This document shows positions 1-64,000 of a stretch of DNA of 64,000 nucleotides, piece after piece. The DNA comes from Parcubacteria group bacterium (GTDB lineage Bacteria; Patescibacteriota; Minisyncoccia; Moranbacterales; UBA9337): NCBI GenBank assembly GCA_041662245.1, contig JBAZSW010000004.1, positions 75,454 through 139,453 of the forward strand, given 5' to 3'. How positions within the stretch are numbered: the stretch's first letter is position 1; each line of letters opens with the position of its first letter. The notes beneath the pieces are model-generated. The model made no database searches. It saw nothing but the letters and a program-made list of their open reading frames with translations, and was not told the DNA's origin. A program made the position numbers and the translations under genes.

Positions 1-821
1 CTCTCCAAATCACGCGACCGAGTGTTATCAAATCCTCGCATTCTTTGAGTTTGAGGCGAGCCACTGGCAACAAATCCCAATATTATAGATAGCCCCACCA
101 CTCCAATTACCGCCCAACCAAATATTACAAAAACTTTTCTATCAATATCTTTTTTGTATTGGACTTTCTTTCTTTCTAAAAAGTAAAACCCAAAAACTCC
201 ACCTGCAATCATAAATATTGTTAGAGCTTTCAAGAAAAATCTAACAGTAATTTCTCCTTGTAACATACTAAAAATAACGACTATTAAATCTACTACAATA
301 GTGATAGCGGTTATTAATAAAACTAAATAAGTAATCCATTTTGTTAGACGTGATTCTATTTTTCCCTCATCCTCTCTAAATCTACGAAACCAAAAACGCA
401 TTGCCAAATAATATAAAGGGAAACTAATAATTAAAGAGGCAATAGCATAGTGAATTGTTTCCGATGCCGAACTGGAACTGTAATAGTTATTGTTTAAATT
501 GTCTTGAAAAAAGTGATTAATTATTCCATAAAGTAACATCCCTAATGAAGTAGCGAATATTCCCAAAAGAATAAAAGAAAAAAAGTTTATTACAATCTCC
601 ACAGTAGTAGACTTTTTACTAAAAACTTCTTGCGCATTTCGTGCTGGCACCGGCACTCCACATCTAGCCAATCCCAACGCGTAGGCACCATCCACTTCTT
701 CATCTGACCATCCCACTGCATGCAATTGTTTCTTTATTTCATCTTGATTAACTCCTTCTTGAATTTTACCCACTGCATAATCAATTAATTTTTGACTTTC
801 ATTTGTTATTTTATTTTCCAT
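1..821 (-). CDS. DUF5671-like polytopic membrane protein (partial, 3' end cut by window edge)
   Basis: ATG at 819-821 on minus strand; my translation begins MENKITNESQKLIDYAVGKIQEG followed by several predicted TM helices; not in ORF track because it has no stop in the window. Confidence 0.5.
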   Translation of the reverse strand, partial: MENKITNESQKLIDYAVGKIQEGVNQDEIKKQLHAVGWSDEEVDGAYALGLARCGVPVPARNAQEVFSKKSTTVEIVINFFSFILLGIFATSLGMLLYGIINHFFQDNLNNNYYSSSSASETIHYAIASLIISFPLYYLAMRFWFRRFREDEGKIESRLTKWITYLVLLITAITIVVDLIVVIFSMLQGEITVRFFLKALTIFMIAGGVFGFYFLERKKVQYKKDIDRKVFVIFGWAVIGVVGLSIILGFVASGSPQTQRMRGFDNTRSRDLE

Positions 822-906
822 AATATTTTATTTCTCTTTTATCTAATTATCTATTATAATAATAACATAAAAAATAATTTAGCAATATCTTTAAAAAAAA
901 TAAACT

Positions 907-2964
907 ATGCAAAAAATATTAAATAAATGCTGTATTGACGGACTAAGTTTTAAATCTAAACTTATTTTAACAATAGAATCTCTCGTTATTATTGTGACTT
1001 TAGTTTGCGGAGTTTTGGTTTATAATAATACCCATACTTTAGTTCGTGAAATACTAAGAAATAAACTCATGGCGATAGCTTCCACTACCGCCTCTATTAT
1101 AAATAGCAATCAGGTTGAATCCATAGAAAGATCCTTGGACGAAAATCAAGAAGATACTCGATTGAACCTAAAGGAAATGTTATTAAAGACCTCCTCTAGC
1201 GATATTGATATTGATTCCATTTATATAATGACGAAATCGGACAATGAAAATGTTTTGAAATTTATTGCCGATTCCACTGTGACAGAAGATGCCGATAAAA
1301 ATGGAACAATAGAAGATGATGAAAAAGAGGCTACTTTAGGAGAAGAATATGACATATCACCATTCCCTGAGATGAAAAATGCTTTTAATGGAAAAACGGC
1401 TGATTATCAAACTTCCTGCGATAAATGGGGTTGCTGGCTAAGCGGTTATGCTCCCATCTTAAATACCGATGGCGAAGCTATCGCCATAGTAGGAGTAGAC
1501 ATTTCAGCTGATCAAATCGCGACTTATGAAAAAAAATTAAAAATATCACTGCTTTCAATCCTTGGAATAATAATTACTTTCTTTCCTATTTTCTTATTTT
1601 TTCATTTAAAACATTTGTTAGAACCAATTTCAGAAGTTTATAAATCTATTGAAAAGTTCAGTGGAGACCTATCTACTAGAATGAACATTAGCGACAGGAA
1701 AGATGAGTTTGGTTTGATTTCACGCAATTTTAACAGAATGGCAGATGAGCTAACTGATCTAGTTAAAAATATGGAAGACAAAGTAGAAGAAAGAACCGAA
1801 GAAATAGCCAATCAAAAAAAACACATCGAAGCCGAAAAAAACAAAACTGAATCTATTTTAAAAAGTATCGGGGATGGAGTTTTCGTAGTAGATAAAAATC
1901 TATGCATAGCTATGTTTAACAAAGTTTCCGAAAATATAACTGGTTTTAGCGCCAACGAAGCTTTAGGCAAAAAATATTCCGAAGTCTTTAATCTTATCGA
2001 TGAAATTGACGAAACTAAGAAAAATGACGATTTTATAAAAAATGCAATTGGCACTGGCGAAACTCAAAAAATGCCCAGTCGCACTATTTTAATAAACAAA
2101 TATGGGCACAAGATTCCTGTTTCAGATTCCGCTGCCCCATTAAAAGACGAGGATGGGAAGGTTATTGGTTGCGTGGTTGTCTTTAGAGATATTACTCACG
2201 AATATGAAATTGATAAAGCCAAAACAGAGTTTGTCTCCCTAGCGTCTCATCAACTACGTACACCTCTTTCCTCTATTAACTGGTACGCCGAAATGCTTTT
2301 AGGAGGAGATGCGGGAAAAATAAATGCGGAACAAAAAAGTTATTTAAAAGAAATTTATTATGGAAATCAAAGAATGATTCATTTAGTTAACTCCTTGCTT
2401 AACGTATCTCGTCTAGAAATGGGGACTTTTTTAGTAGAACCTCAAGAAACTAACATTTTAGAAATGGCCGATGATGTAATCAAAGAGCTACTTCCCCGCT
2501 CCACAGAAAAAAATATAAAAATAAAAAGTAACTATGCTAAGAATATTCCAGAAATAAAAGTAGATCCCAAATTAATGAGAATTATTTTCCAAAATTTACT
2601 TTCTAATTCCCTTAAATATACTCCTGCCAAAGGAAAAATTGAATTAAAAATAAGTAAAGATGAACGTAATATAAATATTGAAATAACTGATAACGGGATG
2701 GGCATTCCAGAAAGTCAAAAAAATAATATCTTTTCTAAATTTTTTAGAGCCGATAATGTTCGTCAAACAGAAACAGAAGGCACGGGATTGGGATTATATT
2801 TAGTTAAGTCCATCATAGACCACTCTGAAGGAAAAATAGTATTTAAGTCTATTGAAGGCAAAGGTACTACGTTTTTTATATCCATTCCTTTAACTGGCAT
2901 GAAGGCCAAAAAGGGAACGAAAGAAATTACTGAAGTAAATAGAAAAATCGGCGGGATAGCGTAG
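907..2964 (+). CDS. sensor histidine kinase (N-terminal TM, periplasmic sensor region, HAMP, PAS, HisKA, HATPase_c)
   Basis: H-box HQLRTPLSSI; G boxes ITDNGMGIPE and GTGLGLYLVKS; HAMP-like segment after second TM. Confidence 0.9.
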   Translation: MQKILNKCCIDGLSFKSKLILTIESLVIIVTLVCGVLVYNNTHTLVREILRNKLMAIASTTASIINSNQVESIERSLDENQEDTRLNLKEMLLKTSSSDIDIDSIYIMTKSDNENVLKFIADSTVTEDADKNGTIEDDEKEATLGEEYDISPFPEMKNAFNGKTADYQTSCDKWGCWLSGYAPILNTDGEAIAIVGVDISADQIATYEKKLKISLLSILGIIITFFPIFLFFHLKHLLEPISEVYKSIEKFSGDLSTRMNISDRKDEFGLISRNFNRMADELTDLVKNMEDKVEERTEEIANQKKHIEAEKNKTESILKSIGDGVFVVDKNLCIAMFNKVSENITGFSANEALGKKYSEVFNLIDEIDETKKNDDFIKNAIGTGETQKMPSRTILINKYGHKIPVSDSAAPLKDEDGKVIGCVVVFRDITHEYEIDKAKTEFVSLASHQLRTPLSSINWYAEMLLGGDAGKINAEQKSYLKEIYYGNQRMIHLVNSLLNVSRLEMGTFLVEPQETNILEMADDVIKELLPRSTEKNIKIKSNYAKNIPEIKVDPKLMRIIFQNLLSNSLKYTPAKGKIELKISKDERNINIEITDNGMGIPESQKNNIFSKFFRADNVRQTETEGTGLGLYLVKSIIDHSEGKIVFKSIEGKGTTFFISIPLTGMKAKKGTKEITEVNRKIGGIA

Positions 2965-3037
2965 GAAAAATTAATTTCTATTTTTTAGTTTTAAATTTTA
3001 AATCAAATTTCTATTTTTCAATATTTAGAAAATAAAA

Positions 3038-3068
3038 AACATCTCCAGTTGCGAGATGTTTTTTATTT
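3038..3068 (+). terminator. rho-independent terminator after histidine kinase
   Basis: stem AACATCTC / GAGATGTT with 7-nt loop followed by TTTTTATTT. Confidence 0.6.
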
Positions 3069-3167
3069 AAGAAAATTATCCCCACAGTGTTTCGTTTTTT
3101 GATTTCAATTTATTAATTTTCTAGAGTTTATTAAGTCTAATATTTTTGCATAAATTTTTAAAATTAA

Positions 3168-3545
3168 TCAAACGCCTATTAGTTTTTTAACTCTATTTAC
3201 AATATCTCTCATTCCCCACTCGGCTTTTATTAAATAATCATTGCAACCTAATTCTTTGGCTTCCATGAATTTATCCATATCACCATAATTGGTGAGAATC
3301 ATTACTCTCAATTTTTTACCTTTTTCATCATTCTTCAATGATTTAAGCATCTCCAAGCCATCCATTACAGGCATAGCGATGTCTAGCAAAATCATATCAG
3401 GCAATTCTTTAAGCGCCAAATGCAACCCAATTTCACCATTGGGGGCAATTGTTACGTCAAAACCCTCTCTCTCAAATTTATCTTTCGAAGCATTAGCTAA
3501 CGGAGCCTCGTCTTCCACAACTAATATTTTTTGTTTTGGTTTCAT
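3168..3545 (-). CDS. stand-alone response regulator receiver domain protein (CheY-like)
   Basis: ILVVEDE, DMILLDIAMPVMDGLEML, conserved K near the C-terminus; 125 aa with no output domain. Confidence 0.85.
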   Translation of the reverse strand: MKPKQKILVVEDEAPLANASKDKFEREGFDVTIAPNGEIGLHLALKELPDMILLDIAMPVMDGLEMLKSLKNDEKGKKLRVMILTNYGDMDKFMEAKELGCNDYLIKAEWGMRDIVNRVKKLIGV

Positions 3546-3620
3546 TTTTTTCTAATCTAAATTATTAAAGTGCAACAATTCGCATCATTTAATTTGGAAT
3601 TAAATCATTTTTGAATTTTA

Positions 3621-3992
3621 TTATATTAAACTTTTTACTTTTTCAACAATATCAGCCATTCCCCAATCAGCTTTAACCAAATAATCATTAGCTCCTAAGT
3701 CTTTAGCCTCCATAAATTTATCCATATCACCGTAATTAGTCAAAATTATTACTTTTAAATCTTTGCCTTTTTCATCTTCCTTTAACAACTTCAGCATTTG
3801 CAAACCATCCATTACAGGCATAGCAATATCTAGCAAAATCATATCGGGCAATTCTCTCAAGGATGACTCTAATCCAACTTGTCCATTTTCAGCGATTAAC
3901 ACTTCAAAGCCTTCCTTCTCAAATTTACTCTTCAAAGCTTTAGCCAATGAAATCTCGTCTTCCACAACTAATATTTTTTTCTTTTGTTTCAT
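3621..3992 (-). CDS. stand-alone response regulator receiver domain protein, tandem paralog of 3168..3545
   Basis: about 70% identical to the neighbouring receiver; same acidic pocket and DIAMPVMDG motif. Confidence 0.85.
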   Translation of the reverse strand: MKQKKKILVVEDEISLAKALKSKFEKEGFEVLIAENGQVGLESSLRELPDMILLDIAMPVMDGLQMLKLLKEDEKGKDLKVIILTNYGDMDKFMEAKDLGANDYLVKADWGMADIVEKVKSLI

Positions 3993-4006
3993 ATTTTTTA
4001 ATGAGA

Positions 4007-6346
4007 TTAATTATTTTCGCTTCCTTCTTGCTCTAATTTTATTGATAATAATCTTGATACCCCATCGTCTCCCATTGTTGCTCCATAAAGATAAGAGGCT
4101 TGACGCATAGTTTCTCGATTGTGCGTAATTGCCACAAATTGAGTGCGAGATGATAAACTTTTTAAAATTTTACTAAACCTTCGAGAATTAGCCTCATCCA
4201 AAGCCGCTTCCACTTCATCTAACATAGAAAAAGGCGGCGGATTATAAGAAATAATTGCAAAAAGCAAGGCTAATGAAGTAAGTGAACGTTCTCCGCCTGA
4301 AAGCATAGACAAATTGGAAATTTTCTTTCCAGGGGGACAAGCCACAATATCTACGCCTACTTCATCTTTATTATCATCTTCCAATTCTTCAATTTCTGCT
4401 TCTATCTTGTCTTCTTTCTCTACATCTAAACCATCTCCCTCTATCTGCTTGGTTCTCACTATTTTTTTCTTTTTTATTTTTACCAAACTAGCTTTTCCGC
4501 CACCAAAAATTATTTTAAAGTATTTAGAAAATTCGTCATTAATTTTTCCGAAAGCCTCAGCGAAAACCACATCGATTTTCTTATCCATTTCTTTAGCTAT
4601 TTCTAAAAGGGAAACAATTGCATTTTCTAAATCTTTGGATTCTTGTTGCAACGTTTCATAACGTTTGTTAGTTTCTTCATATTCTTCGATAATCAATGGA
4701 TCAATTCCACCTATTTGTTCCATCTGAACTCTCAATCGAGAAATTTTTTGTTCCGTATCATAGCGATCAATCTTTTCTCCATCAAATTTAATTTCACGAA
4801 TATCCACATTTAGATTATTCTTTGCTTCCATTATTAAATCTTCTTCTCGCACTTCAATTCTTGCTAGGGAAACTTTAGCATCATTAAATTTATCCTTAGC
4901 CGTATCTATCTTTCTTTGACTTTCTCTTAATTTTTCTTCCGCCGTAAAAAATTCCTCGCGAGCCTTAACGTCTTTTTCTACTTCTTTTCGGATTTCTGTA
5001 TTTATTTGAACAATTTTTTCTCTAGCAATTTGAATTTCTTTTCTAAGCTTTCCGATATAATCATCCATTTGAGCTAATTCTTTGTTGCCTTTTTTCTCGG
5101 CTTCAATTTGTTCATGAGTTTTTTTCCCTTCCACTTTTCCTTTATCAATATCCCCTCGGAGAATTATAATATTTTTTTCAATTTTCAAAATAAACTCTTT
5201 AACTTCCGCCAATTCTTCTAGCGTCTTAATTTTTCCAATTCTTTCACTTAGTTCTCTTTGAAAGTTATGGATATTCTCCAATTCTTCTTGAATATACTTT
5301 TTATCTACCAATATCTCTTGAATAATTCCATGCTGTCTTATTCTATCTTTTAAAATTTCCATCTTTCCCTCAGTCATCATTAGTTCTTTTTCAGAAATAT
5401 TTATTACTTTATAAATTTTATCTCTCTCAAATTTCAGTTCGTCCTGTCTTTTATTTTGTCTCATTTTTTGAGATTCACTCTCCACAAAATCATTAAGTTT
5501 ATCAACCTCTCGTTGAATCAATTGCACTTCTCTTCCCAGCTCTTCTTTTTGTCGAAAGGATTGCTCCCGCTCCGTCTGAAAAGAGTGCCACAAAAAAGCG
5601 AAATATTTTTCTTGAATTTCTCTAAGCTTACCCTTTATTTCAGCTCCTTTCTGAGCTTTATCAGCTTGTCTTTTTAAAATTTTTAAATGCGGCTCAATCT
5701 CCCCCAAAAGAGCGCTTACTTGCAAAAGGTTTTTGCTGGTGGCATCTAATTTTTTTAAAGCTCTTTCCTTCTTGATTTGATATTGTTTTACTCCCGCCGC
5801 ATCTTCTAAGATAGCTCTTCTTTCACTCACAGAAGCATTGAGCACAGCATCGCTCATTCCTTGATTGACTACACTATAACTATCCTTTCCCACTCCTGCT
5901 TTAGCTAGGATATCTGTTATATCAGTCAATCTCACTTTAGAACCATTAATTAAATATTCACTCTCTCCGCTTCTATAAATTTTTCTACGAATAATTACTT
6001 CGGTAAAATCTAGGGGAATTTTTTTGTCTGAATTATCTAAATGCAGAGATACGGAAGCATAATTTAATTTTCCTTTGTTACCACTTCCGGCGAAAATAAC
6101 ATCTTCTGATTTTTTCCCTCGCAAATTTTTCATAGATTGTTCGCCCATTACCCAGCGAATTGCATCTGCGATATTTGATTTTCCACTCCCATTGGGTCCC
6201 ACGATAGCAGTAATTCCCATTTTCCTTTTTTCGCCACTACCAACACTACCCCTAGCTTCATCAACTGAATCTGAAGGCATAAAATCTATAACTGTCTTAT
6301 TGGCAAAAGATTTAAAACCGGCTATTTCTAATTTTTTTAAATACAT
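4007..6346 (-). CDS. smc: SMC-family chromosome condensation ATPase, unusually short (779 aa), no recognisable hinge
   Basis: N-terminal FKSFA..ITAIVGPNGSGKSNIADAIRWVMGEQS; C-terminal LSGGERSLTSLALLFAI and D-loop LDEVEAALDE; coiled-coil middle. Confidence 0.8.
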   Translation of the reverse strand: MYLKKLEIAGFKSFANKTVIDFMPSDSVDEARGSVGSGEKRKMGITAIVGPNGSGKSNIADAIRWVMGEQSMKNLRGKKSEDVIFAGSGNKGKLNYASVSLHLDNSDKKIPLDFTEVIIRRKIYRSGESEYLINGSKVRLTDITDILAKAGVGKDSYSVVNQGMSDAVLNASVSERRAILEDAAGVKQYQIKKERALKKLDATSKNLLQVSALLGEIEPHLKILKRQADKAQKGAEIKGKLREIQEKYFAFLWHSFQTEREQSFRQKEELGREVQLIQREVDKLNDFVESESQKMRQNKRQDELKFERDKIYKVINISEKELMMTEGKMEILKDRIRQHGIIQEILVDKKYIQEELENIHNFQRELSERIGKIKTLEELAEVKEFILKIEKNIIILRGDIDKGKVEGKKTHEQIEAEKKGNKELAQMDDYIGKLRKEIQIAREKIVQINTEIRKEVEKDVKAREEFFTAEEKLRESQRKIDTAKDKFNDAKVSLARIEVREEDLIMEAKNNLNVDIREIKFDGEKIDRYDTEQKISRLRVQMEQIGGIDPLIIEEYEETNKRYETLQQESKDLENAIVSLLEIAKEMDKKIDVVFAEAFGKINDEFSKYFKIIFGGGKASLVKIKKKKIVRTKQIEGDGLDVEKEDKIEAEIEELEDDNKDEVGVDIVACPPGKKISNLSMLSGGERSLTSLALLFAIISYNPPPFSMLDEVEAALDEANSRRFSKILKSLSSRTQFVAITHNRETMRQASYLYGATMGDDGVSRLLSIKLEQEGSENN

Positions 6347-6624
6347 AAATATTCATTAAGCATAAAACATACAACAACTAGCATAAAGCAAAATGCCTCA
6401 TGTCCCACCCATCATTTCATATACCCGATTATACTATAAATCTATAATTTTAGGAAATACCCTTAAAAAGGGATAACCCTTAAAACTATTTATCCTTTTC
6501 TTTAAAATCATTCATCAAATCAATCCTCAATATGTAGCTTAATAGTTGTTATTTTAAACCGCTTAATTATTTGTTTTATAGAAATTTAATTTAAGCGATT
6601 AAAGGCGAAAAATAATGAATTTCA

Positions 6625-6670
6625 TTAAAAAAATAGTAAACCCCACTCATAACAACTATTATGGTGGGGC
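6625..6670 (-). terminator. rho-independent terminator downstream of 6684..7187
   Basis: CCCCAC...GTGGGG stem and loop; on the minus strand it is followed by TTTACTATTTTTTT. Confidence 0.6.
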
Positions 6671-6683
6671 GTCAGATTAAATT

Positions 6684-7187
6684 TCATTTCGGAATCAGCT
6701 TCGTATGAAGCTCTGCTAAATCTTCCAAAAATTCTCCAGCAATTTTTATTGATTGTTTGTCGTTTTGAAAAATTATAATCTTGCTAAGAACTTCCAATAT
6801 CTCGCTACTGGTCAAGTTCAGTCTTTCTAAATTTGCGTGGAAAATCAATGCCTTCAAGTTAGCTTCAATTTCAAATCCATTGTACTCAACGCCAGCGTCT
6901 CTAAACTTGACAATGCACAAACGAATATCGTTTCCAGCTTTATCAAGTTCCTTCCAAAGTTCCCTGTTCTCCTGTTTGGACTTACCGATTGCCGACACTA
7001 TCTGCGTACGTATTTCAAACAATTTTGTGAAGATATTTTCTTGTAAATTTTTTATTATTTTTTTTCTTCGCTCATCTCCTTTTTTTGTCATATGGGAAAC
7101 TATAAGTATAATCCCAAAAGCTACAATAATAATAGATAAATAAGCCACAAAAGCTATTATATTGAAATAACTCATATCTTCCTCCAT
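6684..7187 (-). CDS. hypothetical membrane-anchored protein
   Basis: N-terminal hydrophobic helix; no recognisable domain. Confidence 0.4.
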   Translation of the reverse strand: MEEDMSYFNIIAFVAYLSIIIVAFGIILIVSHMTKKGDERRKKIIKNLQENIFTKLFEIRTQIVSAIGKSKQENRELWKELDKAGNDIRLCIVKFRDAGVEYNGFEIEANLKALIFHANLERLNLTSSEILEVLSKIIIFQNDKQSIKIAGEFLEDLAELHTKLIPK

Positions 7188-7368
7188 CTGAGAATATTAA
7201 GAACTAAATATCTTTTTCTGTATTATATAGAACAATAATCTAGGAAATAGTCTTTGTCAATCAAAAAAGCATATACTGAAATATGCTTTTTTGAAAAAAT
7301 TCTATTTTAAATCTAAAATATTGAAAAATTGAGTATTGATTAAATATCGGTTATTGGATATTTTTAAC

Positions 7369-8058
7369 CTATAGCCATTCCTTTATTTTCAATCCTTCTT
7401 GTGCAGCTTCTCGCTGAGCTTCTTGCTTGCTGGCGCCATTGCCCTGAGCAACCAGCTCATCCCCAATATAAACCCCTACCGTAAAGTTTTTATCATGATC
7501 AGGTCCTTCTTCTTTAATTATTCGGTAAGAAGGAGTCAATTTAAAATGTTCTTGAGATTTTTCTTGAAAATAACTTTTAGGATCTAAATATAACTTATTA
7601 GCAATCACATCATCAATCTTGGTAATCACATTATCTAAGATAAATTTTTCTGCTACATTATATCCTTGATCAAGATAAATCGCCCCGATAATTGCCTCAA
7701 AAGCATTTGCTAAGAGATATTGTCTAGCTCGTCCCTTATCGCTTGATTCCCCCTTGCTCATCAATACATATTCATCTACTCCCAAATCAGCTGAAATCTT
7801 GGCAAGCATTTCCCCATTGACTAGGGCTGCTCTCCAGCTAGTCATTTCCCCTTCTTGATTATTACTGTAATTTTTAAATAGATAATCAGTTACTACCAAT
7901 TCCAAAACTGCATCACCTAAAAATTCCAGTCTTTCATTGTGATTCAATTTATATTTTTTATTTTCATTCAAATAAGAACGATGAGTCAGGGCCTCCTGAA
8001 TTAAATCAGGATTATTGAATTTTATTCCGATTTTATCGGCAAAACTGTTTTTTGTCAT
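7369..8058 (-). CDS. rnc: ribonuclease III
   Basis: RNase III signature ERLEFLGDAVLELVVTDYLF; C-terminal dsRBD. Confidence 0.92.
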   Translation of the reverse strand: MTKNSFADKIGIKFNNPDLIQEALTHRSYLNENKKYKLNHNERLEFLGDAVLELVVTDYLFKNYSNNQEGEMTSWRAALVNGEMLAKISADLGVDEYVLMSKGESSDKGRARQYLLANAFEAIIGAIYLDQGYNVAEKFILDNVITKIDDVIANKLYLDPKSYFQEKSQEHFKLTPSYRIIKEEGPDHDKNFTVGVYIGDELVAQGNGASKQEAQREAAQEGLKIKEWL

Positions 8059-8151
8059 TTCAATTTAAGAATTTCTAGTTAGAAATTTTTAAAAAAATCG
8101 CCAACAAGGACGAATAATTAAAAACTTTTAATTAGAAATTATTCTAAAAAA

Positions 8152-8667
8152 TTAATTGTTTTCTTCGATAATTTTCTTGTCATTCTCCAATTTCCTAGCC
8201 TTTTCCTCTTTGGCCTCTTTTTTCTTCTTATCATCATCCTTGAGTGGCTCACCCATCTCTCGATAAATTGTCCCCAGCACTCCATTTATAAATTTAGCTG
8301 AGTTGGGTCCACCAAAGGTTTTAGCTAGCTCAATCGCTTCGTTAATTGCTACTTTAGGGGGAACATTTTCATAATTTCCATAAAGGAGTTCAAATATTCC
8401 AATTCTCAAAATATTTCTATCTACAATAGTAATTTGGCTAAGTGGCCATTCTGGAGCACACTGCTCAATAAGCTCATCAATATCTCCCTGATTTTTCAAA
8501 GTTCCTTCAACCAAAGCCAAAACAAGATCCGTTTCTTCTATACCAATTGCCAATTCTTTAATATTTTTATCAACAATATTCAAGACATCGTCTTTATTTG
8601 AACCATTAAAATCCCACTCAAATAAAGATTGCATCGCTATTGATCTCTGAAGGTGCCTATTTGCCAT
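8152..8667 (-). CDS. nusB: transcription antitermination factor NusB with lysine-rich C-terminal tail
   Basis: NusB-like helical fold pattern ([17 protein letters not shown] ... [11 protein letters not shown]); C-terminal [10 protein letters not shown] tail. Confidence 0.85.
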
Positions 8668-8711
8668 TTTTATTAATTAATCAAAGAGTCCTAAGCTCCT
8701 GAGAAACTTAA

Positions 8712-8927
8712 TTATTTTTTATTTTTAGACTTTTTTTCGGATATTTTTACAACCTCTCTCCCTTTATAAAAACCACACTTTGGACAAGCTCGATGAGGAA
8801 GAATTTTTTCTTCACAGTTACTACATTTAGTAGATTGGACTTTAACAATGTTTTTTATCTTAATAACTTGACCGGCGCGTCTTCTTCCTTTTCTGGCGGT
8901 ATTATGTCGTTGTTTTGGTACTGGCAT
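8712..8927 (-). CDS. rpmF: 50S ribosomal protein L32
   Basis: MPVPKQRHNTARKGRRRAG and zinc ribbon CSNC...CPKCG. Confidence 0.85.
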   Translation of the reverse strand: MPVPKQRHNTARKGRRRAGQVIKIKNIVKVQSTKCSNCEEKILPHRACPKCGFYKGREVVKISEKKSKNKK

Positions 8928-9019
8928 ATATTTGAATAACTATATTTCTATCGCTATTTGGATTAAACTTTTACTGTTTAAATTTATCATTACTTTCTAA
9001 TTTTGGCAAGAGCTGAAAT

Positions 9020-9068
9020 TAATTTTAAATTTTGAATTTTAAATTTCAAATGAATGATTAAATTAATT
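9020..9068 (-). repeat. dispersed AT-rich repeat copy (minus orientation), left flank of the 9146..9595 cassette
   Basis: reverse complement reads TTTAGTCATT...AATCATTCATTTGAAATTTAAAATTCAAAATTTAAAA; matches the copy at 9721-9765. Confidence 0.6.
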
Positions 9069-9145
9069 AATGACTAAAACACAAACACAATAAATGAAAG
9101 ACAGAAACTAAAAAATAGTCCTGCCCCAAATACCGCTCCACATGT

Positions 9146-9595
9146 TTATCGCCAATTTCCGTATTGAATGCAATAACTCTTGGCCACAGGATTAACTTCT
9201 TGATGGATTTGCATCGAAATTGGATCACTCATAGTTATGCTATAAGCTGGTTGAACCGCTTTATTATAGTCACCAACAGCCCTTTGAAGGTCTAGACATG
9301 CGTCTCTCAATGTAACCGTTACAATCCCCGTTTCTCTAGAATTTTCTCCTTTACGAACTGTCCAGCTTCTGATTTCCGATATCTCGTTTCCAAGTTTAAT
9401 TACAAATTGAGTTTCTCTTTCTACTCTATCTGTCAAATGGCTAAATTCATTTAAACTTTGGTTTGCGCTCCAAGAAGAATATTCTTCACGAGCATACATA
9501 AAAACAAAAGAAAAAATCAGAAACACAATAGGAGTTAAAAGAGCTGAAACTGCCATATTTCCGAATACATCTCGATATCGATATTGCATTGTCAT
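9146..9595 (-). CDS. hypothetical membrane-anchored protein, GC-elevated, flanked by inverted repeat copies
   Basis: one N-terminal TM; no recognisable domain; GC visibly higher than neighbours. Confidence 0.45.
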   Translation of the reverse strand: MTMQYRYRDVFGNMAVSALLTPIVFLIFSFVFMYAREEYSSWSANQSLNEFSHLTDRVERETQFVIKLGNEISEIRSWTVRKGENSRETGIVTVTLRDACLDLQRAVGDYNKAVQPAYSITMSDPISMQIHQEVNPVAKSYCIQYGNWR

Positions 9596-9720
9596 AATAT
9601 CTCACCTCACGATTTTTGGTTTATAAGAAAGAGCTTTTAAATAATAACAATCATTCAATTAGGACCAACCTAACATTTTAAAATATTTTTGTAAAGATAT
9701 TCATGCTTTAAAAATTATAT

Positions 9721-9765
9721 CATTTAGTCATTCATTTGAAATTCCAAATTTTAAATTTGAAATTC
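9721..9765 (+). repeat. dispersed AT-rich repeat copy (plus orientation), right flank of the cassette; abuts the rnhB stop
   Basis: CATTTAGTCATTCATTTGAAATTCCAAATTTTAAATTTGAAATTC. Confidence 0.6.
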
Positions 9766-9766
9766 T

Positions 9767-10552
9767 TTAAGCTTTCCATCTATCATTAATCGCATTTCTA
9801 ACAGGAGCAAATGTTTTGCGGTGAATTTTACAAGGACCATTTTGTTTTAATGCTTCAATATGAATTTTAGTGCCATAACCCTTGTGTTTGGCAAATTGAT
9901 AGGCGGGATATTCTTTATCAAACTTATTCATTATCCTATCTCGCGTAACTTTGGCAATTATAGAAGCAGCTGAGATTGATTTTACTAATTTATCACCGCT
10001 AATTATTGCTTTTTGCTCTAGCGAAAAATTAGGAATCATTTTGTCCCCATCTACTAAAATTATTATTTTTTTCTGCTCTTTAATTTGAGATTTTAAATCT
10101 CCAATTGCTTTTTTCATTGCTAGAAATGTCGCCTCCAAAACATTTATTCTATCTACCGTTTCGTGATTACAAATCCCCACTCCCACATAAAAATTTTCCA
10201 TAATAAATCCAAAAACCTCCTCTCGTCTTTTCTCGCTCAATTTTTTAGAATCTCTGATTAAATCCCACATCCTTTCCTCTCCCCCTCTCCGAGGGGGAGA
10301 TGTCCGAAGGACAGAGGGGGTGTTTCCTATTTTTTTATCATTTGAATTTGATTTGAAATTTGAAATTTGAAATTTTGAATTCCGAACCACTACCGCCGCT
10401 GCCACTACTGGTCCGGCCAGCGGTCCCCTGCCTGCCTCGTCCACACCCACCACAAAATCCCAACCTTTACCAAAAAGATCTTTTTCTAATTCAAACCTGT
10501 CAATCGCAACTGACGGGTTCAAAGTAGATTCTAATTTTACTTTATTTTTCAT
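9767..10552 (-). CDS. rnhB: ribonuclease HII carrying an in-frame insertion of about 40 aa
   Basis: VVGVDEAGRGPLAGPVVAAAVVV catalytic motif and DSKKLSEKRREE; 261 aa vs about 200 typical; extra segment RNSKFQISNFKSNSNDKKIGNTPSVLRTSPPRRGGEERMW lies between these two motifs. Confidence 0.9.
   Translation of the reverse strand: MKNKVKLESTLNPSVAIDRFELEKDLFGKGWDFVVGVDEAGRGPLAGPVVAAAVVVRNSKFQISNFKSNSNDKKIGNTPSVLRTSPPRRGGEERMWDLIRDSKKLSEKRREEVFGFIMENFYVGVGICNHETVDRINVLEATFLAMKKAIGDLKSQIKEQKKIIILVDGDKMIPNFSLEQKAIISGDKLVKSISAASIIAKVTRDRIMNKFDKEYPAYQFAKHKGYGTKIHIEALKQNGPCKIHRKTFAPVRNAINDRWKA
10265..10384 (-). repeat. about 120-nt composite element inserted in-frame in rnhB: GC-rich hairpins plus a TTGAAAT tandem-repeat module
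   Basis: coding-strand hairpins GTCC-TTCG-GGAC and CTCCCCCTC-GGA-GAGGGGGAG; TTGAAAT x4; absent from E. coli and B. subtilis RNase HII at this position. Confidence 0.7.
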
Positions 10553-10783
10553 ATATTTTTAATCATATTAGCACTTTAGCATATTAGTATAAAAACAATA
10601 CAAATGTTCAATAACCAATATTCAATATAAAGATCCTAAGTCTTAAATTCCTAGCTTCCTATTATTCCTAAATTCTTTAAGTATTGCTTTTTCCACATTT
10701 TAATTATACACTTTTTAAACAACTTACAAAGTTGTAATAAAAAAAATAGTACCTCTTACCTTCAATAATATAGGAGAAACAAG

Positions 10784-11527
10784 ATGAAAAAAAGACCAAT
10801 TGGCTTTTCGACTGGAACATTCTTTAAATTCCTAGACCCCATAGTGAAAGAAGCTGTTTATTTCGTGCAAGATTTTGGATGCGACACCATTGAGATTAAC
10901 TGGCATCGCAAAGAATCTCAGCCTCCTCATAAAAATCTAGGCACATTAATTGACAAGCAATTTCAATACGTATCCCTACATTTACCCGTTAATATGTCTG
11001 ACGGTAGTGGTATTTTTAAGGCTAATGAAATTTTAAATCGAGCTTATAGATTTTTTTCTCAGTGTCACGCTTTCAGTCATGCGGTGATTCATCCAAATCT
11101 AATAGTTGATTGGGATGAATTTTATCAGATGTTTAACCACAATCTTGCATTGCCCTTGGCTATTGAAAATATGGACGATCGAAAAAAGTCCTTTAGAGAT
11201 TTACCGTCGCTGTTGGAATTTTTTAAAAAATATCCAGCTATTAGCCTAGTATTTGATGTTAATCATTGGATTATTAATGGCAACAGCGTTTCATCCATTT
11301 CCAAAACTCTCGAAGCGCTTTTTTTGGCTGGAATTAAATTGGTTGGAATTCATCTTAGCGGAGCTGGATTTCATGAACCACTTTTTAGGACTCCCCGTGC
11401 AACGGAAATTGTAAAGTCACTAAGTATACTTCCGTCAAACATTCCCATTATCATCGAAAGTATTTTTGAAAACACAAATGAGCCCGCTCAGGAATTGGCT
11501 TTTATCAAAAAATATCTAGAAATTTAA
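10784..11527 (+). CDS. xylose-isomerase-like TIM-barrel protein (sugar phosphate isomerase/epimerase family), tentative
   Basis: pattern of FSTGTF..., IEINWH, SLHLP, VIHPN, LAIENMDD, FDVNHW; no stronger match. Confidence 0.45.
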   Translation: MKKRPIGFSTGTFFKFLDPIVKEAVYFVQDFGCDTIEINWHRKESQPPHKNLGTLIDKQFQYVSLHLPVNMSDGSGIFKANEILNRAYRFFSQCHAFSHAVIHPNLIVDWDEFYQMFNHNLALPLAIENMDDRKKSFRDLPSLLEFFKKYPAISLVFDVNHWIINGNSVSSISKTLEALFLAGIKLVGIHLSGAGFHEPLFRTPRATEIVKSLSILPSNIPIIIESIFENTNEPAQELAFIKKYLEI

Positions 11528-11550
11528 TATTCACTAGGAGGGACACTCCC

Positions 11551-11853
11551 ATGCAGAAATATTATATCGCATTAATAATATCAAAAGAGCCCATTAATCT
11601 TCCTGAGGATTTATTAAAAGGTAAGGGCATTAGACATTTAATAGCCGAAGAATTTGAGGTAGGAGAAGATATCATATCCGACCCAACCAACGAAGACTAT
11701 TGGCAAATCAAAAAATCTGCCCCAAAGCATTGTGGCGGGATAAATCAACTGCACTATGGAAATGGATTAACAATTTCAGTGGCCATATTAAATTGGCTCA
11801 AAAATCTTTGTGCTTCCACTGCCTATAATCCGTTCTACTTTCAAAAAAGTTGA
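11551..11853 (+). CDS. hypothetical protein
   Basis: strong SD AGGAGGGA upstream; no recognisable domain. Confidence 0.35.
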   Translation: MQKYYIALIISKEPINLPEDLLKGKGIRHLIAEEFEVGEDIISDPTNEDYWQIKKSAPKHCGGINQLHYGNGLTISVAILNWLKNLCASTAYNPFYFQKS

Positions 11854-11880
11854 GTAAATATTATTCTTTTTTCTAAAAAA

Positions 11881-11922
11881 GTGGGCAAAAGACGAAGTCT
11901 TTTGCCCACTTATTTTATTTAT
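11881..11922 (+). terminator. rho-independent terminator
   Basis: perfect 13-bp stem GTGGGCAAAAGAC / GTCTTTTGCCCAC, loop GAA, then TTATTTTATTTAT. Confidence 0.75.
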
Positions 11923-12260
11923 TACCAACTCTTCAAAAAACAAACTCACCGTCTTCTCACGGCCATGAAAAGACTGTGAATTTAATTTTCTAAATTAATA
12001 TATGATCAAATTTGTATTTATTTGTAATTTCGTATGAGTTCGCCCGCCTGCAACGCTGTAGCACTGCGAACAGGTATTTTGTAGAGAACACCCCTTTTCA
12101 ATTCAAGTATTCCATGCTACAATAATTTTGTTAAATAAAAGTTAATTCTAACTTGCAAAAGCCACAGAGCAATCGGGCGTATGAAGATAGAATAAATAAA
12201 TGTTTACGTTTTATAAAAAATTATATCTCAAACCCTGCTTTTTTAAAGTTGAGGTTTTTA

Positions 12261-12295
12261 ATTTTTCACAAAAATAAAATATTTTTGTGAAAAAT
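12261..12295. promoter_or_regulatory. perfect palindrome, 15-bp arms and 5-nt spacer, about 235 bp upstream of dnaE; candidate operator
   Basis: ATTTTTCACAAAAAT-AAAAT-ATTTTTGTGAAAAAT. Confidence 0.5.
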
Positions 12296-12450
12296 TATCC
12301 CGCCCAAAACCTTAACTAACTAATCGAGCTGGTAGAAAATAAGCCGAAGGCGATTTAGAGAACAGCCTATCTGCAAACTCCGGCTGACCCTGGGTTTTGT
12401 TGCGGGATATTTTTCGCTCTAAATTGCAAGGAATAAACCCCTCCCCAACC

Positions 12451-12493
12451 CCTGCCTACCGGCAGGCAGGCTTCCCTTGCTAAGGGCAAGGGG
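12451..12493 (+). promoter_or_regulatory. two adjacent GC-rich hairpins in the dnaE leader
   Basis: CCTGCC-TACC-GGCAGG and CCCTTGC-TAAG-GGCAAGGG, 36 nt before the dnaE ATG in a 30% GC context. Confidence 0.45.
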
Positions 12494-12528
12494 TCAAGAA
12501 GAATAAAATTATTATAATCAAAAAAATT

Positions 12529-15500
12529 ATGGAAAACGACCCTCAAACAATCAAACCTACTAATAAATTTACTCATCTTCATGTTCATAGTCACTATTCA
12601 TTACTGGATGGGCTAGCTAAAATTGATGATCTTCTAAAAAGAGCTAAGGAATTAGGCATGGACTCGCTAGCACTGACCGATCACGGAGTGATGTATGGAA
12701 TTGTAGAATTTTTTATTAAAGCCAAAGAAGCAGGCATTAAACCCATTATTGGTTGTGAAATGTATCTTACTCCCGCTAGTCGTACCAGCAAAAATAACAC
12801 CGCTGAAGATAAAACTCGTTATCATTTAACTCTCTTGGTTAAGAATGAAAAAGGCTACAAAAACTTAATGAAATTAGTTTCCGTTGCTCATCTGGAAGGT
12901 TTTTATTATAAACCTCGTATTGATAAAGAAATTTTAGAAAAATACTGCGAAGGATTAATTTGTATGAGTGGTTGTGTCCAAGGAGAAATTCCTCAAACTA
13001 TTATTAAAAAAACATATGAAGAAGCCAAGGAAATAGCTCTTTGGTATGATAAAATTTTTGGTCGAGGAAATTTCTATATGGAGTTGCAACACCATCCAGG
13101 ACAAGCTGATCAAAAGTTTGCTAATGGAGGTATGATTCAAATATCCAAAGAAACTGGCATCCCTGTAGTCGCCACAGGAGATATTCATTATACCAAAGCG
13201 GAAGATGCTGAAACTCAAGACATCCTTCTTTGTATTCAGATGAATAGAAAGGTTCATGAAAAAAACAGACTGAGCTTAATGGACTTTCATCTCTATATGA
13301 AATCACCCGAAGAGATGGAGGAATTTTTTAAAGATGTTCCCAATGCCGTTAGCAACACCCAAGAAATAGTAGCTAAATGTAATTATGATATTCCCTTGGG
13401 AGAAATTCAACTTCCTTATTTTGAAGTACCCAAAGAGTTCGATGATAAAAGCTACTTGAGATATTTGACCCAAAAGGGTCTTGAAGAAAAATTTGGAGAC
13501 AAAATTACTGACAAGCACCGCGAAAGAATGGAATACGAACTTTCCATTATTGAAAAAATGGGATATTCTCCCTACTTTTTAATCGTTCAAGATTTTGTTA
13601 ACTGGGCTAAACAGCAAGGAATCGTGGTGGGTCCCGGAAGAGGAAGCGCAGCAGGAAGCTTCGTTTCTTATTTGGTGGGAATTACCAATCTTGATCCAAT
13701 TAAATATGATTTGCTTTTTGAAAGATTCCTAAATCCCGAAAGAGTTTCGATGCCTGATGTTGATATGGATTTCGCTGATGATAGGCGCGACGAAGTTTTA
13801 GATTATGTGAGAAAAAAATATGGTGATGATCATGTGGCTCAAATTATTACTTTTGGAACAATGGCGGCTCGTGCAGCCATTCGCGATGCAGGACGTGCTT
13901 TGGATTATCCTTATGACTATTGCGATAAAACAGCCAAGATGATTCCTATGTTTTCCACTATCGCCGAAGCATTAGAGGATGTGCCAGAATTTAGTAATTT
14001 TTATAATTCAGATAAAGATGCTAAAAAATTAATTGATAGTGCTAAAAATTTAGAAGGAGTTTGTCGACATGCTTCTATGCATGCTTGTGGAGTAGTAATT
14101 ACCAAAGAGCCTGTTACTAATTATTCTCCCCTTCAAAAAATTATTGGCAAAGAAGATGGAGTAGTAACTCAATATTCTTCTTCAACTAAAAGTAGCTACG
14201 TGGAAAAAATTGGCCTACTCAAAATGGACTTTTTGGGACTAAAAAATTTAACCATCATTCAAAATGCTATCAACATTATTGAAAAAACCAAAGGAGTTAA
14301 AATAAATATTGATGATATCCCTCTAGATGATGAGGCTACTTATAAACTATTGCAAGCTGCTCATACCACAGGAGTATTCCAGTTGGAATCCTCAGGCATG
14401 AAGCGTTATTTAAAACAACTCAAACCCAACAATCTCGAAGATGTAATTGCAATGGTGGCATTATATCGTCCCGGACCAATGGACTGGATTCCTGATTTTA
14501 TTGACAGAAAGCACGGACGAAAAAGGATTGAATACATTCATCCTAAATTGGAACCCATCTTAAATAAAACTTATGGAGTAGCTGTTTATCAAGAACAAGT
14601 GATGCAAATGGCTCAAAGCTTAGCAGGTTATTCCTTAGGGGGTGCTGATATGCTCAGGAAAGCGATGGGTAAAAAAATTCCCGAATTAATTCAGAAAGAA
14701 AAAATTAAATTCATTGATGGAGCTGTACAAAACGGAGTTAACAGAAAAGATGCCGAAAAAATATTTGCCTTTATTGAGCCTTTTGCAGGCTACGGATTTA
14801 ATCGTAGTCATGCCGCTTGTTATGCTCTTGTTGGTTACCAAACGGCTTATCTCAAAGCCCATTATCCAGCGGAATTCATGGCTGCTTTAATGACCTCTGA
14901 CCAAGGCAACATCGAAAGAATCGCTATTGAAGTGGAGGAATCTCAAGATATTGGAATTGCAGTTTTACCACCTAACGTTAATGAAAGTTTTGGGGAATTT
15001 GCCGTAATTAAAAGTGAAAATGACAAAGTAAATATTCGCTTTGGTTTGAAAGCTATTAAAAATGTAGGCCATACTGTGGCTGATGAAATTGTTAAAGAAA
15101 GAAAACGAAATGGAAAATACAAATCCTTGGCCGATTTCTTAGAAAGAGTTATTACAAAAGATTTAAACAAAAAATCTATTGAAGCATTGGCTAAAGTGGG
15201 TGCGTTAGATGATTTAGGGGAAAGAAACCAAATTATCGAAAACATTGAAATTATCTTGAATTTTTCCAAAAGTATTCAAAAAATAAACAATGCCAATCAA
15301 GATAATCTTTTTGGCGCAATGGAAATAAAAACTCCTGCCATCAAATTAGCGCTAACGATTCCCGCTACCAAAAATCAAAGGTTACATTGGGAAAAGGAGC
15401 TTTTAGGATTGTATGTTTCTGATCATCCTATTTCTGAATACAAATATTTTTTTGAAAAAATGACCACTCCAATTTCATCACTAGATAATTCCATGGTTGG

Positions 15501-16035
15501 CAAAAGTGTTAAGGTAGGAGGAGTAATTACTAAAGTACAAAGAATCATGACCAAGCGAAAGCAAAACATGGCTTTTGTCACCATTGAAGATTTAAGAGGG
15601 AGAATCGAGCTTTTGGTTTTTCCTTTTGTCCTAGAAACCACGGGAGCGGTTTGGCAAGAAGAAAAAATAATTTTAGCTGATGGAAAATTATCCGATAAAG
15701 ATGGCTCATTTAAATTAATTGTTGATGATGCTAAAGTGGTTGATGATGCCGAGATGAATAAATTTAAAAGAATCTTAGTTACTCAAGAAAAAAATAATCG
15801 TCCGATTTCTCAAATTGACGTCTCTAAAATGATTATCACTTTTCCTAAATCTGCCAGCAAAAGCACCATAGGCAGACTTTCTAAATTATTCGATTCTTGC
15901 ACATTAGGGAAAACTTTGATTTTCCTTTATATTAACGGCACTAAAATACAAACCAACTACAGCTTGCAACTAGACGATGCCTTGATGGAAAAAATAAAAG
16001 AAATTATCCCCAAAGGAGAATTTAAAATGGAATAA
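12529..16035 (+). CDS. dnaE: DNA polymerase III alpha subunit
   Basis: PHP domain HLHVHSHYSLLDGLAKIDDL; polymerase core; OB-fold near the C-terminus. Confidence 0.95.
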   Translation: MENDPQTIKPTNKFTHLHVHSHYSLLDGLAKIDDLLKRAKELGMDSLALTDHGVMYGIVEFFIKAKEAGIKPIIGCEMYLTPASRTSKNNTAEDKTRYHLTLLVKNEKGYKNLMKLVSVAHLEGFYYKPRIDKEILEKYCEGLICMSGCVQGEIPQTIIKKTYEEAKEIALWYDKIFGRGNFYMELQHHPGQADQKFANGGMIQISKETGIPVVATGDIHYTKAEDAETQDILLCIQMNRKVHEKNRLSLMDFHLYMKSPEEMEEFFKDVPNAVSNTQEIVAKCNYDIPLGEIQLPYFEVPKEFDDKSYLRYLTQKGLEEKFGDKITDKHRERMEYELSIIEKMGYSPYFLIVQDFVNWAKQQGIVVGPGRGSAAGSFVSYLVGITNLDPIKYDLLFERFLNPERVSMPDVDMDFADDRRDEVLDYVRKKYGDDHVAQIITFGTMAARAAIRDAGRALDYPYDYCDKTAKMIPMFSTIAEALEDVPEFSNFYNSDKDAKKLIDSAKNLEGVCRHASMHACGVVITKEPVTNYSPLQKIIGKEDGVVTQYSSSTKSSYVEKIGLLKMDFLGLKNLTIIQNAINIIEKTKGVKINIDDIPLDDEATYKLLQAAHTTGVFQLESSGMKRYLKQLKPNNLEDVIAMVALYRPGPMDWIPDFIDRKHGRKRIEYIHPKLEPILNKTYGVAVYQEQVMQMAQSLAGYSLGGADMLRKAMGKKIPELIQKEKIKFIDGAVQNGVNRKDAEKIFAFIEPFAGYGFNRSHAACYALVGYQTAYLKAHYPAEFMAALMTSDQGNIERIAIEVEESQDIGIAVLPPNVNESFGEFAVIKSENDKVNIRFGLKAIKNVGHTVADEIVKERKRNGKYKSLADFLERVITKDLNKKSIEALAKVGALDDLGERNQIIENIEIILNFSKSIQKINNANQDNLFGAMEIKTPAIKLALTIPATKNQRLHWEKELLGLYVSDHPISEYKYFFEKMTTPISSLDNSMVGKSVKVGGVITKVQRIMTKRKQNMAFVTIEDLRGRIELLVFPFVLETTGAVWQEEKIILADGKLSDKDGSFKLIVDDAKVVDDAEMNKFKRILVTQEKNNRPISQIDVSKMIITFPKSASKSTIGRLSKLFDSCTLGKTLIFLYINGTKIQTNYSLQLDDALMEKIKEIIPKGEFKME

Positions 16036-16043
16036 AATTAAAT

Positions 16044-16069
16044 TCCGAGCGCCCAATTGGGCGCTCGGA
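16044..16069. terminator. perfect 11-bp palindromic hairpin between convergent dnaE and HAD gene
   Basis: TCCGAGCGCCC-AATT-GGGCGCTCGGA; U-run present on minus-strand side. Confidence 0.65.
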
Positions 16070-16087
16070 GATTAAAACTGACAAAGA

Positions 16088-16780
16088 CTATTTATTAAAA
16101 TATTCAATCACTTTTCTAAAGTCATCTGCGATTAAATCTGCTTTTTGAATAACTTTCTCACGAGATATATTTTCTGTATAAGCGATAAATTTACCCACAA
16201 CACCAAATTCCTTAGTTTGATAATCTGTCCATCCATCCCCCACCATAATCAATTCTCCCTCTAAATTGAGAATTTTTATTTGATTAACTTTACCATTGTC
16301 CTGAGCCATTAAATTTTTGCCATTGACTCCGATTAAATTATTCCTATTGTCAAAGATAAATTCATTAGCTAAAATATTTTTTTCAGGAATACCTAGTAGA
16401 TTGATCGTTGGTAAAATTAGATCTTTAAACCCTCCTGAAATAATAAAAATATTTTCTTTATTATTTTTAAAAAAATCTAGATTATCTAAAACTGAACATG
16501 ATAGTTCTCTTTGAATAAAATCCGCTACTTCCGAAACAGTTTTTTTATTCGTTTTAATTAATTCAATTCTCCTTCTTAAAGATTCTGGAAAAGAAATTTC
16601 TCCGTTCATTCCAGATTGAGTTATCTCTTTAATTTTACTAACTATTTCATCTTTATTTTTATTTTCTATTAAAGCTATCTCCGCTAGCAGATCTAGCGTT
16701 TCGATTTTTACGAGTGTACTATCGAAATCAATGATTAATTTTTTCATATTTAAGAAAGTAGACAATCTTATAACCCCCAT
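16088..16780 (-). CDS. HAD-superfamily hydrolase, phosphoserine phosphatase-like
   Basis: motif I DFDSTL; C-terminal GDGWTD. Confidence 0.7.
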   Translation of the reverse strand: MGVIRLSTFLNMKKLIIDFDSTLVKIETLDLLAEIALIENKNKDEIVSKIKEITQSGMNGEISFPESLRRRIELIKTNKKTVSEVADFIQRELSCSVLDNLDFFKNNKENIFIISGGFKDLILPTINLLGIPEKNILANEFIFDNRNNLIGVNGKNLMAQDNGKVNQIKILNLEGELIMVGDGWTDYQTKEFGVVGKFIAYTENISREKVIQKADLIADDFRKVIEYFNK

Positions 16781-16808
16781 AATTCAAGGCGTCTCTCGAA
16801 GCAAAAAG

Positions 16809-18704
16809 CTATTTTTTTATAAAATCTAAAATTGTTTTCTTTATATTCTCTTCACTAAGCCCAGCCTCGGTTAAAACTTCTTCACGCGAGCCATGTGCCA
16901 AAAATGTATCTGGCAAACCTAAATTTTTAATCAAAACTTCTATTTTATTATCTAAGAAAAATTCATTTACTGCGCTTCCTGCCCCTGCTAACACTGCATT
17001 ATCTTCGACGGTAATAAAATATCTATGATTGATGGAAAGTTTTTTTAAAAGTTTTCCATCTAGAGGCTTTATGAAACGCATATCCACCAAAGTTGCTCCC
17101 ATTTCCTTAGCTATCTTTTCACATCTCCCCAGCATTGTTCCAAAAGATAAAATGGCAATATTTTTTCTAGTCTTTATGACATTGGCTTTCCCTATTATTA
17201 TTTTAGCTTCTATCTTTTTGGAATATTTTTTTAAAACTCCTCCTCGAGGATAACGCACAATAGATGGTCCCTTATGAATGTAAGCAGTCTCCAGCATCGC
17301 ATAACACTCATTTTCATCCGCAGGTGCCATAATTATTATGTTGGGAATCAGGCGCGCAAAAGATAAATCAAAACTTCCATTGTGAGTAGCTCCATCCTCC
17401 CCTACAATACCTGCTCTATCCACCACGAAAAGAACATCTAAATTTTGCAAAGCTACATCATGGATTAATTGATCATAAGCGCGTTGCAAAAAAGAAGAAT
17501 AAATAGCTACTACCGGCTTCTTACCTGCACTCGCCAATCCTGCTGCAAAAGTTACTGCATGTTGTTCGGCAATTCCCACATCGTGATAACGTAAATTAAA
17601 TTTTTTAGAAAACTCACTTAATCCTGAACCTTCACACATAGCAGGAGTAATGGCATGTAAATTTTTATCAACTTTAGCTTTGTCGCAAATCCAATCCGAA
17701 AAAACTTTAGCAAAACTTAATTTATTTTTGGCAGTTAATATCTTTTTGCCTGTTACAGGATCAAATGGTTTTACGGCGTGCAATGAAAAACAATCCTTTT
17801 CTGCAGGAGCGTACCCTTTGCCTTTAGTAGTTATGATATGCAAAAATTTTGGACCTTTTATTTTTTTTAAATTTTCTAAAACCTCTATTAAATTTTCTAC
17901 ATCATGCCCATCAATTGGACCAAAATAATTAAAGCCCAACTCTTCGAAAAGAGTCCCTGGAATGATCATCCCCTTGGTATAAAGCTCTGCTCTTCGCACA
18001 AATTCTTGAATGGTAGGAACTCGCTTTAAAAAATCTCTTCCTTTTTTTCTCAAACTCGTATAAGAGGGGGAAGAAATAAGACGAGTTAAATATTTTCCCA
18101 TCCCCCCTACATTAGGAGAAATAGACATCTTGTTGTCATTTAGAATTACTAGGATATCTGCATTAATATCCCCCGCATGATTGAGCGCCTCCATTGCCAT
18201 TCCTCCTGTTAACGCACCATCTCCAATTACTGCCACGACCTGAGGTGGTTTTTTTTTATTTTTATAAGCTACCGACAAGCCAGTAATTACACTGATTGAA
18301 TTACTAGAATGACCTACACTAAAAGCATCGTATTCACTTTCTTCTCTTTTAGGGAAAGGAGCCAATCCATTTTTTTTTCGAATAGTGTGCATCTTGTCTT
18401 TTCTACCTGTGATTATTTTATGAGGATAAGATTGATGTCCCACATCCCAGATTAATAGATCCCGAGGAGTATCAAAAACTCGATGCAACGCTACTGTAAG
18501 CTCCACAACTCCCAAATTTGAACCAAAATGACCGCCAGTTTTTGCGACACTTTTTACTAGAAAGTTGCGAATATCATCACATAAAAAAACTAAATCTCTT
18601 TTAGAAAGTTTTTTTAGATCATTGGGAAGATTGATTTTTTCTAATATTTTTTTGGTTTTGTTTTTCTTCATAAAAAAATCATTTAATAAAATATAAAATG
18701 CCAC
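16809..18704 (-). CDS. dxs: 1-deoxy-D-xylulose-5-phosphate synthase. True start is probably the internal Met at about 18671, because the ORF-track start overlaps the mntH stop by 26 nt
   Basis: TPP-binding GGHFGSNLGVVELTVALH and GDGALTGGMAMEALN. Confidence 0.93.
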   Translation of the reverse strand: MAFYILLNDFFMKKNKTKKILEKINLPNDLKKLSKRDLVFLCDDIRNFLVKSVAKTGGHFGSNLGVVELTVALHRVFDTPRDLLIWDVGHQSYPHKIITGRKDKMHTIRKKNGLAPFPKREESEYDAFSVGHSSNSISVITGLSVAYKNKKKPPQVVAVIGDGALTGGMAMEALNHAGDINADILVILNDNKMSISPNVGGMGKYLTRLISSPSYTSLRKKGRDFLKRVPTIQEFVRRAELYTKGMIIPGTLFEELGFNYFGPIDGHDVENLIEVLENLKKIKGPKFLHIITTKGKGYAPAEKDCFSLHAVKPFDPVTGKKILTAKNKLSFAKVFSDWICDKAKVDKNLHAITPAMCEGSGLSEFSKKFNLRYHDVGIAEQHAVTFAAGLASAGKKPVVAIYSSFLQRAYDQLIHDVALQNLDVLFVVDRAGIVGEDGATHNGSFDLSFARLIPNIIIMAPADENECYAMLETAYIHKGPSIVRYPRGGVLKKYSKKIEAKIIIGKANVIKTRKNIAILSFGTMLGRCEKIAKEMGATLVDMRFIKPLDGKLLKKLSINHRYFITVEDNAVLAGAGSAVNEFFLDNKIEVLIKNLGLPDTFLAHGSREEVLTEAGLSEENIKKTILDFIKK

Positions 18705-20145
18705 AACCCAAGATAGCCCCTATTATAAAAACAACCGCTAACCAGCCAAAAACCTTTACCCATATTGGATTTGTTTCTCGACCCATTATTTTTTTATCAT
18801 CCCCCACTATCATTATTGAAATCAGTAGAGGCAAAGAAATTATTCCATTTAAGAAAGCAGCATAATAGAGAGCAGTAATTGGATTAACATGAAAAAAGTT
18901 CAAGGATAATCCCACTAAAATCGAAAAAACTATTACTAAATAAAATCCCTTAGCTCGAGAAAATTTATTATCTAATCCTTCCCTCCATTTCATCACTTCG
19001 GCCAAAGCATAAGCACCACTACCAGCCAATATTGGCACAGCCAAAAGTCCTGTCCCAATTATTCCAAAAGCGAATAATAAATAGGCATGCTCTCCAGCTA
19101 ACGGTCGCAAAGCCTCAGCGGCTTGTTGAGCAGATTGAATATCCGTAACCCCATTTTTAAATAAAACCTGAGCTGTGGTTAAAACTATAAAAAAGAATAC
19201 AATATTGGCTAAAATCATTCCTGTTCCCACATCTGTTCTCATTTTAACGATTCTCCCATGTCTATTATCGCTTTTCTGATTCATTAATTTACGAATTTTC
19301 TTATGAAATTTGTTTTCTTCCACTTCGCCGGAAGTTTGCCAAAAAAATAAATAAGGAGTAATACTGGTCCCAAAAACAGCCACTATCGCAAAAAGATATT
19401 CTTGGCTGAATATAAATTTAGGAATAAAAGCAAAACTAACAATTTCTTTCCAATCAGGGTTGATTATTATTCCCGTTACAACATAAGCCAAAACAGAAAA
19501 GGCTAACCATTTCAAGATTTTTACGTAAACATGATAGCCAATAAAAATTTCCAAGACAATGCTCAAAAGCGCAAACATAATTGCTCCTGCATAAAAATTT
19601 ATATCAGTAAGCATCTGAAGTGAAGCTGCCATAGCTCCTAAATCAGCGCCAATGTTTACCACGTTAGCAATAATTAACAAGGTAACTATTGAAATTACTA
19701 TCTTCCTTTTATAATGTTTTTGCAAAACTCCTGTTAATCCCTTATTTGTTACAATTCCAATTCGAGCACAAACTTCTTGAATCGCCATCATCATCGGCAG
19801 TAGCCAAGCTGCCATCCAGATAATACCTAAGCCAAATTTAGCTCCTACTGATGAATATGTTCCTATTCCGCTTGGATCATCATCCGACGCACCGGTGATA
19901 AATCCAGGACCCAAAGCTCGAAAAAAATAATAAGCTTTAATCCATGGTTTTTCAATAAGCTTTATTGCCCTCGAAACTTCTGATTCAGCTATTAAAATTA
20001 TTCCCTCGTCATTGCTTACTGATTTAACCTCTTTCCAAGAAATTAACTTTTTCGCCAAAATTAAGGGGATGCCCGCCTTGTGACGGAACTCAGAAAGAGT
20101 AAATAATTTTTCACCAAAAACCTTGCTACTTTTTCTATTCTCCAT
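18679..20145 (-). CDS. mntH: Nramp-family divalent metal transporter with an N-terminal extension of about 70 aa
   Basis: GPGFITGASDDDPSGIGTYSSVGAKFG; polytopic. Confidence 0.88.
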   Translation of the reverse strand: MENRKSSKVFGEKLFTLSEFRHKAGIPLILAKKLISWKEVKSVSNDEGIILIAESEVSRAIKLIEKPWIKAYYFFRALGPGFITGASDDDPSGIGTYSSVGAKFGLGIIWMAAWLLPMMMAIQEVCARIGIVTNKGLTGVLQKHYKRKIVISIVTLLIIANVVNIGADLGAMAASLQMLTDINFYAGAIMFALLSIVLEIFIGYHVYVKILKWLAFSVLAYVVTGIIINPDWKEIVSFAFIPKFIFSQEYLFAIVAVFGTSITPYLFFWQTSGEVEENKFHKKIRKLMNQKSDNRHGRIVKMRTDVGTGMILANIVFFFIVLTTAQVLFKNGVTDIQSAQQAAEALRPLAGEHAYLLFAFGIIGTGLLAVPILAGSGAYALAEVMKWREGLDNKFSRAKGFYLVIVFSILVGLSLNFFHVNPITALYYAAFLNGIISLPLLISIMIVGDDKKIMGRETNPIWVKVFGWLAVVFIIGAILGCGILYFIK

Positions 20146-20185
20146 TTTTTTATTTTTTTACCTCCGCCGAGTGACGGATAGCGCA

Positions 20186-21121
20186 TTAAATTTTTAATTC
20201 CGCTAATTTATTTTTAAACTTTTCAAAAATTCTAGGACCTTGAGGATTGGGAAGAAAAATTAGAGCTTCTTTGCTTATATCAATCAAGCTATCCGGATTA
20301 TCAGTTTTAGGATTTTCTTTAATCTTTTGAGTTTCTATTTTTTCTAGATATTTTTCCAGACAGTCATAATCAAATAAATTTTCCAATAAAACTCTAAAAA
20401 AATTAGTAATTTTATTGTCCCCTGATGAAAATAAATTTCCCTTAGAGGCTAAATAATAGTTAGGTTTGTACTTCCTAATCCAATGATTTCTTATCTGAAA
20501 TCTATGAAAATAATTTTTTCTGTCAAAAAGAGGAAAGCAAAAAAAATATTCGTTGGCTGAATAAAAATCTTTATTTCTAATTTCGAGAGAATTTGTAGTA
20601 ATAAAATAATTAAAGCAAACTCTATTCCTTATTTTATCATGATGCCTTCTTTTCCCCAAAAAATGGGTCCATATAGTTATGAAAGTTCTTCCTATCCAAA
20701 TCCTATTTTCTCTTAAAACAACCAACACATCCCAGTCACTCTTAGGATGAGCATTTTTCATCGCTAGTTTGCCTGTAACTAAGACCATTCTCACAAAAGG
20801 AGATATTTTTAGCAAATTGATTGTTCGACGCATCTTCTTTATCTTAAGTGTCGAAATTTTATTTTTAGCTATTCTCTCCTCTATCAAATCTCTTCTTCCT
20901 TTCAAAAAATACATCCCGTTTTCACTATCAATAAACCGACTTAATTCGTCTTCTTTTAACTCATCTAAAATATCCGCCAGAGAAACCTTTTCAATTTTAT
21001 TATTGAATGTCTCTTCCGTAGAAAGAAGATGCTTCCAAATTTCAAAAAGAGTTAAGGGATAATTCAGAATATCATAATAACAAATAGTATTTAGAATGCT
21101 TTTTCTCAGATTATCATTCAT
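20186..21121 (-). CDS. hypothetical protein with a nucleotidyltransferase-like GS...D.D motif
   Basis: MVLVTGKLAMKNAHPKSDWDVLVV resembles a minimal NTase motif; remainder unassigned. Confidence 0.35.
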   Translation of the reverse strand: MNDNLRKSILNTICYYDILNYPLTLFEIWKHLLSTEETFNNKIEKVSLADILDELKEDELSRFIDSENGMYFLKGRRDLIEERIAKNKISTLKIKKMRRTINLLKISPFVRMVLVTGKLAMKNAHPKSDWDVLVVLRENRIWIGRTFITIWTHFLGKRRHHDKIRNRVCFNYFITTNSLEIRNKDFYSANEYFFCFPLFDRKNYFHRFQIRNHWIRKYKPNYYLASKGNLFSSGDNKITNFFRVLLENLFDYDCLEKYLEKIETQKIKENPKTDNPDSLIDISKEALIFLPNPQGPRIFEKFKNKLAELKI

Positions 21122-21210
21122 ATAATTATTTATGTATCAGAATATTAAAGGATTTATTTATTTTTTATAATTTTGTGCAAATTTAAACAGAAAAATAATG
21201 CATAAAATAA

Positions 21211-24009
21211 CTAAAGAAACTTTCCCGTAGGACTATCCTTTTTATTTTTTAATTTATCAGGGAAACCTTCAAAAATTATTCTACCGCCATCTTTTCCTCC
21301 ATCCGGCCCCAATTCTATTACCCAATCGGCCCCCTTAATAACATCTGTATTGTGTTCCACTATTAAAACAGAATTTCCTCTTTCTACTAAGGCATCACAA
21401 ACACCCAATAATTTTCGAATATCATCGAAATGCAATCCCACCGTAGGTTCATCCAAAATATACAATGTTTTACCTGTTGATTTTCTAGCTAACTCCGTGG
21501 CCAATTTAATTCTCTGTGCTTCTCCACCCGAAAGCTCCACTGCACTTTGCCCTAATTTTAAATAACCCAAACCAACATCTTCCATGATTTTTAGTTTTTC
21601 ATAAATCAAATTATGTTTTTTAAAAAACTTCAAGGCGTAGCTAACGCTCATTTCAAGCACTTCTGAAATATTAGCTCCCTGATATTCAATATCTAAAGTC
21701 TTTTTGTTATAACGAGTCCCTTCACAAGATTCACATTCCACATACATATCAGGCAAAAGATGCATTTCTATTTTTTTCTTTCCATCTCCTTGGCAAATCT
21801 CACAACGACCACCCTTCATATTAAAACTAAATCGACTTGCGTTATATTTTCTATTTTGTGCTTCTTCCGTTAAGGCAAACAATTCTCGAATATGAGAAAA
21901 AACTCCTGTATAAGTAGCCGCATTAGATCTAGGTGTTTTTCCGATTGGAGCTTGCGTAACGTTCACTACTTTATTAATATTTTTTAATCCTTTTATTGAT
22001 TCGTACTCTCCAGGATGAGCCTTGGTATTATAAAAATGTTTATTAAGCACTCGTGCTAAAATATCATTTACCAAAGTAGACTTACCACTTCCTGAAACAC
22101 CACAAATTACTACCATTCTTTCTAGGGGAATACTTATTGAAATATTTTTTAGATTATGCTCTTTGGCTCCAATAATTTCTATGAATTTATCAGATTTTTT
22201 TCTTTTTTCACTCCTCTGGAAAACTTTTTTCTTTCCTGTTAAATATTGAGCGGTTCCTGTATTACTCTTTAACATCTTTTCTACTTTTCCAGTAAAAATA
22301 ACCTCTCCGCCTTCTTCTCCAGCACCTTTCCCCATATCAATCACCCAATCTGATTCTTTAATAAAATCCCTATCGTGTTCCACTACAATTAATGAGTTAT
22401 CTCTATCCCTTAAAGATTTTATTGTATTAATTAATCTTTTATTATCTCGACTATGCAAACCGATTGAAGGTTCATCTAAAACATAAATTATGCCAGTTAA
22501 TTTTGATTTTATTTGAGTAGCCAATCTAATTCGTTGCGCCTCTCCTCCTGAAATGGTCTGCGTTCCTCGAGATAAACTAAGATAACCCAAGCCTACATTT
22601 TCCAATATTTCTAATCGACTGAATATTTCATCTATTAATGCACTCGCCACCTTACCATTAGCCTTATTATTTTTAAAACATTTCAAATATTCTAACAATG
22701 ATTCAATGTCCATATTAACCCAATCATCAATTGATTTTCCGTCAATAAAAATATTTACAAATTCACTTCGCAATCTTTTTCCATCACAAACAGGACAAGT
22801 TTCACTCACCATATATTTTTCGATTTCTTTTCGAGCGTGATCTGATTTAGTGTTCTTGTATTTTTCCTCCATGATTCCGATCACTCCATCAAATTCAGAA
22901 TCTCCCTCCCCATAAAGAATTATATCTAAATACTTTTTGGACAGTTTATTTACAGGAGTATGCAAAGAAAAACCAATTTTTTTGGATAATTTTTCTAACA
23001 TTTGCATCCCTTGTCCACTGCAACCATTTCGACCACCAATGCTCCCCCAAGGTTTTATAGCCCCTTCTGCTAAGGATAATTTTTTATTAGAGATAACTAA
23101 TTCTGCAGAAATTTTCATTTTTACCCCTAAACCAGAACATTCCAAGCAGGCTCCCTCGGGATTATTAAAAGAAAAATGACGTGGCGTTATTTCTTTTATT
23201 TTTACTCCACAATCCCCACAAACAAAATCTCGATTATAAGCAAAAATATTTTTGTTATCTATCATTATCTTCATTGAGCCCGATCCCGCTTTCATAGCTG
23301 TTTCAATTGAGTCCACAATTCTTTCTTCATCCAAATTTTTAGCATCCAACGCCATTCTATCTATTACAATATCTATTTCTGAAAAAATTTCTTTTTCTTT
23401 TATTAGAGTAAAGGCTTCATTAACCGTTAATATTTTTTCGTTAATTCTTACTCTGGCGTAACCTAGTTGGCTGATATGATTTAAATTCTCTATAATATTT
23501 TTATCTTTTTTAGTATAAGGAGCCAAAATCGCCAGCATTGTTTTATTAGGCATTTTTTTAACTTCATCTAAAATATCCTTATTGCTTCTTTTTTCCATTC
23601 GAACACCACAAATCGGGCAATGCGGCTCTCCCACATTGGCAAATAAAATTCTCAAATAATCATATATCTCAGTTAAAGTCCCCACTGTCGAACGCGGACT
23701 GCGAACGACACTTTTTTGATCAATAGAAATAGGCGGACTGAGATTTTCAATGGAATCCACATCTGGTTTAGAAGAAACATCCAAAAAACTTCTAGCATAA
23801 GAGCTCATCCCTTCCACATAGCGTCGATTTCCTTCTACGAAAATAGTATCAAAAGCTAAAGAAGACTTTCCACTTCCAGAAAGTCCCGTTACTACTACAA
23901 ACTTATTTTTAGGTATGTCAACATCAATATTTTTTAAATTATTTACTCTCGCACCCCTAACTAAAATAAAATCTCTTTTGTTTTTCTCCTTTATTTTTTT
24001 GCTTTTCAT
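21211..24009 (-). CDS. uvrA: excinuclease ABC subunit A
   Basis: two ABC ATPase modules ([27 protein letters not shown]) and zinc fingers. Confidence 0.95.
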
Positions 24010-24111
24010 TATATTAAGTTAAAGTTTAAAAGCTCCATCTAATTAAAAATTTTAGCATAGATTTTAAACGGTGTAAATAACCACAGAAACCCAATTTGAA
24101 AACCAAATTTG

Positions 24112-25227
24112 TTATTTAAAACTTATTACCACAATCTCTGGTCGACCTGAAGTTCGCATCGCTGGTCCCCAAGTACCCACCCCCACAGAAGTATAAATAG
24201 AAAAATCATTCTCTTTGGAAAATCCATAATGATATTTTCCATAGATAAGTTGTGTGATAAATTGGAAGGGAAATAATTGTCCTTTGTGGGTGTGTCCTGC
24301 TAATTGCAAATCAATCCCAATTTTTTTAGCTTCTCTAGCTACAGAAGGACTATGATAGAGAAGAATGCTAGGCTGCTGAGGATTAAAATCTCTTATTTCT
24401 TTTATTATTTTTTTAATATTCTCTTCTTCTCCTCGTTGAGGATAACTCACACCCAAAATTTGCATTCCACTCACATTAATCATTTCATTATTTAAAACCC
24501 TTACTGGAGTTTTTTCAAGAATAGCTACAGTTTTATCTACTCCCAAATAAGTTTCGTGGTTTCCTGTAACAAAATAAACTCCCCCTGATGCCCCAAGATC
24601 GCTCAGTGGTCCCACTAATGCATCTAGCGATCCATCCATTCCATCAAACAAATCCCCTGTAATAAAAACTACGTCTGGATTTTGGATATTGGTTTTACTA
24701 ACTATTTTTGAAAGAAAGTTTTTTCCATAAATATGCCCCAAATGAATATCGGATAATTGCACTACTTTTTTATTTTCCCATTCTTGGGGCAAATTTTTAA
24801 TTTTTACAGTTATATTCTTTATTTTAGGATTAAAAGCGCACCAAACACCATAACTTGAATAAACTAAAGCTAAAATTATAGAAAAAATAGCTAAATATTT
24901 ATAATTAAAATTAAAACTAAAAAATTTAAAAAAACCAACAGTTATCCACAACAACATAAAAGCCATCAAAATATTCCAACCTACTGCTAGCCACAACCCT
25001 GAAATAAAATATATCACTCTAGTAAAGATATTTTCCCCATAATGCGCTAAAATTGAGGAAACTACATAGCTAATGCCCAATGCAAATAATCCAAGAGCTA
25101 ATCCTATTTTGATGTTAGCTGATTCTATAGATAGAAATTTAACCAAAGAGAAATAAATAAAAAAATGTCCCCCAAATAAGATAGCGATAAAAATAAACAA
25201 CATGATAATAACCCCCCAAATATTCAT
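24112..25227 (-). CDS. membrane-anchored calcineurin-like metallophosphoesterase
   Basis: N-terminal TM helices; LSDIHLGH, GDLFDG, GNHE, GHTHKG. Confidence 0.8.
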   Translation of the reverse strand: MNIWGVIIMLFIFIAILFGGHFFIYFSLVKFLSIESANIKIGLALGLFALGISYVVSSILAHYGENIFTRVIYFISGLWLAVGWNILMAFMLLWITVGFFKFFSFNFNYKYLAIFSIILALVYSSYGVWCAFNPKIKNITVKIKNLPQEWENKKVVQLSDIHLGHIYGKNFLSKIVSKTNIQNPDVVFITGDLFDGMDGSLDALVGPLSDLGASGGVYFVTGNHETYLGVDKTVAILEKTPVRVLNNEMINVSGMQILGVSYPQRGEEENIKKIIKEIRDFNPQQPSILLYHSPSVAREAKKIGIDLQLAGHTHKGQLFPFQFITQLIYGKYHYGFSKENDFSIYTSVGVGTWGPAMRTSGRPEIVVISFK

Positions 25228-25555
25228 AGCAAAAAATTAATTATTCTTATTAATGTTACTCATTACATCTTAACTCTTTTCTCTTCTTCTGCCAATTAAA
25301 TCATGCTACCAAATATACTTCCAAGATTTAAAATCCCAATATTAAGCCCTAAATATGGCTCTTTGTCTAGTTGACTACCCTCAGCTATTAAATTAAAATA
25401 AAGAAACCAAGAGATTAAGTGGGCTTTTATGCCCCAGGTCGATTGTTGGTTTTAGGTTTTTTATAAGAGTCTAAAACTAAATTAAAAAGCTTCAATGTAA
25501 GCTGTACTTTAAAAAAATAATTATTGTTCGCAAGAACAATAAACTAGAAAGGTAG

Positions 25556-26236
25556 GTGAAAAAAATGAATAATGATTTCAATAATGATGAAATAGATGAA
25601 ACCGAAGAACCAACTGCTTTGCAAAAAGCTAAAGAGTGGGCTCAAGAAAATCTTCGAATCATAGTCAGTGTTTTAATAGTTTTCTTAATTGCTTCATCCA
25701 TATATTCTTATTCCAAAAGAGGATCTGAAAATAAAGATACCACTAAAGATAGCAGTGAAATAGAAAATATTTTAACTGATTTGTCTTCAGAAGATACTTC
25801 AAGTGACTCAACTGAAGTTACTCCGCCAACTGAAACTGAAAATAACGAAGTAGCCACTTCTCCTGATACTAAAACTGCAGATACGCCTGTAAAAGTAGAA
25901 GAAAAGAAAGCAATAAGCGCACCGACAGCTGAATCAAAAGAAACAGAAAATTCTTTTGTCGAGGTAGCTCAAAAAGGAAATGGGACAACTCATTTAGCCC
26001 GAAGAGCTCTAGCTCATTATTTAGAAAAAAATCCTGATTCTAATCTTACTGCTGAACATAAAATTTACATCGAAGATTATCTACGTAAAAATGTATCCCC
26101 AACGGGACATATGGTAGTTGGTAACTCGGTTGAATTTTCTAAAGACTTAATAAAAAAAGCAATTGAATCTTCCAAAGGTCTAAATGATGCTCAGCTAAAA
26201 AACTTACAAAAATACTCAGCTCACGTAAATTTCTAG
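25556..26236 (+). CDS. hypothetical membrane-anchored protein with Ser/Thr/Glu-rich linker
   Basis: acidic N-terminus, one TM, low-complexity linker, unassigned C-terminal domain. Confidence 0.4.
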   Translation: MKKMNNDFNNDEIDETEEPTALQKAKEWAQENLRIIVSVLIVFLIASSIYSYSKRGSENKDTTKDSSEIENILTDLSSEDTSSDSTEVTPPTETENNEVATSPDTKTADTPVKVEEKKAISAPTAESKETENSFVEVAQKGNGTTHLARRALAHYLEKNPDSNLTAEHKIYIEDYLRKNVSPTGHMVVGNSVEFSKDLIKKAIESSKGLNDAQLKNLQKYSAHVNF

Positions 26237-26290
26237 AATTTTCGGAAAGACTGAAAAATAACTATAGAACACAAGAACTTTAAATAATTA

Positions 26291-26314
26291 AAACCCCGGC
26301 AACGACTGGGGTTT
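26291..26314. terminator. hairpin between convergent genes
   Basis: AAACCCC-GGCAACGACT-GGGGTTT. Confidence 0.5.
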
Positions 26315-26327
26315 TAATATTGGAAAA

Positions 26328-27437
26328 TTATTTTCTTTGCATATAATGTAATCTTTTTTCTTTGGATAATTTTTCGATTGAATAGCGGAGCATCGTACGA
26401 GGCATACATGACGAATATTTGTCCAAAAATTTTAATAGTTCTGGCAACTCTCGCTTACCCATTTCTCTAAGCATCCAACCGGTGGCTTTATGAATCAAGT
26501 CTTCCTTGTCTTGCAATAAAATTTCCGCTATTTTCAAGGTGTCTCTAAAATCTTTATTTTTCAAAAAATAAAAAGTAGCTAAAATTGCAGATCTTCTTTT
26601 CCAAAGATTTTTTGATTTAGCCAAGTCATATAAAAGTCCTCTGTCCCTTTCACTTTCCCAGAGATATCTGCCCACGATATTAGGCACAGTTAAATCCACC
26701 AAATCCCAGTTATTGACGGCTTTTAAATTCTTAAAATAAAATTGATAGATTTTTTTCCGCAACTCCATATCTGCTTTTTCATACTGGTAAGTTAAAATCA
26801 AGAGACCAATCATTCTAAAATCATGATATTCGCTTTTCAACATTTGTTCAATTTCAATAAAATCAAGCTCTATGAATTTTTTAGCAATTTTTCTTTGAAT
26901 CGGCATCATCAATCCCAAAAATTTATCTCCTTCTCCATATTGACCCTTTTTAGTCTTAAAAAATCTCGATAAAACCACAGCCTTTTCTTTGCTTCTGTTT
27001 TTGTTTATTTCCTTAGCAATATTAATAAATTTCATATTTTTTAATTTCGATGATTTATAAATCTCTGGTTTATATGAATTTAATTTGATAATTTTTGTTT
27101 TTTCTAAATTAATTCTTCCTAATTCCTTCTTTAGATTATCAACAAAAAACTTCTGATCATATCCCAAACAAATAATTTGAGGGCGATATTTTTTGATAAC
27201 AAGATATTTGTCTGTTAAACTTCCCAACAATAGTTTATCCACTAAGTTATTTTTTTTAATTTCTGCTAAACGTTTTTTCTCATTATTTAAAGGATATCTT
27301 CCCTTAACTTTCTTTACAGTTGCATCTCGCGCCACTACTACAATTAAGTATTCCCCGTATTTTTTGGCTTGTTTTAAAAAATTAAGATGACCTTTATGGA
27401 AAATATCAAAAGTTCCAAAAACCATTACAATTTTCAT
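26328..27437 (-). CDS. fusion protein: cytidylyltransferase-like (TagD/RibL-like) N-terminal domain plus DNA alkylation repair (AlkD-like HEAT repeat) C-terminal domain
   Basis: N-term VFGTFDIFHKGHLNFLKQAKKYGEYLIVVVARD (HxGH nucleotidyltransferase); C-term NNWDLVD, WKRRSAILAT, KATGWMLRE typical of the DNA_alkylation family. Confidence 0.6.
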   Translation of the reverse strand: MKIVMVFGTFDIFHKGHLNFLKQAKKYGEYLIVVVARDATVKKVKGRYPLNNEKKRLAEIKKNNLVDKLLLGSLTDKYLVIKKYRPQIICLGYDQKFFVDNLKKELGRINLEKTKIIKLNSYKPEIYKSSKLKNMKFINIAKEINKNRSKEKAVVLSRFFKTKKGQYGEGDKFLGLMMPIQRKIAKKFIELDFIEIEQMLKSEYHDFRMIGLLILTYQYEKADMELRKKIYQFYFKNLKAVNNWDLVDLTVPNIVGRYLWESERDRGLLYDLAKSKNLWKRRSAILATFYFLKNKDFRDTLKIAEILLQDKEDLIHKATGWMLREMGKRELPELLKFLDKYSSCMPRTMLRYSIEKLSKEKRLHYMQRK

Positions 27438-27528
27438 ATATTTTTATAAAATTAAAAAGGTAACCCATTTAGACTAGCTACCCTTTTAAAATTCTAAATC
27501 TTTTTTTGCAATATAATTTTAAATTTAT

Positions 27529-29145
27529 TTAACGACCTCTGCGTGCAATTATTTCTTCCCCAATCGGTAGCTCTACGATAAAAGTTGAACCTTTTTCTAC
27601 CCCAGCCGACTCTGCCCAAATTTTTCCACCATGCGCCTCTACAATTTTTCGTCCCACATAAATTCCTAACCCAATTCCCCCTGCCGCCAGTTGATCAGCG
27701 TTACTCCCTCTGGAAAACTTTTTGAATAAGCCACCTATCTCACTTTTTGAAATTCCCATGCCAGTGTCAGACACTTCCACTCTTATGGTGGTATCCGTTT
27801 TTTTAACTCTTACTGTGATTGAGCCTTCCGCTGTGTACTTTATGGAGTTATCTATAAGATTAGATATGACCTCTCTAATTTTGTTAGAGTCCATTGTGAT
27901 ATTGGGAATTTTTTCACTTAATGCTTCTATCCTAAGCTGCAAACCTTTATCTTTAGCTTTAATTTCAAAAGTGCTCTTTAAGTCCTCAATTATTTTTTTA
28001 AAAGATTGATTGGGTTGAAAATCATATTGCATTTTTCCTGATTCTATTCTAGAAATATTTAAAATATCTTCAACTAGTTCAATTAATCTTTCATTAGAAG
28101 CGAAAGCTCGTGACAAAGAGTCTTTTGTTTCCGCATCTAAATTATTATTGGGATCTTCCTTGGCCAAAGCTAGATAGCCTTTTATGACTGTAGGAGGAGT
28201 TCTTAATTGATGAGCAGCAATCGATATAAATTCATTTTTAGCGTTATCCAATTCTCTTAGTTTTTTATTGCTATTTTCTAATTTTTTGCCCAATTTTTCC
28301 AATTCTTCTTTTTGAATAATATCTCTCCTATAATTTTTGATAAGAAGATTAGAAAATGCCAACAAAAAGATAAGTGTTATCAGGCGATAGACTACTCCAA
28401 TAACATTTTCCGAAAAAAACATTTCAATTATATTTATGGAAAGTATTATGCCTATCAGTATTTGAGCACAAAATATCTTTACATTTATTAACCGATCCTT
28501 TATCACCACATAAGCCACTAAGAAGGCATTCAGAAATATCGATACCACACCACTGTAAAGAAAATATTTCACTCCATAGAAAGCTGGCAAATTCAAAACC
28601 CCTAAAATTACAATCAAAGATGAAATTAGCAAAATATTCCTATTAACAAATTTAGTTTCTCTATTTCTGCTTTTTATTATCGAGTTTACCAGTTCTACAA
28701 TTCCTAAAATATAAAATCCAATATAAATAAAAATAAAATAGGAAACAAAAATTGCTCCACTTATTGAACTTGGATTGAATATTTCTAGATTATTGTGATA
28801 AAGATTAAGCGAATAAAAAAGGACAAACATAAATGAAATCAAATAGCCCAAAAAAACTATTAATTTTTTAGTTTTATTTAACAGAGTTATCACCCAATAA
28901 TAGTAAGTAACTGGAATCAAGACAAATCCCAAATTAAAAATACTTATCCAATAATCAGTATGAGCATAATAATCCATTTTTAACCAAGTGTAATAACCAA
29001 AACTCCACCAACCCAAAAAAAACAAAATCATTACCGAAATAAAATTAATTTTCTTTACCTCTTCAAATAAAAAAGTAATCATCAAAACCATAGTCAAAAT
29101 ACCCCCAATAAAATACACTGCCGATAACAATCTAGCTAATTCCAT
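27529..29145 (-). CDS. sensor histidine kinase with polytopic N-terminal membrane domain
   Basis: HQLRTPPTVIKGY H-box; DTGMGISKSE and GGIGLGIYVG G-boxes; at least 6 TM helices. Confidence 0.85.
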   Translation of the reverse strand: MELARLLSAVYFIGGILTMVLMITFLFEEVKKINFISVMILFFLGWWSFGYYTWLKMDYYAHTDYWISIFNLGFVLIPVTYYYWVITLLNKTKKLIVFLGYLISFMFVLFYSLNLYHNNLEIFNPSSISGAIFVSYFIFIYIGFYILGIVELVNSIIKSRNRETKFVNRNILLISSLIVILGVLNLPAFYGVKYFLYSGVVSIFLNAFLVAYVVIKDRLINVKIFCAQILIGIILSINIIEMFFSENVIGVVYRLITLIFLLAFSNLLIKNYRRDIIQKEELEKLGKKLENSNKKLRELDNAKNEFISIAAHQLRTPPTVIKGYLALAKEDPNNNLDAETKDSLSRAFASNERLIELVEDILNISRIESGKMQYDFQPNQSFKKIIEDLKSTFEIKAKDKGLQLRIEALSEKIPNITMDSNKIREVISNLIDNSIKYTAEGSITVRVKKTDTTIRVEVSDTGMGISKSEIGGLFKKFSRGSNADQLAAGGIGLGIYVGRKIVEAHGGKIWAESAGVEKGSTFIVELPIGEEIIARRGR

Positions 29146-29213
29146 AAAAATATAATTAATAAAACTACTCTTATTATAACAAAAAATAATAATAATTCCA
29201 AAATATTTTAAAA

Positions 29214-29528
29214 TTATTTTTTAAATCCACCAGAGATCTTTATAACTGAATCAAAATTATCCTTATCATTGACTTTATTAAACCTTTCAAAACCACATTT
29301 ATCACATTTATGCAATAAAAAATATTTTCCTCCTTTTCTCAACTCCAACCCCACAGGCTTCATTAGACCACCACAAATTTCCAGTCTGTCTCCGGGATTT
29401 TTGTCTACATGCTTACTGCAAAGACATCGCGGACAATGATTGGTATACCCATCTCCCACCACCAAAAAACTGCAATTCTCACAAATGAAATCCTCCTTCT
29501 TTTTTTGAAATTTCTTAGCTAATAACAT
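29214..29528 (-). CDS. RNHCP-domain zinc-ribbon protein
   Basis: CENCSF...YTNHCPRCLCSKHVDKNPGDRLEICGG matches the RNHCP signature. Confidence 0.55.
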   Translation of the reverse strand: MLLAKKFQKKKEDFICENCSFLVVGDGYTNHCPRCLCSKHVDKNPGDRLEICGGLMKPVGLELRKGGKYFLLHKCDKCGFERFNKVNDKDNFDSVIKISGGFKK

Positions 29529-29558
29529 TTTTAGTATATTTATGATTTGTAAACTCTA

Positions 29559-30011
29559 TTATTTTAGTTTATCTCCTATTTTTATTCCGCAACGATCAGC
29601 ATCATGGGCATTTAATTCCAAAACTTTATTAACTTTTTCCTTAGAAGAATAAACCTTTTTTGACTGTTGGTTTATATTTTTATTTATGTCAACAACTTTG
29701 TTATCCACCAACCAAACCATATCTATTGAAAAACGCATTCCCTTCATCCAAAAATAGTGCTTTTCTTTTTTATCAAACAAAAAAAGCATCCCGCAGTTTT
29801 GACAAAGAGAATCTCTGCCAGCTAAGCCTTTTTCTCTCAGCTCATCCGTTGCAACAGTTTCAATATTAATATTACAGTTTCCCAAAGAGATATTGTTACT
29901 TATCAAAACCTCTTCTCTCACTGTCATTTTTTTCCAATAGAAAATTCCCCCCGACAAAAGAATAATCAATATAAATAGCGCCCCTAGGATAATTTTATTT
30001 TTTTTCATCAT
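29559..30011 (-). CDS. DUF192-like secreted or membrane-anchored protein
   Basis: signal/TM then ...MRFSIDMVWLVDNKVVDI, DUF192-like. Confidence 0.45.
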   Translation of the reverse strand: MMKKNKIILGALFILIILLSGGIFYWKKMTVREEVLISNNISLGNCNINIETVATDELREKGLAGRDSLCQNCGMLFLFDKKEKHYFWMKGMRFSIDMVWLVDNKVVDINKNINQQSKKVYSSKEKVNKVLELNAHDADRCGIKIGDKLK

Positions 30012-30017
30012 ATATTT

Positions 30018-31049
30018 CTATCTTAAAATTAATTTTTCTTTTCTATTTATAAATCCGTAAAAAAATAGCATAATTAAAATCAAGCCCACTATTATTAAGA
30101 TTTTGCCCCAACCACTAACATTTAAAGCTACGCTCGCCACCAAAATAGTAACCAAATAGAAAAAAATATTTATTTTTTTCTGAGACCAACCAATATTAGT
30201 TAATTTGTGATGCAGATGCTCTCTGTCGGCCGAAAATATTGATTTTCCAAATTTTATCCTTTTTAAAATAACCCAAAAAAAATCAATCAATGGAATAAAT
30301 AAGATTAATAATGTTGTAGCTATTTTTGTTCCCGCAAAGACAGATAAACTCGCCACAATAAATCCTACAAAAAAAATACCATTACTTCCAGCCATTATTT
30401 TAGCTGGAGGAAAATTAAACATCAAAAATCCCAATACTGCCCCAGAAAGAGCCACGGCTATTATTCCCACAGGAGGCTGATTGACTTCAGGCTTTAGAGA
30501 TAACAAAAAGATAGACAAAATCCCAATAAAATAAATACCCATACTTATACCATCAATGCCATCTAGCCAGTTCATGGAATTCATTAAAATTATTGACCAA
30601 ACACCTGCCAATAAAATGCCCGCCAAAATACCCCACAGACTATCTAACTGTATCATGTTTCCAAAAGGATTGGAGATATAATATATTCTAACACCAAAAA
30701 TAAAAATTAAAAATACTGCTCCTATTTGAAAAAATAATTGTTTTTTCCAACTAATCTCTTTAAAATCGTCCCAGATTCCGACACCAAACATCAATAAGCC
30801 TCCCAATAAAATTCCTACAGTATCCTTCGTTAAAACCAAATTTTTATCTAATAAAACAACTCCCAAAAAAGAGATAGCAATAGCAATCCCTCCCCATCGA
30901 GATACGCCAGTATCATGAAAATGTCTTTTCCCTTCCCTTTTCTTTTCACTCCTTAGTACTATTTTATTGGAAAAAAACCTTATAACAAAAATCAAAATAA
31001 CACTACTGGCAAAGGACAACAAAAATGGAACTAAGTATAAATTTAACAT
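30018..31049 (-). CDS. MraY/WecA-family polyprenyl-phosphate N-acetylhexosamine-1-phosphate transferase
   Basis: GIWDDF and NSMNWLDGIDG motifs; polytopic. Confidence 0.8.
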   Translation of the reverse strand: MLNLYLVPFLLSFASSVILIFVIRFFSNKIVLRSEKKREGKRHFHDTGVSRWGGIAIAISFLGVVLLDKNLVLTKDTVGILLGGLLMFGVGIWDDFKEISWKKQLFFQIGAVFLIFIFGVRIYYISNPFGNMIQLDSLWGILAGILLAGVWSIILMNSMNWLDGIDGISMGIYFIGILSIFLLSLKPEVNQPPVGIIAVALSGAVLGFLMFNFPPAKIMAGSNGIFFVGFIVASLSVFAGTKIATTLLILFIPLIDFFWVILKRIKFGKSIFSADREHLHHKLTNIGWSQKKINIFFYLVTILVASVALNVSGWGKILIIVGLILIMLFFYGFINRKEKLILR

Positions 31050-31198
31050 AATGACAAAGACAGATTTAAGATGTATGATTTAAGATTTAAGAATGGGATA
31101 CCAGATAATTATTTTTTCATAAATCCTAAATCATATATCCCGCCTTATGAACTTTATGAACTTTAAAAACTTTAAAAACTATCTCACACTTTCAGCAC

Positions 31199-32308
31199 CT
31201 ACAGCATCTTAAACTTCGTATACTCCTTCTGGATATAATCTTTTATTTTATCTTTAAAAATATCTCTATTAAATTTCAATGATTTTTCCCTAATATAATC
31301 CTCATCAAATTTAACACCTTCAAATTTTTGAACTGCTTCGACGATGCCTTCTGGCGTTTGCGTTTCAATAAAAACTCCTGTTTTCCCCTCTTCCATATTC
31401 TCTACAATATCTCCTCCACGATAAGCAATCAGCGGTCGACCTGATGCCATAGCTTCAATAGCGACAATCCCAAAATCTTCTTCCTGAGGAAAGATAAAAG
31501 CGCGACAATTAGCGTAGTATTTAGGCAAATCTTCATCAGATATTCTTCCTAAAAATTCAATATTTTCCTTAGCCATTTTTTTTAGCTTTTTCAATTCTGG
31601 ACCACGCCCGCTAATTTTTAAAGGCAACCCTAGTTTATTAAAGGCTTCAATAACAATGTCATTTCTCTTATAAGTTATCATTCTTCCCACAATCAAAAAA
31701 TAATCCCCTCTTTTTTTCGCATCTTTTTCTACATAAAAATTGTTTACCGCCACAGGAGGATTAATGACTACCGCTTCTTTTTTATAATATTTTTTTATTC
31801 TTCTGGCGACAAAATTAGAGTTGGCGATAAATTTATCTACTCTTTGTGCGCTTACAGAATCCCAGACTCGAATATAATTCATAAAAAATGGCACCAATTT
31901 CTTAATAAAAGACGGCAATCCAAAATCATCGGTATATTTTTGACAATCATCCCAAGCGTAACGCATTGGAGTGTGCATATAACAGATATGTAGCGTTTCT
32001 GGTGAGGTAATAATTCCTTTAGCGTAACTAGATGAATCCGAAAGAACAATGTCGTAAACAGAAAAATCAAATTGTTCAATAGCGCTTGTCATAAAAAGTG
32101 GAAAGATACGATGTTTTCTCCGCGCCAAAGGAAACTTTTGCAAAAAAGAAGTATGAATTTTTTTGTTCTCAAAAAAACCATGCATCAACTTTTTTTCATA
32201 CATAATTGTATATATATGAGCCTCGGGAAAAATTTCCGTAAAACATTCCAGAACTCTTTCCGCTCCACCATATTGAACTAAATAATCATGGACTAAAGCA
32301 ATTTTCAT
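31199..32308 (-). CDS. glycosyltransferase, GT-B fold (GT4-like)
   Basis: C-terminal EDFGIVAIEAMASGRPLIA E-x7-E-like motif. Confidence 0.8.
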   Translation of the reverse strand: MKIALVHDYLVQYGGAERVLECFTEIFPEAHIYTIMYEKKLMHGFFENKKIHTSFLQKFPLARRKHRIFPLFMTSAIEQFDFSVYDIVLSDSSSYAKGIITSPETLHICYMHTPMRYAWDDCQKYTDDFGLPSFIKKLVPFFMNYIRVWDSVSAQRVDKFIANSNFVARRIKKYYKKEAVVINPPVAVNNFYVEKDAKKRGDYFLIVGRMITYKRNDIVIEAFNKLGLPLKISGRGPELKKLKKMAKENIEFLGRISDEDLPKYYANCRAFIFPQEEDFGIVAIEAMASGRPLIAYRGGDIVENMEEGKTGVFIETQTPEGIVEAVQKFEGVKFDEDYIREKSLKFNRDIFKDKIKDYIQKEYTKFKML

Positions 32309-32660
32309 AACACTACTAATTACCTGCCCGCCAATGCCAATTCATCTTGGCATCAACAATAGCGTTGTAATAGATTAATTTTTTATTTTAAATATAGTTA
32401 ATATTGATAGATATGGCGGGCGGGAGAATTAAATACGAATATACAAATTTCTTTTATTATAAATTAAATAATTAAATAATAAATTATTATATAAATTTCC
32501 AATTTCTAAAAACCATATAGCAATTCACTCCGCACCAACCAATTGTATCATCTCGAGTGGAGCGATAGCGGAATCGAGAGATTTCAGTAAACAATAGATT
32601 CGAGTCATCAGCCAACAGTCATTAAAAAAAGTATTCCTAATTCTTAATTATCTCAAATTC

Positions 32661-33590
32661 TTATTTTCCTAAATTCCCAAATTCACAATACGCTAAATAG
32701 GTATTTTCCAAAAGACACGCCACTGTTACGGGCCCCACTCCTTTGGGAACCGGAGAAATCAAGCAATCAGTTTCTTGAAAACTTTTCAAATCAACATCTC
32801 CAAAAACTTTTTCTGCTTCTTTGATTATTCCACCATCAATTATAATTGCATCATTTTTTGTCATTTGAGAATTTATTAAACTTTTCTTTCCACAAACAGT
32901 TATGATAATATCTGATTTCTTTAAAATATTCCCGTTTCCCAAATCATCACACAAGATGTAGCTTGCTTTAATTCCAATTTTTTCCAATGTCTTTTGCATT
33001 ATTTTGCCAAAATCATCTGATTTACAAATAATAGTTGCCTTTTTACTTTTAAAAAACTCCCGTCTATCGAAATTGTCATCCTTGCGAATGCGGGGATCTC
33101 CGTACTCATAACTGAGATTCCCGTTTTCACGGGAATGACAAGATAATAAAGCACTTTCAATCATTTTTATAATCGCCTTGGGAAAAACTGGAAAAATAGT
33201 TTCTTGATTATTAAAAAAACATTTTTGATTCTCATCACAAAACCCATCCACATCTTTCTCTGGATTAATGGCATTAATAATTTTATGCTTATCTAATTTT
33301 TCCGGCAGAGGCAATTGCACAATTAAACCATGAATATTTTTATCTTCATTAATCTCAGCTATTTTATTTAAAATAACCTTTTCCTCCACATTGGCATCAT
33401 ATTCATAAAGTTTAAAATTCATCCCGATTTCTCTAGCTACTTTTTCTTTTAAACTTACATAAATTTGAGAAGCCTTATTTTTGCCAACTAAAATAACCGC
33501 CAAAGTGGGCTTGAGTTCTTCCTTTTCTATTTTCGCTTTGATATTACTCAAAATATCATCCGCAATCTCTTTCCCTTTTATCAACTGCAT
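32661..33590 (-). CDS. folD: bifunctional methylenetetrahydrofolate dehydrogenase/cyclohydrolase with an in-frame insertion of about 29 aa
   Basis: LAVILVGKNKASQIYVSLKEK, DVDGF, PVPKGVGPVTVACLLEN; extra segment SCHSRENGNLSYEYGDPRIRKDDNFDRRE between the NAD-binding Rossmann entry and KKATIICKS. Confidence 0.9.
   Translation of the reverse strand: MQLIKGKEIADDILSNIKAKIEKEELKPTLAVILVGKNKASQIYVSLKEKVAREIGMNFKLYEYDANVEEKVILNKIAEINEDKNIHGLIVQLPLPEKLDKHKIINAINPEKDVDGFCDENQKCFFNNQETIFPVFPKAIIKMIESALLSCHSRENGNLSYEYGDPRIRKDDNFDRREFFKSKKATIICKSDDFGKIMQKTLEKIGIKASYILCDDLGNGNILKKSDIIITVCGKKSLINSQMTKNDAIIIDGGIIKEAEKVFGDVDLKSFQETDCLISPVPKGVGPVTVACLLENTYLAYCEFGNLGK
33075..33139 (-). repeat. 65-nt GC-rich imperfect palindrome inserted in-frame in folD
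   Basis: arms GTCATCCTTGCGAATGCGGGGATC and GATTCCCGTTTTCACGGGAATGAC (17 of 24 complementary) plus internal hairpin ATTCCCG-TTTTCA-CGGGAAT. Confidence 0.7.
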
Positions 33591-33596
33591 ACAAAG

Positions 33597-34085
33597 TTAA
33601 TCCTTATGGACTTTATCAATAAATTTCACATTAAATCTTGCACCATGAAATAAAGTCGCAAAATCACGTTTTATATTGGCCTCAACTTCCTGTCTAAATT
33701 CATTAGGAATTGCATTGTTCCTAATCAAAGGACACTCGTCATCCCAATAATATAAATGAACAATCTTTTTATCAAAATCAATATCTTTCCAATCTACTGC
33801 AAAAGGATATATTTTACAATCAATAGGTCGAGGATCAATATCTTTATTAATTGAATACTTTAAAAATTTGCAGTCCTTGCCGTCTGAGCAATTTTCAAAA
33901 TTCACTCTATCTTTTTTAAATTTTATTTTAATACCCAGAGAAGTGATGTGATCTTTCATTCTTTCATGAAAAGCAAAATATTCATCAACCCATTCTTCCA
34001 CTCTATAATCATCACAACAAGTATTTTTGCATTTATTTTTCTTACATCCTGCTAACTTACCCTCCATATATTGATTTTTTGACAT
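33597..34085 (-). CDS. hypothetical Cys-rich protein
   Basis: CKKNKCKNTCC cluster; no assignable domain. Confidence 0.35.
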   Translation of the reverse strand: MSKNQYMEGKLAGCKKNKCKNTCCDDYRVEEWVDEYFAFHERMKDHITSLGIKIKFKKDRVNFENCSDGKDCKFLKYSINKDIDPRPIDCKIYPFAVDWKDIDFDKKIVHLYYWDDECPLIRNNAIPNEFRQEVEANIKRDFATLFHGARFNVKFIDKVHKD

Positions 34086-34149
34086 AATTTTATAAATTCA
34101 TCTTGCTATTTTACTTAATAATATTAACACAAAGCTAAAAAATCCGCTA

Positions 34150-34199
34150 TTGACTTTTGTCCTAAAATGTGCTATGGTTGAAAGTCAGTATCGGATAGC
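34150..34199 (+). promoter_or_regulatory. sigma70-like promoter with flanking inverted repeat (candidate operator) for the phosphatase gene
   Basis: TTGACT-17 nt-TATGGT; IR CCGCTATTGACTTT ... AAAGTCAGTATCGGATAGC; strong SD AAGGAGGTG at 34245. Confidence 0.5.
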
Positions 34200-34258
34200 T
34201 TTTTTATTTTTTTCAATCGCCCATACGGGCAAACGATTCATATATAAGGAGGTGTATC

Positions 34259-34885
34259 ATGAGTGGAGGATGCGGTAGTCGCAGGGAAACAATGGCAGTC
34301 AGAACAGTCTATGCAATGCGTCATGGACAAAAAGGATTTGGATCTGACGATCCATCTTTAACCGAAAGAGGTCGCGAGCAGGTAGCTGAAGCGGTAAAGA
34401 AATATCTAACTGGCGTCAATTTTAAGATAATATACCACGGAACGCACTTCCGACATCAAGAGAGTACTGAAATCGCCAAGGAAGCGCTAGAAATTTCGTC
34501 TGATACTTTTCAAACTCCGCTACTGTCACTCACAGATAGCATGAACGATGCCGCTAATCAGTGTGCTATGGCTGGCCTCAAGCATCCTGATGGACTAGCA
34601 GTCGGTTTCCGTGTTGACACCTGGATTAAAACGAATAGGGTATTGATGAATGATTGTTTTGAGCAGTTCTATGATTTCCTGCAACAAATTCCCAAAAAGA
34701 TGAAAAATGTCTTGGCGATATCCAGTTCGCCCATCATAGAATCCGTCACTGTCAATCCAGAGAAAACTTGGCTTCTAGGCGAATGTGGCATCATCAAATA
34801 CATTATTGATGATGAAGGAACGATCATATCATCGGAAACAATTTTCGAGGGCTTCTTCGAGAAACCTCCACAAAAAAATCTATGA
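34259..34885 (+). CDS. histidine phosphatase superfamily (PGAM/SixA branch) protein, GC-anomalous
   Basis: RHG catalytic motif VYAMRHGQKG; visibly higher GC (about 45%) than surroundings. Confidence 0.7.
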   Translation: MSGGCGSRRETMAVRTVYAMRHGQKGFGSDDPSLTERGREQVAEAVKKYLTGVNFKIIYHGTHFRHQESTEIAKEALEISSDTFQTPLLSLTDSMNDAANQCAMAGLKHPDGLAVGFRVDTWIKTNRVLMNDCFEQFYDFLQQIPKKMKNVLAISSSPIIESVTVNPEKTWLLGECGIIKYIIDDEGTIISSETIFEGFFEKPPQKNL

Positions 34886-34929
34886 TCCATCACCACCTGA
34901 ATGCTAAGATATTATCTTGTGCTTTCAAA

Positions 34930-34968
34930 TAGGGTTTTGACTAGTTCGTCAAAACCCTATATTTTTTA
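34930..34968 (+). terminator. rho-independent terminator after the phosphatase
   Basis: AGGGTTTTGAC-TAGTTC-GTCAAAACCCT then TATATTTTTTAT. Confidence 0.75.
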
Positions 34969-35343
34969 TACGCCACATTTTATTTTGCCCTCCCAAAGTG
35001 AACCCAAAAAAATAAAGCATTTTCAAATACATATCAGATACATCACCACACTTTACGGAGAAAATAAAATAAATCAACTCGAAGGGAGCGTTAAAAAACT
35101 TTGTTACGGAGTGGAATGGAGTCTGAAGTTTTAGCAAGTAAGAGTTAGATTTATTTATATTTTAGAAGTACGTGTGGCAGTTTTTTTGTAACCTTTTTTT
35201 GCTGTCAAAAAAAGTTAGTGAGAAATTGCTTATGATAAAGCCTTACATTTTAAATATACACGCCCGACTCAAAGCTGGTAGTTTTTTGACTAAGGCAAAA
35301 TGCTCAACCTCAAAGGCTCCCGAAATTGAGCCTCTGTTAATTT

Positions 35344-35808
35344 TTAAGTTATTTTTGATCCATATCTCCCCCGATATTTAATCTTTATTGTTTTATCAGG
35401 ATTGTATCTATTATATAAATCAATAAAACGTTCTTCATCCAAGTAATATTTCCCACCGTTAAATTTGTTTTTGAAATTTTTAATTAACTTATAATATTTC
35501 TCCAATTCCACAAATAGCCCATCTTTTCTAGATTTTTTTAGTTTTTCTTTTGAGCCAGAATCAACTAAAGATAAAAATTCTAATAATGACATTGGGCACT
35601 TTAATAAATGCAATCTTCTTTCTATCGCTTCGGGGGCAATTTTTTCGCAATAAATTTGTCCAGTTAAATATAAAATCGCCCTAGCCTCATTTAGATTTTT
35701 CCAAGTAGGTTTTTTCAAAATCTTCTGATATCTGTCCCAAAGTTTGTTTAGTCTTTCTTTAATCTTCTCCACATCTAGCAGATAAGTATTTTTAAGAAGT
35801 ATTTGCAT
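35344..35808 (-). CDS. hypothetical protein
   Basis: complete ORF; no recognisable domain. Confidence 0.35.
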   Translation of the reverse strand: MQILLKNTYLLDVEKIKERLNKLWDRYQKILKKPTWKNLNEARAILYLTGQIYCEKIAPEAIERRLHLLKCPMSLLEFLSLVDSGSKEKLKKSRKDGLFVELEKYYKLIKNFKNKFNGGKYYLDEERFIDLYNRYNPDKTIKIKYRGRYGSKIT

Positions 35809-35896
35809 ATTTTGATTGATTAAAAAAATTTTATTTATTCGACACTCGTTCTTTTCAAAATCTTCACTACCCCATTATCCGCCCCAGTCATCCCAG

Positions 35897-38107
35897 TTAT
35901 GCAACGGGATAAATCCGACGGGGCTTCGCTTTATCTTTTTTGTCATTGGAATTTTTATCGCTATCGGCTATCCTTGCTCTTTCTAATATTTTAACAACAC
36001 CTCGCTCAGCATCCACTTCCACCAAATCTCCATCGTGCAAAACTTGCGTGGCGATTTTGGTCCCGATTATACAAGGTTTTTTAAGTTCGCGAGCCACAAT
36101 GGCAGCGTGACAAGTTATACCACCTTCATCAGTCACAAAAGCACCAGCTTTTTTCATAATAGACATGTATCTTGGATCCGTCATAGACGCAACTAATATT
36201 TCTCCTTCTTGAAAATCTTTTGCCTCTTTAATTAATTTTATAATTCTCACTTTCCCTTTTGCCTTGCCCACACGAGCAATGCTTCCTTTTATTTCATCTA
36301 AACTATATTTTTTATTTCTTGTCTTGTCGATTTCATCTAATATTTTACCTGACTTATTTTGAGAAATAGTTTCTATTCCTTCTTTAGAATATTTGCAAAA
36401 GAAAAAATCTTTGCGTTTTAAATAATTATTAGGTAGCTCACCTGAATTTATAAAAGCATCAAGTTCCTCCCCGCTTAGATATTCTAAAGAATCTTTTTCA
36501 ATATTTTTTTCTTCTTCTATTTTATTCAACAATTCTCTTTCCAAAGTTATTCCATCTCTATGAATATTTTCATATCTTTTTCTTGTTTCTATACACAAAT
36601 CTTTTGTTTCCTGACTCAAGTCATCGAGATATTCTGGAGCATAAACTGATACCATAATAATAGCAAACAATTCTTGTATAAAGTTATGAAGTTTTTTAAT
36701 AGATTTTGTCAGATCGACCTGATTATTTTTGAAAAACTCTTCAGCTTCTAAAAGTTTTTTATTATTTTTTGCAATAAATCTTTTATAGTCATCAATATCA
36801 TTTTTTTGAAAATATGCCTTTGGGATTCCCTTATAATCAACTACCGGCAAAAAATGATAAAATATTCCATTTTCCATCAGAGAATACCAAGGATTTGTCA
36901 TGTAATTAGTCACTCTTTCAAAACTGTCACCAAAAACTTCTCTTGCTATAACAGAAGCAATTAATATAGTGTAATCCCTCTGATGTTTTTCATAGATTAA
37001 ATTTTCTTTCTCTACATACTTCATTAAAGTCGTTATCGGTCGACTTTGGGTGATATAAAATTTTCCACCTTCCTGCGCCCATTCGATATCGCAGGGAAAG
37101 CTGTAATGGTTTTCGATTTTGATGATTAAATCTGAAAGTTCGATAATTTCTTTTTCGTTTAATACTTGAGAAGAAGCTTGAGGTTCAGGGATATCTCGCC
37201 ACTCGTTGGCTGAGATTTCTCCACTTCCAAATCTTTGAGTACAAAGATTTGTTCGGTCGAAATGACATGCTCTATATAATCCTCTGTTTTGCGTGCTGAC
37301 ATTAATATCAACAATCGCTTCTCTAATTCTTAATTCATCATTCTTGATTCCCAACTCCTCATTCTTAATTCTTAATTCATAATTCTTAATTCCAGTCTTA
37401 TCCACCACATAACTGTCCGGGGTAACTGATCCCGATACAATTGCTTCGCCAAGTCCAAAGCCTGCTTCAATGATAAGCTGGTTATAATCTTGGGTCACTG
37501 GATGCACCGAAAAAGCGATACCTGATTTCTCAGATTGAATCATTTTTTGCACCACCACTGCTACCGATATTTTCTGCTTGTGCAATTCTTTTTCAAAACG
37601 ATAGAAAATGGCCCGCGAAGTGAAAAGCGATGCCCAGCATTTTTGGACATTTTTTAATAAATCTTTTTCTGTTGTATTAAGATAAGAATTAAGTTGTCCC
37701 GCCCAAGCCGCCTCAGCTCCGTCTTCAGCGGTGGCACTGGATCTTACAGCAACAAACTCTGCGTCTAGTTTTTTAAATTCTTTTTCAACTTCTTTCTCAA
37801 TCTCTACTGGAATTTTTGCTCCAAGAATTAAAGCTTGGATTTTTTCTGACGCTTTTTCAACCGTATGCATTTTTTGCGTATCCACTGTGTCAAGGATAGC
37901 GGAAATTTCCACATTTAAATCAGTTATTTCTAAAAATTTTTCAAAAGCCCCAGCAAGTACCACAAAACCCGAAGGAACTGGATTGCTAGCAGACTTGTCC
38001 GCCGAAGCTTTAGCGAAGGCGGAAGTCATTTCGCCAAGGGACGCTCCCTTGCCTCCGGCAATCAGAACATCGTTCTTATCTAATTCTTTAAAATTTTTAG
38101 TAAACAT
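35897..38107 (-). CDS. PEP-utilising-enzyme family protein: PPDK-type ATP-grasp N-terminus plus C-terminal phospho-His swivel domain; no PEP/pyruvate TIM-barrel (PEP synthase-like or rifampin phosphotransferase-like architecture)
   Basis: N-term GGKGASLGEM; C-term GGITCHAAIVARELKKPCIIGT; contains a 21-nt tandem repeat encoding ELRIKNE / ELGIKND / ELRIRE. Confidence 0.75.
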   Translation of the reverse strand: MFTKNFKELDKNDVLIAGGKGASLGEMTSAFAKASADKSASNPVPSGFVVLAGAFEKFLEITDLNVEISAILDTVDTQKMHTVEKASEKIQALILGAKIPVEIEKEVEKEFKKLDAEFVAVRSSATAEDGAEAAWAGQLNSYLNTTEKDLLKNVQKCWASLFTSRAIFYRFEKELHKQKISVAVVVQKMIQSEKSGIAFSVHPVTQDYNQLIIEAGFGLGEAIVSGSVTPDSYVVDKTGIKNYELRIKNEELGIKNDELRIREAIVDINVSTQNRGLYRACHFDRTNLCTQRFGSGEISANEWRDIPEPQASSQVLNEKEIIELSDLIIKIENHYSFPCDIEWAQEGGKFYITQSRPITTLMKYVEKENLIYEKHQRDYTILIASVIAREVFGDSFERVTNYMTNPWYSLMENGIFYHFLPVVDYKGIPKAYFQKNDIDDYKRFIAKNNKKLLEAEEFFKNNQVDLTKSIKKLHNFIQELFAIIMVSVYAPEYLDDLSQETKDLCIETRKRYENIHRDGITLERELLNKIEEEKNIEKDSLEYLSGEELDAFINSGELPNNYLKRKDFFFCKYSKEGIETISQNKSGKILDEIDKTRNKKYSLDEIKGSIARVGKAKGKVRIIKLIKEAKDFQEGEILVASMTDPRYMSIMKKAGAFVTDEGGITCHAAIVARELKKPCIIGTKIATQVLHDGDLVEVDAERGVVKILERARIADSDKNSNDKKDKAKPRRIYPVA
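37315..37395 (-). repeat. tandem repeat of about 21 nt (about 3.5 units) inside the PEP-utilising enzyme gene
   Basis: plus strand shows repeated ATTCTTAATTC; protein shows heptad units ELRIKNE-ELGIKND-ELRIRE. Confidence 0.6.
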
Positions 38108-38191
38108 AATCTGAAAAATAATAGTTTAAAAGGCACCCACAAATAAGTACCTTTAAGTATATAACATCTTATATATAAAACAAATTCTGTT

Positions 38192-39223
38192 TTATTCTTT
38201 AGCTTTTGCTGCCTTTATTACTTCTTTCGAAATAGCGTTAAATACTTTTTGATTTTCTTTTAGATAAAGCTTGGCTTTTTCTCTGCCATTCCCCAACTTC
38301 TCCTCACCATAAGCATAGGAATTTCCAGATTTTTTTACCACTTCAAATTTAACTCCCGTATCCAACAAATCTCCTGAACGAGAAATTCCTTCATTATACA
38401 TAATATCAAACTCAGCTGTTTGAAAAGGTGGCGCTACTTTATTTTTTACCACTTTGACTTTTACTCGATTACCTACTACTTGCTCGCCTGATTTAATTTG
38501 AGCACTTCTACGCACTTCAATTCGCACTGAAGAATAAAATTTTAAAGCTTGCCCACCACTAGTAGTTTCTGGATTACCAAACATTACTCCAATTTTCATC
38601 CTTATCTGATTAATGAAAATAACCACTGTGTTAGATTTGGACACAATCGGAGTCAATTTTCGAAGCGCCTGTGACATCAATCTAGCTTGGCGACCTACGT
38701 GTTGGTCTCCCATCTCTCCTTCAATTTCTGCGCGAGGAACCAAGGCTGCTACAGAGTCAACTACGATCAAATCTACTGCATTACTACGCACTAGCGTTTC
38801 TACAATATCCAAAGCCTGTTCTCCTGAATCTGGTTGAGAAATTAAAAGTTCGTTAATATCCACTCCTATTTTTTTAGCATAAGAAGGATCCATGGCATGT
38901 TCCGCATCTACAAAAGCCACTGCTCCACCAGCTTTTTGTGCATTGGCAGCAATGTGCAAAGATAGAGTTGTTTTACCGGATGATTCTGGACCATAAATTT
39001 CAATTACTCGTCCACGAGGCACCCCACCAATTCCCAAAGCTAAATCAAGTGAAATAGAACCCGTAGGGATAGATGCTACATCTACATTTTTGACATCTCC
39101 CAATTTCATTATCATTCCATCCCCAAATTTTTGCCTGATTTCATCCACCACACTGTCTAATCTTTTTTCCATTGAAGAAAAATTACCACTTCCCATTTCC
39201 TTTGGTTTCTTTTTTTCTTTCAT
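38192..39223 (-). CDS. recA: recombinase RecA
   Basis: Walker [10 protein letters not shown]; RecA core throughout. Confidence 0.95.
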
Positions 39224-39279
39224 ATATTTTTAACATTTTAACATATTAACTTATTGGAATTTTAACACCCGTCCACTAA

Positions 39280-40119
39280 TTATTTCTTCTTTTTCTTCTT
39301 GACATCTGTAGTTGTGGCCGTATCTACACCTAATACAGCACTGCTAGCAGGGGTAGGCTCTACGATAACCCCTGTCGTATCAACATTATCCGTTTTTTGC
39401 TCTTCTGGTGGAGATTGAGGTTCTTCAATCTTAGGTGCTTCTATATTATAATGAGCCTCCACAGAAATTGATTCCGTCGCTTCTTTATTAAATTGATTAA
39501 CACTTCTTATTGCGATGACATTCTTCCCTTCTCTCAAGACAACATTTTCACTAAAATCTCCATTGTCGTCCACTAGCACTGGCTGATTATTTATAAACAA
39601 ATTATTGCCTGCATCTGTTTTTCCTTTTACTGTAACTTTTGTATCATTAATTACAGAATCAGCTGTAGGATTTAATATTATCAACTGCGGATTAGAAACG
39701 AAATTATTTAAATTTTTATATAAATAAAAGGATAGGGCTAGAAAAAATAGAGAAATAAAAAAAATAGAAATTATTTTAGGCGTTATTGAAAATCTAGAAA
39801 TATTTATTTTTTTAGTAACTTTTTCCTCTCGATTGTTCCCTCTAATATTTTCTTGGATACTTTTTTCTTTATTAAAAGATTTTATCAGATATTCTTCATT
39901 TACTCCCAAATAATCCGCAAAACTTTTTAAAAAACCTCTAACATACACATCCGCAGGCAATTTATTATAATCTCCATTCTCTAGATATTCCAAATATTCC
40001 ATTTGAATTTTAGTATTTTTCGCAATCTCGGGCAACCCTACCCTTTTCTCGCTCCGGATCTTCCTCATCTTTTCCCCTAAGGTTGAAGATTGAATTTTCT
40101 TTACCTTAAATCCATTCAT
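39280..40119 (-). CDS. RodZ-like HTH (XRE-type) membrane protein
   Basis: N-terminal HTH (GEKMRKIRSEKRVGLPEIAKNTKIQMEYLEYLENG), one TM, extracellular C-terminus. Confidence 0.6.
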   Translation of the reverse strand: MNGFKVKKIQSSTLGEKMRKIRSEKRVGLPEIAKNTKIQMEYLEYLENGDYNKLPADVYVRGFLKSFADYLGVNEEYLIKSFNKEKSIQENIRGNNREEKVTKKINISRFSITPKIISIFFISLFFLALSFYLYKNLNNFVSNPQLIILNPTADSVINDTKVTVKGKTDAGNNLFINNQPVLVDDNGDFSENVVLREGKNVIAIRSVNQFNKEATESISVEAHYNIEAPKIEEPQSPPEEQKTDNVDTTGVIVEPTPASSAVLGVDTATTTDVKKKKKK

Positions 40120-40288
40120 GTGTTTCTCTACAAATTACGAATTTAACATCTGTCACCAACGGGCAGACCAATATATAGATAGTGCAATTCCCAATTTTTA
40201 AAAAAACATTATTTTTTAAAAATCTGAAACAGCAACAACGGCTCCTTAGCACTGTATGCTACTATTTTAATCGAAATGCCCCAATAAA

Positions 40289-42706
40289 TCAAATCTGCCA
40301 TTTATCTCGTTGCTCTTGAGAAATATCTTCTTCATTTCCATCATTGCTATTGTTATTATTTTTATGACCTCCTGACGATTCTTTACTTAATAAAACCTCT
40401 CGAGGTTTAGACCCATCGGCACCCCCCACAATTCCATCTCTTTCCAAGCTATCAATCAAACGAGCAGCTCTATTATAACCAATTCTGAATTTTCTTTGTA
40501 AAAGTGAAGCGGAAGCTTTTCCTAAATCCAAAACAAAATCTTTTACTTCATCATAAATAGTGTCTTCTTCATCATTATCCCGAGAAACAGAGAAATCCAA
40601 TTGTCCAGAGCTATCTCTAGGTTCATTTCCTCTTGGACTCGAATCAGTGTTCAATTCTTCCTCAATATCGTCATCTTCATCTTTTTTATAAACTCGCTCT
40701 CCTTGTTCAATTATATATTCCACTACTCTTCTGACTTCATTTTCTGACACAAAAGAGTTTTGTAATCTTCTGGGCTTAGGAGATTCTGAAGAAAGAAAAA
40801 GTAAATCACCCTTACCCAGTAAAGTTTCTGCTCCTCGCATATCAATAATCGTTCTAGAATCAATTTGACTAGCCACTTGGAGTGCAATTCTAGTTGTAAT
40901 ATTGGCTTTAATTATACCTGTTATAACTTCCACACTAGGCCTCTGGGTGGAAATAATCAAATGAATTCCCACTGCCCTTGCCATCTGTGCCAAACGCATT
41001 ATCGCCCCTTCAACTTCCTTACCGTGGGAAATCATCAAATCCGCTAGTTCATCAATTACGATGACAATAAAAGGTAGCTTCTTTAATTCCTCCTTGACTG
41101 TTTCGCCTGTATCGGGATCGATCACGTCACGAGTCATTCCCTTTTTAAATTTCTGGGAATAAGATTCTAAATCCCTTGAACCAGTTGATTCTAAAATTTT
41201 ATAACGCTCTTCCATCTCCCTTACTGCCCATTTTAAAGAATTGACTACTCTTTTATTATCTGTAATAACTGGCGATAACAGATGAGGGATCCTATTATAA
41301 AGAGAAAGCTCCACTCTTTTTGGATCAACTAATATCATTTTTAATTCATCGGGAGAATTTTGGAAAAGTAAAGACAAGATTATTGAATTGATACATACAC
41401 TTTTCCCAGTTCCCGTTGCCCCTGCAATCAAAAGATGTGGCATTTTTCCCAAATTAGCTACAATGAAATTTCCCTCTACATTTTTTCCTAGAACTAAAGA
41501 CAGGGGAGTTTTTCTATTTTTAAACTCATCACTCTCTAGGGCATTCTTTAATCTAACCATAATTGGCTTTTTGTTAGGAACTTCGATACCAATCAAAGAT
41601 TTTCCAGGAATAGGAGCTTCGATTCTGATAGGATGAGCAGCTAGAGCAAGAGCCAAATCATCTCCTAGCGCCACAATTTTACTTAATTTAACTCCCACCG
41701 CAGGACGAAAACTATATTGAGTAACGGCTGGTCCTATCTTCACTCCACCATCTTCAAGGGCAATGCCAAAATTGGCAAATGTATCTTTTATAATATCAAT
41801 ATTCTCATCAATATTTCCACTGTAAGCCTCTCCACTAGAGTCATCCAAGAGATTAATAGAGGGGAGTTTCCAAACCTCCAAAGATTCCCGATTTATTTTG
41901 TTTGTCTTATTGTATTTATCTTTATTATCAAAAGAAGTATTTTTTATATTAAAATCATCTTTATTATCTCCATTATTGTCTTTTTTTACAGGAATATCAC
42001 TAGGGCCCTCCACAAATTTAACCTCTTTGATATTATGTTCTAAATCAACTTTATTTATCAAACTATCTCCCTCAATATCATTATCTTTTTCCTCCTCATC
42101 TGCTTTCTCTAAAATTTCTTTGTTTGCTACGTCCTCTTCGACTCTGTTCTCTTCTTTTTTTATTTTATTAAATAGATTAATGAAGAATTCTACTAAAGAA
42201 AAATTAAAAGCAATCATTACCCCTATAGAAAAAAATGCAACTAAAAAAACAACGCCTACAATTTTTCCCATAAGTTTTATCAAAGTGAGTGAAATGAAAT
42301 ATCCCACATATCCTCCACCCTGACCTTGTTTAGCTATTTCAGATAATAGCTCATAATCATAAAAAATATGAAAAAAACCAAGTAGACTCAAAAAAGCAAT
42401 AGAAAGACCGGCTATTTTTACCACATAGAAAACAGTTTTCTTTTTATAAAGTAATATTATCGCCGTTAAAAATAAAGTTATCGGAAACAACCATTTCCCC
42501 CAACCAAAAACTACTCCTCCAAATTTATCTAGAAACTTTCCAAAAGCGCCTCCCGCTCCAAAAAATCCAAAAGAAAAAAGAATGGTCATTAAAAATAAAA
42601 GTACAATAGCGATTCCTCTCTTAACGCTATTTTTTAAATTTAAATCAAATTCTATTTTTTTTTCTTGATCTTCCTTGGAGTCTTTTTCTTTTAATTTTTT
42701 TTTCAT
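40289..42706 (-). CDS. ftsK: DNA translocase FtsK/SpoIIIE
   Basis: N-terminal TM helices; Walker A LIAGATGTGKSV; C-terminal gamma-like winged helix. Confidence 0.92.
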   Translation of the reverse strand: MKKKLKEKDSKEDQEKKIEFDLNLKNSVKRGIAIVLLFLMTILFSFGFFGAGGAFGKFLDKFGGVVFGWGKWLFPITLFLTAIILLYKKKTVFYVVKIAGLSIAFLSLLGFFHIFYDYELLSEIAKQGQGGGYVGYFISLTLIKLMGKIVGVVFLVAFFSIGVMIAFNFSLVEFFINLFNKIKKEENRVEEDVANKEILEKADEEEKDNDIEGDSLINKVDLEHNIKEVKFVEGPSDIPVKKDNNGDNKDDFNIKNTSFDNKDKYNKTNKINRESLEVWKLPSINLLDDSSGEAYSGNIDENIDIIKDTFANFGIALEDGGVKIGPAVTQYSFRPAVGVKLSKIVALGDDLALALAAHPIRIEAPIPGKSLIGIEVPNKKPIMVRLKNALESDEFKNRKTPLSLVLGKNVEGNFIVANLGKMPHLLIAGATGTGKSVCINSIILSLLFQNSPDELKMILVDPKRVELSLYNRIPHLLSPVITDNKRVVNSLKWAVREMEERYKILESTGSRDLESYSQKFKKGMTRDVIDPDTGETVKEELKKLPFIVIVIDELADLMISHGKEVEGAIMRLAQMARAVGIHLIISTQRPSVEVITGIIKANITTRIALQVASQIDSRTIIDMRGAETLLGKGDLLFLSSESPKPRRLQNSFVSENEVRRVVEYIIEQGERVYKKDEDDDIEEELNTDSSPRGNEPRDSSGQLDFSVSRDNDEEDTIYDEVKDFVLDLGKASASLLQRKFRIGYNRAARLIDSLERDGIVGGADGSKPREVLLSKESSGGHKNNNNSNDGNEEDISQEQRDKWQI

Positions 42707-42770
42707 AATGTAATTTAGTTCTTTTTGTTTGTTCTATTTTTTCTCCATATCCAATATTCTAGCACAATTT

Positions 42771-43943
42771 CTAAAATGTTACTTCTATTTCCATTTCCTT
42801 TCCATCTCTTAAAACATTAAGGGTAGCCACATCCTCTTTCTCATATTGATTAATGAAATTAGACAAAGGATGACTTGGATTAATTTCATTACCATCAATG
42901 GATAAAATTATATCATTAAGTTTGAGTTCAGCTTTTTCGGCAGGACTATCAGCAATAATAGCCAACCCTTGTTTTTCGGAAGAGGAATAAATTAGGGCAC
43001 CCTTGTCTACGGTAAGCTCTTTCAGATTTTTATAGAATGGATTGACCGAAATGTAATATATCCCTAGTTTTGCCGCTTGATCAATTCTATTTTCGACTAC
43101 TCTCTGCATAGAGTCGCTAATCGCATCAATTGGTATTTGAAAATATTTTTTTTCATTATTTATTTCCAACTTAGCGCTGACAGCTATCAGTTCTCCACTA
43201 TGATTGATGACCGGTCCCCCTACATATTTATCATCCTCAATAAAATTTGCCTCTAGCACCCCTTCTAATTTTTCAGATGAAGCGATTCCTCCCCCTGCTA
43301 AATTAAAACTCTCGTCAAAACCGCTCAAAGTTCCTTCAGCCAAATAAGCCTTCTGCAGTCCCGATAAGTTTCCAATAAAAATAACTTTTTTTCCAGAATT
43401 ATTGTCATCACTATTTGCAAAAGGTACTGTAGTTAAATTAATACCATCTACTTTAAGATAGGCTAGGTTTGAAAAATCATCTATTCCCAGAAGCGTCGCA
43501 TCTAAAACATTTCCTCCAAAAGTAACCACTTTATAATCAGCATTTTTTTCCACAACATTGGTTCTATCGGTAACTACGATTCCATCATTAGTTAGAATTG
43601 TTCCTGCTCCAGAAACACCTTTTGAATATTTTCCCAAATTATTCGAAACATTTATTTTTTTAATATTCTTATCATTTTTTTCAAAAGAAAGCACATCCAC
43701 TACAGCATAAACCGCGCTAGAAGCTATCTCACTTATTGAAATATCTTCATTAACAATAACTTTCTCTGTCTTGGTTATGATGGTGGTATTTTTATTATCA
43801 TTATCAAAAATTCCCAATTTTGAAAATATTTTTGAATCTATAAGAGTGGGAGTAAGATATCTTCCGAAAAATAAATTGCCCATCCAACCAAAAAACATTA
43901 TTAAAATACAAACTACAATTACTTTTACTGTTTTTTTCTTCAT
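42771..43943 (-). CDS. HtrA/DegP-like trypsin-fold protein with PDZ domain, catalytic triad apparently lost (pseudoprotease)
   Basis: aligned with DegP: TNNHVV becomes TDRTNVV (no His), DIALI becomes NLAYL (Asp to Asn), GNSGGAL becomes YVGGPVI (Ser to Val); PDZ LNDIILSIDGNEI retained. Confidence 0.6.
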   Translation of the reverse strand: MKKKTVKVIVVCILIMFFGWMGNLFFGRYLTPTLIDSKIFSKLGIFDNDNKNTTIITKTEKVIVNEDISISEIASSAVYAVVDVLSFEKNDKNIKKINVSNNLGKYSKGVSGAGTILTNDGIVVTDRTNVVEKNADYKVVTFGGNVLDATLLGIDDFSNLAYLKVDGINLTTVPFANSDDNNSGKKVIFIGNLSGLQKAYLAEGTLSGFDESFNLAGGGIASSEKLEGVLEANFIEDDKYVGGPVINHSGELIAVSAKLEINNEKKYFQIPIDAISDSMQRVVENRIDQAAKLGIYYISVNPFYKNLKELTVDKGALIYSSSEKQGLAIIADSPAEKAELKLNDIILSIDGNEINPSHPLSNFINQYEKEDVATLNVLRDGKEMEIEVTF

Positions 43944-43994
43944 ATTTTTTTAACAACTTTGATAATTTACAACTAATATTTATATTTCAATTAA

Positions 43995-44735
43995 TTAAAT
44001 GTTCGGTAACCAGATTGAACTGTACAAAATAATTATGCTCATAAAAACAAAAAAAACCAGATTTACTAACACTTTTTTGACCGACAGGATGTCTCTAAGA
44101 TAATTCTGAGATAAATCCCAAATAATATAATAAAACATTAAAAGCACTGTTCCTGTAGTAAGATATCCAAATGGCCAAAAGTTTATAGTCCAACCCATTT
44201 CCAAAACACCAAAGCCTAAAACCAAACTATATACCTGCAATTTTTTCTTATTTTCCTCTCCTACTAGCAAAAAATATTGATAACTGATAAGAGCAATATT
44301 AAAAAAATAAAAAGTCATAAGTGCCCACGATGGAATGTCGAAATTTAAATAAACACCATAGGTAGAAGAAAAAAACAAAAAAATAACAGCCATAAGGGAC
44401 ATGTCAATCACTCCCTTGGCAGTCTTACTGTCTGGTTTTTTTGATATTCGATAGATACCAAAAAGCAGAAAATAATCCACTAAACCACTAATTATTATAA
44501 AAATATGCCTCTCAATATTGAAATCTATCAGATGCAGGATTGTCCAAACCGAAAAATAAAAAACTAAAGCAATAAACCAACCCGACCAAGCCTTAGAGAA
44601 CATCCTAAAGGAAATTAAACAAGCCACCAAAAAAATAAAAAAATAAAACCAAAAAAATCCTTTATGCAAAAGCATCGCCTCCAACAAAAGGGAAAAAGCA
44701 ATTGATTGAAATATGGCAGGTAGATATAAAAACAC
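43995..44735 (-). CDS. hypothetical polytopic membrane protein
   Basis: at least 6 predicted TM helices; no motif. Confidence 0.4.
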   Translation of the reverse strand: MFLYLPAIFQSIAFSLLLEAMLLHKGFFWFYFFIFLVACLISFRMFSKAWSGWFIALVFYFSVWTILHLIDFNIERHIFIIISGLVDYFLLFGIYRISKKPDSKTAKGVIDMSLMAVIFLFFSSTYGVYLNFDIPSWALMTFYFFNIALISYQYFLLVGEENKKKLQVYSLVLGFGVLEMGWTINFWPFGYLTTGTVLLMFYYIIWDLSQNYLRDILSVKKVLVNLVFFVFMSIIILYSSIWLPNI

Positions 44736-44835
44736 AACAAAAATAGAAAAAAATTAACAACTATAATCAATCCACACAAAAACTATCTGGAAAAATTCCC
44801 AAAGAATAAGCTCTACGTATCTTTAAGCAATAGCT

Positions 44836-45024
44836 TTAAGCTTCCAGCGAAATAGCATTCACAGGACAACCATCTACAGCTTCTTGGCAATTGCAATCAC
44901 CACATTCTTCAGCTATAACTTTTGATTTTCCTTTTTCAGCATCAATTTTAAAAACAGTAGGACAGATTGCCTCACATGTTCCGCAACCAATACACAAATC
45001 TTCATTAACTTTACATTTCGCCAT
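44836..45024 (-). CDS. ferredoxin (two Cys clusters)
   Basis: CIGCGTCEAICP and CGDCNCQEAVDGCP. Confidence 0.8.
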   Translation of the reverse strand: MAKCKVNEDLCIGCGTCEAICPTVFKIDAEKGKSKVIAEECGDCNCQEAVDGCPVNAISLEA

Positions 45025-45123
45025 ATCGTTTTATTTTCTTAAAAACATTCGATTGATTGTTCTTAAAAAGTAAACTTAAAAAATTAATTACTCCTTTATA
45101 ATAACAGATTATTTATAATAAAG

Positions 45124-46197
45124 CTATAAAGCCAACAGGGATGCGTCTTTGTCTGCTTTATTTAGCGACTCCTTTTCAAATTCATCCATTTTCTTATCTT
45201 TAAATTCCACCATACCACTCTTTTGATTCCAAACATAATCAGTTAATAATACTGACACTCGTATTTCTTTGATTTTTTTATCTAACCAATTGGCAAAAGA
45301 TGTCTTAGGGAAAAATAATTGACTTATTTCATAAAGTTTAACTCCATTTGCTTCATTTACATCATCCAATTTTATTATATGATAACCCAAGTCACTTTCA
45401 AGAATATCACTACTATTTCCTTTATTTAAAGAAACAACATCCTTTCTTATCTCTGGAGATAACTGATCCTCTTTAAACCATCCCAATTTACCACCCAAGA
45501 TTGAATCATCTTTCGAAATATCTTTTAATACTTTACTAAAATCTTCTCCTTTTTTAATTTTCGCCAAAGCATCTGCGGAATTTTTTTTAGATTTTTCATT
45601 CTTTTCCTTTCCATCATTTTCAGCTAACCATTTTTCCAACTCATCCTTATATAAACCCGGTCTAACTACCTTATCTTTAAAATCTTCTATTGTCCAACCA
45701 TATAATTTATTTAAATTTTCTTTTATTTTTTCCTGACTGCTATATTCATCCATTTTCCTATCCACGTTGTCATTGACATCTTTTTTAGACACAATAATTC
45801 CCCTTTCTTTAGCTAATATTTCTATCGCCCTGTCTTCAATCATTTTATTTATCAATTCTTTCTCTCTTATTTTTAATCTTCGTTTGCCATCTTCGGTAGT
45901 AAAATCAGTCCGTAAACCCACAGAGGAAAAATCTTGACTCTCATAAAACTTTTTTATAGAAAGTAAGTCTTGATTAACCTCACCAATTGAAATAAAGCTA
46001 GTTCCATCAACTATCACTGCTGGCAGGGGAATATGATTATAGATATAAATAGGAATTTTTTTTGCACTATTAAAACGATAGATAAAAATTATGCCTACCG
46101 CTAAAACGACGCCCACAAAAATAGCACTACCGTAAAGGACTGTACTCATTTTAACTTTCTTCACAGGATTCCCTTTGTCTTTGTCATTCTCCTTCAT
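45124..46197 (-). CDS. parvulin-type peptidyl-prolyl isomerase (PrsA/SurA-like), membrane-anchored
   Basis: N-terminal TM; parvulin core SDLGYHIIKL. Confidence 0.7.
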   Translation of the reverse strand: MKENDKDKGNPVKKVKMSTVLYGSAIFVGVVLAVGIIFIYRFNSAKKIPIYIYNHIPLPAVIVDGTSFISIGEVNQDLLSIKKFYESQDFSSVGLRTDFTTEDGKRRLKIREKELINKMIEDRAIEILAKERGIIVSKKDVNDNVDRKMDEYSSQEKIKENLNKLYGWTIEDFKDKVVRPGLYKDELEKWLAENDGKEKNEKSKKNSADALAKIKKGEDFSKVLKDISKDDSILGGKLGWFKEDQLSPEIRKDVVSLNKGNSSDILESDLGYHIIKLDDVNEANGVKLYEISQLFFPKTSFANWLDKKIKEIRVSVLLTDYVWNQKSGMVEFKDKKMDEFEKESLNKADKDASLLAL

Positions 46198-46230
46198 ATT
46201 TTTTATAATATTTTATATCCTTATTTATAC

Positions 46231-46632
46231 TTAAATGCCTCCTTTCACCACTTCCCACCATTTTTTATAATTGGGCAGATTTTCTTGATATTTCATTTTA
46301 TCAATTTCATTATTATTTTCTTCCAACGAATCATTTGCAGAAGCGCCCAAAACTTTAGAGTTGGGTTGTACTACCACGACTTTTTCCCCTACATTCCTCA
46401 AACTTAATCTATCTTTAGCCACACTTTCCTTATAATGATCCGACTGCAAATAACCTATTTTTTCTTTTAAAAAGTTGTTTTGGGCATTTAACTCTTCGGA
46501 CTCGGATTGAAGTGCGCTGATTTCGCTTTCGATATTTTTTGATCTTTTCATTTCTTTAAAAGTAGGAATGGAAAAAAAAGCCAAAACTCCCAGTAATGCC
46601 ACAGAAACTATTATAAGGAAAAATGATTTCAT
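46231..46632 (-). CDS. septum formation initiator FtsB/DivIC-like
   Basis: TM plus coiled coil; C-terminal YKESVAKDRLSL motif. Confidence 0.6.
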   Translation of the reverse strand: MKSFFLIIVSVALLGVLAFFSIPTFKEMKRSKNIESEISALQSESEELNAQNNFLKEKIGYLQSDHYKESVAKDRLSLRNVGEKVVVVQPNSKVLGASANDSLEENNNEIDKMKYQENLPNYKKWWEVVKGGI

Positions 46633-46877
46633 CTTGTAAATTTAAATTATAATTTAAAATCCTGTAAAAGCTGGCGCAATCAAAAATCCTACCATAGAAA
46701 CCACAGCCAACAAGGAAATTATTATCCAAATTATTCTTATTTTTTTTCTTAATTTTCTCATATCTTTAATATTAATCAATTTTTAGCAAAAAAACAACCC
46801 CACCCCATTGCACAGCAAACACTATCAACCTCTTGTGATTAATTCTACAAATTTTATCGATAGAGCGAATGAAAATT

Positions 46878-47555
46878 TTAAAATTCGACAAAATGTGGAT
46901 ATTCGCGACAAATAGGTGAATGTGCCGTTCGCAAAACGTACCACTGATGAGATTTACTGCTAGATAGCTCTTCCAATTTCCATCCTAAATTATTTACACA
47001 AAATGATACTGCTTTTGCTACAGATGGTGCTTGATAATCATCCCCGAATATAATTCCTCCGGGACGAACTAACTGACCAAGATAGATTAAATCTAAAAAT
47101 ACTCCATCAAATAAATGACTTCCATCCACATAAGCAAAATCAAATCGTTTCCCTTCGCTTAATAATCTTGGCAAGATAATTTGTGATTTCTCAGAAATAT
47201 GTTCAACTATAGATGAGACACCCGCTTCTTCTAACACTTGCAACCCGCAATTCGCAAATTTTGGCTGACTCGATTGAAAGGGGTCTATGGCAATGTGGTT
47301 TACTTTTGGATTTCCGTTAGTAAGAAGTCCCTCGCAGATATAAAGAGTCGAAATACCCCAAGCAAGACCGATCTCGATTGTATACACCGCTTTTTCCTTA
47401 ATTACCCAATCTCTTAGCACTTTTCCTTGATCTGCATTAATAGCAATAGGAAAAATATCATGGACTGAGCCATCTAAACGTGCAGTTATTTTACCATCAT
47501 GAATAAGACGCTCGGTAACCAAATGAATATTTTGTAATAAATTATTTTTAGTCAT
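46878..47555 (-). CDS. class I SAM-dependent O-methyltransferase (family 3-like)
   Basis: IEIGLAWGISTLY SAM-binding motif I; DGSHLFDG; GGIIFGDD. Confidence 0.7.
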   Translation of the reverse strand: MTKNNLLQNIHLVTERLIHDGKITARLDGSVHDIFPIAINADQGKVLRDWVIKEKAVYTIEIGLAWGISTLYICEGLLTNGNPKVNHIAIDPFQSSQPKFANCGLQVLEEAGVSSIVEHISEKSQIILPRLLSEGKRFDFAYVDGSHLFDGVFLDLIYLGQLVRPGGIIFGDDYQAPSVAKAVSFCVNNLGWKLEELSSSKSHQWYVLRTAHSPICREYPHFVEF

Positions 47556-47669
47556 AGTCGTATCATCTTCTTAAATTTATTAACACTCCTTAATAATATA
47601 AATAATGTCAATTTCCGAGCCAGATACGTGATGGATGTAAGAAATCTTACGAAAAACTGAAGAGAAGAA

Positions 47670-48854
47670 TTATTTAATTTTACTTTTCAAATAATTATAA
47701 TATTCTTCGCTATTACTATTTTTAACAGTATAATTATTTATTGCTTTTTCTCTAGCTTTGGCACCCATTTCTTGTCTTAAATTACCATTAAGTATCAATT
47801 TTTCCAATTTTTCCATCCATTCATCACTATCACTAGCCACAAAACCGTCCACTCCATCATTGATAGCTTCACGAAAGGTTTGCGTAGCGGTAGCAACAGT
47901 AGGTACAGTCAAAATCCCTGCTTCAAAAAATTTTAATTCTGACTTAGACTCACAAAAAGGATTATTTATTTCCAAGGGAGCTATATTTATATCTATCCCC
48001 GCTATATTTTTATAATTTTCTTTCCTAGGAACATAAGGCATTTTTTTAATTCTTTTCTCATATTTTTTAAATTTATCGCTAATCTCTAGGGGTCCTCCCA
48101 AGAAAAGTCTTACATCATCATATTTATCCATTAAATGAATCAGGACATCTTCTATAGTTGAAAAATCTTTATCATGACCATGCGCTCCGCTAAAATAACC
48201 AATTACCACCCTTTCTAACGGAAAATATATATTAAATAGCTTTTTTTCCATTATTTCTTCTACTATTTCCAAATCACTTTGGGGCATTTTGTTTTTTACT
48301 ACTAGCACCCTTTTCCCAATCTCTCTCAATTTTTCTGCCAAATAATTCGTTGAAGTTGTGCATACTTTTATATAATCATCACTAACAATTTCTCCACCCA
48401 CTCCGTTTTCATATAGCTTTTTCTCAAAAATATTCATCTTTTTAAAAAAATCCATATGCTCCAAATATTTTTTATCAAAAACTAAATCATCCGTATCAAA
48501 AATAATTTCTTTGCCCTGCTCTTTTATTTTTTTGATTAACTTTTTTACTCCCCCAGAGTATAATGTTCGATGGAAAACAAAAACTTTAAATCTACCAGCA
48601 TAACTGGTCAAAAAAGGATTATCTTGGATAGTGGTGGCACATTTAAAACCGTGCAATTCTAATTCTTCGGCTACGTATTTTGTCCTATAATTAGCGCTAT
48701 CCCCCACACCCCCCGTAATAAGAAGAATATCTCCGCCTCGCACTCTACCAAACATTGCCCAAAAAGCTTTCAGTACCCTTTTCCCACCGTTAAAAATTCC
48801 ATCTCGTTTTACAGTATGAATGGCTTTCCCTAATTTTATAAGCAGTAGATTCAT
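47670..48854 (-). CDS. glycosyltransferase (GT-B fold)
   Basis: C-terminal FFEAGILTVPTVATAT...DGVDGF GT1-like pattern. Confidence 0.55.
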   Translation of the reverse strand: MNLLLIKLGKAIHTVKRDGIFNGGKRVLKAFWAMFGRVRGGDILLITGGVGDSANYRTKYVAEELELHGFKCATTIQDNPFLTSYAGRFKVFVFHRTLYSGGVKKLIKKIKEQGKEIIFDTDDLVFDKKYLEHMDFFKKMNIFEKKLYENGVGGEIVSDDYIKVCTTSTNYLAEKLREIGKRVLVVKNKMPQSDLEIVEEIMEKKLFNIYFPLERVVIGYFSGAHGHDKDFSTIEDVLIHLMDKYDDVRLFLGGPLEISDKFKKYEKRIKKMPYVPRKENYKNIAGIDINIAPLEINNPFCESKSELKFFEAGILTVPTVATATQTFREAINDGVDGFVASDSDEWMEKLEKLILNGNLRQEMGAKAREKAINNYTVKNSNSEEYYNYLKSKIK

Positions 48855-48870
48855 AAAATAATATTACGAA

Positions 48871-50247
48871 TTATTCTGTACTGTTTTGAAATTCAAATTT
48901 CAAATCTTTTTTTAAGGTGTCTGTTTTTTCAAATTCTCCATCCTTAGTCTTGACTTTAACAGTTACAGGTACATCACCCACCCCCGATTGTTTTTGAATA
49001 AGTAGTTTATAATCCCCTTGTCTAACATTTTCCGGAAGCTCATATTTCAATCTAACTTTTGTTTCTCGATTAATTAAAACATGTAAAGTTGAACCAAAAA
49101 AACTTTTATTAAACTCTTCTCCCTCCAATGGATAGCTTACCATCTCTCTTTCTAATAACTTTGCTCCTTTGGGGGCATAAATTCTTAAATAAGAATGATA
49201 ATCACTAGTTCGCCAATCTCCATAAGTAGCTGTATGCTTGTAAAGAAGGAAAACCTCAGCTATTGGTTTTTCCCCTGTTAAATCGACATTATAAGATATA
49301 TTTCTTTTAATATAATAATCTGATTTTAAAGCTCCCATATTGGCATCCACCATCATAAAATAATCTCCACCCCAATCGGTATTAACCGCCCCATCCCAAT
49401 GCGTTTCAGTTACCATTTTTTGCAAATTTTGATCCGTAAAATTAAGCATCACATCCTTATTGCGAAGCTCTTCCAAAACAAAAGAAGCTAACTTAGGAAT
49501 ATTATTTAAACTCATCAATTTATCCGTTATCTGAGCAGCTAAAGTTTTCATAACATTTTTTCTGTTTTGAGTATCGATATCTTCATTTAAGATATATTTC
49601 TTTTCTACTATTTCTTCTAATTTCAAAACAGCATTATCGCTATTTAACTCAATTCCATTTACCGTCATTGGACCAGTCAAAGTAAAAATTCGACTGAAAG
49701 TATTGGCATTGGTAGCAATTACTCCATCAAAATTACTATTTCCCCCCGAAAGACGATAGAAGTATTTAGCTTTTTCTACATTAGTAGGATAATCTGGAGA
49801 AAAATTAGAATCTCTAAATTTCCATTTTTTCAGACTCATCATTTTTTCAAAAGGATAAGGGGTAGGAACTTTAACGGTGATTCTTTGATCAAGTAAATTA
49901 GCATCCTCAAAGGTTAGCCCTGTAACCATTCCGTCTTTTATTTTCAAAACCGCATATTGACCAAGGAATCCCCCTCCCGGACGAAGTTCCATATTATTTT
50001 GAAGTAATATCAAGAATCTTTTCTCTACACCAGTTTTTTTGGTAAACTCAGTCACCAAAGCATCAATTGTTTGAATTTCTTTTTTAGTATCTTCCTTTAC
50101 AGGAAGGAAATTGATAACATTTTTAGCTACCGAAATAGAATTGGCAATCATAGAAATTTTATCGCTCTTCTTGAATAAAATATATCCCCCGATACCCACA
50201 ATAATAATAACTACCGCCACGATAACTAATTTAATTTTTTTACTCAT
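48871..50247 (-). CDS. DUF4012-domain protein
   Basis: N-terminal TM; ELRPGGGFLGQYAVL signature; C-terminus DLKFEFQN is encoded by a partial copy of the dispersed repeat. Confidence 0.6.
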   Translation of the reverse strand: MSKKIKLVIVAVVIIIVGIGGYILFKKSDKISMIANSISVAKNVINFLPVKEDTKKEIQTIDALVTEFTKKTGVEKRFLILLQNNMELRPGGGFLGQYAVLKIKDGMVTGLTFEDANLLDQRITVKVPTPYPFEKMMSLKKWKFRDSNFSPDYPTNVEKAKYFYRLSGGNSNFDGVIATNANTFSRIFTLTGPMTVNGIELNSDNAVLKLEEIVEKKYILNEDIDTQNRKNVMKTLAAQITDKLMSLNNIPKLASFVLEELRNKDVMLNFTDQNLQKMVTETHWDGAVNTDWGGDYFMMVDANMGALKSDYYIKRNISYNVDLTGEKPIAEVFLLYKHTATYGDWRTSDYHSYLRIYAPKGAKLLEREMVSYPLEGEEFNKSFFGSTLHVLINRETKVRLKYELPENVRQGDYKLLIQKQSGVGDVPVTVKVKTKDGEFEKTDTLKKDLKFEFQNSTE

Positions 50248-51416
50248 TTATTTTTTATTTTATTATAAATATTTATGATTTCCTCTGCTGAAGATTCCCA
50301 AGTAAACTTTTCAATTAATTTTTTGGAGATTTCAGACATTAGCTTTATATTACCTTTATTTCTAAAAAAATACAAAATACCTTCCACGAGCCCATCAGCA
50401 TCAAATTCTTTTACATAATAACCTGCTTCGCCTAGATATCGCCTGTTGTTTTCTCTATCAAAACAAACTACCGGAAGCCCTGCGGCCATATATTGCAAGA
50501 TTTTTCCACTCGCTTGTCCCACTTGGGAAGTTTTGGGATCTATAGCAATATCACCCATTTTATTTACTCTTGGAAGATCAAAATAATTCAAAGGACTAAT
50601 TAACTTTACTACATTTTCTAAATTATTTTTTTTTATAAAATTTTCGATATTTTCTCTTGGCCCCCCCGCTAAAATAAAACTTATTCCTCCCAAATTCATT
50701 TTGGAAATTTTCAAAATTGCCTCCAGTAAAATATTAATTCCTTTATTGTTTACAAAAGCTCCCGAATAAATGACTTTTAATTCATCAACATTTTCCTCTT
50801 TCTTAAAATCATTTTTTTTATATTTATCTATGTTGACTCCATCTAAGACGACTCCGACATTATTTACCTTACCTAACCGATTTATTTTTCCCATCAACTC
50901 ATTTGAACTGGCAATAGTAAAGTCACCTAATTTAAAAATTATTTTTTCCAATAAATTAAAAATCTTCCTGACAAATCCCCCATTTAAATATCCATGAGAT
51001 TCCATCTCACTCACTAACTCTCCGTGAAAATCAGCCACCAATTTAATTTTTCGCCAAAAGAATAAATATTTGACAATCCAGCCAATTAATACCCCCTCGT
51101 GCAAATGAGCATGAATTATATCTGGCTTTTTTAAAAAAACTATTTTAGAAGTTTTCCAAATAAGCAATATATCCAATACCACTTTTTGCCAATCAGCTCC
51201 CGCTTCTCTTTTATTATACCAAAAAAGAAGTCGCGCCACTCGATAAACTTTTATTTTTGAATCTTCATTAATTTCATTTACATTGCGTCCCAAATGATAA
51301 GTAACGATATTCACTTCCACTCCTTTTTTTTCCAAAGCCAAAGCTTCTTCCAAAATCCTCATTGGAGTTCCTCTGTCTACAAAAAATGGCACAGGCGCCA
51401 CCATGGTTACTTTCAT
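50244..51416 (-). CDS. glycosyltransferase family 4
   Basis: GT4 N-terminal domain; C-terminal LQYMAAGLPVVCFD. Confidence 0.8.
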   Translation of the reverse strand: MKVTMVAPVPFFVDRGTPMRILEEALALEKKGVEVNIVTYHLGRNVNEINEDSKIKVYRVARLLFWYNKREAGADWQKVVLDILLIWKTSKIVFLKKPDIIHAHLHEGVLIGWIVKYLFFWRKIKLVADFHGELVSEMESHGYLNGGFVRKIFNLLEKIIFKLGDFTIASSNELMGKINRLGKVNNVGVVLDGVNIDKYKKNDFKKEENVDELKVIYSGAFVNNKGINILLEAILKISKMNLGGISFILAGGPRENIENFIKKNNLENVVKLISPLNYFDLPRVNKMGDIAIDPKTSQVGQASGKILQYMAAGLPVVCFDRENNRRYLGEAGYYVKEFDADGLVEGILYFFRNKGNIKLMSEISKKLIEKFTWESSAEEIINIYNKIKNK

Positions 51417-51526
51417 AAAAAAATAAATTAATTTCGAATTTGAGTCAAAAAAATAATTTTGATTATTTGAAATTTAAATTAAATGCAATAACACAACTAA
51501 TTTCTCAATGTAACAATACTATTTTT

Positions 51527-51588
51527 CATTAAGTCATTATTGAATTATAAATTCATTCGAAATTCAAAATTGGAAATTCAAAATTTAA
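51527..51588 (+). repeat. dispersed AT-rich repeat copy
   Basis: CATTAAGTCATT...AAATTCATTCGAAATTCAAAATTGGAAATTCAAAATTT. Confidence 0.6.
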
Positions 51589-51648
51589 CTAAAGTATAAA
51601 AAAACTGCTTGCTTTAAATTATACGTATTGAAAAAAATTATTATTCAT

Positions 51649-52515
51649 CTATCCTATTTTCCCTGTACTCCCAAACATATCCATTTTTTTCTTAACTACC
51701 TCGGTAACAGCGCTTCTGGCCGCTCCTAGATGTTCCCTTACATCAAATGACAATGATTTTTTACTATCAATAGTCTTTCCCAAGCTGCTTACAAAAGCTA
51801 CCCGTGAAGCAGTATCTACATTAAAACAATTTATCCCTCTTCTGACTGCTTCCGTAGTTTTTTCTTCTTCCCAATCGGAGGCACCATGCATAATAAGTGG
51901 CATATTCAATCTTCTATTAATTTCACCCAACCTCTCATAATCTGGTTCTGGTCGTTCCTTAGCAAAGTCATGAGCATTACCCACTGCCACAGCCAACGCA
52001 TCCACCCCTGTTTCTCTCACAAATTCTTCCGCCTGAGCAGGATCAGTCATATAATCATCCCAATTAATTTCCACCGAACCTACTTCTTTTAAATAAGGAA
52101 CATTTCCTAATTCTCCTTGAATAGTCACTCCTTTTTTATGACAAAAATCCGCAATTTTTTTCGTAGTCATCAAATTGTCAGAATATTTTTTTCTTGATCC
52201 ATCATACATCACTGAATTAAGTCCGATTTCTATAGCTCTTTGGACCACTTCGAAATCTTTTCCATGATCTAAGTGAATTCCTACAGGAATATGAGGATAA
52301 TAGTATTCCACTAAATTTTTAATCAACGCATACATTACTCTTCCTCCAGAATAATCCATTGTTTTTTCTGTTATTTGGATAATTACCGGAGAGTTTTTTT
52401 CTTTAGCCGCTTCTAAAATAGCTTGGGTAAATTCCAAATTAATTGTATTAAAGGCCCCCACAGCATAGTTTCCCGTGTTCGCATCATCCAATATTTTCTT
52501 TACTTTTTCTAACAT
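51649..52515 (-). CDS. fba: class II fructose-bisphosphate aldolase
   Basis: GAFNTINLEFTQAILEAA; HLDHG zinc ligands. Confidence 0.9.
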   Translation of the reverse strand: MLEKVKKILDDANTGNYAVGAFNTINLEFTQAILEAAKEKNSPVIIQITEKTMDYSGGRVMYALIKNLVEYYYPHIPVGIHLDHGKDFEVVQRAIEIGLNSVMYDGSRKKYSDNLMTTKKIADFCHKKGVTIQGELGNVPYLKEVGSVEINWDDYMTDPAQAEEFVRETGVDALAVAVGNAHDFAKERPEPDYERLGEINRRLNMPLIMHGASDWEEEKTTEAVRRGINCFNVDTASRVAFVSSLGKTIDSKKSLSFDVREHLGAARSAVTEVVKKKMDMFGSTGKIG

Positions 52516-52530
52516 TTATTTATATTTTAA

Positions 52531-53295
52531 TTAATTATTTTCCAAAAATTCAGCTATCTTAATAAAGCTTTCTACGTGCAATGATTCTCCGCCCACTAAA
52601 ACACCATTCATTCCAGAGTTAATACAAACTTCTTTTATATCCTTAGTATCCACCGATCCTCCATAAATAATTTGAGGCATTTTATCAAAGGTCAAATCAA
52701 ATTTATCTGCCAATATTTTTTGCATCAAAATTCTAGCTTCCATTATCTCATCACTAGTAGGAACTTTTCCACTTCCGATTGCCCAAACTGGCTCATAAGC
52801 AATTATTATTTGAGAAAATTTTGTTTTGGAAATATCTTGCAAACCTTCCATCAGTTGCTTAGAGATTACATTTTTTATCTCGCCATTTATTCTCTCATTG
52901 GCCGTTTCACCGATACAAATTATCGGGGTTAGCCCATTTTTTAGAGATATTTTTATTTTTTTATTGATAATTTCATTATCTTCATTAAAATAATTTCTTC
53001 TCTCGCTATGCCCGATAATAACATAATCTCCCCCAAAATTTTTCACCATTGGCGCAGAAATCTCCCCCGTAAATCTTCCGCTAGCCTCTTGGTGGATATT
53101 TTGTGCTCCCAAAGAAACTTTAGCTAAATCAATTTTCTTTCGAAAAGTTTCTAAATGAATAAAGGGGGGACAAATAATTAATTTTACATTTTTAAATTTT
53201 TTTCCTTCAAGTCCACTTTCGAAACTTTTGAAATAGTTCTCTCGCTCTATCTCGGAAATGAGATTCATTTTTAAATTACCTACTATAAATTTCAT
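52531..53295 (-). CDS. tpiA: triosephosphate isomerase
   Basis: IIGHSERR, ICIGE, AYEPVWAIGSG. Confidence 0.92.
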   Translation of the reverse strand: MKFIVGNLKMNLISEIERENYFKSFESGLEGKKFKNVKLIICPPFIHLETFRKKIDLAKVSLGAQNIHQEASGRFTGEISAPMVKNFGGDYVIIGHSERRNYFNEDNEIINKKIKISLKNGLTPIICIGETANERINGEIKNVISKQLMEGLQDISKTKFSQIIIAYEPVWAIGSGKVPTSDEIMEARILMQKILADKFDLTFDKMPQIIYGGSVDTKDIKEVCINSGMNGVLVGGESLHVESFIKIAEFLENN

Positions 53296-53391
53296 ATATT
53301 TTTATTTTTTATTTCAATTTCAAAATTTATGCATTTAAATTATTAAGATAAAAAAATATCAATTTTAATTTAAAGAAACAAAAAAATGAGT

Positions 53392-54630
53392 TTATTTTTT
53401 TATATTTCTAATCAAATCCTCCATTTTGACAATTTTGCTTTCGCTAGAAGTTCTTTTTTTTATTTCTGCTCCACCAGCTATCAGTGACTTTTCGCTTATC
53501 ACCACTCGATAAGGAATTCCAATTAAATCGCTATCTGCAAATTTTTCTCCCGCCCGTACATCTCTATCATCAAATAGAACTTCTATATTTTGTGCAATCA
53601 AATCATCGTAAATTTTTTGCGCTTCCTTGTCTTTTCCAAGACTAATTAAATGCACGACAAATGGTGCGACACTCTCAGGCCAAATAATTCCCTTTTCATC
53701 GGCAAAATGCTCTGCAATTACACCCATTAAGCGAGTTATACCAATACCATATGAACCAAGATAGACAGAAATTTGTTTTCCATTTTCATCAGTTACAAAT
53801 AATTTCATATCGTCACATTTGGAAGTGCCGAAATTGAATATATTTCCTACTTCTGCCGATTTCACTTTAGTTAATTCATCTTTAGAAACTCCTAATTCTT
53901 TTAAAACAGTATCCTCCATGACTTCTTCATTTACTGCCAATCCTTTTTCCTTATTAACATAAATAAAATCTTCTCCTGCCTCTGTAATTGTTTGGAATTC
54001 GTGGCTATATTTAGTAAAAGCTCCCCCCGCAGCAAAAGTTATATAAGTAATATCACCCAATCCTACTCGATTAAAAACATTCATATAGGCATTTTTTACA
54101 CTTTCATAAAAAGCTAGATGTCTTTTTTCATCCACATCATAACTGTATAAATCTTTCATTACAAATTCCCTTCCGCGCATAATTCCACTTTTGGCCCTAA
54201 GTTCATTTCTTAATTTTGTCTGAAATTGATAAGCATAAACTGGGAAATCTCGATAGCTAGAAAGAAATCTTTTCATCATTTGAGTAATCGGCTCTTCGTG
54301 TGACCAACCAAAGCCAACCTCTGCTTCATTTTTAAGTTTTGATTTAAACCACACATCCACCACCTCATCACTCCACCGACCGGTTGATTGCCAAACCTCT
54401 TTGGGCTGCAAAGATGACATAATTATTTCTTGTCCCCCAATCGCATTCATCTCTTCTCTTGCAATTGTTTTGATTTTTTCAATAACTCGAATTCCTAAGG
54501 GCAAATAAGCATATACTCCTGCCATTTCTTTGTTGATAAAACCAGCCCTGATCAAAAGCTGAGCATTTTTTGACACTTCATCTTTAGGAAAGTCTTTAGA
54601 TGTTTTGGTAAATAGTTGTGATTGCTTCAT
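53392..54630 (-). CDS. proS: prolyl-tRNA synthetase, short form without editing domain
   Basis: class II core motifs; C-terminal anticodon-binding domain; 412 aa. Confidence 0.9.
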   Translation of the reverse strand: MKQSQLFTKTSKDFPKDEVSKNAQLLIRAGFINKEMAGVYAYLPLGIRVIEKIKTIAREEMNAIGGQEIIMSSLQPKEVWQSTGRWSDEVVDVWFKSKLKNEAEVGFGWSHEEPITQMMKRFLSSYRDFPVYAYQFQTKLRNELRAKSGIMRGREFVMKDLYSYDVDEKRHLAFYESVKNAYMNVFNRVGLGDITYITFAAGGAFTKYSHEFQTITEAGEDFIYVNKEKGLAVNEEVMEDTVLKELGVSKDELTKVKSAEVGNIFNFGTSKCDDMKLFVTDENGKQISVYLGSYGIGITRLMGVIAEHFADEKGIIWPESVAPFVVHLISLGKDKEAQKIYDDLIAQNIEVLFDDRDVRAGEKFADSDLIGIPYRVVISEKSLIAGGAEIKKRTSSESKIVKMEDLIRNIKK

Positions 54631-54740
54631 ATAAGTTTATATTATTCTAAATAAAGCTTATGGTCAAACAATAATATTCATTAAATAGTTCATGCATCAG
54701 TAAATCAGTCCCTTACAAGAATATTAAATTTGAAATTTTG

Positions 54741-55898
54741 CTAAAATATATTTTTTATCTTATCTACAATCTCAAACTGGATGAAATCATGAAAAGTAAC
54801 CACTACCATCAAAAGTAACAATAATAAAAATCCAATTGAATTAGCCATACTTTCAAATTTTTGATTAACTGGGGAGCCTTTTAATTTTTCAATTAAAATA
54901 AAAAATATTCTTCCTCCGTCCAGTGCAGGAAAAGGCAAAATATTAATTATGGCCAGATTAATGCTAAGCATAGCGGCAAACTGTAAAATATAAGTAAAAC
55001 CAAGCGCACTTACTTGTTTGGTCATAATTGCAATTCCAATTGGCCCCGCTACGTCCATAGACGGTTTATTTCCCATAATCAATTGCCCTAGCAGAGCAAA
55101 AAGCGTAGTTACGATAAGAATAGTCATATCAACAACTGCTTCCAATCCTCTACCGATTGATTCATACCATGGGTAATCAATCAAAGCTGTTCTGGCCAAT
55201 CCTACTCCTAGAGCACCTTGATCACTAGGATAATCTACGCGAGGAATGCCACTTAGGCTAAGAATGTCCCCTCCTCTTTTGATAGTCAAAACTATTTCTT
55301 TGCCTTTGCGACCATCAATATATTTTTTCAATTCTTCAACTTTACTCACATATTGACACTCATCATTTCCTGAACAAATTTTTACCACTTGATCTCCGAT
55401 TGCCAGTCCCATTTCTTTAGCAGGAGTTCCCTCTACCACTTGAGAGATCTGCACTTTGGCGTCTTTGGCTTTTTGCGTATCACTGATAGCTTCTGGCGCC
55501 CCTTGAGAAAAAACAATAGCTAAAAGAAACCACGCTAAAATAAAATTCATCGTTACTCCTGCTGCTAGAACTTTTATTCTCACCCAAGCGGATTTAGTAA
55601 CAAAGCTATCTTTATCATTTTTGGCATTGCCGTTTTCTCCTTTAATATTTACAAATCCTCCCAATGGAATCCAATTAAGAGAAAAAATTGTATTTTTCGA
55701 TTTAACTGTTTTTCCGCCCCAAATTATTTTATATTTGCCGGTTTTTTCATTTTTTACCGCTCCTACAATTCTAGGAGGAAAACCAAAACCAAATTCATCA
55801 GCTTTGATACCATTGCGAATAGCCACTAAAAAATGTCCCAACTCATGAACGAAAATTAAAACTCCCAAAATCAAAATAAAGATGATCGCTGTTATCAT
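54741..55898 (-). CDS. rseP: RIP metalloprotease RseP (site-2 protease) with PDZ
   Basis: HELGHFLVA; PDZ; C-terminal LDGG motif. Confidence 0.88.
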   Translation of the reverse strand: MITAIIFILILGVLIFVHELGHFLVAIRNGIKADEFGFGFPPRIVGAVKNEKTGKYKIIWGGKTVKSKNTIFSLNWIPLGGFVNIKGENGNAKNDKDSFVTKSAWVRIKVLAAGVTMNFILAWFLLAIVFSQGAPEAISDTQKAKDAKVQISQVVEGTPAKEMGLAIGDQVVKICSGNDECQYVSKVEELKKYIDGRKGKEIVLTIKRGGDILSLSGIPRVDYPSDQGALGVGLARTALIDYPWYESIGRGLEAVVDMTILIVTTLFALLGQLIMGNKPSMDVAGPIGIAIMTKQVSALGFTYILQFAAMLSINLAIINILPFPALDGGRIFFILIEKLKGSPVNQKFESMANSIGFLLLLLLMVVVTFHDFIQFEIVDKIKNIF

Positions 55899-56109
55899 AA
55901 CAAAAAATATAATATTTAAGATTTAGTGCCAATTCAAAATAGTATGACACTAACATCCTCTATAATAGCCTAATTATAAGAATAAGCCAACTATTGACTT
56001 TTTTATGTTTTTGGTGTATAATTTAAAATCGTAGCTTATGGATAGTTTTTTAGATATATTGACCCAAAAAGGTTAATATTATATCATTTTCCTATTATGG
56101 AGGTTTACT

Positions 56110-56484
56110 ATGGAAATGGATCTCGATCTTTTTTGTCTTATAGTAATTTTTACCGCAGGAACCCTAACTTCTTTCATCATATTTTCTTCAAAACTTGCTC
56201 CAACAACAAAAAGAGTGGCATTAATTGCAGTATTTGCAGTTCAAATGTTATCTCTTGTTTGGGCAACTTCACCAAATTCACCCATTGTAAATAAAGAGGA
56301 TGGTAAACTGGCCGAAAGTCTCAAGGGAATAGACAATCACGGGAAAACTATTCGAGGGCAAAGAGAGGAGAAAGTATGGTCCTTTGGCAATGTTTACGTT
56401 GTCGAAAGAACAATTGTTTATAAACTTCCATTGGGAACGATATACGTTCCTGAAAAAAGGAGAATCATCCACTTAAAATTGTGA
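56110..56484 (+). CDS. hypothetical small membrane protein
   Basis: two predicted TM helices; followed by a strong terminator. Confidence 0.35.
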   Translation: MEMDLDLFCLIVIFTAGTLTSFIIFSSKLAPTTKRVALIAVFAVQMLSLVWATSPNSPIVNKEDGKLAESLKGIDNHGKTIRGQREEKVWSFGNVYVVERTIVYKLPLGTIYVPEKRRIIHLKL

Positions 56485-56489
56485 GGGTT

Positions 56490-56530
56490 CAAGCCAAATA
56501 CGATGTTCGTATTTGGCTTGTTATTTTTTT
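56490..56530 (+). terminator. rho-independent terminator
   Basis: 14-bp stem CAAGCCAAATACGA / TCGTATTTGGCTTG, loop TGT, then TTATTTTTTT. Confidence 0.8.
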
Positions 56531-56744
56531 GTAGAATTATAATCCTACTCTATTAGGCTGACTCCTCAATTTGCACCTCCTTTTTCATTTCTAACAAGGA
56601 GAGAATAAATTAACAAAACAATTCCACAAATAAAAATAGTTATGAAAAACACTATTCTCTTCATTTTGTCCACTATGTTAGATTAATAAAAACATCAGTT
56701 ACTCAATTAATAATTTCCAGCCATCATAATACTAATTGCAATTA

Positions 56745-56790
56745 TTATAAAACAAAAAAACGGATTTATATCAAAAAATTCAAATCCGTT
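56745..56790 (-). terminator. rho-independent terminator downstream of ybjQ-like gene
   Basis: AACGGATTT-loop-AAATCCGTT; minus-strand U-run. Confidence 0.65.
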
Positions 56791-56806
56791 TTTTCTAAAA
56801 AATTTT

Positions 56807-57130
56807 TTATTCAACAATTACGGCTGTGCCATAACATAAAACTTCGGTTACTCCGCCCATCACATCATTAGCGTCATATCTCACTGAAATAATAGCGTTG
56901 GCTCCGAGCTCCTCGGCATGCTTTACCATTAACTCATAAGCCTCTTCCCTGGCTTTTTCACAAAGAGAGGTAAATAAGGTAATATTTCCTCCCAAAATAG
57001 TTTGCAGTGATCCGCCAATCGAACCAAAAATATTCCTCGATCGCACCGTAATCCCTCGCGTCATTCCTAAATTTTGAGTTATCTTTTTTCCTGGCAATTC
57101 TAAAGCTGTAGTTATGTTTTTATGATCCAT
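56807..57130 (-). CDS. YbjQ/UPF0145 family protein
   Basis: full-length similarity pattern ([16 protein letters not shown]...VRYDANDV). Confidence 0.8.
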
Positions 57131-57142
57131 ATTTTTATATAA

Positions 57143-57340
57143 TTAATCATTACTAGTATTAATGCCGAGAATTTTATACAAATAGCAATATCCCGTAACA
57201 GCAGTAAAAATCAAAGCCAAGCCTACAGCATATACTAAGAGAGCGATAATTCCAGAGAATGAAGCGTAAGCGAAAAAAACAATTACAACTCCTAAAATTG
57301 CGCGAATTGCGCGATCCCATGTGCCTTCATTTTTTTGCAT
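57143..57340 (-). CDS. DUF2892 (YgaP-like) small membrane protein
   Basis: WDRAIRAILGVVIV signature; two TM helices. Confidence 0.6.
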   Translation of the reverse strand: MQKNEGTWDRAIRAILGVVIVFFAYASFSGIIALLVYAVGLALIFTAVTGYCYLYKILGINTSND

Positions 57341-57481
57341 ATTTTTTTATCCCGTTAAATTATGGCTGTTCATTTATTTAACTAAGATTATCATTAGACT
57401 ACTTATTATTTTACTCTTTTATTTAATTTTATGCCAATATTTTATCGAACTTCATCACAAATTCAACCATTAAAAAATAGT

Positions 57482-58306
57482 TTATCTCATCACCGCCACT
57501 CCAATAATAATTATTGCCAATACCAACCGATACCAAAAAAATGTTTTATAACTATAATTTTCAACAAATTTAATCAGATATTTTATAGCAACATAACCAC
57601 TAAAGGCCGAAAAAATAATTCCCATTAAAATTTCACTACTAATTCCAGCTTTCATTAATTCTGGAATTTTAGTAAGAGTAGCTCCAAAAATTATCGGGGT
57701 TGAAAGTAAAAAAGAAAATCTGGCCGCACTCACCCTATCTAATCCCATTGCCAATCCAGCTGAAATGGTCGCTCCTGAACGAGACACCCCAGGGATAATT
57801 GCCACCGCCTGAGAGAGTCCAATGATTAAAACGTCTTTAATATTTATTTTATCTAATTGTCTTTTTCCTAAAGCGTATTTATCTAATAAGAATAAAACTA
57901 ATCCAAAAAAAGCTAAGGCAAAAGCAATTATATAGGGACTGCGAAAAATAGTTTCTACATAACTTTCTAAAAAAAATCCAATCACTGCTCCGGGAATTGT
58001 GCCAATCATAAGTAACCACAAAATATTTTTATTATACGAACAGGCCAGTGCCCTATCCCTACCTTCACATTTTTTATTGTAGGAACGGGGTAGTACCCCG
58101 TTCTTAAAAATTTCCACCCAATCTTGCCAAAAATAAATTACTACCGCCAAAAGTGTCCCCGCGTGAAGTGCCACATCAAAAGCCAGTCCTGGGTCTTTCC
58201 AATGAGTAAAAAAGGGAACCGAAACAAGATGTGCCGTGGACGAAATTGGCAGAAATTCTCCCAAGCCTTGTACGATTCCTAATGTGATTGATTGCAACAA
58301 ATCCAT
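57482..58306 (-). CDS. uppP: undecaprenyl-diphosphatase with an in-frame insertion of about 15 aa
   Basis: GIVQGLGEFLPISSTAHL and PGVSRSGATI motifs; extra NKKCEGRDRALACSY encoded by a GC-rich palindrome. Confidence 0.9.
   Translation of the reverse strand: MDLLQSITLGIVQGLGEFLPISSTAHLVSVPFFTHWKDPGLAFDVALHAGTLLAVVIYFWQDWVEIFKNGVLPRSYNKKCEGRDRALACSYNKNILWLLMIGTIPGAVIGFFLESYVETIFRSPYIIAFALAFFGLVLFLLDKYALGKRQLDKINIKDVLIIGLSQAVAIIPGVSRSGATISAGLAMGLDRVSAARFSFLLSTPIIFGATLTKIPELMKAGISSEILMGIIFSAFSGYVAIKYLIKFVENYSYKTFFWYRLVLAIIIIGVAVMR
58041..58103 (-). repeat. GC-rich palindromic element inserted in-frame in uppP
   Basis: GAACGGGGTA-g-TACCCCGTTC near-perfect palindrome, plus CCTAC...GTAGG stem, in a 30% GC gene. 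Confidence 0.7.
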
Positions 58307-58382
58307 AATTTTAGCTTATTAATTTTTAGTTAGTAGCTCTTTAGACATTTCTAAATTCCCAACTTCTTAAATTCATAATCTT

Positions 58383-58826
58383 TCATTTAAATCCCTTAGC
58401 ATAATCGCCAAAGCTTATTCCATAATTTTTAGCCCAAACATCCATATTAATAAATTTGTTTTGAGTAACTTTAACTCTTAAATATTGGTGTGGTGAAATA
58501 TACCAAATCAAAGTCCACTTTAAAATGATGTCATCTTCTTTAAAAAAATTACTTTTTATCAACAATATCCGAGCTATATAATTAATATTCGTACAATGCA
58601 AAAACCCATTTTGATTCCAAAAAAAATTAATATCATTCTTAAAAATAGCTGGAAATCTTAAGTAAGTCATAACTCGAGCACCTTGATATTTTTTATTCAA
58701 AATATCATAAACCTTTTTTAAGCAATCTTCTTTACTAAAAGATTTTTTTAAATCATTAACAACCTCCTCCATTTCAACAGGTAGTTTTTGAGGTAATCTT
58801 GTTTTAGAAAATAAATCTAGAGGCAT
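58383..58826 (-). CDS. hypothetical protein
   Basis: complete ORF; no motif. Confidence 0.35.
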   Translation of the reverse strand: MPLDLFSKTRLPQKLPVEMEEVVNDLKKSFSKEDCLKKVYDILNKKYQGARVMTYLRFPAIFKNDINFFWNQNGFLHCTNINYIARILLIKSNFFKEDDIILKWTLIWYISPHQYLRVKVTQNKFINMDVWAKNYGISFGDYAKGFK

Positions 58827-58830
58827 AAGA

Positions 58831-58976
58831 TTTAATTTTAAATTTGAAATTTAGATTCAAATTCTAATTTATTAATTTTTCAAATATTTAAAATTTATTT
58901 TCTGAATTATTTTTTAACCTTATAATTTTAATCATTAAAAATTCATTTGAAATTCAAAATTTGAAATTTGAAATTT
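58831..58976. repeat. two copies of the dispersed AT-rich repeat (58831-58870 and 58941-58976)
   Basis: AATTCATTTGAAATTCAAAATTTGAAATTTGAAATTT and AAATTTGAAATTTAGATTCAAATTC. Confidence 0.6.
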
Positions 58977-59024
58977 AGATATAAAATTCTATTTTATAAA
59001 CATTACAACTTTAAAAACTATTTC

Positions 59025-60182
59025 CTAATAAACAATCACCGGCATCCCTATCTCCGCCCAATTATAAACAAACTCGGCTGGCCCCACTCCCAATCGCATA
59101 CAACCATGAGAAACAGGAATACCTAAGTGATTTTGTCCCTCCTTATAACCACTGGGCCACTCAGGGAGTTCATGAATCCCAAATTTACCACTCGGAGCAA
59201 TGGCCATCCAATAAGGCATATACAATCCATAATTTTTTGACCAAGCCCGCGGAGTTTTGTTATAAATTCTATGTTCACCCTTAGGAGTATCCATCCCGCG
59301 CTTTCCCGAGGAAATCAGAAATGAATCAATTATTTTTCCATCTTGGAAAACAGTCATAATTTGCGTCGATAAATTTACATCGATATATTTGCCTTCCCTA
59401 ATTTTCGCTTGAGTAAATTCTTTGGCCTGCTCCACCCTTTGGACTAAGTTTTCCGCCCAAGTTATCGGCTCAGGAGCCATCGTCGTAAAAGATGTTTGAT
59501 AAATTTGATTATAGGTATTGTCACTAGCCTTTTTAGCTTTAGCAAAAATCGTAAGGGTATACAAAGTATTATCTTTTAAATTTTCCTGAGGAAGAATTTC
59601 AAATTGAGTTTTATTCTCATTATTTTTATATTTCACTCCTGTTTCGGGAGAAAGTTTAAAATCAATAAAAAAATTCTCAGTTGATTTATCAAATTTTACA
59701 CCAATAGGATCTTCGATATCCAAACGTACATCAACTTCTCCACCTTTGGGAGCAACTCCTAAAACTCTAGGGTAACCAACAGTTTTAAAATCAAATTTAT
59801 CTGATTTTATCTGCATAAAATTTTTAGCTCGACCATCTGGCAAAATTAATTGATAAGCTGTATCTACTCTCCAGGCTGTTTCGGGGGTAATAGTTATCTT
59901 TGTCAGAGTTTCATCTATTTTGGCTTGCATAGGAGTTTCTGGAGTTATTTTAATATTATTCTGATAATATTTAATATCAATTGGTTTGGTAAAATTAATC
60001 ACCACCGAATCATTAGGTAAAAATTCTAAAAAATTTTTATTTTCGGCACTAGGAGTTAAAACGAACTGCGAAGAAAAAGCGTAAGTATAGACACCTAAAG
60101 AAATTACCCCTAAAAAGAAAAACAAAAAAATTATTAACTTGTATATTTTTTTCATATATAACACAATTTTTAAATTCTCCAA
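59025..60182 (-). CDS. L,D-transpeptidase (YkuD domain) with N-terminal Ig-like region
   Basis: catalytic HELPEW...HLGIPVSHGCMRL. Confidence 0.8.
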   Translation of the reverse strand: MENLKIVLYMKKIYKLIIFLFFFLGVISLGVYTYAFSSQFVLTPSAENKNFLEFLPNDSVVINFTKPIDIKYYQNNIKITPETPMQAKIDETLTKITITPETAWRVDTAYQLILPDGRAKNFMQIKSDKFDFKTVGYPRVLGVAPKGGEVDVRLDIEDPIGVKFDKSTENFFIDFKLSPETGVKYKNNENKTQFEILPQENLKDNTLYTLTIFAKAKKASDNTYNQIYQTSFTTMAPEPITWAENLVQRVEQAKEFTQAKIREGKYIDVNLSTQIMTVFQDGKIIDSFLISSGKRGMDTPKGEHRIYNKTPRAWSKNYGLYMPYWMAIAPSGKFGIHELPEWPSGYKEGQNHLGIPVSHGCMRLGVGPAEFVYNWAEIGMPVIVY

Positions 60183-60237
60183 CCCTTATAGTATATTATT
60201 TAAAATACTAAAAAGCTACCCGCTAAAACCTAACTAG

Positions 60238-60471
60238 CTATTTCAACGGATCATAGCCCCCGTCATTCCAAGGATGACATCGAATGATTCTCTTTAAGCC
60301 AATCCAAGCTCCTTTGATAACACCATATTTGTCTATAGCTTCATAAGTATATTGTGAACAAGTAGGATGAAAGCGACAAAATCTTTCCGAAAAAAAATAT
60401 CTTAAAAAACTTTGGTCGGGGGACAAAAACTTCTGATAAAATCTGATTAAAATCAAGGCTATTTTTTTCAT
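60238..60471 (-). CDS. yidD: membrane protein insertion efficiency factor YidD
   Basis: C-terminal [10 protein letters not shown]. Confidence 0.85.
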
Positions 60472-60585
60472 TTAAATCTCCTACTTGCATTTTGCAAATA
60501 AGCCAAATAAGTTATATAATAATGATATATGTTTTCTCAAAAAAATTCCAGTTTATTTGAGAAGATTTAATTATATAAAACAAAA

Positions 60586-61494
60586 ATGAAAAAGACTTCC
60601 TTTCACAATATTACTTGGATAGATTTCGAAAATCCCGATGCTTCCAGCACTCGTTACTTACAAGAAAACTTCAATATTCATCCATTGGCTATTGAAGAGT
60701 TTGTTACGCCCACCATTCGACCCAAAGCAACTGTTTATCCTAACTGTATTTTTCTTACCTTGCACATTCCTCTTTATGATACAGTTGAACGAACTACATA
60801 TCCTGGGGAACTGGATATTGTACTTACCAAGGATCATCTTATCACAGGACATGATCATAAAATTTTTCAGCTTACTGATTTTTTTGAAAAATTGCAGAGT
60901 AGCGAAGGGAAAAAAAGGATTTACATGAGTGCTACTCCTGCCCACCTCCTATATTACCTTATCGAAACTCTCATTGAATCTTGTTTTCCTAGATTAGATC
61001 ACATTCATAAGAATATTGATATTATTGAAAACCATGTTTTTAACGGGGAAGAGAAAGAAATGGTGAGAGAGATTTCTATTGCCAAAAGAGACGTCCTAAA
61101 TTTTAGGAGAGCGCTAAAGCCACAACGATCGATTTTGGAGTCCCTCGCTCAAATGGACACAAAAATTATCAGCAAAGATTTAAAAGATTATTATCAAAAT
61201 TTAGTAGGAACTAATATCAGATTATGGAGCTCTCTGGAAAGTGCCAAAGAAACCATTGAATCATTAGAAGAAACCAACAATTCTCTCCTATCCAATAAGC
61301 TAGATGTAACCATGAAAGTTTTGACAATTTTTTCAGCTGTGATGCTTCCCATGACTGTTTATTCCAATATTTTAGCTATGAGCGCTGATATTCCTTTTGG
61401 AAATAATCCTTATGGATTTTGGATTCATATGGGAATAATGTTTATATTATCGATACTTACCATACTATTATTTAAGATTAAAAAGTGGATCTAG
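60586..61494 (+). CDS. CorA-family divalent cation transporter homolog with AMS in place of the GMN signature
   Basis: aligns end-to-end with T. maritima CorA (HPLAIEE ... VMKVLTIFSAVMLPMT); GIYGMNF position reads NILAMSA. Confidence 0.75.
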   Translation: MKKTSFHNITWIDFENPDASSTRYLQENFNIHPLAIEEFVTPTIRPKATVYPNCIFLTLHIPLYDTVERTTYPGELDIVLTKDHLITGHDHKIFQLTDFFEKLQSSEGKKRIYMSATPAHLLYYLIETLIESCFPRLDHIHKNIDIIENHVFNGEEKEMVREISIAKRDVLNFRRALKPQRSILESLAQMDTKIISKDLKDYYQNLVGTNIRLWSSLESAKETIESLEETNNSLLSNKLDVTMKVLTIFSAVMLPMTVYSNILAMSADIPFGNNPYGFWIHMGIMFILSILTILLFKIKKWI

Positions 61495-61497
61495 ACA

Positions 61498-61537
61498 AAA
61501 AAATTTTGAATTTCAAATTTTGAATTTTGATTCAAGT
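61498..61537 (-). repeat. dispersed AT-rich repeat copy (minus orientation)
   Basis: reverse complement GACTTGAATCAAAATTCAAAATTTGAAATTCAAAATTTT. Confidence 0.55.
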
Positions 61538-61600
61538 CTTAATTTTTTAATATTAAAAAAACGCCTTGTTAAAAACTGCTATTTATAAAAAATATTTTCT

Positions 61601-61645
61601 ATCATTATTCCATTGGAAATTCATTCAAAATTTAAAATTTAAATA
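61601..61645 (+). repeat. dispersed AT-rich repeat copy (plus orientation) ending 5 nt before the cysS ATG
   Basis: TCATTATTCCATTGGAAATTCATTCAAAATTTAAAATTTAAAT. Confidence 0.55.
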
Positions 61646-61649
61646 AGTT

Positions 61650-63077
61650 ATGCTACATATTTATAACAAACTCACTAACCAAAAAGAGGAATTTATTCCG
61701 ATAAATCCAGGAAAGATTGGAATGTACGTTTGCGGACCGACTGTTTATGATCATTGCCATTTAGGTCATGGACGAGGCTATGTGGCGATGGACATGATTC
61801 GTAAATATTTAGAATATTCCGGCTATGAGGTACGCTACATTATGAATTACACTGATGTAGGACATTTGACTGATAACGCTGATAATGGTGAAGATAAAAT
61901 TGAAAAAAAAGCTAAAAAAGAAAAAATCGATCCGCTTGAAATCGCTGATTTTTACATTCAATCTTGCGAGGAAGATTTTAAAGCTCTTAATATTAAATCA
62001 GCTTCTTTCTATCCCCGCCCCACTAAATATATCGACAAAATGATAGATTTTATCAAGCGCCTAATCAAAAAGGGGTTTGCCTATGAAGCCAATGGATCTG
62101 TTTATTTTTCAGTAAAAGAATTTCCTGATTATGGAAAGCTTTCCGGTCGGAAAACAGATGAATTATTGGCAGGAGCACGAGTAGAGATAGATAGCGACAA
62201 AAAAAATCCTCTCGACTTTGCGCTTTGGATAAAAGCTGACAACGACCATATTTTAAAATGGGACAGTCCTTGGAGCGTTGGCTACCCCGGCTGGCATATT
62301 GAATGTAGCGTAATGAGTTGTGATTTGTTAGGAGAAAATACTTTTGATATCCACGGTGGAGGCAACGAAAATGCTTTTCCTCATAATGAAAATGAAATTG
62401 CGCAAAGCGAATCTTTGACGGGACAAAAAATGGCTAATTATTGGGTGCTTTGGAATATGGTTAATGTTGATGGTGTTAAAGCTAGTAAATCATTGGGCAA
62501 TGCCGTTTCGATTAAAGATGCTCTTAAAAATTATAATCCATCCACTATTCGACTTTGGATTGCTAGCTCTCATTATCGAAGCGTAATGAATTATAGCGAA
62601 AAATCTCTCCAACAAGCCCAAAAAAATCTAGAAAAAATATCCCAATTTATAAATAACATTCAAGATAAATTATCCAAATCCGATAGAAAAGAAGTTTCTG
62701 TTACTACTATCGATTTTGATTATTATCAAGAAAAATTTCAAGAAGCCATGAATGACGATTTTAATACTCCACTGGCATTGAGTGTTTTTTACGATTTAAT
62801 AACTCAAGTAAATAAATCAGAAAGAGAAAACAAAATTGCCACTGCTGATTTGGAAAATATTTTATCCTTCTGGAATAAAATAAATATGGTTTTTGGCCTC
62901 AATTCTCCATCTGAAAAAGAAGAAATCCCTTCAGAAATTATTCAGTTAGCTCAAGCGAGAGAGCAAGCCCGAAGCGATAAAAATTTTAAAGAAGCAGACA
63001 GCTTAAGAAACAAATTGAAAGAAAAAGGATTCAATATTGAAGATACAAATGAGGGGTTCAAGTTAACTAGAGAATAA
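61650..63077 (+). CDS. cysS: cysteinyl-tRNA synthetase
   Basis: HIGH motif CHLGHGRGY; KASKSLGN (KMSKS); Zn-binding Cys. Confidence 0.95.
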   Translation: MLHIYNKLTNQKEEFIPINPGKIGMYVCGPTVYDHCHLGHGRGYVAMDMIRKYLEYSGYEVRYIMNYTDVGHLTDNADNGEDKIEKKAKKEKIDPLEIADFYIQSCEEDFKALNIKSASFYPRPTKYIDKMIDFIKRLIKKGFAYEANGSVYFSVKEFPDYGKLSGRKTDELLAGARVEIDSDKKNPLDFALWIKADNDHILKWDSPWSVGYPGWHIECSVMSCDLLGENTFDIHGGGNENAFPHNENEIAQSESLTGQKMANYWVLWNMVNVDGVKASKSLGNAVSIKDALKNYNPSTIRLWIASSHYRSVMNYSEKSLQQAQKNLEKISQFINNIQDKLSKSDRKEVSVTTIDFDYYQEKFQEAMNDDFNTPLALSVFYDLITQVNKSERENKIATADLENILSFWNKINMVFGLNSPSEKEEIPSEIIQLAQAREQARSDKNFKEADSLRNKLKEKGFNIEDTNEGFKLTRE

Positions 63078-63119
63078 AAAATATTTTAAATATAATACGG
63101 GGTTTTAAAAAATAACTAA

Positions 63120-64000
63120 ATGACTTACGCAAAAACAATTTCAAAATTAATGACCATTCTTTTAGGACTAGCTCTTATCTTAAATATATTTCCTCTCAAT
63201 CTTTATGCAGATGAAGCTGCTAATACTAGCGATGAAGAACTTGAAAACGACCTAATCTTATATGAAAAATATCAGCAATACGAAAAATATGAGCATTATC
63301 AGGATTACAAAGATTACAAAAAAGCTAAAAATAAATATGGATTTGAAAGCTCTGCAGATAGAATTTCTGCCAAAAATGATTACGACCGCTATAAAGAAAC
63401 TAAAAATCAAATATATTATGCAGGTTATAAAAAATATAAAGGCTACAAAAATAAATACAAGCCTCTCACTAAATACGCTAAATATGGAAAATATTCTAAA
63501 TACGATAAAGATAGCTATAAGAAATATGGATCTAGCGAATATAAGAACGGTTACAATAGATATAAAAATTATTTAGCCTCTACCGGCAATGTTTCTGGCG
63601 ATCTAGGTGAAGCAGACTTAGGAGGTGGAGCACTGGGTCCGGAAATAACTGTGGGACTCTGGAATTATACTCGAGATGATTTGAGAGATTCCCCTTTTAA
63701 ACTTGAGGCTAATCGAGATTATACCATTAAAAATGGGGATGGTACTGTAGTTGGGCAAGTACTCGCTGGAGTGACTACTCGTGTGACTTATACCACTGAT
63801 GGAAATTTAAAAATTTATGGATCTATCACAGATACTCTTTCAGCTAAGGAAGTATTTTTTGAAGATACAGCAGGAGATAATTCTGCAATAATTTTCGATA
63901 TTTATCGCCCCAACTCTGATTTTGATCAATATCGAGGAAAAGTAAAATTACGCTATAATACTTCTAGCAAATTAACTTGGGTAATTAATACACTGTCTTT
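63120..64000 (+). CDS. secreted or membrane-anchored protein with Tyr/Lys-rich low-complexity region (partial, continues past window end)
   Basis: ATG at 63120; signal-like MTYAKTISKLMTILLGLALILNIF; YK-rich repeats (KYGKYSKYDKDSYKKYG); then a beta-rich globular domain (ITVGLWNY...); not in ORF track because it lacks a stop. Confidence 0.45.
   Translation, partial: MTYAKTISKLMTILLGLALILNIFPLNLYADEAANTSDEELENDLILYEKYQQYEKYEHYQDYKDYKKAKNKYGFESSADRISAKNDYDRYKETKNQIYYAGYKKYKGYKNKYKPLTKYAKYGKYSKYDKDSYKKYGSSEYKNGYNRYKNYLASTGNVSGDLGEADLGGGALGPEITVGLWNYTRDDLRDSPFKLEANRDYTIKNGDGTVVGQVLAGVTTRVTYTTDGNLKIYGSITDTLSAKEVFFEDTAGDNSAIIFDIYRPNSDFDQYRGKVKLRYNTSSKLTWVINTLS

Follow-up and report, generated by a model that had tools for sequence, protein, structure and literature searches.

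The 149-aa open reading frame between rnhB and rpmF (hereafter ORF149) of an uncultured bacterium of the Moranbacteria (CPR) is, in our judgment, probably a lineage-specific accessory gene that sits in a hypervariable intergenic slot, and not a transposon. Occupancy of this slot varies among relatives of the window (i.e., the whole 64-kb stretch of DNA analyzed here), the repeat arms that flank the gene are also found in empty slots, and ORF149 itself is native in composition, evolves under purifying selection, and has a mosaic ancestry with incongruent gene trees. A preliminary description had read the locus as a GC-elevated, MITE-mobilised or composite cassette bracketed by inverted copies of a dispersed repeat; the inverted copies and an insertion-type polymorphism in a conserved neighbourhood are borne out below, while the elevated GC and the transposon architecture are not. 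Coordinates are collected in Table 1.

Table 1. Features of the rnhB-rpmF slot and repeat copies elsewhere in the window
Feature	Position	Strand	Description	Basis
rpmF (L32)	8712..8927	-	first gene of the conserved rpmF-nusB-rnc block	Pfam, synteny
rpmF promoter	8981..9009	-	TTGCCA-N17-TAAATT with TG; right edge of slot	promoter scan
Right arm, repeat copy A	9018..9080	+	inverted relative to B; seed copy	nhmmer E=9.9e-11
Terminator-like GC hairpin	9097..9127	-	GGGGCAGGACTA..TAGTTTCTGTC, then T-rich tract	folding, conservation
ORF149	9146..9595	-	149 aa; accessory gene, small bitopic membrane protein	ORF list, homologues
Conserved 5' leader and Shine-Dalgarno	9601..9635	-	leader AGCTCTTTCTTATAAACCAAAAATCG, Shine-Dalgarno GAGGTGAG 5 nt before ATG at 9595	alignments
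ORF149 promoter (putative)	9668..9696	-	TTTACA 9696..9691, 17-nt spacer, TAGGTT 9673..9668	
Left arm, repeat copy B	9705..9766	-	gene-sense orientation; seed copy	nhmmer E=1.2e-12
rnhB (RNase HII)	9767..10552	-	left edge of slot	Pfam PF01351, 1e-33
Repeat copy C, partial	10348..10383	-	in frame inside rnhB loop, encodes KFQISNFKSNSN	nhmmer E=5e-4
Repeat copy D, full-length	51528..51587	-	downstream of fructose-bisphosphate aldolase gene	
Repeat copy G, full-length	58922..58978	-	downstream of L,D-transpeptidase gene; orthologous copy in L100	
Convergent repeat pair, corA-cysS spacer	61499..61643	61499-61530 (+), 61603-61643 (-)	non-seed copies	nhmmer E=2e-4 and 5e-6

ORF149 is a true gene, native and functional, and worth keeping as such in annotation. 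Its homologues (43-66% identity, 147-150 aa) yield dN/dS values of 0.22-0.41, i.e., purifying selection, which rules out a spurious frame. The protein, first described as membrane-anchored, has one hydrophobic membrane segment (residues 14-32, mean Kyte-Doolittle 2.4); its C-terminal domain is helical and two of its Cys residues are invariant. An AlphaFold2 model is all helical (pLDDT 69), and the predicted topology is N-in/C-out, which would make this a surface-exposed protein. The preliminary description recognised no homologue. Pfam, PHROGs, PADLOC, and a PDB profile search of the 149-aa protein gave zero matches, Foldseek against the PDB gave nothing below E=0.2, and none was found in 185,579 species-representative genomes. 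A profile search of 1.84 billion representative proteins recovered the ORF149 family alone; a weak match to the profile (P0006, E=7e-5), a repetitive Gram-positive surface protein, was discarded as spurious. The family is tiny and without assignable function, forming only ~5 sequence clusters, compared with 23 other clusters for rnhB at ≥68% identity. One homologue, 43% identical, lies at another locus (tyrS/ftsA, in L011), where promoter and leader are shared and the arms are absent.

The putative ORF149 promoter is conserved in 5/5 lineages, including L011 with its different genomic context, and this alignment suggests a functional element; a consensus promoter scan did not list it because its -10 hexamer matches at only 3/6 positions. 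No supported consensus RNA structure was found in the 5' leader. Downstream, the 91-nt terminator region folds at -22.1 kcal/mol (z = -4.1), and its hairpin, which a strict terminator scan did not call, is kept in L001, L003, and L009. An Rfam search of the whole window brought no family to its gathering score and returned two chance-level matches (E about 0.1) in 8600-12600. As for the noticeably higher GC first attributed to ORF149, both GC and codon usage prove native and typical of the window: ORF149 (GC 0.364, GC3 0.253) lies beside rnhB at 0.365, nusB at 0.355, and rnc at 0.352, window genes range from 0.26 to 0.43, and the gene is conspicuous only against its own spacers (25-28% GC).

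Those spacers contain the two arms. The left arm, which begins 1 nt past the rnhB stop codon, consists of four AAATTTN heptads and the tail CAAATGAATGACTAAATGA; the right arm separates the ORF149 terminator from the rpmF promoter, is still present after ORF149 in L001, L003, and L009, and is well conserved in 4/4 ORF149-bearing lineages. An exact 15-mer (CATTCATTTGAAATT) occurs at 9042-9056 on the minus strand and 9729-9743 on the plus strand, TTTAGTCATT at 9723-9732 (plus) has its complement at 9069-9078, and the extended arms (9021-9081 and 9704-9764) are 61 nt long and 79% complementary. Aligned locally in inverted orientation, the two spacers reach a best score of 28.5, a value attained by 0/1000 dinucleotide-preserving shuffles (11.1 ± 1.6), and a motif profile finds both arms at full length, so the flanking inverted copies of the preliminary description are real. 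Because AAATTT is itself palindromic, a direct-repeat alignment of the arms exists as well (34 nt, 82%), and only the non-palindromic tail, AAATGAATGA..AATGAYTAAA, tells their orientation. On the upstream side of rpmF, the right arm (~-45 to -77) stops 8 nt short of the -35 hexamer, a distance that is 5 nt different in L003, and the arm by itself shows no folding (z = +0.6). In L001, synteny is lost directly beyond the right arm, which may therefore travel with the cargo.

The repeat is a new, undescribed AT-rich dispersed 7-base family that marks gene boundaries. Its units (AAATTTC, AAATTTG, and AAATTTT) stand in tandem runs of three to five, and an alignment of eight copies shows unlike ends, with the heptad array at one and AATGAYTAAA at the other. 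Profile searches (nhmmer) recovered four full-length copies and a further 3-4 partial ones within the 64 kb, 6-7 of the 7-8 being intergenic in a window of which intergenic DNA makes up 14.7%. A 27-mer occurs twice vs 0 expected, and the 15-mer with up to two mismatches is weakly enriched (4 found vs 1.7 expected). Non-seed copies were found in other genomes (E 2e-10 to 7e-8). In relatives, other heptad flavours occupy the same positions, and heptad sequences vary between lineages; viral contigs gave no exact match to the motif. Single copies fold no better than shuffles (z -0.7 to +1.3). The convergent pair in the corA-cysS spacer has no gene between its copies, forms an inverted repeat of 21 nt (90% complementary), and is absent from L098 and L100; a second gene-less convergent pair lies in the rnc-smc spacer of L094. 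The window's own rnc-smc cargo (ORF167) has no repeat arms, and arms are therefore not universal to variable slots. A sigma-70 promoter identity for the repeat was rejected, as promoter-like sites in 8600-10800 are not enriched (7 found vs 10.4 expected) and the sole site inside an arm is 9049..9022; the repeat tail holds extended -10-like TGnTAnAAT strings of inconsistent placement, and their use as promoters is a weak idea.

In Moranbacteria relatives, rnhB is followed in conserved order by rpmF-nusB-rnc-smc; the rnhB-rpmF adjacency is absent in seven other Patescibacteria loci, and the junction is conserved only within Moranbacteria. On the left side of the slot, the last 0-3 rnhB codons after ..NDRW differ between lineages; on the right, homology to all relatives resumes at CTCTTGCCAA, the -35 element of the rpmF promoter. 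Variation also reaches into rnhB itself, where the loop between GRGPLAGP and DSKKLS measures 25 aa in L103, 30 in L093, 37 in L097, and 52 in the window. Repeat copies and GC hairpins make up the inserts, and all of them preserve the reading frame; the repeat copy in this loop is missing from L103, short in L093, and longer in L097. The loop changes in length by 21 nt (three heptads), a step suggestive of slippage. Judged against typical RNase HII proteins, the insert probably occupies a surface position, and it should not be taken for a frameshift or an assembly error.

Our slot comparison covers about ten lineages, mostly on short contigs, and the slot is in each case a single intergenic spacer of 0.14-2.4 kb. 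ORF149 occupies it in four lineages (window, L001/2, L003-8, and L009), although L001 has a gene other than rpmF next in line and the L009 contig stops short of the following gene. Relatives with an rnhB-rpmF junction lacking the gene, which the preliminary description had proposed to look for, were found in another four lineages (L092, L094-96, L097, and L101). L093 instead holds unrelated genes, one of 477 aa and one for a 114-aa secreted protein, and L103/104 retain a decayed 3' remnant of the L093-type 114-aa gene (GFASTAAKRLLREKEKGE*), which shows that deletion happens in this slot. Arms accompany many of these states: the empty L101 spacer starts with 66 nt that are 91% identical to the window left arm, the left arm of L103 is 97% identical to that of L001, and inverted arms of 26-32 nt (74-88% complementary) occur in L092, L094, L097, and L101, while L093, L098, and L103 have no clear arm pair. 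The empty-slot arms pair end to end in minimum-energy folds. The L092 pair does so at -33.1 kcal/mol (z = -5.8) with a U-rich tail; the L094, L097, and window corA-cysS pairs have z of only -0.5 to -1.5, such that these AU-rich hairpins are no more stable than shuffles and L092 alone supports a terminator role.

One occupied and one empty allele, those of L003 and L094, are 96.5% identical in the 3' part of rnhB (dS 0.19) and 99.4% identical on the rpmF side, but their spacers are not alignable, with nothing in common beyond short stretches at about 80% identity. That the two alleles differ by a simple deletion or insertion was therefore rejected. The divergent block runs from the rnhB stop to the rpmF -35, its boundaries coinciding with the outer arm ends and both arms lying inside. 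Between the window and L001 the rnhB tail is 91.3% and ORF149 76.8% identical, vs 79.5% and 85.4% between L001 and L009; the ORF149 and rnhB-tail trees are incongruent and ancestry is mosaic. With variable occupancy, near-identical flanks, and discordant trees, the insertion-type polymorphism first proposed is supported. Divergence is saturated at synonymous sites except in the window-L001 pair (dS 0.78 for ORF149, 0.64 for rnhB) and the L003-L094 pair, and the direction of each slot event, gain or loss, is not polarisable.

The preliminary reading, in which the inverted copies form the termini of a non-autonomous mobile unit (a MITE pair, a composite cassette, or a passenger-capturing MITE) inserted by a transposase encoded elsewhere, now appears improbable. 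Such a unit would account for a gene bracketed by inverted arms, for close relatives that differ in occupancy, for an L003/L094 divergent block that takes in both arms, for gene-less convergent pairs that resemble cargo-less MITEs, for presence and absence of the repeat at orthologous sites, and for the L001 synteny break just beyond the right arm. The target-site duplication that was expected just outside the repeats is not there: the outer edges read GCTTAAAG before and TCAGCTCTTGCC after the element without an adjacent direct repeat, and both flanks are present in empty alleles. Further against it, the two ends of a single copy are unlike instead of forming terminal inverted repeats, a scan of 46 window ORFs turned up no transposase or integrase domain, the left arm persists in the empty L101 spacer, the two arms are no more similar to each other than to the copies at 51.5, 58.9, and 61.5 kb, the L011 homologue has no arms, an arm-cargo-arm arrangement was never observed at a second locus, and exact motif matches are absent from viral contigs. 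That the repeats might reflect chance similarity of low-complexity AT-rich spacers around a spurious ORF has next to no probability left. The low GC of the spacers, the self-complementarity of AAATTT, by which heptad arrays match in both orientations, and the weak 15-mer enrichment are what it could draw on, and it is refuted by the dinucleotide shuffles, the duplicated 27-mer, the specific non-repetitive tail common to the family, the non-seed copies in other genomes, and purifying selection on ORF149 homologues.

A vertical history deserves more weight than either, though we still consider it unlikely. Here rnhB, arm, ORF149, arm, and rpmF would be the ancestral Moranbacteria arrangement, lost by repeated deletion, with the arms conserved as cis elements (a terminator or insulator for rnhB, an upstream element for rpmF). 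ORF149 always adjoins rnhB in the four AT-rich lineages, the two genes have similar dS between the window and L001, the L103/104 remnant documents deletion in the slot, the right arm ends close to the rpmF -35, and the L092 pair makes a strong terminator-like hairpin, all as such a history would have it. It is harder to reconcile with the disagreement of the ORF149 and rnhB-tail trees, with the L003/L094 spacers, where a recent simple deletion would leave remnants ~96-99% identical, with the gene at tyrS/ftsA in L011, and with the small number of ORF149 clusters relative to rnhB clusters; the 5-nt shift in arm-to--35 distance and the variable heptads argue against a sequence-specific upstream element.

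The accessory-gene reading, which we favour, would have the slot run from the rnhB end (after ..GATAGATGG) to the rpmF promoter -35 and be built of AT-rich tandem 7-base repeats. One array would begin right after the rnhB stop and a second, inverted, would end just before the rpmF promoter, so that the spacer as a whole would be loosely palindromic; the inverted copies around ORF149 would then be slot arms, members of the genome-wide heptad family. Self-contained modules (promoter, leader, coding sequence, and terminator), ORF149 among them, may come and go between these arms, with small membrane-anchored or secreted proteins as their products. Turnover could proceed by recombination between related lineages via the conserved flanks, by illegitimate insertions and deletions in the middle of the palindrome, or by both, and the AT-rich arms may serve as a terminator, an insulator, or DNA upstream of a promoter. 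The L003/L094 exchange boundaries fall at the outer arm ends, as a mobile unit including the arms would likewise predict. More doubtful than any of the above save chance similarity is a bolder variant, in which the convergent arms would be recombination sites of an undescribed CPR/Moranbacteria cassette-exchange system: a recombinase, or breakage and repair guided by hairpins or cruciforms, would swap small surface-protein genes at rnhB-rpmF, corA-cysS, and rnc-smc, with gene-less pairs as empty docking sites. If the repeats direct exchange, this would be a new mobility mechanism; if not, it is an ordinary accessory-gene hotspot. How CPR bacteria, with their tiny genomes, vary their cell-surface repertoire is poorly known, and the rnhB-rpmF slot provides a clean, small example of membrane and secreted protein genes gained, swapped, and decaying among closely related groundwater populations.

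Among known systems, integron cassettes are similarly small, single-gene, strain-variable units with an imperfect repeat 3' of the gene. In an integron, a folded attC stands 3' of a promoterless ORF, and integrase and attI are close by, whereas ORF149 has its own promoter and terminator and an unfolded right arm, with no integrase, attI, or cassette array. REP/BIME sequences are GC-rich palindromes of 20-40 nt with stable hairpins, and the repeat here is AT-rich with a unit that is not self-complementary; these genomes also have distinct GC-rich hairpin elements (window 12045 and 10279-10299), which would fit that class better. The repeat resembles MITEs such as the Neisseria Correia element, a promoter-carrying MITE (review PMC10969869), in being ~60 nt long, present in many copies, mostly intergenic or at gene boundaries and occasionally inside genes, in the TGnTAnAAT strings of its tail, and in the dispersal of its copies, with orthologous sites occupied in some relatives and vacant in others. 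Unlike MITEs, it has neither terminal inverted repeats nor a target-site duplication, no cognate transposase (parent IS) with matching ends was found among the 46 ORFs of the 64-kb window, and its body is a variable-length tandem 7-base array, not a fixed sequence. Composite transposons are framed by two transposase-encoding IS copies; the arms here are ~60 nt and non-coding.

Rickettsia palindromic elements (RPEs) insert in frame into protein-coding genes (PMC10969869), as do the repeat family and GC-rich hairpins in the RNase HII loop, at a position that is probably on the surface, with insert presence and length varying among relatives. The repeat differs from RPEs in that its unit is not palindromic and is much shorter than their roughly 150 bp, in that length changes by 21 nt, and in that one host gene is known so far. 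Similar in build are the short tandemly repeated repetitive (STRR) heptanucleotides, which reportedly occur in heterocystous cyanobacteria (Mazel et al. 1990, J Bacteriol) and are said to be, like our repeat, tandem 7-nt units, dispersed, mainly intergenic, and different in unit sequence between families. STRRs are used for fingerprinting in the literature that we found. The present repeat comes from another phylum, has the unit AAATTTY in short arrays (3-5 units) joined to a conserved non-repetitive tail, and stands in inverted pairs lining a spacer as well as in frame in a coding region, unlike STRRs. The slot as a whole is comparable to flexible genomic islets or hotspots, i.e., strain-variable accessory genes at a fixed core position that are exchanged by homologous recombination in their flanks. 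Distinctive here are the small size of the slot, confined to one spacer, its inverted heptad arms, and its lack of tRNA, integrase, or phage genes, while it shares with islets and hotspots a fixed position between conserved genes, alternative cargoes (here small membrane or secreted proteins), an empty and a decayed state, flanks of mosaic identity, and gene trees that disagree.

At this locus, a hypervariable spacer lined with repeats in a Moranbacteria genome houses an accessory gene for a small membrane protein. The minus strand of this region carries, in order, rnhB, ORF149, rpmF, nusB, rnc, a 167-aa ORF, and smc. ORF calling and the detection of one hydrophobic segment (residues 14-32, preceded by Arg residues) bore out the 149-aa membrane-anchored frame between rnhB and rpmF; by the positive-inside rule we infer that its N-terminus is inside and its C-terminus outside, and the remainder of the protein is predicted to be helical, with two invariant Cys. 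ORF149 is a real, self-contained gene, and its native character is firm. Its family comprises four sequence clusters (147-150 aa, 55-100% identity) and a fifth at 43% identity (L011, a locus from another genome), and pairwise dN/dS is 0.22-0.41. An upstream TTTACA-N17-TAGGTT, the leader (G)YTCTTTYTYATAAAYYA, and GAGGTG as the Shine-Dalgarno site are kept in 5/5 lineages, L011 included, where the surroundings are otherwise all different. Downstream, a GC hairpin followed by a T-rich tail is conserved. The preliminary description had given ORF149 a noticeably higher GC than its neighbors, but its GC is 0.364 (GC3 0.253) versus 0.365 for rnhB, 0.355 for nusB, and 0.352 for rnc, with window genes spanning 0.26 to 0.43, and it appears GC-rich only relative to its own spacers (25-28% GC). 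Pfam, PHROGs, PADLOC, and PDB sequence and fold searches returned no function, and no matches outside the family emerged when 1.84 billion representatives were searched with a profile. The L011 homologue lies between tyrS and ftsA, with a 91-aa membrane ORF starting 18 nt after it; the promoter (TTTACA-N17-TAGTAT) and leader (TTCTTTTTTATAAACCAA..GAGGTG) are kept, the rest of the spacer is unlike, and the leader is a conserved primary-sequence element.

CorA and RNase HII relatives place the window in Candidatus Moranbacteria/Moraniibacteriota. Among Moranbacteria relatives rpmF-nusB-rnc-smc comes after rnhB, an arrangement absent from seven other Patescibacteria loci examined. Between the rnhB end (..GATAGATGG) and the rpmF -35 (CTCTTGCCAA), the slot is a gene-less spacer of 197-255 nt (L092, L094-96, L097, L101), holds ORF149 (window, L001/2, L003-8, L009), holds the gene of a 114-aa signal-peptide protein together with a 477-aa gene on the opposite strand (L093), or retains ~130 nt of that 114-aa gene, a remnant of its 3' end and terminator (L103/104). 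A G8-domain gene, not rpmF, comes after ORF149 in L001, and the L009 contig stops before the adjacent gene. Compared with the secreted-protein gene of L093, the remnant keeps its last ~18 codons recognizable (GFASTAAKRLLREKEKGE vs GFASTMAKKLLKESGQSE, each ending in a stop) plus the terminator, and shows that cargo has been lost by deletion in this slot. Occupied L003 and empty L094, apparently both from Rifle aquifer groundwater going by record names, share 96.5% identity over the 3' part of rnhB (dS 0.19) and 99.4% on the rpmF side, while the spacer between those flanks is not alignable. Identity in the rnhB tail is 91.3% for window-L001 and 79.5% for L001-L009, that in ORF149 is 76.8% and 85.4%, respectively, and the two gene trees disagree. 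Hence, the synteny states, the L003-L094 pair, and the gene-tree disagreement support the proposed insertion-type polymorphism in a conserved neighborhood, and a variable slot at rnhB-rpmF is firm.

The inverted repeat copies reported around ORF149 also stand, since 0/1000 dinucleotide-preserving shuffles (11.1 +/- 1.6) reached the best score, 28.5, of the inverted local alignment of the two spacers. They share an exact 15-mer, CATTCATTTGAAATT, and extend to 61-nt arms with 79% complementarity; their score against each other is no better than against copies 40-50 kb off (29.0, 27.0). Aligned over eight copies, the element is ~60 nt long and consists of 3-5 tandem heptads AAATTTY, AAATGAAT, 8-12 variable bases, and AATGAYTAAA. 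Copies located by its profile within the 64-kb window are all except one intergenic, in a window with only ~15% intergenic DNA, and those in gene sense tend to sit close after stop codons (rnhB +1 nt, corA +4 nt). Single copies have neither a stable fold nor terminal inverted repeats, and the heptad sequence varies by lineage (TTYAAAA, TTTGACA, CAACTTT, TGCTAAN, TATTGAN). A second heptad/octad flavor, (A)TGCTAAN x3-5, closely precedes the rnhB start in the window and L003, and in L092 the rpmF promoter instead. In L007, a contig of the L003 lineage, the right arm is followed by extra AATTTCA heptads to the contig end, with no rpmF promoter; either the assembly broke at the repeat or the contig is another structural variant.

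Coordinates of genes, repeats, and related features
Feature	Sequence	Position	Strand	Detail
rnhB	window	9767-10552	-	
ORF149	window	9146-9595	-	
rpmF	window	8712-8927	-	
ORF149 promoter	window	9696..9668		
15-mer	window	9042-9056	-	
15-mer	window	9729-9743	+	
Extended arms	window	9021-9081, 9704-9764		
Repeat, full	window	9018-9080	+	profile
Repeat, full	window	9705-9766	-	profile
Repeat, full	window	51528-51587	-	profile
Repeat, full	window	58922-58978	-	profile
Repeat, partial	window	61499-61530	+	profile
Repeat, partial	window	61603-61643	-	profile
Repeat, partial	window	10348-10383	-	profile
Repeat, weak	window	near 58830		profile
(A)TGCTAAN repeats	window	10558-10620		
(A)TGCTAAN repeats	L003	120-170		
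(A)TGCTAAN repeats	L092	640-700		
Right arm, extra heptads	L007	900-939		
ORF149 homologue region	L011	4890-5810		
Cargo remnant	L103	4225-4375		also L104
114-aa gene compared	L093	8735-8875		
rnhB loop insert	window	10270-10385	-	
rnhB loop insert	L003	300-420		
rnhB loop insert	L097	1837-1894		
GC hairpin element	window	12045-12063		intergenic, upstream of dnaE
GC hairpin element	L003	326-344		within rnhB loop
GC hairpin element	L094	8592-8610		rnc-smc spacer
~112-nt hairpin	window	12297-12408	+	upstream of dnaE
More GC hairpins	window	12440-12500		
corA-cysS spacer	window	61495-61649		
corA-cysS spacer	L098	3910-4369		
corA-cysS spacer	L100	3910-3935		
rnc-smc spacer	window	6347-7368		
ORF167	window	6684-7187		
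rnc-smc spacer	L092	2400-2999		
rnc-smc spacer	L094	8570-8996		
Receiver genes	window	3168-3545, 3621-3992		
Histidine kinase gene	window	907-2964		PAS/HAMP

The arms are firmly present in empty slots. The gene-less spacer of L101 opens with a repeat copy that matches the left arm of the window at 91% identity over 66 nt, including CAAATGAATGACTAAATGA, and the left arms of L103 (remnant cargo) and L001 (ORF149 cargo) are 97% identical. In four gene-less spacers an inverted arm pair (26-32 nt, 74-88% complementarity) directly adjoins the rnhB stop on one side and the rpmF promoter on the other; in minimum-energy folds the arms pair end to end, the L092 pair forming a strong hairpin that resembles a terminator (-33 kcal/mol, z = -5.8) and the AU-rich folds having stability not above shuffles. 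The same family also forms convergent pairs with no gene between them elsewhere, in the corA-cysS spacer of the window and the rnc-smc spacer of L094. Further, no target-site duplication is present at the outer edges of the arms, a scan of 46 window ORFs turned up no transposase or integrase domain, and the L011 homologue has no repeat arms. Together with the lineage-dependent heptads, these observations argue against the MITE-mobilised or composite cassette of the preliminary description, of which the insertion stands and the mobilization does not, and disfavor the arms as transposon ends. A mobile unit would nevertheless fit the divergent block between L003 and L094, which takes in both arms, the good conservation of the right arm in the four ORF149 lineages, and the L001 synteny break directly outside that arm. 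Weighing these points with the evidence against transposon ends, we consider a MITE or composite-cassette origin of the ORF149 unit improbable and strictly vertical descent with recurrent loss unlikely but a serious contender, and we lean towards a recombination-driven variable slot; the three models overlap in part. The most novel interpretation, in which the arms would serve as recombination sites for exchanging cassettes, is likewise improbable.

The corA-cysS spacer looks like a second variable slot, as it has only the convergent repeat pair and no other content in the window, a 94-aa gene of the 23S_rRNA_IVP family, flanked by repeat arrays of different sequence, in L098 (a 91%-CorA relative), and a different, 470-aa gene after corA in L099 and L100. 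The rnc-smc spacer is also variable, holding ORF167 in the window (a 167-aa membrane ORF without family, with its own promoter and terminator and no repeat arms) and an NYN-domain gene in L092, and being gene-less in L093 and L094, the latter with its repeat pair. Two tandem response-regulator receiver genes adjoining a histidine kinase gene constitute a direct repeat of 300 nt (75% identity, spacing 447 nt), and L092 and L094 have only one copy. A GC-rich hairpin element, CGCCTGCAACGYTGTAGCA(..CTGCGRRCAGG), is found at a different site in each of three related genomes (L094 and L003 copies 97% identical) and is a second small mobile repeat family. The ~112-nt hairpin upstream of dnaE, closed by ATCCCGC/GCGGGAT (-37.8 kcal/mol, z = -3.8), matched no Rfam family at E <= 1.

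The RNase HII loop between GRGPLAGP and DSKKLS bears in-frame inserts (also in L094, L012, and L016), consisting of a heptad-repeat copy encoding KFQISNFKSNSN, with two additional GC-rich hairpins (..TSPPRRGGE..) in the window. The loop spans 25 aa in L103 and 30 in L093; it is 37 aa long in L097, a gain of exactly 21 nt (3 heptads), and reaches 52-58 aa in the window, L003, L094, and L012. These in-frame copies resemble Rickettsia palindromic elements. The heptad-repeat family was found neither in Rfam nor in the literature searched, and it differs from MITEs in lacking terminal inverted repeats and target-site duplication. It works most like the STRR sequences of cyanobacteria, which are heptanucleotide repeats. 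It is also comparable to small dispersed repeats of bacteria and to MITEs, which include promoter-carrying types (PMC10969869). In its behavior, the rnhB-rpmF locus itself resembles a flexible genomic islet of very small size.

Follow-up and report, generated by a model that had tools for sequence, protein, structure and literature searches.

An AT-rich heptamer motif forms the arms of dispersed, MITE/foldback-like palindromic elements in a Moranbacteria genome

The window, the whole 64,000-nucleotide stretch of DNA analysed here, comes from a Moranbacteria (CPR) bacterium with a small genome. It carries a recurrent AT-rich motif which is the arm of a palindromic non-coding element of ∼140–175 nt. 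In this genome an arm consists of 'ATTCATT' followed by exactly four phased YRAAATT heptamers; the general form across the family is 'CATT' plus four phased NNAAATT heptamers. The arms are arranged as outward-facing inverted pairs with a non-repeat centre between them. We found three full-length elements in the window (c4, c5 and c6/c7), one element interrupted by a lineage-specific ORF (c1 and c2), and one half copy joined in frame to the RNase HII coding sequence (rnhB). The features are as follows.

9018–9081, minus strand: half element c1 (profile search, E 1.3e-4), TTTAGTCATT...ATCATTCATT followed by TGAAATT TAAAATT CAAAATT TAAAATT (array 9021–9048)
9146–9595, minus strand: ORF149, a hypothetical membrane-anchored protein, the cargo between arms c2 and c1
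9696–9766, plus strand: half element c2 (E 9e-4, profile positions 87–163), TTTAGTCATTCATT followed by TGAAATT CCAAATT TTAAATT TGAAATT (array 9737–9764)
10271–10390, plus strand: in-frame insert of the RNase HII gene, a heptamer arm plus a GC-rich double-hairpin module
10275–10322: the GC-rich double-hairpin module, TCTCCCCCTC-TCC-GAGGGGGAGA and TGTCC-GAA-GGACA
10336–10384: the rnhB heptamer arm, ATCATT TGAATT TGATT TGAAATT x3 TTGAATT
51429–51593, plus strand: element c4 (profile search, E 4.4e-20)
about 51432–51447: decayed partner arm of c4, near the glycosyltransferase ATG
51551–51585: intact arm of c4, ATTCATT + CGAAATT CAAAATT GGAAATT CAAAATT
54720–54740, minus strand: remnant of an arm, three units (CAAAATT TCAAATT TAATATT)
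58825–58981, plus strand: full-length element c5 (nhmmer, E 2.8e-24)
58834–58854: left arm of c5, AATTTTA AATTTGA AATTTAG
58855–58942: non-repeat centre of c5, 88 nt
58948–58975: right arm of c5, an ATTCATT junction, then TGAAATT CAAAATT TGAAATT TGAAATT
61496–61644, minus strand: full-length element c6/c7 (profile search, E 5.3e-19)
61502–61529: arm of c6/c7, canonical on the minus strand
61609–61643: other arm of c6/c7, canonical on the plus strand

The elements sit tightly between genes. The spacer from the stop of the YkuD/Big_5 gene (59025–60182, minus strand) to the ATG of the gene at 58383–58826 (minus strand) is filled by c5, and c4 separates the fructose-bisphosphate aldolase stop (gene at 51649–52515, minus strand) from the glycosyltransferase ATG (gene at 50244–51416, minus strand). 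Upstream of c4 there is a conserved −10-like sequence, ACGTATAAT, a box that makes transcription of this copy as a 5′ UTR probable. Element c6/c7 occupies the corA–cysS spacer (corA stop 61494, cysS ATG 61650): one arm begins 7 nt past the stop and the other ends 6 nt short of the ATG, which bears out a preliminary description that placed a copy 5 nt before this ATG. The same description had a copy abutting the rnhB stop, and the c2 array indeed lies 2 nt from that stop codon (9767). The remnant arm adjoins the stop of the gene at 54741–55898 (minus strand).

The preliminary description counted at least eight copies, nearly all of them intergenic. Seven of the eight hold. The intergenic placement stands for 9020–9068, 9721–9765, 51527–51588, 58831–58976 (two arms), 61498–61537 and 61601–61645, but not for 10336–10384, which is inside the rnhB coding sequence. 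The remaining candidate, 48883–48906 (minus strand), was rejected as an element copy. It was correctly located in the last codons of a DUF4012 protein; it is the conserved coding sequence for the C-terminus KDLKFEFQ, as the KDLKFE[VF] peptide and its DNA are kept in all five DUF4012 orthologs and the downstream spacers are unrelated. Features that had been missed are the exact number of four heptamers, the inverted pairing of arms, the conserved non-repeat centre, and a 61-nt inverted pair formed by c1 and c2 (9021–9081 / 9704–9764, 79% complementary).

Could the motif be no discrete element at all, merely the k-mer spectrum of AT-rich spacers or ordinary microsatellite slippage? The genome has 32% G+C, the spacers are 73% A+T, and the window contains many unrelated tandem arrays of 7–9 nt units. 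Against this, a 28-mer core gave four matches at ≤3 mismatches compared to none in 100 whole-window shuffles, and arrays of at least three phased YRAAATT units formed 10 strand-specific clusters where 0.34 were expected. Intergenic DNA (9.26 kb, 72.6% A+T) held 12 AAATT arrays versus 0.60 ± 0.91 expected from 300 dinucleotide-preserving shuffles per spacer (shuffle maximum 4), while the 54.7 kb of coding DNA held two, both within rnhB. Since the enrichment appears against shuffles of the spacers alone, the motif is more than the AT-rich k-mer spectrum of intergenic DNA, the objection raised in the preliminary description, and the discrete element stands. Moreover, a k-mer spectrum would not give the four-unit length, the CATT junction or the conserved centre, and the same architecture recurs in genomes of 55–62% G+C (L006, L013 and L073). 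The shuffles, the fixed architecture and the conserved centre thus refute this reading, to which we attach almost no credence.

A 172-position profile (nhmmer) retrieved full-length copies in the window and in many CPR loci. The fourth heptamer was present in 80–84% of 129 independent occurrences in many genomes, with background composition beyond it, although the search pattern did not require heptamer 4. Four was also the most frequent number of units per array (three units, n = 101; four, n = 166; five, n = 32; at least six, n = 5), and inverted pairs were outward-facing in 44 cases and inward-facing in 13; because the genome scan picked its loci by one arm, unbiased observation is confined to the partner arm, heptamer 4 and the centre. 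Parallel families built on AAATT, GTCAT, GTTAACGA, TATGCTAA and TTAAATC units share one architecture.

The preliminary description proposed a check of related genomes, and there the same element, its centre included, was found in other intergenic spacers, in either orientation. The 88-nt centre of c5 is 92% identical to that of an element in L130/L131 at a different, non-orthologous spacer, and 80% identical to that of L128, which is flipped at the same spacer as the L130/L131 copy. Occupancy of orthologous sites varies. Where the window has the remnant arm, the orthologous spacers of L128, L130 and L131 carry the element at full length. Orthologous copies of c4 with both arms intact are present in L131 and L133, and elsewhere the site holds another flavour (L130), a GTCAT-type hairpin (L128) or nothing (L132). 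The corA–cysS site exists in four different states among the genomes; in L128 and L132 a 23S_rRNA_IVP ORF lies there between inverted arrays, and in L131 the spacer is 80 nt. Between L130 and L131 the flanking genes are 95–99% identical and the spacers cannot be aligned, and the difference extends beyond the spacer by a few codons of the downstream gene, as would be expected of allelic replacement by homologous recombination, not of precise insertion or excision. No target-site duplication was definable at the compared filled and empty sites, because the flanks are AT-rich and there was no clean, near-identical filled/empty pair. There was no transposase or other known mobiliser among the part of the window ORFs examined.

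The copy inside rnhB (9767–10552, minus strand) is in frame: the segment at 10336–10384 encodes NSKFQISNFKS, and the arm and GC module together encode ...NSKFQISNFKSNSNDKKIGNTPSVLRTSPPRRGGEE... At the same loop, rnhB orthologs either lack an insert or carry a hypervariable one, and copies of the GC module are found at unrelated loci too (L131 2624–2653, L002 2059–2104 and L098). This insert recalls the Rickettsia palindromic elements (RPE), which are ∼100–150 nt long, insert in frame in genes and are translated as an extra surface peptide. Compared with the RPE description, the RNase HII insert is likewise in frame and variable among orthologs; in contrast to RPE, sequence and host lineage are unrelated, and the window has one copy in coding sequence while most copies are intergenic.

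The spacer between rnhB and rpmF is relevant to an alternative in which the arrays are host cis-regulatory modules, that is, promoter or UP-like elements, or unstructured AU-rich leaders or standby sites for Shine-Dalgarno-less translation. Slippage would then make and renew the arrays in situ, selection would hold them at four units, and the look of a dispersed element would be secondary. The end of c1 lies 11 nt upstream of the −35 of a conserved rpmF promoter (TTGCCA-N17-TAAATT, 9009–8981), and the c1 arm itself scores as TTGAAA-N16-TAAAAT. In five Moranbacteria genomes arrays occur at the same two positions of this spacer with differing unit sequences, and the one at the c1 position is a tandem array of 4–5 units. 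The cargo varies: ORF149 has no Pfam hit, is missing from this spacer in L126 (90% amino acid identity), L127 and L002, and among the genomes compared is found there in that of the window only, and L005 has a different cargo in its place. In many genomes the 3′ end of an array is 0–12 nt from a start codon (groEL, gap) or 7–8 nt from a tRNA 5′ end; four units (28 nt) equal the −35 to −10 span; a Shine-Dalgarno sequence is missing in most window genes; and the TAACTGA arrays of Beggiatoaceae are equally near start codons (PMC4679880). Three observations would be compatible with selection for a cis function plus slippage as well: five genomes have an array with different units just before the rpmF −35, c4 is conserved in three genomes, and the four-unit count is kept across phyla even though the NN positions are free. 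However, the arrays are oriented ∼50/50 to the adjacent gene and half of them abut a stop codon in antisense. Scans for σ70 promoters and terminators gave no enrichment at the window copies, which with the even orientation upholds the earlier statement that the motif is no conventional promoter, and element position 27, the would-be −11 A, is A in only 43%. In addition, copies lie within a coding sequence and 23S rRNA genes, the centre accompanies the arms to non-orthologous sites, also in inverted orientation, and an orthologous spacer may be empty (L132). We therefore regard a primary cis-regulatory role as unlikely. Single arms that abut start codons in this mostly Shine-Dalgarno-less genome may have been individually co-opted, as may the c1 arm (9021–9048) upstream of the rpmF promoter.

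Intact copies are near-perfect long palindromes with perfect A–U stems of at least 29 bp; the hairpin of L128 reaches −38.6 kcal/mol (z = −7.5) and that of L059 has z = −5.9. The window copies folded no better than shuffled sequence (z = −1.25, 0.23 and −0.46), the first value being that of c6/c7, whose outer arms pair weakly in the MFE fold. Over all pairs, the variable NN positions were 40% complementary compared to 30% with pairs permuted, a modest excess. Relatives of the element also occur in CPR 23S rRNA genes at helix tips: three copies of 96–99% identity are present in L122 and two in L113, and one copy puts 182 nt in place of a 6-nt loop. ORF-bearing relatives (L128, L132, L009, L025, L067, L079 and L053) carry 23S_rRNA_IVP genes (PF05635, bAvd-like four-helix bundle; E 9e-34 and 1.5e-39), and inverted short arrays flank six of the seven at the loci examined, with AAATT-type arms in one. 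A further resemblance to 23S rRNA intervening sequences (IVSs) is the palindromic ends, which could pair into a long stem. The window copies differ in lying outside rRNA and lacking an IVP gene, and descriptions of classical IVSs mention neither dispersed intergenic repeats nor arms of heptamer arrays.

Short ORF-less 23S rRNA inserts are thought to be IVSs cleaved by RNase III (PMC11270868), and one may ask whether the elements serve as processing hairpins, intercistronic or of IVS type, whose paired arms are cut by RNase III to separate cistrons or excise an rRNA insert; function, not selfish spread, would then set their position between stop and start. The arms do abut a stop on one side and a start on the other, like the base of a spacer-filling stem, and the long stems, the copies at 23S rRNA helix tips, the gene for RNase III (rnc, 7369–8058) in the window and the probable transcription of c4 all agree with this. 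On the other hand, the window copies and several relatives have no significant fold, hence the stem is not kept intact, a point against selection for pairing, and the rnhB copy stays in frame as if translated, not excised. A processing function as the basis of the family thus seems rather improbable.

The element is a dispersed, MITE/foldback-like one. Like MITEs and foldback elements (Correia/NEMIS, Nezha), it is short, non-coding and multi-copy, has terminal inverted repeats, forms hairpins when intact, sits in intergenic hot spots, and shows presence/absence and replacement at orthologous sites. In the Drosophila FB elements the inverted arms are made of short tandem subrepeats, like the arms here. 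It differs in that neither a cognate transposase nor a target-site duplication was identified here, and in its exactly four phased heptamers per arm with free NN positions and parallel families. REP/BIME sequences, mobilised by RAYT transposases, are likewise abundant intergenic repeats in both orientations, often just past stops. REPs are, however, 20–40 nt long and usually G+C-rich single hairpins; because a single arm here folds into no hairpin, as RNA or as DNA (z about 0), the element is not REP-like in the strict sense. The broader earlier reading, a REP/MITE-like selfish or structural element, agrees with the dispersal, the site turnover, the palindromes and the 23S rRNA copies. The TAACTGA arrays of Beggiatoaceae, cyanobacteria and Bacteroidetes (MacGregor 2015, PMC4679880) and the cyanobacterial STRR heptamers are also tandem heptamers (2–6 copies), mostly a few nt upstream of start codons in 'forward' orientation, with ORF-internal copies in the stop-free 'reverse' orientation, a patchy cross-phylum distribution and a suspected mobile origin. 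Their unit sequence is different, and that literature describes no inverted array pairing, conserved centre, fixed four units or rRNA/IVP association.

Taken together, we consider it probable that miniature, ORF-less foldback insertion elements have spread through compact CPR genomes and that the motif is their terminal inverted repeat. Such elements would enter the tolerant DNA of these genomes, displace one another there and change orientation in place; this DNA includes short intergenic spacers, rRNA helix tips and protein surface loops such as that of RNase HII, the last in a stop-free orientation. As the elements fill the spacers, array ends come to lie next to stop and start codons, tRNA 5′ ends and promoter −35 boxes. 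New copies would be near-perfect hairpins and old ones, as in the window, would decay. Movement may proceed by active transposition or by recombination through a trans-acting factor, and transcribed copies could be tolerated through removal of the A–U stem by RNase III, by analogy with classical rRNA intervening sequences. Arms that come to lie beside start codons or promoters may then be co-opted by the host as AU-rich leaders or upstream elements.

Public annotation assigns the RNase HII of the window to a Parcubacteria-group / Candidatus Moranbacteria MAG. The window is gene-dense (32% G+C), with most genes on the minus strand, and is made up of 54.7 kb of coding DNA and 9.26 kb of intergenic DNA, the latter being 72.6% A+T. 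Two of its long 'spacers' (44840-45040 and 57270-57470, minus strand) contain small ORFs that had not been listed, one ferredoxin-like with CxxCxxCxxxCP motifs and the other a small membrane protein, and are therefore not intergenic in the strict sense. The preliminary description had reported eight copies of an AT-rich repeat. The 28-nt core had four matches at ≤3 mismatches in the window and none in 100 shuffles, and runs of at least three consecutive YRAAATT units formed 10 strand-specific clusters compared with 0.34 expected. When intergenic DNA alone was considered, we found 12 arrays versus 0.60 ± 0.91 expected (maximum 4; 300 dinucleotide-preserving shuffles per spacer), so the repeat is enriched over shuffled spacers and is a discrete entity rather than the AT-rich k-mer background. 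The coding DNA contained two arrays, both within the RNase HII gene rnhB (9767-10552, minus strand). Seven of the eight copies were genuine. The remaining one, 48883-48906, codes for the C-terminal peptide KDLKFE[VF]. All five DUF4012 orthologs that we examined have retained this peptide, and the spacers downstream of them are unrelated; hence this stretch reflects coding conservation and we rejected it as a copy. Most copies were intergenic, as had been described, with the exception of 10336-10384, which lies in frame inside rnhB. Thus, the repeat is a real and discrete family, and its MITE-like interpretation is supported by the data presented below.

At each site in the window, Tandem Repeats Finder detected a 7-nt period repeated 4.1-4.6 times, and in the strong copies ATTCATT was followed, in register, by exactly four heptamers (YRAAATT in the window, NNAAATT generally; together, an arm). 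We then scanned genomes, one per species, with the pattern TCATT(NNAAATT)x3. The matches listed were mostly from Patescibacteria, and also from Bacteroidota, cyanobacteria and Acidobacteriota/Thermoanaerobaculia of 55-62% G+C. Although the pattern required only three units, the fourth was AAATT in 80-84% of 129 occurrences among the matches listed; in the same set the composition returned to background directly past the fourth unit, and on the 5' side of the array the 7-nt periodicity faded and was broken by CATT. A relaxed detector applied to the matches listed gave 304 arrays, with three units in 101, four in 166, five in 32 and at least six in 5. Among arrays ≤300 nt apart in the matches listed, outward-facing pairs (arrays outside, AATGA...TCATT inside) outnumbered inward-facing ones 44 to 13. 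The four-unit count and the outward-facing pairs together define the layout of the element as (AATTTNN)4-AATGA-centre-TCATT-(NNAAATT)4. Elements are 140-175 nt long, no ORF was found within them, and the window has 5-6 insertions in its 64 kb. The window contains the following arm pairs.

Paired arms of the repeat in the window
58834-58854 with 58948-58975: arms of the element 58825-58981, plus strand
61502-61529 with 61609-61643: arms of the element 61496-61644, minus strand, between corA and cysS
51551-51585 with a decayed partner near 51432-51447: arms of the element 51429-51593, plus strand
9704-9764 with 9021-9081: 61-nt inverted pair, 79% complementary, 622 nt apart, joining the half elements 9696-9766, plus strand, and 9018-9081, minus strand

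A 172-position profile made from nine aligned copies recovered full-length copies in the window at 58825-58981, 51429-51593 and 61496-61644 and half copies at 9018-9067 and 9696-9766, and it also found full-length copies in many CPR loci outside the set from which it was built. At the NN positions of paired arms, complementarity was 40% compared with 30% when the pairs were permuted (5 of 2000 permutations reached the observed value), a weak signal that we explain by some copies being intact and others decayed. The arms of the split palindrome at 9018-9766 enclose ORF149 (9146-9595, minus strand), which had no Pfam match; an N-terminal membrane segment is predicted in its product, and the gene comes with a Shine-Dalgarno sequence and an extended -10 of its own (TGATATAAT). 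Among five genomes, this ORF lies between the arms in the window only; the genome of L005 has two other genes there.

Arrays built from other units also occur in the window. TTAAATC x4 at 31062-31092 and 9-mers at 31145-31180 have a foldback layout like that of the AAATT elements, and so do the TGCTAANN 8-mers at ~10560-10600. The former lie in the spacer 31050-31198, where four 9-mers (AGTTTTTAA/AGTTCATAA) occur past the stop of 31199-32308 and the four TTAAATC heptamers lie 5' of the ATG of 30018-31049; part of this spacer is 86% identical over 73 nt to a non-orthologous locus in L131 and matches inverted pairs in L084 and L137. The latter adjoin the rnhB ATG in the divergent spacer 5' of rnhB (10553-10680) and are followed by AATATTC and then TAAATTCC. 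A TATGCTAA 8-mer family is found upstream of rpmF in L126, at 8394-8437 in L002 and adjoining the cysS ATG in L131. In L126, the closest relative, the spacer past the rnhB stop (546-640) holds a 31-bp stem of GTCATNN heptamers (-38.3 kcal/mol, z = -7.0), and the GTCAT family also fills other spacers in L128 and L131. A TTCTTAA x10.4 heptamer array with a 21-nt super-period (37319-37392) lies inside the coding sequence 35897-38107 (minus strand).

Next, we examined the position of the arrays relative to genes. In the scanned loci (matches listed) the outer end of the array lay approximately -2 to +12 nt from a gene boundary. About half of these ends faced a same-strand start codon (e.g. groEL, gap) or a tRNA 5' end, two arrays in other loci being 7-8 nt 5' of tRNAs, and the other half faced the stop codon of an opposite-strand gene. 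Many spacers in the scanned loci contained both arms. The split between start and stop codons is expected of a palindrome occupying the whole of a short spacer. As a σ70 promoter, the half element 9018-9081 alone scored 10/12. Array orientation relative to the neighbouring gene was ~50/50 (scanned loci, matches listed), the would-be -11 position was A in only 43%, and promoter-like sites were at or below the shuffle expectation in the three window regions scanned, so we rejected a promoter as the general reading. Co-option as an AU-rich leader, in a host that rarely uses Shine-Dalgarno sequences, or as an upstream promoter element would be compatible with the four-unit count across phyla, with the element at 51429-51593 being conserved in three genomes and with the array that recurs 5' of the rpmF promoter. 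The Shine-Dalgarno motif was missing at ~45 of 54 gene starts in the window, with A/T-rich sequence upstream instead. The sequence immediately 5' of the ATG is typically AAAAAT/AAATAT, and the few window genes with GGAGG are mostly in divergent spacers with canonical TTGACT-N17-TATAAT promoters.

Folding distinguished intact from decayed copies. The copy in L128 folded with -38.6 kcal/mol (z = -7.5), the two arrays forming a perfect 29-bp stem, and the copy in L059 had z = -5.9, whereas no significant fold was found in any window copy (whole spacers) or in the other copies tested. Such a contrast would follow from the decay of copies once they have inserted. Single arms formed no stable hairpin on either strand (ten folds, z from -0.86 to +0.93), indicating that they are neither REP-type hairpins nor intrinsic terminators; the REP/BIME and terminator readings of single arms were therefore rejected, and of the REP/MITE-like reading that had been offered the REP half does not apply in the strict sense. 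Terminator-like sites were absent at the window copies, the sole one found lying within a gene.

We then asked how the repeat is distributed among relatives, gathering syntenic loci for both window ends. The element, including its centre, was present in L128, L130 and L131. The 88-nt centre 58855-58942 was 92% identical over its full length to that of an L130/L131 element located elsewhere, in the spacer that separates the orthologs of 54741-55898 and 53392-54630, and 80% identical to that of an L128 element at this same spacer in the opposite orientation. A candidate match of the centre to L126 nusB/rnc (74% over 84 nt) was dropped because of its poor alignment. The spacer with the element 51429-51593 carries an orthologous element in the window, L131 and L133, different heptamers in L130 and a GTCAT-heptamer palindrome in L128, while in L132 it is an empty spacer of 68 nt. 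Between L130 and L131, flanking genes are 95-99% identical, yet two spacers are unalignable. Between corA and cysS, the window has an ORF-less element, L131 a spacer of 80 nt that holds arrays of the TATGCTAA type, and L128 and L132 a 23S_rRNA_IVP (IVP) gene (PF05635; E 1.5e-39 and 9e-34) between inverted short arrays. In the rnhB/rpmF spacer of all five genomes, one array lies directly past the rnhB stop and an array of 4-5 units ends ~11 nt before the conserved rpmF -35, the unit sequences differing in both cases. The adjacent response-regulator genes at 3177-3476 and 3624-3923 have 75% DNA identity and are tandem paralogs; L002 and L126 have a single copy there.

The site polymorphism at 51429-51593 and in the L130/L131 spacers took the form of replacements rather than clean insertions. 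As the L130/L131 differences continue into the downstream gene for a few codons, recombination with allelic replacement accounts for the turnover as well as transposition does. We saw no convincing direct repeat that could be a target-site duplication at the L128, L059 and L130/L131 junctions or at the L122 rRNA insertion. Near-identical filled/empty pairs were absent from the loci compared, and a metagenome scan for closer relatives with clean filled/empty sites gave none above 85% amino acid identity. No transposase was found among ~30 window ORFs screened against Pfam; IVP, to our knowledge, is not a known transposase. Small size, inverted ends, dispersed copies and site polymorphism, which the element shares with MITE/foldback elements, were all seen, and they support the MITE half of the earlier reading.

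Copies were also found in rRNA genes. L122 has three copies of 96-99% identity inside 23S rRNA gene(s) and L113 has two, likewise in 23S; one rRNA copy consists of 182 nt in place of a 6-nt helix-tip loop. An IVS lies inside a 23S rRNA gene at a helix tip, which is true of the L113 and L122 copies and not of the window copies, as the window is without an rRNA gene (Rfam matched no known RNA family in it, and it has no tRNA genes). By analogy, the element would work like an IVS where it is placed in rRNA. Short uncharacterised inserts are known in CPR rRNA genes (PMC11270868). We infer that transcribed copies may be removed by RNase III through the stem of their paired ends, judging from the stems predicted for intact copies, from where copies sit in rRNA, from the rnc gene of the window and from published work on IVSs and CPR rRNA inserts.

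In RNase HII orthologs, a single loop either lacks an insert or carries one, and these inserts vary greatly in length. Many of these inserts encode NFKFQISNF-like peptides, i.e. heptamer arrays in the stop-free orientation, and where placed in rnhB the element may be likened to a Rickettsia palindromic element. The residue right after the insert is Met (ATG, preceded by a GGAGAGG-like sequence) and is Leu in insert-less orthologs. A G+C-rich double-hairpin module inside rnhB (10275-10322; TCTCCCCCTC-TCC-GAGGGGGAGA plus TGTCC-GAA-GGACA) encodes NTPSVLRTSPPRRGGEE, a peptide also present in rnhB orthologs of just 57-58% identity, and the module recurs as DNA at unrelated loci (L131 2624-2653, L002 2059-2104 and L098). 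A second G+C-rich hairpin island (CCTGCCTACCGGCAGGCAGG; CCCTTGCTAAGGGCAAGGG) occupies 12426-12499, within a spacer of 675 nt on the 5' side of the gene for DNA polymerase III alpha (12529-16035).

IVP (bAvd-like) genes had inverted short tandem arrays on both sides in six of the seven seen, with array units that vary; in L053 (Acidobacteriota, 58% G+C) the flanking arms are of the AAATT type. The seven loci are listed here.

Loci with IVP genes
L128, 3374-3739: IVP gene
L132, 4378-4788: IVP gene
L009, L025, L067, L079 and L053: IVP genes

Finally, we compared the repeat with known systems. Like the Beggiatoaceae TAACTGA repeats (PMC4679880), it occurs near start codons in the forward orientation and reversed inside ORFs, but it differs in its unit from both TAACTGA and the STRRs (CCCCAGT and others), the unit here being NNAAATT. 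The literature searched gave nothing specific on heptamers, promoters or repeats in CPR, palindromes with heptamer arms included, or on inverted arrays beside IVP genes, which is not proof of novelty. The data suggest, without establishing it, a superfamily to which the elements, the inserts in CPR rRNA and proteins, and the IVP cassettes would all belong. In its most specific form, which we consider rather improbable, the heptamer-armed palindromes, the short ORF-less 23S inserts and in-frame low-complexity protein inserts of CPR, and the IVP cassettes would be one mobile foldback superfamily spanning CPR, Bacteroidota, Acidobacteriota and others, with IVP or a four-AAATT-site factor serving mobility or maintenance and the ORF-less forms being non-autonomous derivatives.

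Little mobile DNA is expected in CPR (Patescibacteria) genomes, which are considered streamlined; here, however, decaying palindromic insertions fill most long spacers of the 64-kb window. The architecture accounts for the short uncharacterised inserts in the rRNA genes of CPR, for the hypervariable low-complexity inserts in their conserved proteins and for the fast intergenic turnover between near-identical CPR genomes. Elements also break assemblies (the contig of one relative ends within the rnhB insert), inflate seemingly 'lineage-specific' protein insertions and could mislead motif-based prediction of promoters or regulons. If the link to the IVP cassettes is true, it would give the large 23S_rRNA_IVP family a testable role.

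What the first reader, a model, noticed from the sequence alone, without database searches (positions are those of the whole stretch)
10265..58103. In-frame GC-rich palindromic insertions inside conserved housekeeping genes (rnhB, folD, uppP), analogous to Rickettsia palindromic elements
Three unrelated essential genes each contain a 45-120 nt GC-rich segment that forms strong hairpins, in an otherwise 30% GC genome. Each maps to a position where the orthologs of E. coli (RNase HII, FolD) or the typical family sequence (UppP) have no residues, and in every case the reading frame and flanking catalytic motifs are preserved. Selfish palindromic DNA that tolerably colonises surface loops of proteins is established for Rickettsia RPEs, but I am not aware of it being described for this kind of genome; that it is the same phenomenon here is inference. 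The dnaE leader (12451-12493) and the 32309-32660 spacer carry similar GC hairpins, suggesting the family also lands in non-coding DNA.
Basis: partly seen in the sequence, partly recalled or inferred. Interest (0 to 1): 0.8.

Follow-up and report, generated by a model that had tools for sequence, protein, structure and literature searches.

The report
Hairpin repeat elements inside essential genes
Several housekeeping genes of this tiny-genome (Candidate Phyla Radiation) bacterium carry short, GC-rich, hairpin-forming repeat elements inserted in frame into protein loops; these belong to repeat families found across many bacterial phyla, a Rickettsia-like phenomenon I found no report of in this lineage.

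Summary
The window is a Moranbacteria/Parcubacteria (CPR) genome at about 32% GC. RnhB (+36 aa), FolD (+29 aa) and UppP (+10 aa against close relatives) each carry an in-frame, hairpin-forming GC-rich insert. Orthologs without the insert exist for all three. AlphaFold2 models the RnhB and FolD inserts as low-confidence coil on well-folded cores.

They are three different repeat families, not one, and each is single-copy in the 64 kb.

- **folD:** an inverted pair of CGTC-1 REPs. These equal the Neisseria dRS3/NTS and the "Ssn-related motif", the superfamily that includes Rickettsia RPE-4 and RPE-6.
- **rnhB:** a double hairpin whose 26-nt core recurs exactly in Chloroflexota, Bacteroidota, Proteobacteria, CPR and phage contigs. 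It is 46/47 nt identical between CPR genomes whose rnhB genes are only 67% identical.
- **uppP:** a decayed pair of GTAG-headed hairpins.

The same families sit elsewhere, intergenic or in other genes, in related genomes. The RnhB loop holds at least six repeat types across 120 orthologs. A fourth gene in the window (ppsA-like) is also hit.

Verdict: a new member of a known kind (intragenic REP/RPE-like elements), here in CPR. One new lead: the rnhB family is associated with DUF559 nuclease genes in other phyla.

The parts
9767..10552 (-). rnhB (RNase HII, 261 aa), the host gene
   Evidence: Pfam RNase_HII E=1e-33, split into two stretches. PDB alignment to 3O3G and 2ETJ.
10265..10381 (-). Whole rnhB insertion (aa 58-96, 117 nt): an AT-rich heptad repeat followed by a GC-rich double hairpin
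   Evidence: Aligns to 3 residues of T. maritima RNase HII. AF2 pLDDT about 50 and coil over residues 61-88, on a core with pLDDT above 90.
10274..10322 (-). 'Family B' element AACACCCCCTCTGTCCTTCGGACATCTCCCCCTCGGAGAGGGGGAGAGG (encodes NTPSVLRTSPPRRGGE). Hairpin 1 is TGTCC-TTC-GGACA; hairpin 2 is CTCCCCCTC-GGA-GAGGGGGAG.
   Evidence: Strongest fold in the window with a 12-bp stem. 46/47 nt identical in L002 and L005 although the genes are 67% and 80% identical. The core is found in at least 120 loci of many phyla.
10327..10381 (-). AT-rich (AATTTCA)n repeat part of the rnhB insert (encodes NSKFQISNFKSNSND...)
   Evidence: The same repeat is found in intergenic spacers at 9028-9051, 9734-9764 and 58945-58975: 8 matches against 0.02 expected. 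Related peptides occur in 55 of 120 orthologs.
32661..33590 (-). folD (309 aa), the host gene
   Evidence: Pfam THF_DHG_CYH and THF_DHG_CYH_C. PDB alignments.
33054..33155 (-). Whole folD insertion (aa 146-179)
   Evidence: Aligns to 5 residues of 6APE. 100 of 120 orthologs have the 27-33-aa form of this stretch against 58 aa here. AF2 pLDDT 53-73 and coil.
33074..33140 (-). Tail-to-tail dimer of CGTC-1 REPs (dRS3/NTS-like, 'Ssn-related motif'). Left arm TGTC-ATTCCCGT-GAAA-ACGGGAAT-CTC at 33114-33140(-). Right arm TGTC-ATCCTTGC-GAAT-GCGGGGAT-CTC at 33074-33101(+).
   Evidence: Fits the head/stem/loop/tail definition in PMC3733652. The right arm matches the published SRM pattern exactly and the left arm with one substitution; it is the only exact match in the window, against 0.03 in shuffles. 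Fold z = -3.8.
57482..58306 (-). uppP (274 aa), the host gene
   Evidence: Pfam BacA E=2.6e-79. PDB 5OON alignment.
58034..58106 (-). uppP loop replacement (net +30 nt). It holds a perfect hairpin GTAG-GAACGGGGTA-G-TACCCCGTTC (58079-58103, read on +) facing a decayed hairpin GTAGGGATAGGGCACTGGCCTGTTCGTAT (58034-58062, read on -).
   Evidence: Codon alignment against the empty-site ortholog L128. 18 close orthologs have the 48-aa stretch against 58 aa here; P0392, P0393 and P0401 share decayed versions. Fold z = -3.3 to -3.4.
37999..38022 (-). Fourth in-frame insert: hairpin CCGCCTTCGCTAAAGCTTCGGCGG ('family D', encodes FAKASADKSA) in the N-terminal ATP-grasp domain of a PEP-synthase-like gene (35897-38107, -)
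   Evidence: 10-aa gap against PEP synthase 8A8E right after GGKGAxLGEMT. Fold z = -2.6. A related copy lies in frame in thrS of L002.
37323..37399 (-). AT-rich 21-nt tandem repeat inside the same PEP-synthase-like gene (encodes IKNYELRIKNEELGIKNDELRI)
   Evidence: Direct repeat family D1. Region aa 259-311 is 52 aa against about 18 in 8A8E.
12451..12492 (+). Two adjacent GC hairpins in the dnaE leader (CCTGCCTACCGGCAGGCAGG and CCCTTGCTAAGGGCAAGGG): a non-coding copy of yet another hairpin type
   Evidence: Peptides of the CCTGCC..GGCAGG type (PACR, AGRQ) occur in RnhB and UppP loops of other genomes.
32323..32424 (.). Long-range inverted repeat CCTGCCCGCCA...TGGCGGGCGGG enclosing an AT-rich segment, in the folD-downstream spacer
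   Evidence: Fold z = -4.4, 0 of 200 shuffles as stable. Family not identified.

Best explanation
The inserts are copies, some intact and some decaying, of small non-autonomous palindromic repeat elements of the REP/MITE kind. They belong to several unrelated families.

**Family assignment.**
- folD: a CGTC-1 / dRS3-NTS / Ssn-related-motif dimer.
- rnhB: a 'CCCCCTC...GGGGGAG' double hairpin of a pan-bacterial family.
- uppP: a GTAG-headed hairpin pair.
- ppsA-like gene: a GCTTCGCTAAAGCTTC-type hairpin.

**How it works.**
- These elements land, or are recombined in, throughout the genome. In these CPR genomes most copies seen are intergenic.
- Inside genes, only insertions survive that have a length divisible by three, are free of stop codons, and sit in a permissive surface loop.
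- GC-rich sequence in a 32%-GC genome is poor in stop codons in most frames, which makes survival easier.
- Survivors are translated as extra disordered loop residues and then decay under the genome's AT bias.

**Shown.**
- Presence/absence polymorphism among orthologs.
- Family membership.
- The same family at different loci in related genomes.
- Element DNA far more conserved than the host gene.
- Predicted loop disorder.

**Inferred.**
- That the residues are actually translated.
- The insertion mechanism. The most likely route is ssDNA-hairpin-specific nucleases or transposases acting in trans (Ssn-type GIY-YIG for the CGTC family), or import by recombination. No such enzyme is encoded in the window.
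For: **Real insertions.**
- PDB alignments show gaps of 36, 29 and 10 aa between conserved motifs.
- Empty-site orthologs exist at 66-80% identity.

**Hot spots with many families.**
- The RnhB loop spans 26-85 aa across 120 orthologs and carries at least 6 recognisable repeat-derived peptide types.
- The FolD site carries the CGTC dimer in the window and in L003. It carries a degraded family-B copy in L004, P0126 and P0129, and GTAG-type peptides in P0175 and P0180.

**Nucleotide-level conservation.**
- Family B is 46/47 nt identical between the window and L002, whose rnhB is 66.8% identical (binomial P = 1.4e-7). Both variable positions lie in hairpin loops.

**Dispersal.**
- Family B lies in at least 120 loci of Chloroflexota, Bacteroidota, Proteobacteria, Melainabacteria and others. 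It has at least 3 intergenic copies in a complete Moraniibacteriota genome.
- Family A lies in at least 120 metagenome contigs, mostly as intergenic dimers.
- In L002, families A, B and D sit intergenic, in rnhB and in thrS respectively.
- L003 has one element nested inside another.
- A public contig, AMFJ01002490, ends exactly inside the rnhB element, as repeats cause in assemblies.

**Family definition.**
- The folD arms meet the CGTC-1 criteria and the SRM pattern.
- Small GIY-YIG genes flanked by such REPs were recovered independently. This matches Chenal et al. 2025.

**Structure.**
- AF2 cores have pLDDT above 90 while the inserts are at 50-73 and coil.
- The identical rnhB insert is present in an independent Logan assembly.
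Against: - Each element is single-copy in the 64-kb window, so copy number in this genome is unknown.
- No target-site duplication or clean insertion boundary was found.
- No transposase, GIY-YIG or DUF559 gene is present in the window or in the related CPR loci.
- The rnhB element sits at exactly the same codon position in 7 orthologs. That could reflect shared ancestry plus constraint, or recombination between relatives, rather than independent transposition.
- Translation of the inserts has not been demonstrated.
Confidence: 0.8

Rival explanations
1. The inserts are lineage-specific functional loops. The extra residues are ordinary, vertically inherited protein extensions selected for a function in CPR bacteria, and their hairpin potential is incidental.
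For: The AT-rich part of the rnhB insert (NFQFPISNFQSNSNDQISNDK-like) is shared by 55 of 120 orthologs. The rnhB GC element is at the same codon position in 7 orthologs. A roughly 10-aa extension (NFDRxEFFKS) downstream of the folD element is shared by the clade whatever element lies upstream.
Against: Close orthologs lack the GC parts. Unrelated repeat types occupy the same site in different genomes. The same DNA occurs intergenically and in other genes and phyla. Conservation is at the nucleotide and hairpin level, including third codon positions. AF2 predicts no structure for the inserts.
Confidence: 0.07
2. The inserts are not translated. They would be removed or skipped (a mini-intron, RNA processing, or translational bypass over a stable hairpin), so the frame would be irrelevant.
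For: The hairpins are very stable: the rnhB element is the strongest fold in the window. CPR bacteria are known for intervening sequences in rRNA genes (review PMC10221324).
Against: Every insert seen in 360 orthologs of three genes, plus ppsA and thrS, is stop-free and a multiple of 3 in length, although the protein database favours intact ORFs. The elements are 24-67 nt, far below group I/II intron or intein size. There is no Rfam hit in the window or in 8 loci. Decayed copies that no longer fold (L004 folD, the second uppP hairpin) still keep the frame.
Confidence: 0.04
3. Spread is by recombination rather than transposition. The elements would move between related genomes as part of short gene-conversion or transformation patches, with hairpin repeats acting as recombination hot spots or as signals that modulate ssDNA restriction. 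That would explain identical elements at identical codon positions.
For: The position in rnhB is identical across orthologs of 55-90% identity, with patchy distribution and near-identical DNA. No target-site duplication was found. In Neisseria, the NTS/dRS3 repeats of the same family modulate integration of transforming ssDNA through SsnA (PMC11893778) and are proposed recombination substrates (PMC1797815).
Against: It does not explain the first arrival at new sites: family B in folD as well as rnhB, family D in ppsA as well as thrS. No ssn homolog was seen in the CPR sequence available.
Confidence: 0.09

Closest known systems
Rickettsia palindromic elements (RPE-1 to RPE-10; Ogata et al. 2000/2002, summarised in PMC10969869)
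   Same: Palindromic repeats inserted in frame into unrelated housekeeping genes of a small, AT-rich, host-dependent genome. They are tolerated as extra loop residues and also occur intergenically. According to PMC3733652, RPE-4 and RPE-6 are CGTC-type REPs, the same superfamily as the folD insert.
   Different: The classical RPE-1 is about 100-150 bp and encodes a conserved peptide. Here the elements are 24-67 nt, belong to several families, are low-copy in the sequence available, and are in Patescibacteria rather than Alphaproteobacteria.
CGTC-1 REPs, equal to Neisseria dRS3/NTS and to 'Ssn-related motifs' (Di Nocera 2013, PMC3733652; Bentley 2007, PMC1797815; Chenal 2025, PMC11893778)
   Same: The folD arms have a TGTC head, an 8-bp stem starting with AT, a 4-nt loop and a short tail. 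The left arm contains ATTCCC-N8-GGGAAT and differs from the NTS consensus at 5 of 28 positions, two of which form a compensatory pair. The right arm matches the SRM search pattern exactly. The arms form a dimer with heads outward, as in NTS-ssnA-NTS units.
   Different: The copy is intragenic and translated, single in 64 kb, and no ssn (GIY-YIG) gene is seen nearby. Di Nocera 2013 does not list this phylum among its hosts, and Chenal 2025 does not mention it.
GTAG-tagged REPs, REPINs and their RAYT transposases
   Same: The uppP insert is a head-to-head pair of hairpins, each preceded by GTAG, like REP doublets. GTAG-type peptides (VETRLIASLR) occur in FolD loops of relatives.
   Different: One hairpin is decayed. 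The GTAG scan is not above chance in the window (1 hit against 0.4 expected). No RAYT gene was seen.
Intragenic REPs of Opitutus terrae, Xanthomonas, Thauera and others (PMC3733652)
   Same: REP singles or dimers encoding 20-30 aa inside known proteins, enriched in DNA replication and repair genes (here rnhB). Different REPs sit at about the same site of one gene in related species (recB there; rnhB and folD here).
   Different: Here there are many more families per site, and the genome is not REP-rich.
Mobile GC clusters of yeast mitochondrial DNA (from my own knowledge, not checked here)
   Same: GC-rich palindromic elements in a very AT-rich genome, some lying in frame in a protein gene (var1).
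   Different: An organellar system with unrelated sequences.

Membership tests
CGTC-1 REP (Di Nocera 2013) | Unpaired head CGTC (variants TGTC or CCTC) at one end | tested here: met
   Both folD arms start with TGTC; definition.
CGTC-1 REP (Di Nocera 2013) | 8-bp stem with A and T in the first and second positions, and a 4-nt loop | tested here: met
   Left arm ATTCCCGT/GAAA/ACGGGAAT is perfect. Right arm ATCCTTGC/GAAT/GCGGGGAT has two G.T pairs.
CGTC-1 REP (Di Nocera 2013) | Short unpaired tail (consensus CCA) | tested here: inconclusive
   The tail is CTC in both arms. A tail is present but is not the consensus.
CGTC-1 REP (Di Nocera 2013) | Repeated many times in the host genome | tested here: inconclusive
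   One dimer in the 64-kb window and one intergenic dimer in 20 kb of relative L002. The whole genome is not available. The motif is abundant in metagenomes.
Ssn-related motif / NTS (Chenal 2025) | Match to HGTCWYN(0-2)YYVSBRHN(0-5)WNVSBRGN(0-2)RNCYNB | tested here: met
   The right arm is an exact match and the left arm has 1 substitution. Shuffled windows give 0.03 matches.
Ssn-related motif / NTS (Chenal 2025) | Cognate GIY-YIG ssn gene in the genome, often flanked by the motif | tested here: not met
   No tblastn hit in the window or in the CPR loci. The association was seen in other metagenome loci: L147, L210, L216, L227, L233 and L075. Only about 6% of this genome was searched, so absence from the genome is not shown.
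Ssn-related motif / NTS (Chenal 2025) | Bound and cleaved as ssDNA by the Ssn nuclease | not testable with these tools
   Biochemical assay.
Rickettsia palindromic elements | Palindromic repeat inserted in frame in conserved genes, with orthologs lacking it | tested here: met
Rickettsia palindromic elements | Sequence membership in one of the RPE families | not tested
   No RPE sequences were compared directly. The link rests on the statement in PMC3733652 that RPE-6 is CGTC-1 and RPE-4 is CGTC-4.
Rickettsia palindromic elements | The inserted residues are expressed in the protein | not testable with these tools
   Needs proteomics.
GTAG REP / REPIN | GTAG head plus stem-loop, pairs in inverted orientation, many copies, and a RAYT gene | tested here: inconclusive
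   Two GTAG-headed hairpins lie head to head in uppP. There is only 1 canonical hit against 0.4 expected by chance. No RAYT was found among the 20 ORFs of unidentified function scanned against Pfam.
MITE | Terminal inverted repeats plus target-site duplication | tested here: not met
   The elements are palindromic, but no target-site duplication appears in the filled-versus-empty comparisons.
Self-splicing intron or intein | Size and conserved ribozyme or splicing motifs | tested here: not met
   The elements are 24-117 nt. Rfam gives no hit. The inserts encode 10-39 aa.

The most novel reading that the evidence does not exclude
The rnhB element (core CCCCCTCTGTCCTNCGGACATCTCCCCC...GGGGGAGA) may be the cognate hairpin repeat of DUF559 (Vsr-like PD-(D/E)XK) nucleases. 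That would be a second nuclease-plus-hairpin selfish or domesticated system, parallel to GIY-YIG Ssn with NTS and to RAYT with REP. It would be spread across phyla, and its solo repeats would colonise protein loops in CPR and Bacteroidota. In CPR, which live by taking up foreign DNA, the stock of such repeats could be replenished from other phyla.
Probability: 0.35. Interest if true: 0.7.

Novelty: new member of a known kind. Interest (0 to 1): 0.5.

Why it matters
Four reasons it matters:

- **Scope.** In-frame colonisation of proteins by palindromic repeats would extend from Rickettsia and a few REP-rich Proteobacteria and Verrucomicrobia to the Candidate Phyla Radiation. CPR genomes are tiny, and every housekeeping gene is presumed to be under tight constraint.
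- **Annotation.** Length variation in CPR proteins, low-complexity 'disordered' loops, and contig breaks inside genes can all come from repeat elements.
- **Method.** Loops such as the RnhB beta2/DSK loop act as natural insertion-tolerance maps.
- **New lead.** One of these repeat families shares an exact 26-nt core across at least seven bacterial groups and phage contigs. It sits next to DUF559 genes, which points to a testable partner nuclease for a domain of unknown function.

Tried and rejected
- **Rfam.** The whole window at gathering threshold, and 8 family-B loci at E<=1, gave nothing. No curated RNA family explains the hairpins.
- **Further copies in the window.** Searches with up to 3-5 mismatches found none for any family.
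- **Target-site duplications.** Codon-level filled/empty alignments showed none that is convincing. The SYNKK/SYNKN direct repeat in uppP and the 13-nt GGGGGAGAGGAAA duplication in L005 may be slippage.
- **Mobilising enzyme in the window.** Pfam scans of 20 ORFs of unidentified function found no transposase, GIY-YIG or DUF559. tblastn was also negative.
- **More of the same genome.** The two flanking look-ups returned only short Logan contigs, so genome-wide copy number stays untested.
- **Recurrent neighbour gene for family A.** The only specific hit was the small GIY-YIG. This turned out to be already published as Ssn, so I do not claim it as new.
- **Literature.** No paper in the library combines CPR/Patescibacteria with intragenic palindromes, and none contains the family-B core sequence.
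- **Intron, intein or assembly artefact.** Rejected on size, on frame conservation, and because the insert is present in independent assemblies.

Full report
**What the window is.** It is 64 kb at about 32% GC, with genes mostly on the minus strand. RnhB, FolD and UppP are 100% identical to proteins of a 'Parcubacteria group bacterium' MAG on a 163,808-bp contig. Their nearest relatives are Candidatus Moranbacteria/Moraniibacteriota. This is a Candidate Phyla Radiation (Patescibacteria) genome.

**Checking the observation: RnhB and FolD.**
- Against solved structures, RnhB residues 58-96 face only three residues of T. maritima RNase HII. The insert lies between the DEAGRG strand and the DSK motif.
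- FolD residues 146-179 face five residues of 6APE. The insert lies between the inter-domain helix and the first Rossmann strand.
- The GC-rich part of the rnhB insert is the most stable 60-nt fold in the entire window: -35 kcal/mol against a mean of -5.4. It has a 12-bp stem.
- The folD insert is a 67-nt imperfect palindrome (z = -3.8).
- With DNA parameters, the four in-gene elements have z-scores of -2.6 to -3.4.
- AlphaFold2 models built from 80-sequence alignments give confident cores (mean pLDDT 84.6 and 92.8). The inserts are coil at pLDDT of about 50 (RnhB 61-88) and 53-73 (FolD about 151-180).

**Checking the observation: UppP.**
- UppP is only about 9 aa longer than E. coli UppP, in a loop that varies from 37 to 110 aa family-wide.
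- Among close relatives (70-75% identity), 18 have a 48-aa stretch against 58 aa here. The three nearest relatives share decayed versions of the same insert.

**Orthologs show hot spots, not a fixed loop.**
- Across 120 Moranbacteria-type RnhB proteins, the stretch between AGPVVA and DSKKL runs from 26 to 85 aa. It contains peptide signatures of at least six repeat types (counts):
  - TPSVLRTSPPRRGGE, the window's type, in six complete orthologs plus one contig-end fragment.
  - TPPQSSPWEGEE.
  - CHPELVSGS...ILKQVQDDK.
  - GRD...RLY.
  - PACR/AGRQ.
  - PPFPxGE.
  - In addition, an AT-rich NFQFPISNFQSNSNDQISNDK type in 55.
- 21 orthologs have a stretch of 35 aa or less.
- In FolD, 100 of 120 orthologs have the 27-33-aa form. 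Only the window's nearest relatives are expanded, and with different contents:
  - the same element as the window in P0122;
  - a half-deleted copy in P0123 and P0125;
  - the rnhB-type element in P0126, P0129 and P0131.

**DNA-level comparison.**
- The rnhB element AACACCCCCTCTGTCCTTCGGACATCTCCCCCTCGGAGAGGGGGAGA differs at 1 of 47 positions in L002, and likewise in L005. The genes are 66.8% and 79.5% identical at nucleotide level.
- The binomial probability of that match given 66.8% identity is 1.4e-7.
- Both variable positions fall in hairpin loops. Conservation therefore acts on the nucleotide sequence or hairpin, or the copies are recent. It is not protein-level conservation.
- L004 carries a degraded copy of the same element in folD, in the same reading frame.
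- L003 has a second hairpin nested inside the left arm of the folD element.
- In 20 kb of L002, three families occupy different places than in the window:
  - the folD-type dimer is intergenic;
  - the ppsA-type hairpin is in frame near the C-terminus of ThrRS;
  - the rnhB type is in rnhB.
- No target-site duplication was found.
- A public contig ends exactly inside the rnhB element.
- An independent Logan assembly reproduces the window's rnhB insert.

**What the families are: folD.**
- Each arm reads TGTC + 8-bp stem starting with AT + 4-nt loop + CTC tail. This is the CGTC-1 REP definition of Di Nocera et al. 2013.
- That paper equates CGTC-1 with Neisseria dRS3 (ATTCCC-N8-GGGAAT) and with R. 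conorii RPE-6. It already documents in-frame intragenic REPs in several species, often in replication and repair genes.
- Chenal et al. 2025 showed that the longer NTS form (CGTCATTCCCGCGMAVGCGGGAATCYRG) is bound and cut as ssDNA by the small GIY-YIG nuclease SsnA. They also showed that NTS-ssnA-NTS units are widespread.
- The window's right arm matches their degenerate SRM pattern exactly, and the left arm with one substitution. No other exact match occurs in 64 kb, against 0.03 in shuffles.
- A metagenome scan with the left arm returned at least 120 contigs of 28-70% GC. Most are heads-outward dimers in intergenic DNA, and 13 of the 126 matches lie inside long ORFs.
- Before I found the 2025 paper, neighbour-gene clustering had independently recovered small GIY-YIG genes tightly flanked by these REPs.

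**What the families are: rnhB.**
The loci come from Anaerolineales and other Chloroflexota, Bacteroidaceae, Chitinophagaceae, Abditibacterium, Ruminococcus, Melainabacteria, Chlorobiota, Rhodothermales and a cultured Mesorhizobium.
- The hits include at least three intergenic copies in the complete Moraniibacteriota genome CP175956.1.
- 16 phage contigs also carry the core.
- The architecture is a fixed 5' module followed by a TCTCCCCC/GGGGGAGA stem that encloses a variable loop of 3-60 nt.
- It matches no Rfam family and does not fit the GTAG or CGTC definitions.
- In Bacteroidota it also occurs inside long ORFs, in L037 and L075.

**A new lead found on the way.**
- I clustered all ORFs from the 136 family-B loci. 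The top cross-locus cluster is a roughly 120-aa DUF559 protein (PF04480, E = 1e-33 to 1e-41).
- tblastn finds DUF559 in 17 of 136 family-B loci against 0 of 120 family-A loci (Fisher p = 1.4e-5).
- In ten loci the repeat lies within about 200 nt of the gene. It flanks the gene on both sides in L063 (direct) and L089 (inverted dimers). In L072 the repeat-plus-gene unit is tandemly duplicated.
- DUF559 belongs to the Vsr-like PD-(D/E)XK clade, which includes a homing endonuclease.
- None of the 25 papers that mention DUF559 links it to repeats.
- This resembles NTS-ssnA-NTS and REP-RAYT units. It suggests, but does not show, a cognate nuclease-repeat pair.

**The uppP insert and the rest of the window.**
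- The uppP insert is a perfect hairpin and a decayed one, each preceded by GTAG and facing each other, like a REP doublet. One canonical hit is not above chance in the window, against 0.4 expected, so family assignment stays open.
- The PEP-synthase-like gene (35897-38107) carries a 10-aa GC-hairpin insert right after GGKGAxLGEMT, plus an AT-rich tandem repeat and further extra sequence.
- The AT-rich half of the rnhB insert is the same (AATTTCA)n repeat that fills several intergenic spacers.
- Non-coding GC hairpins exist in the dnaE leader and in the spacer downstream of folD.
- GC-rich hairpins are about threefold enriched over shuffles in the window: 11 against 3.2.

**Interpretation.**
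- The best explanation is that several families of small palindromic repeats enter CPR genomes and survive inside genes only where they are in frame, stop-free and in permissive loops. They then decay there.
- Still inferred: that the inserts are translated, how they are inserted, and what the copy number is in this genome.
- No mobilising enzyme is present in the sequence available.
- The identical codon position in rnhB across diverged genomes leaves room for spread by recombination between relatives.

**Novelty and score.**
- In-frame REP/RPE-type elements are established in Rickettsia, Opitutus, Xanthomonas and others. The folD family and its nuclease are already described.
- New here are the host lineage (CPR), the multi-family hot-spot behaviour of particular loops, the cross-phylum identity of the rnhB family, and its association with DUF559.
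- I rate it a new member of a known kind, of moderate interest.

Noticed in passing
L047, L063, L065, L071, L072, L078, L082, L089, L090, L095 (loci fetched with the rnhB-element core): Small DUF559 (PF04480) genes lie within about 200 nt of the family-B hairpin repeat. The repeat is on both sides of the gene in L063 and L089. DUF559 is found in 17 of 136 family-B loci against 0 of 120 family-A loci. This looks like a nuclease-plus-repeat unit analogous to NTS-ssnA-NTS.
   Followed up: partly
L075:1-2634 (Dokdonia sp. MAG): A leucyl-tRNA synthetase reading frame contains an in-frame DUF559 nuclease domain (aa 92-195) and, further on, a family-B repeat copy near KMSKS. A cluster of CGTC REPs and a GIY-YIG gene follow the stop codon.
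   Followed up: partly
L003:271-5601: In Moranbacteria GW2011_GWF2_34_56 the PPDK_N/PEP-utilizers protein is called as 1776 aa, against 736 aa for the syntenic gene in the window (35897-38107). It is either a fusion or a massive insertion.
   Followed up: no
window 9028-9051, 9734-9764, 10351-10381, 58834-59017, 61505-61643: AT-rich (AATTTCA/AATTTGA)n heptad repeats fill several intergenic spacers, and one copy is translated inside rnhB. Similar NFQ/SNDQ peptides are in RnhB and UppP loops of many relatives. Their function is unknown.
   Followed up: partly
L265:1-50 (AMFJ01002490.1): A public contig ends exactly inside the rnhB palindromic element, so its RNase HII is annotated as 'partial'. 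These repeats break assemblies inside genes.
   Followed up: yes
L005:2496-3275: This rnhB ortholog has a further 39-nt segment after the element, bounded by a 13-nt direct duplication (GGGGGAGAGGAAA). This suggests slippage or a second insertion at the element's 3' end.
   Followed up: no
L129-L144 (IMG/VR contigs): The family-B core occurs in 16 viral contigs, with up to 4 copies in one (L132). Several of these phages are syntenic with each other. They could be a vehicle for spread across hosts.
   Followed up: no
window 32323-32424 and 32545-32590: The folD-downstream spacer holds an 11-bp GC-rich inverted repeat enclosing about 80 nt of AT-rich DNA (z = -4.4). It also holds a segment (ATCATCTCGAGTGGAGCGATAGCGGAATCGAGAGATTTC) that looks like a decayed CGTC-type REP.
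   Followed up: partly
window 38033-38053: A 9-bp GC hairpin (GCCAAGGGACGCTCCCTTGCC) coincides with the conserved GGKGASLGE motif of the PEP-synthase-like gene. It is probably a chance palindrome in conserved coding sequence, not an insert.
   Followed up: yes
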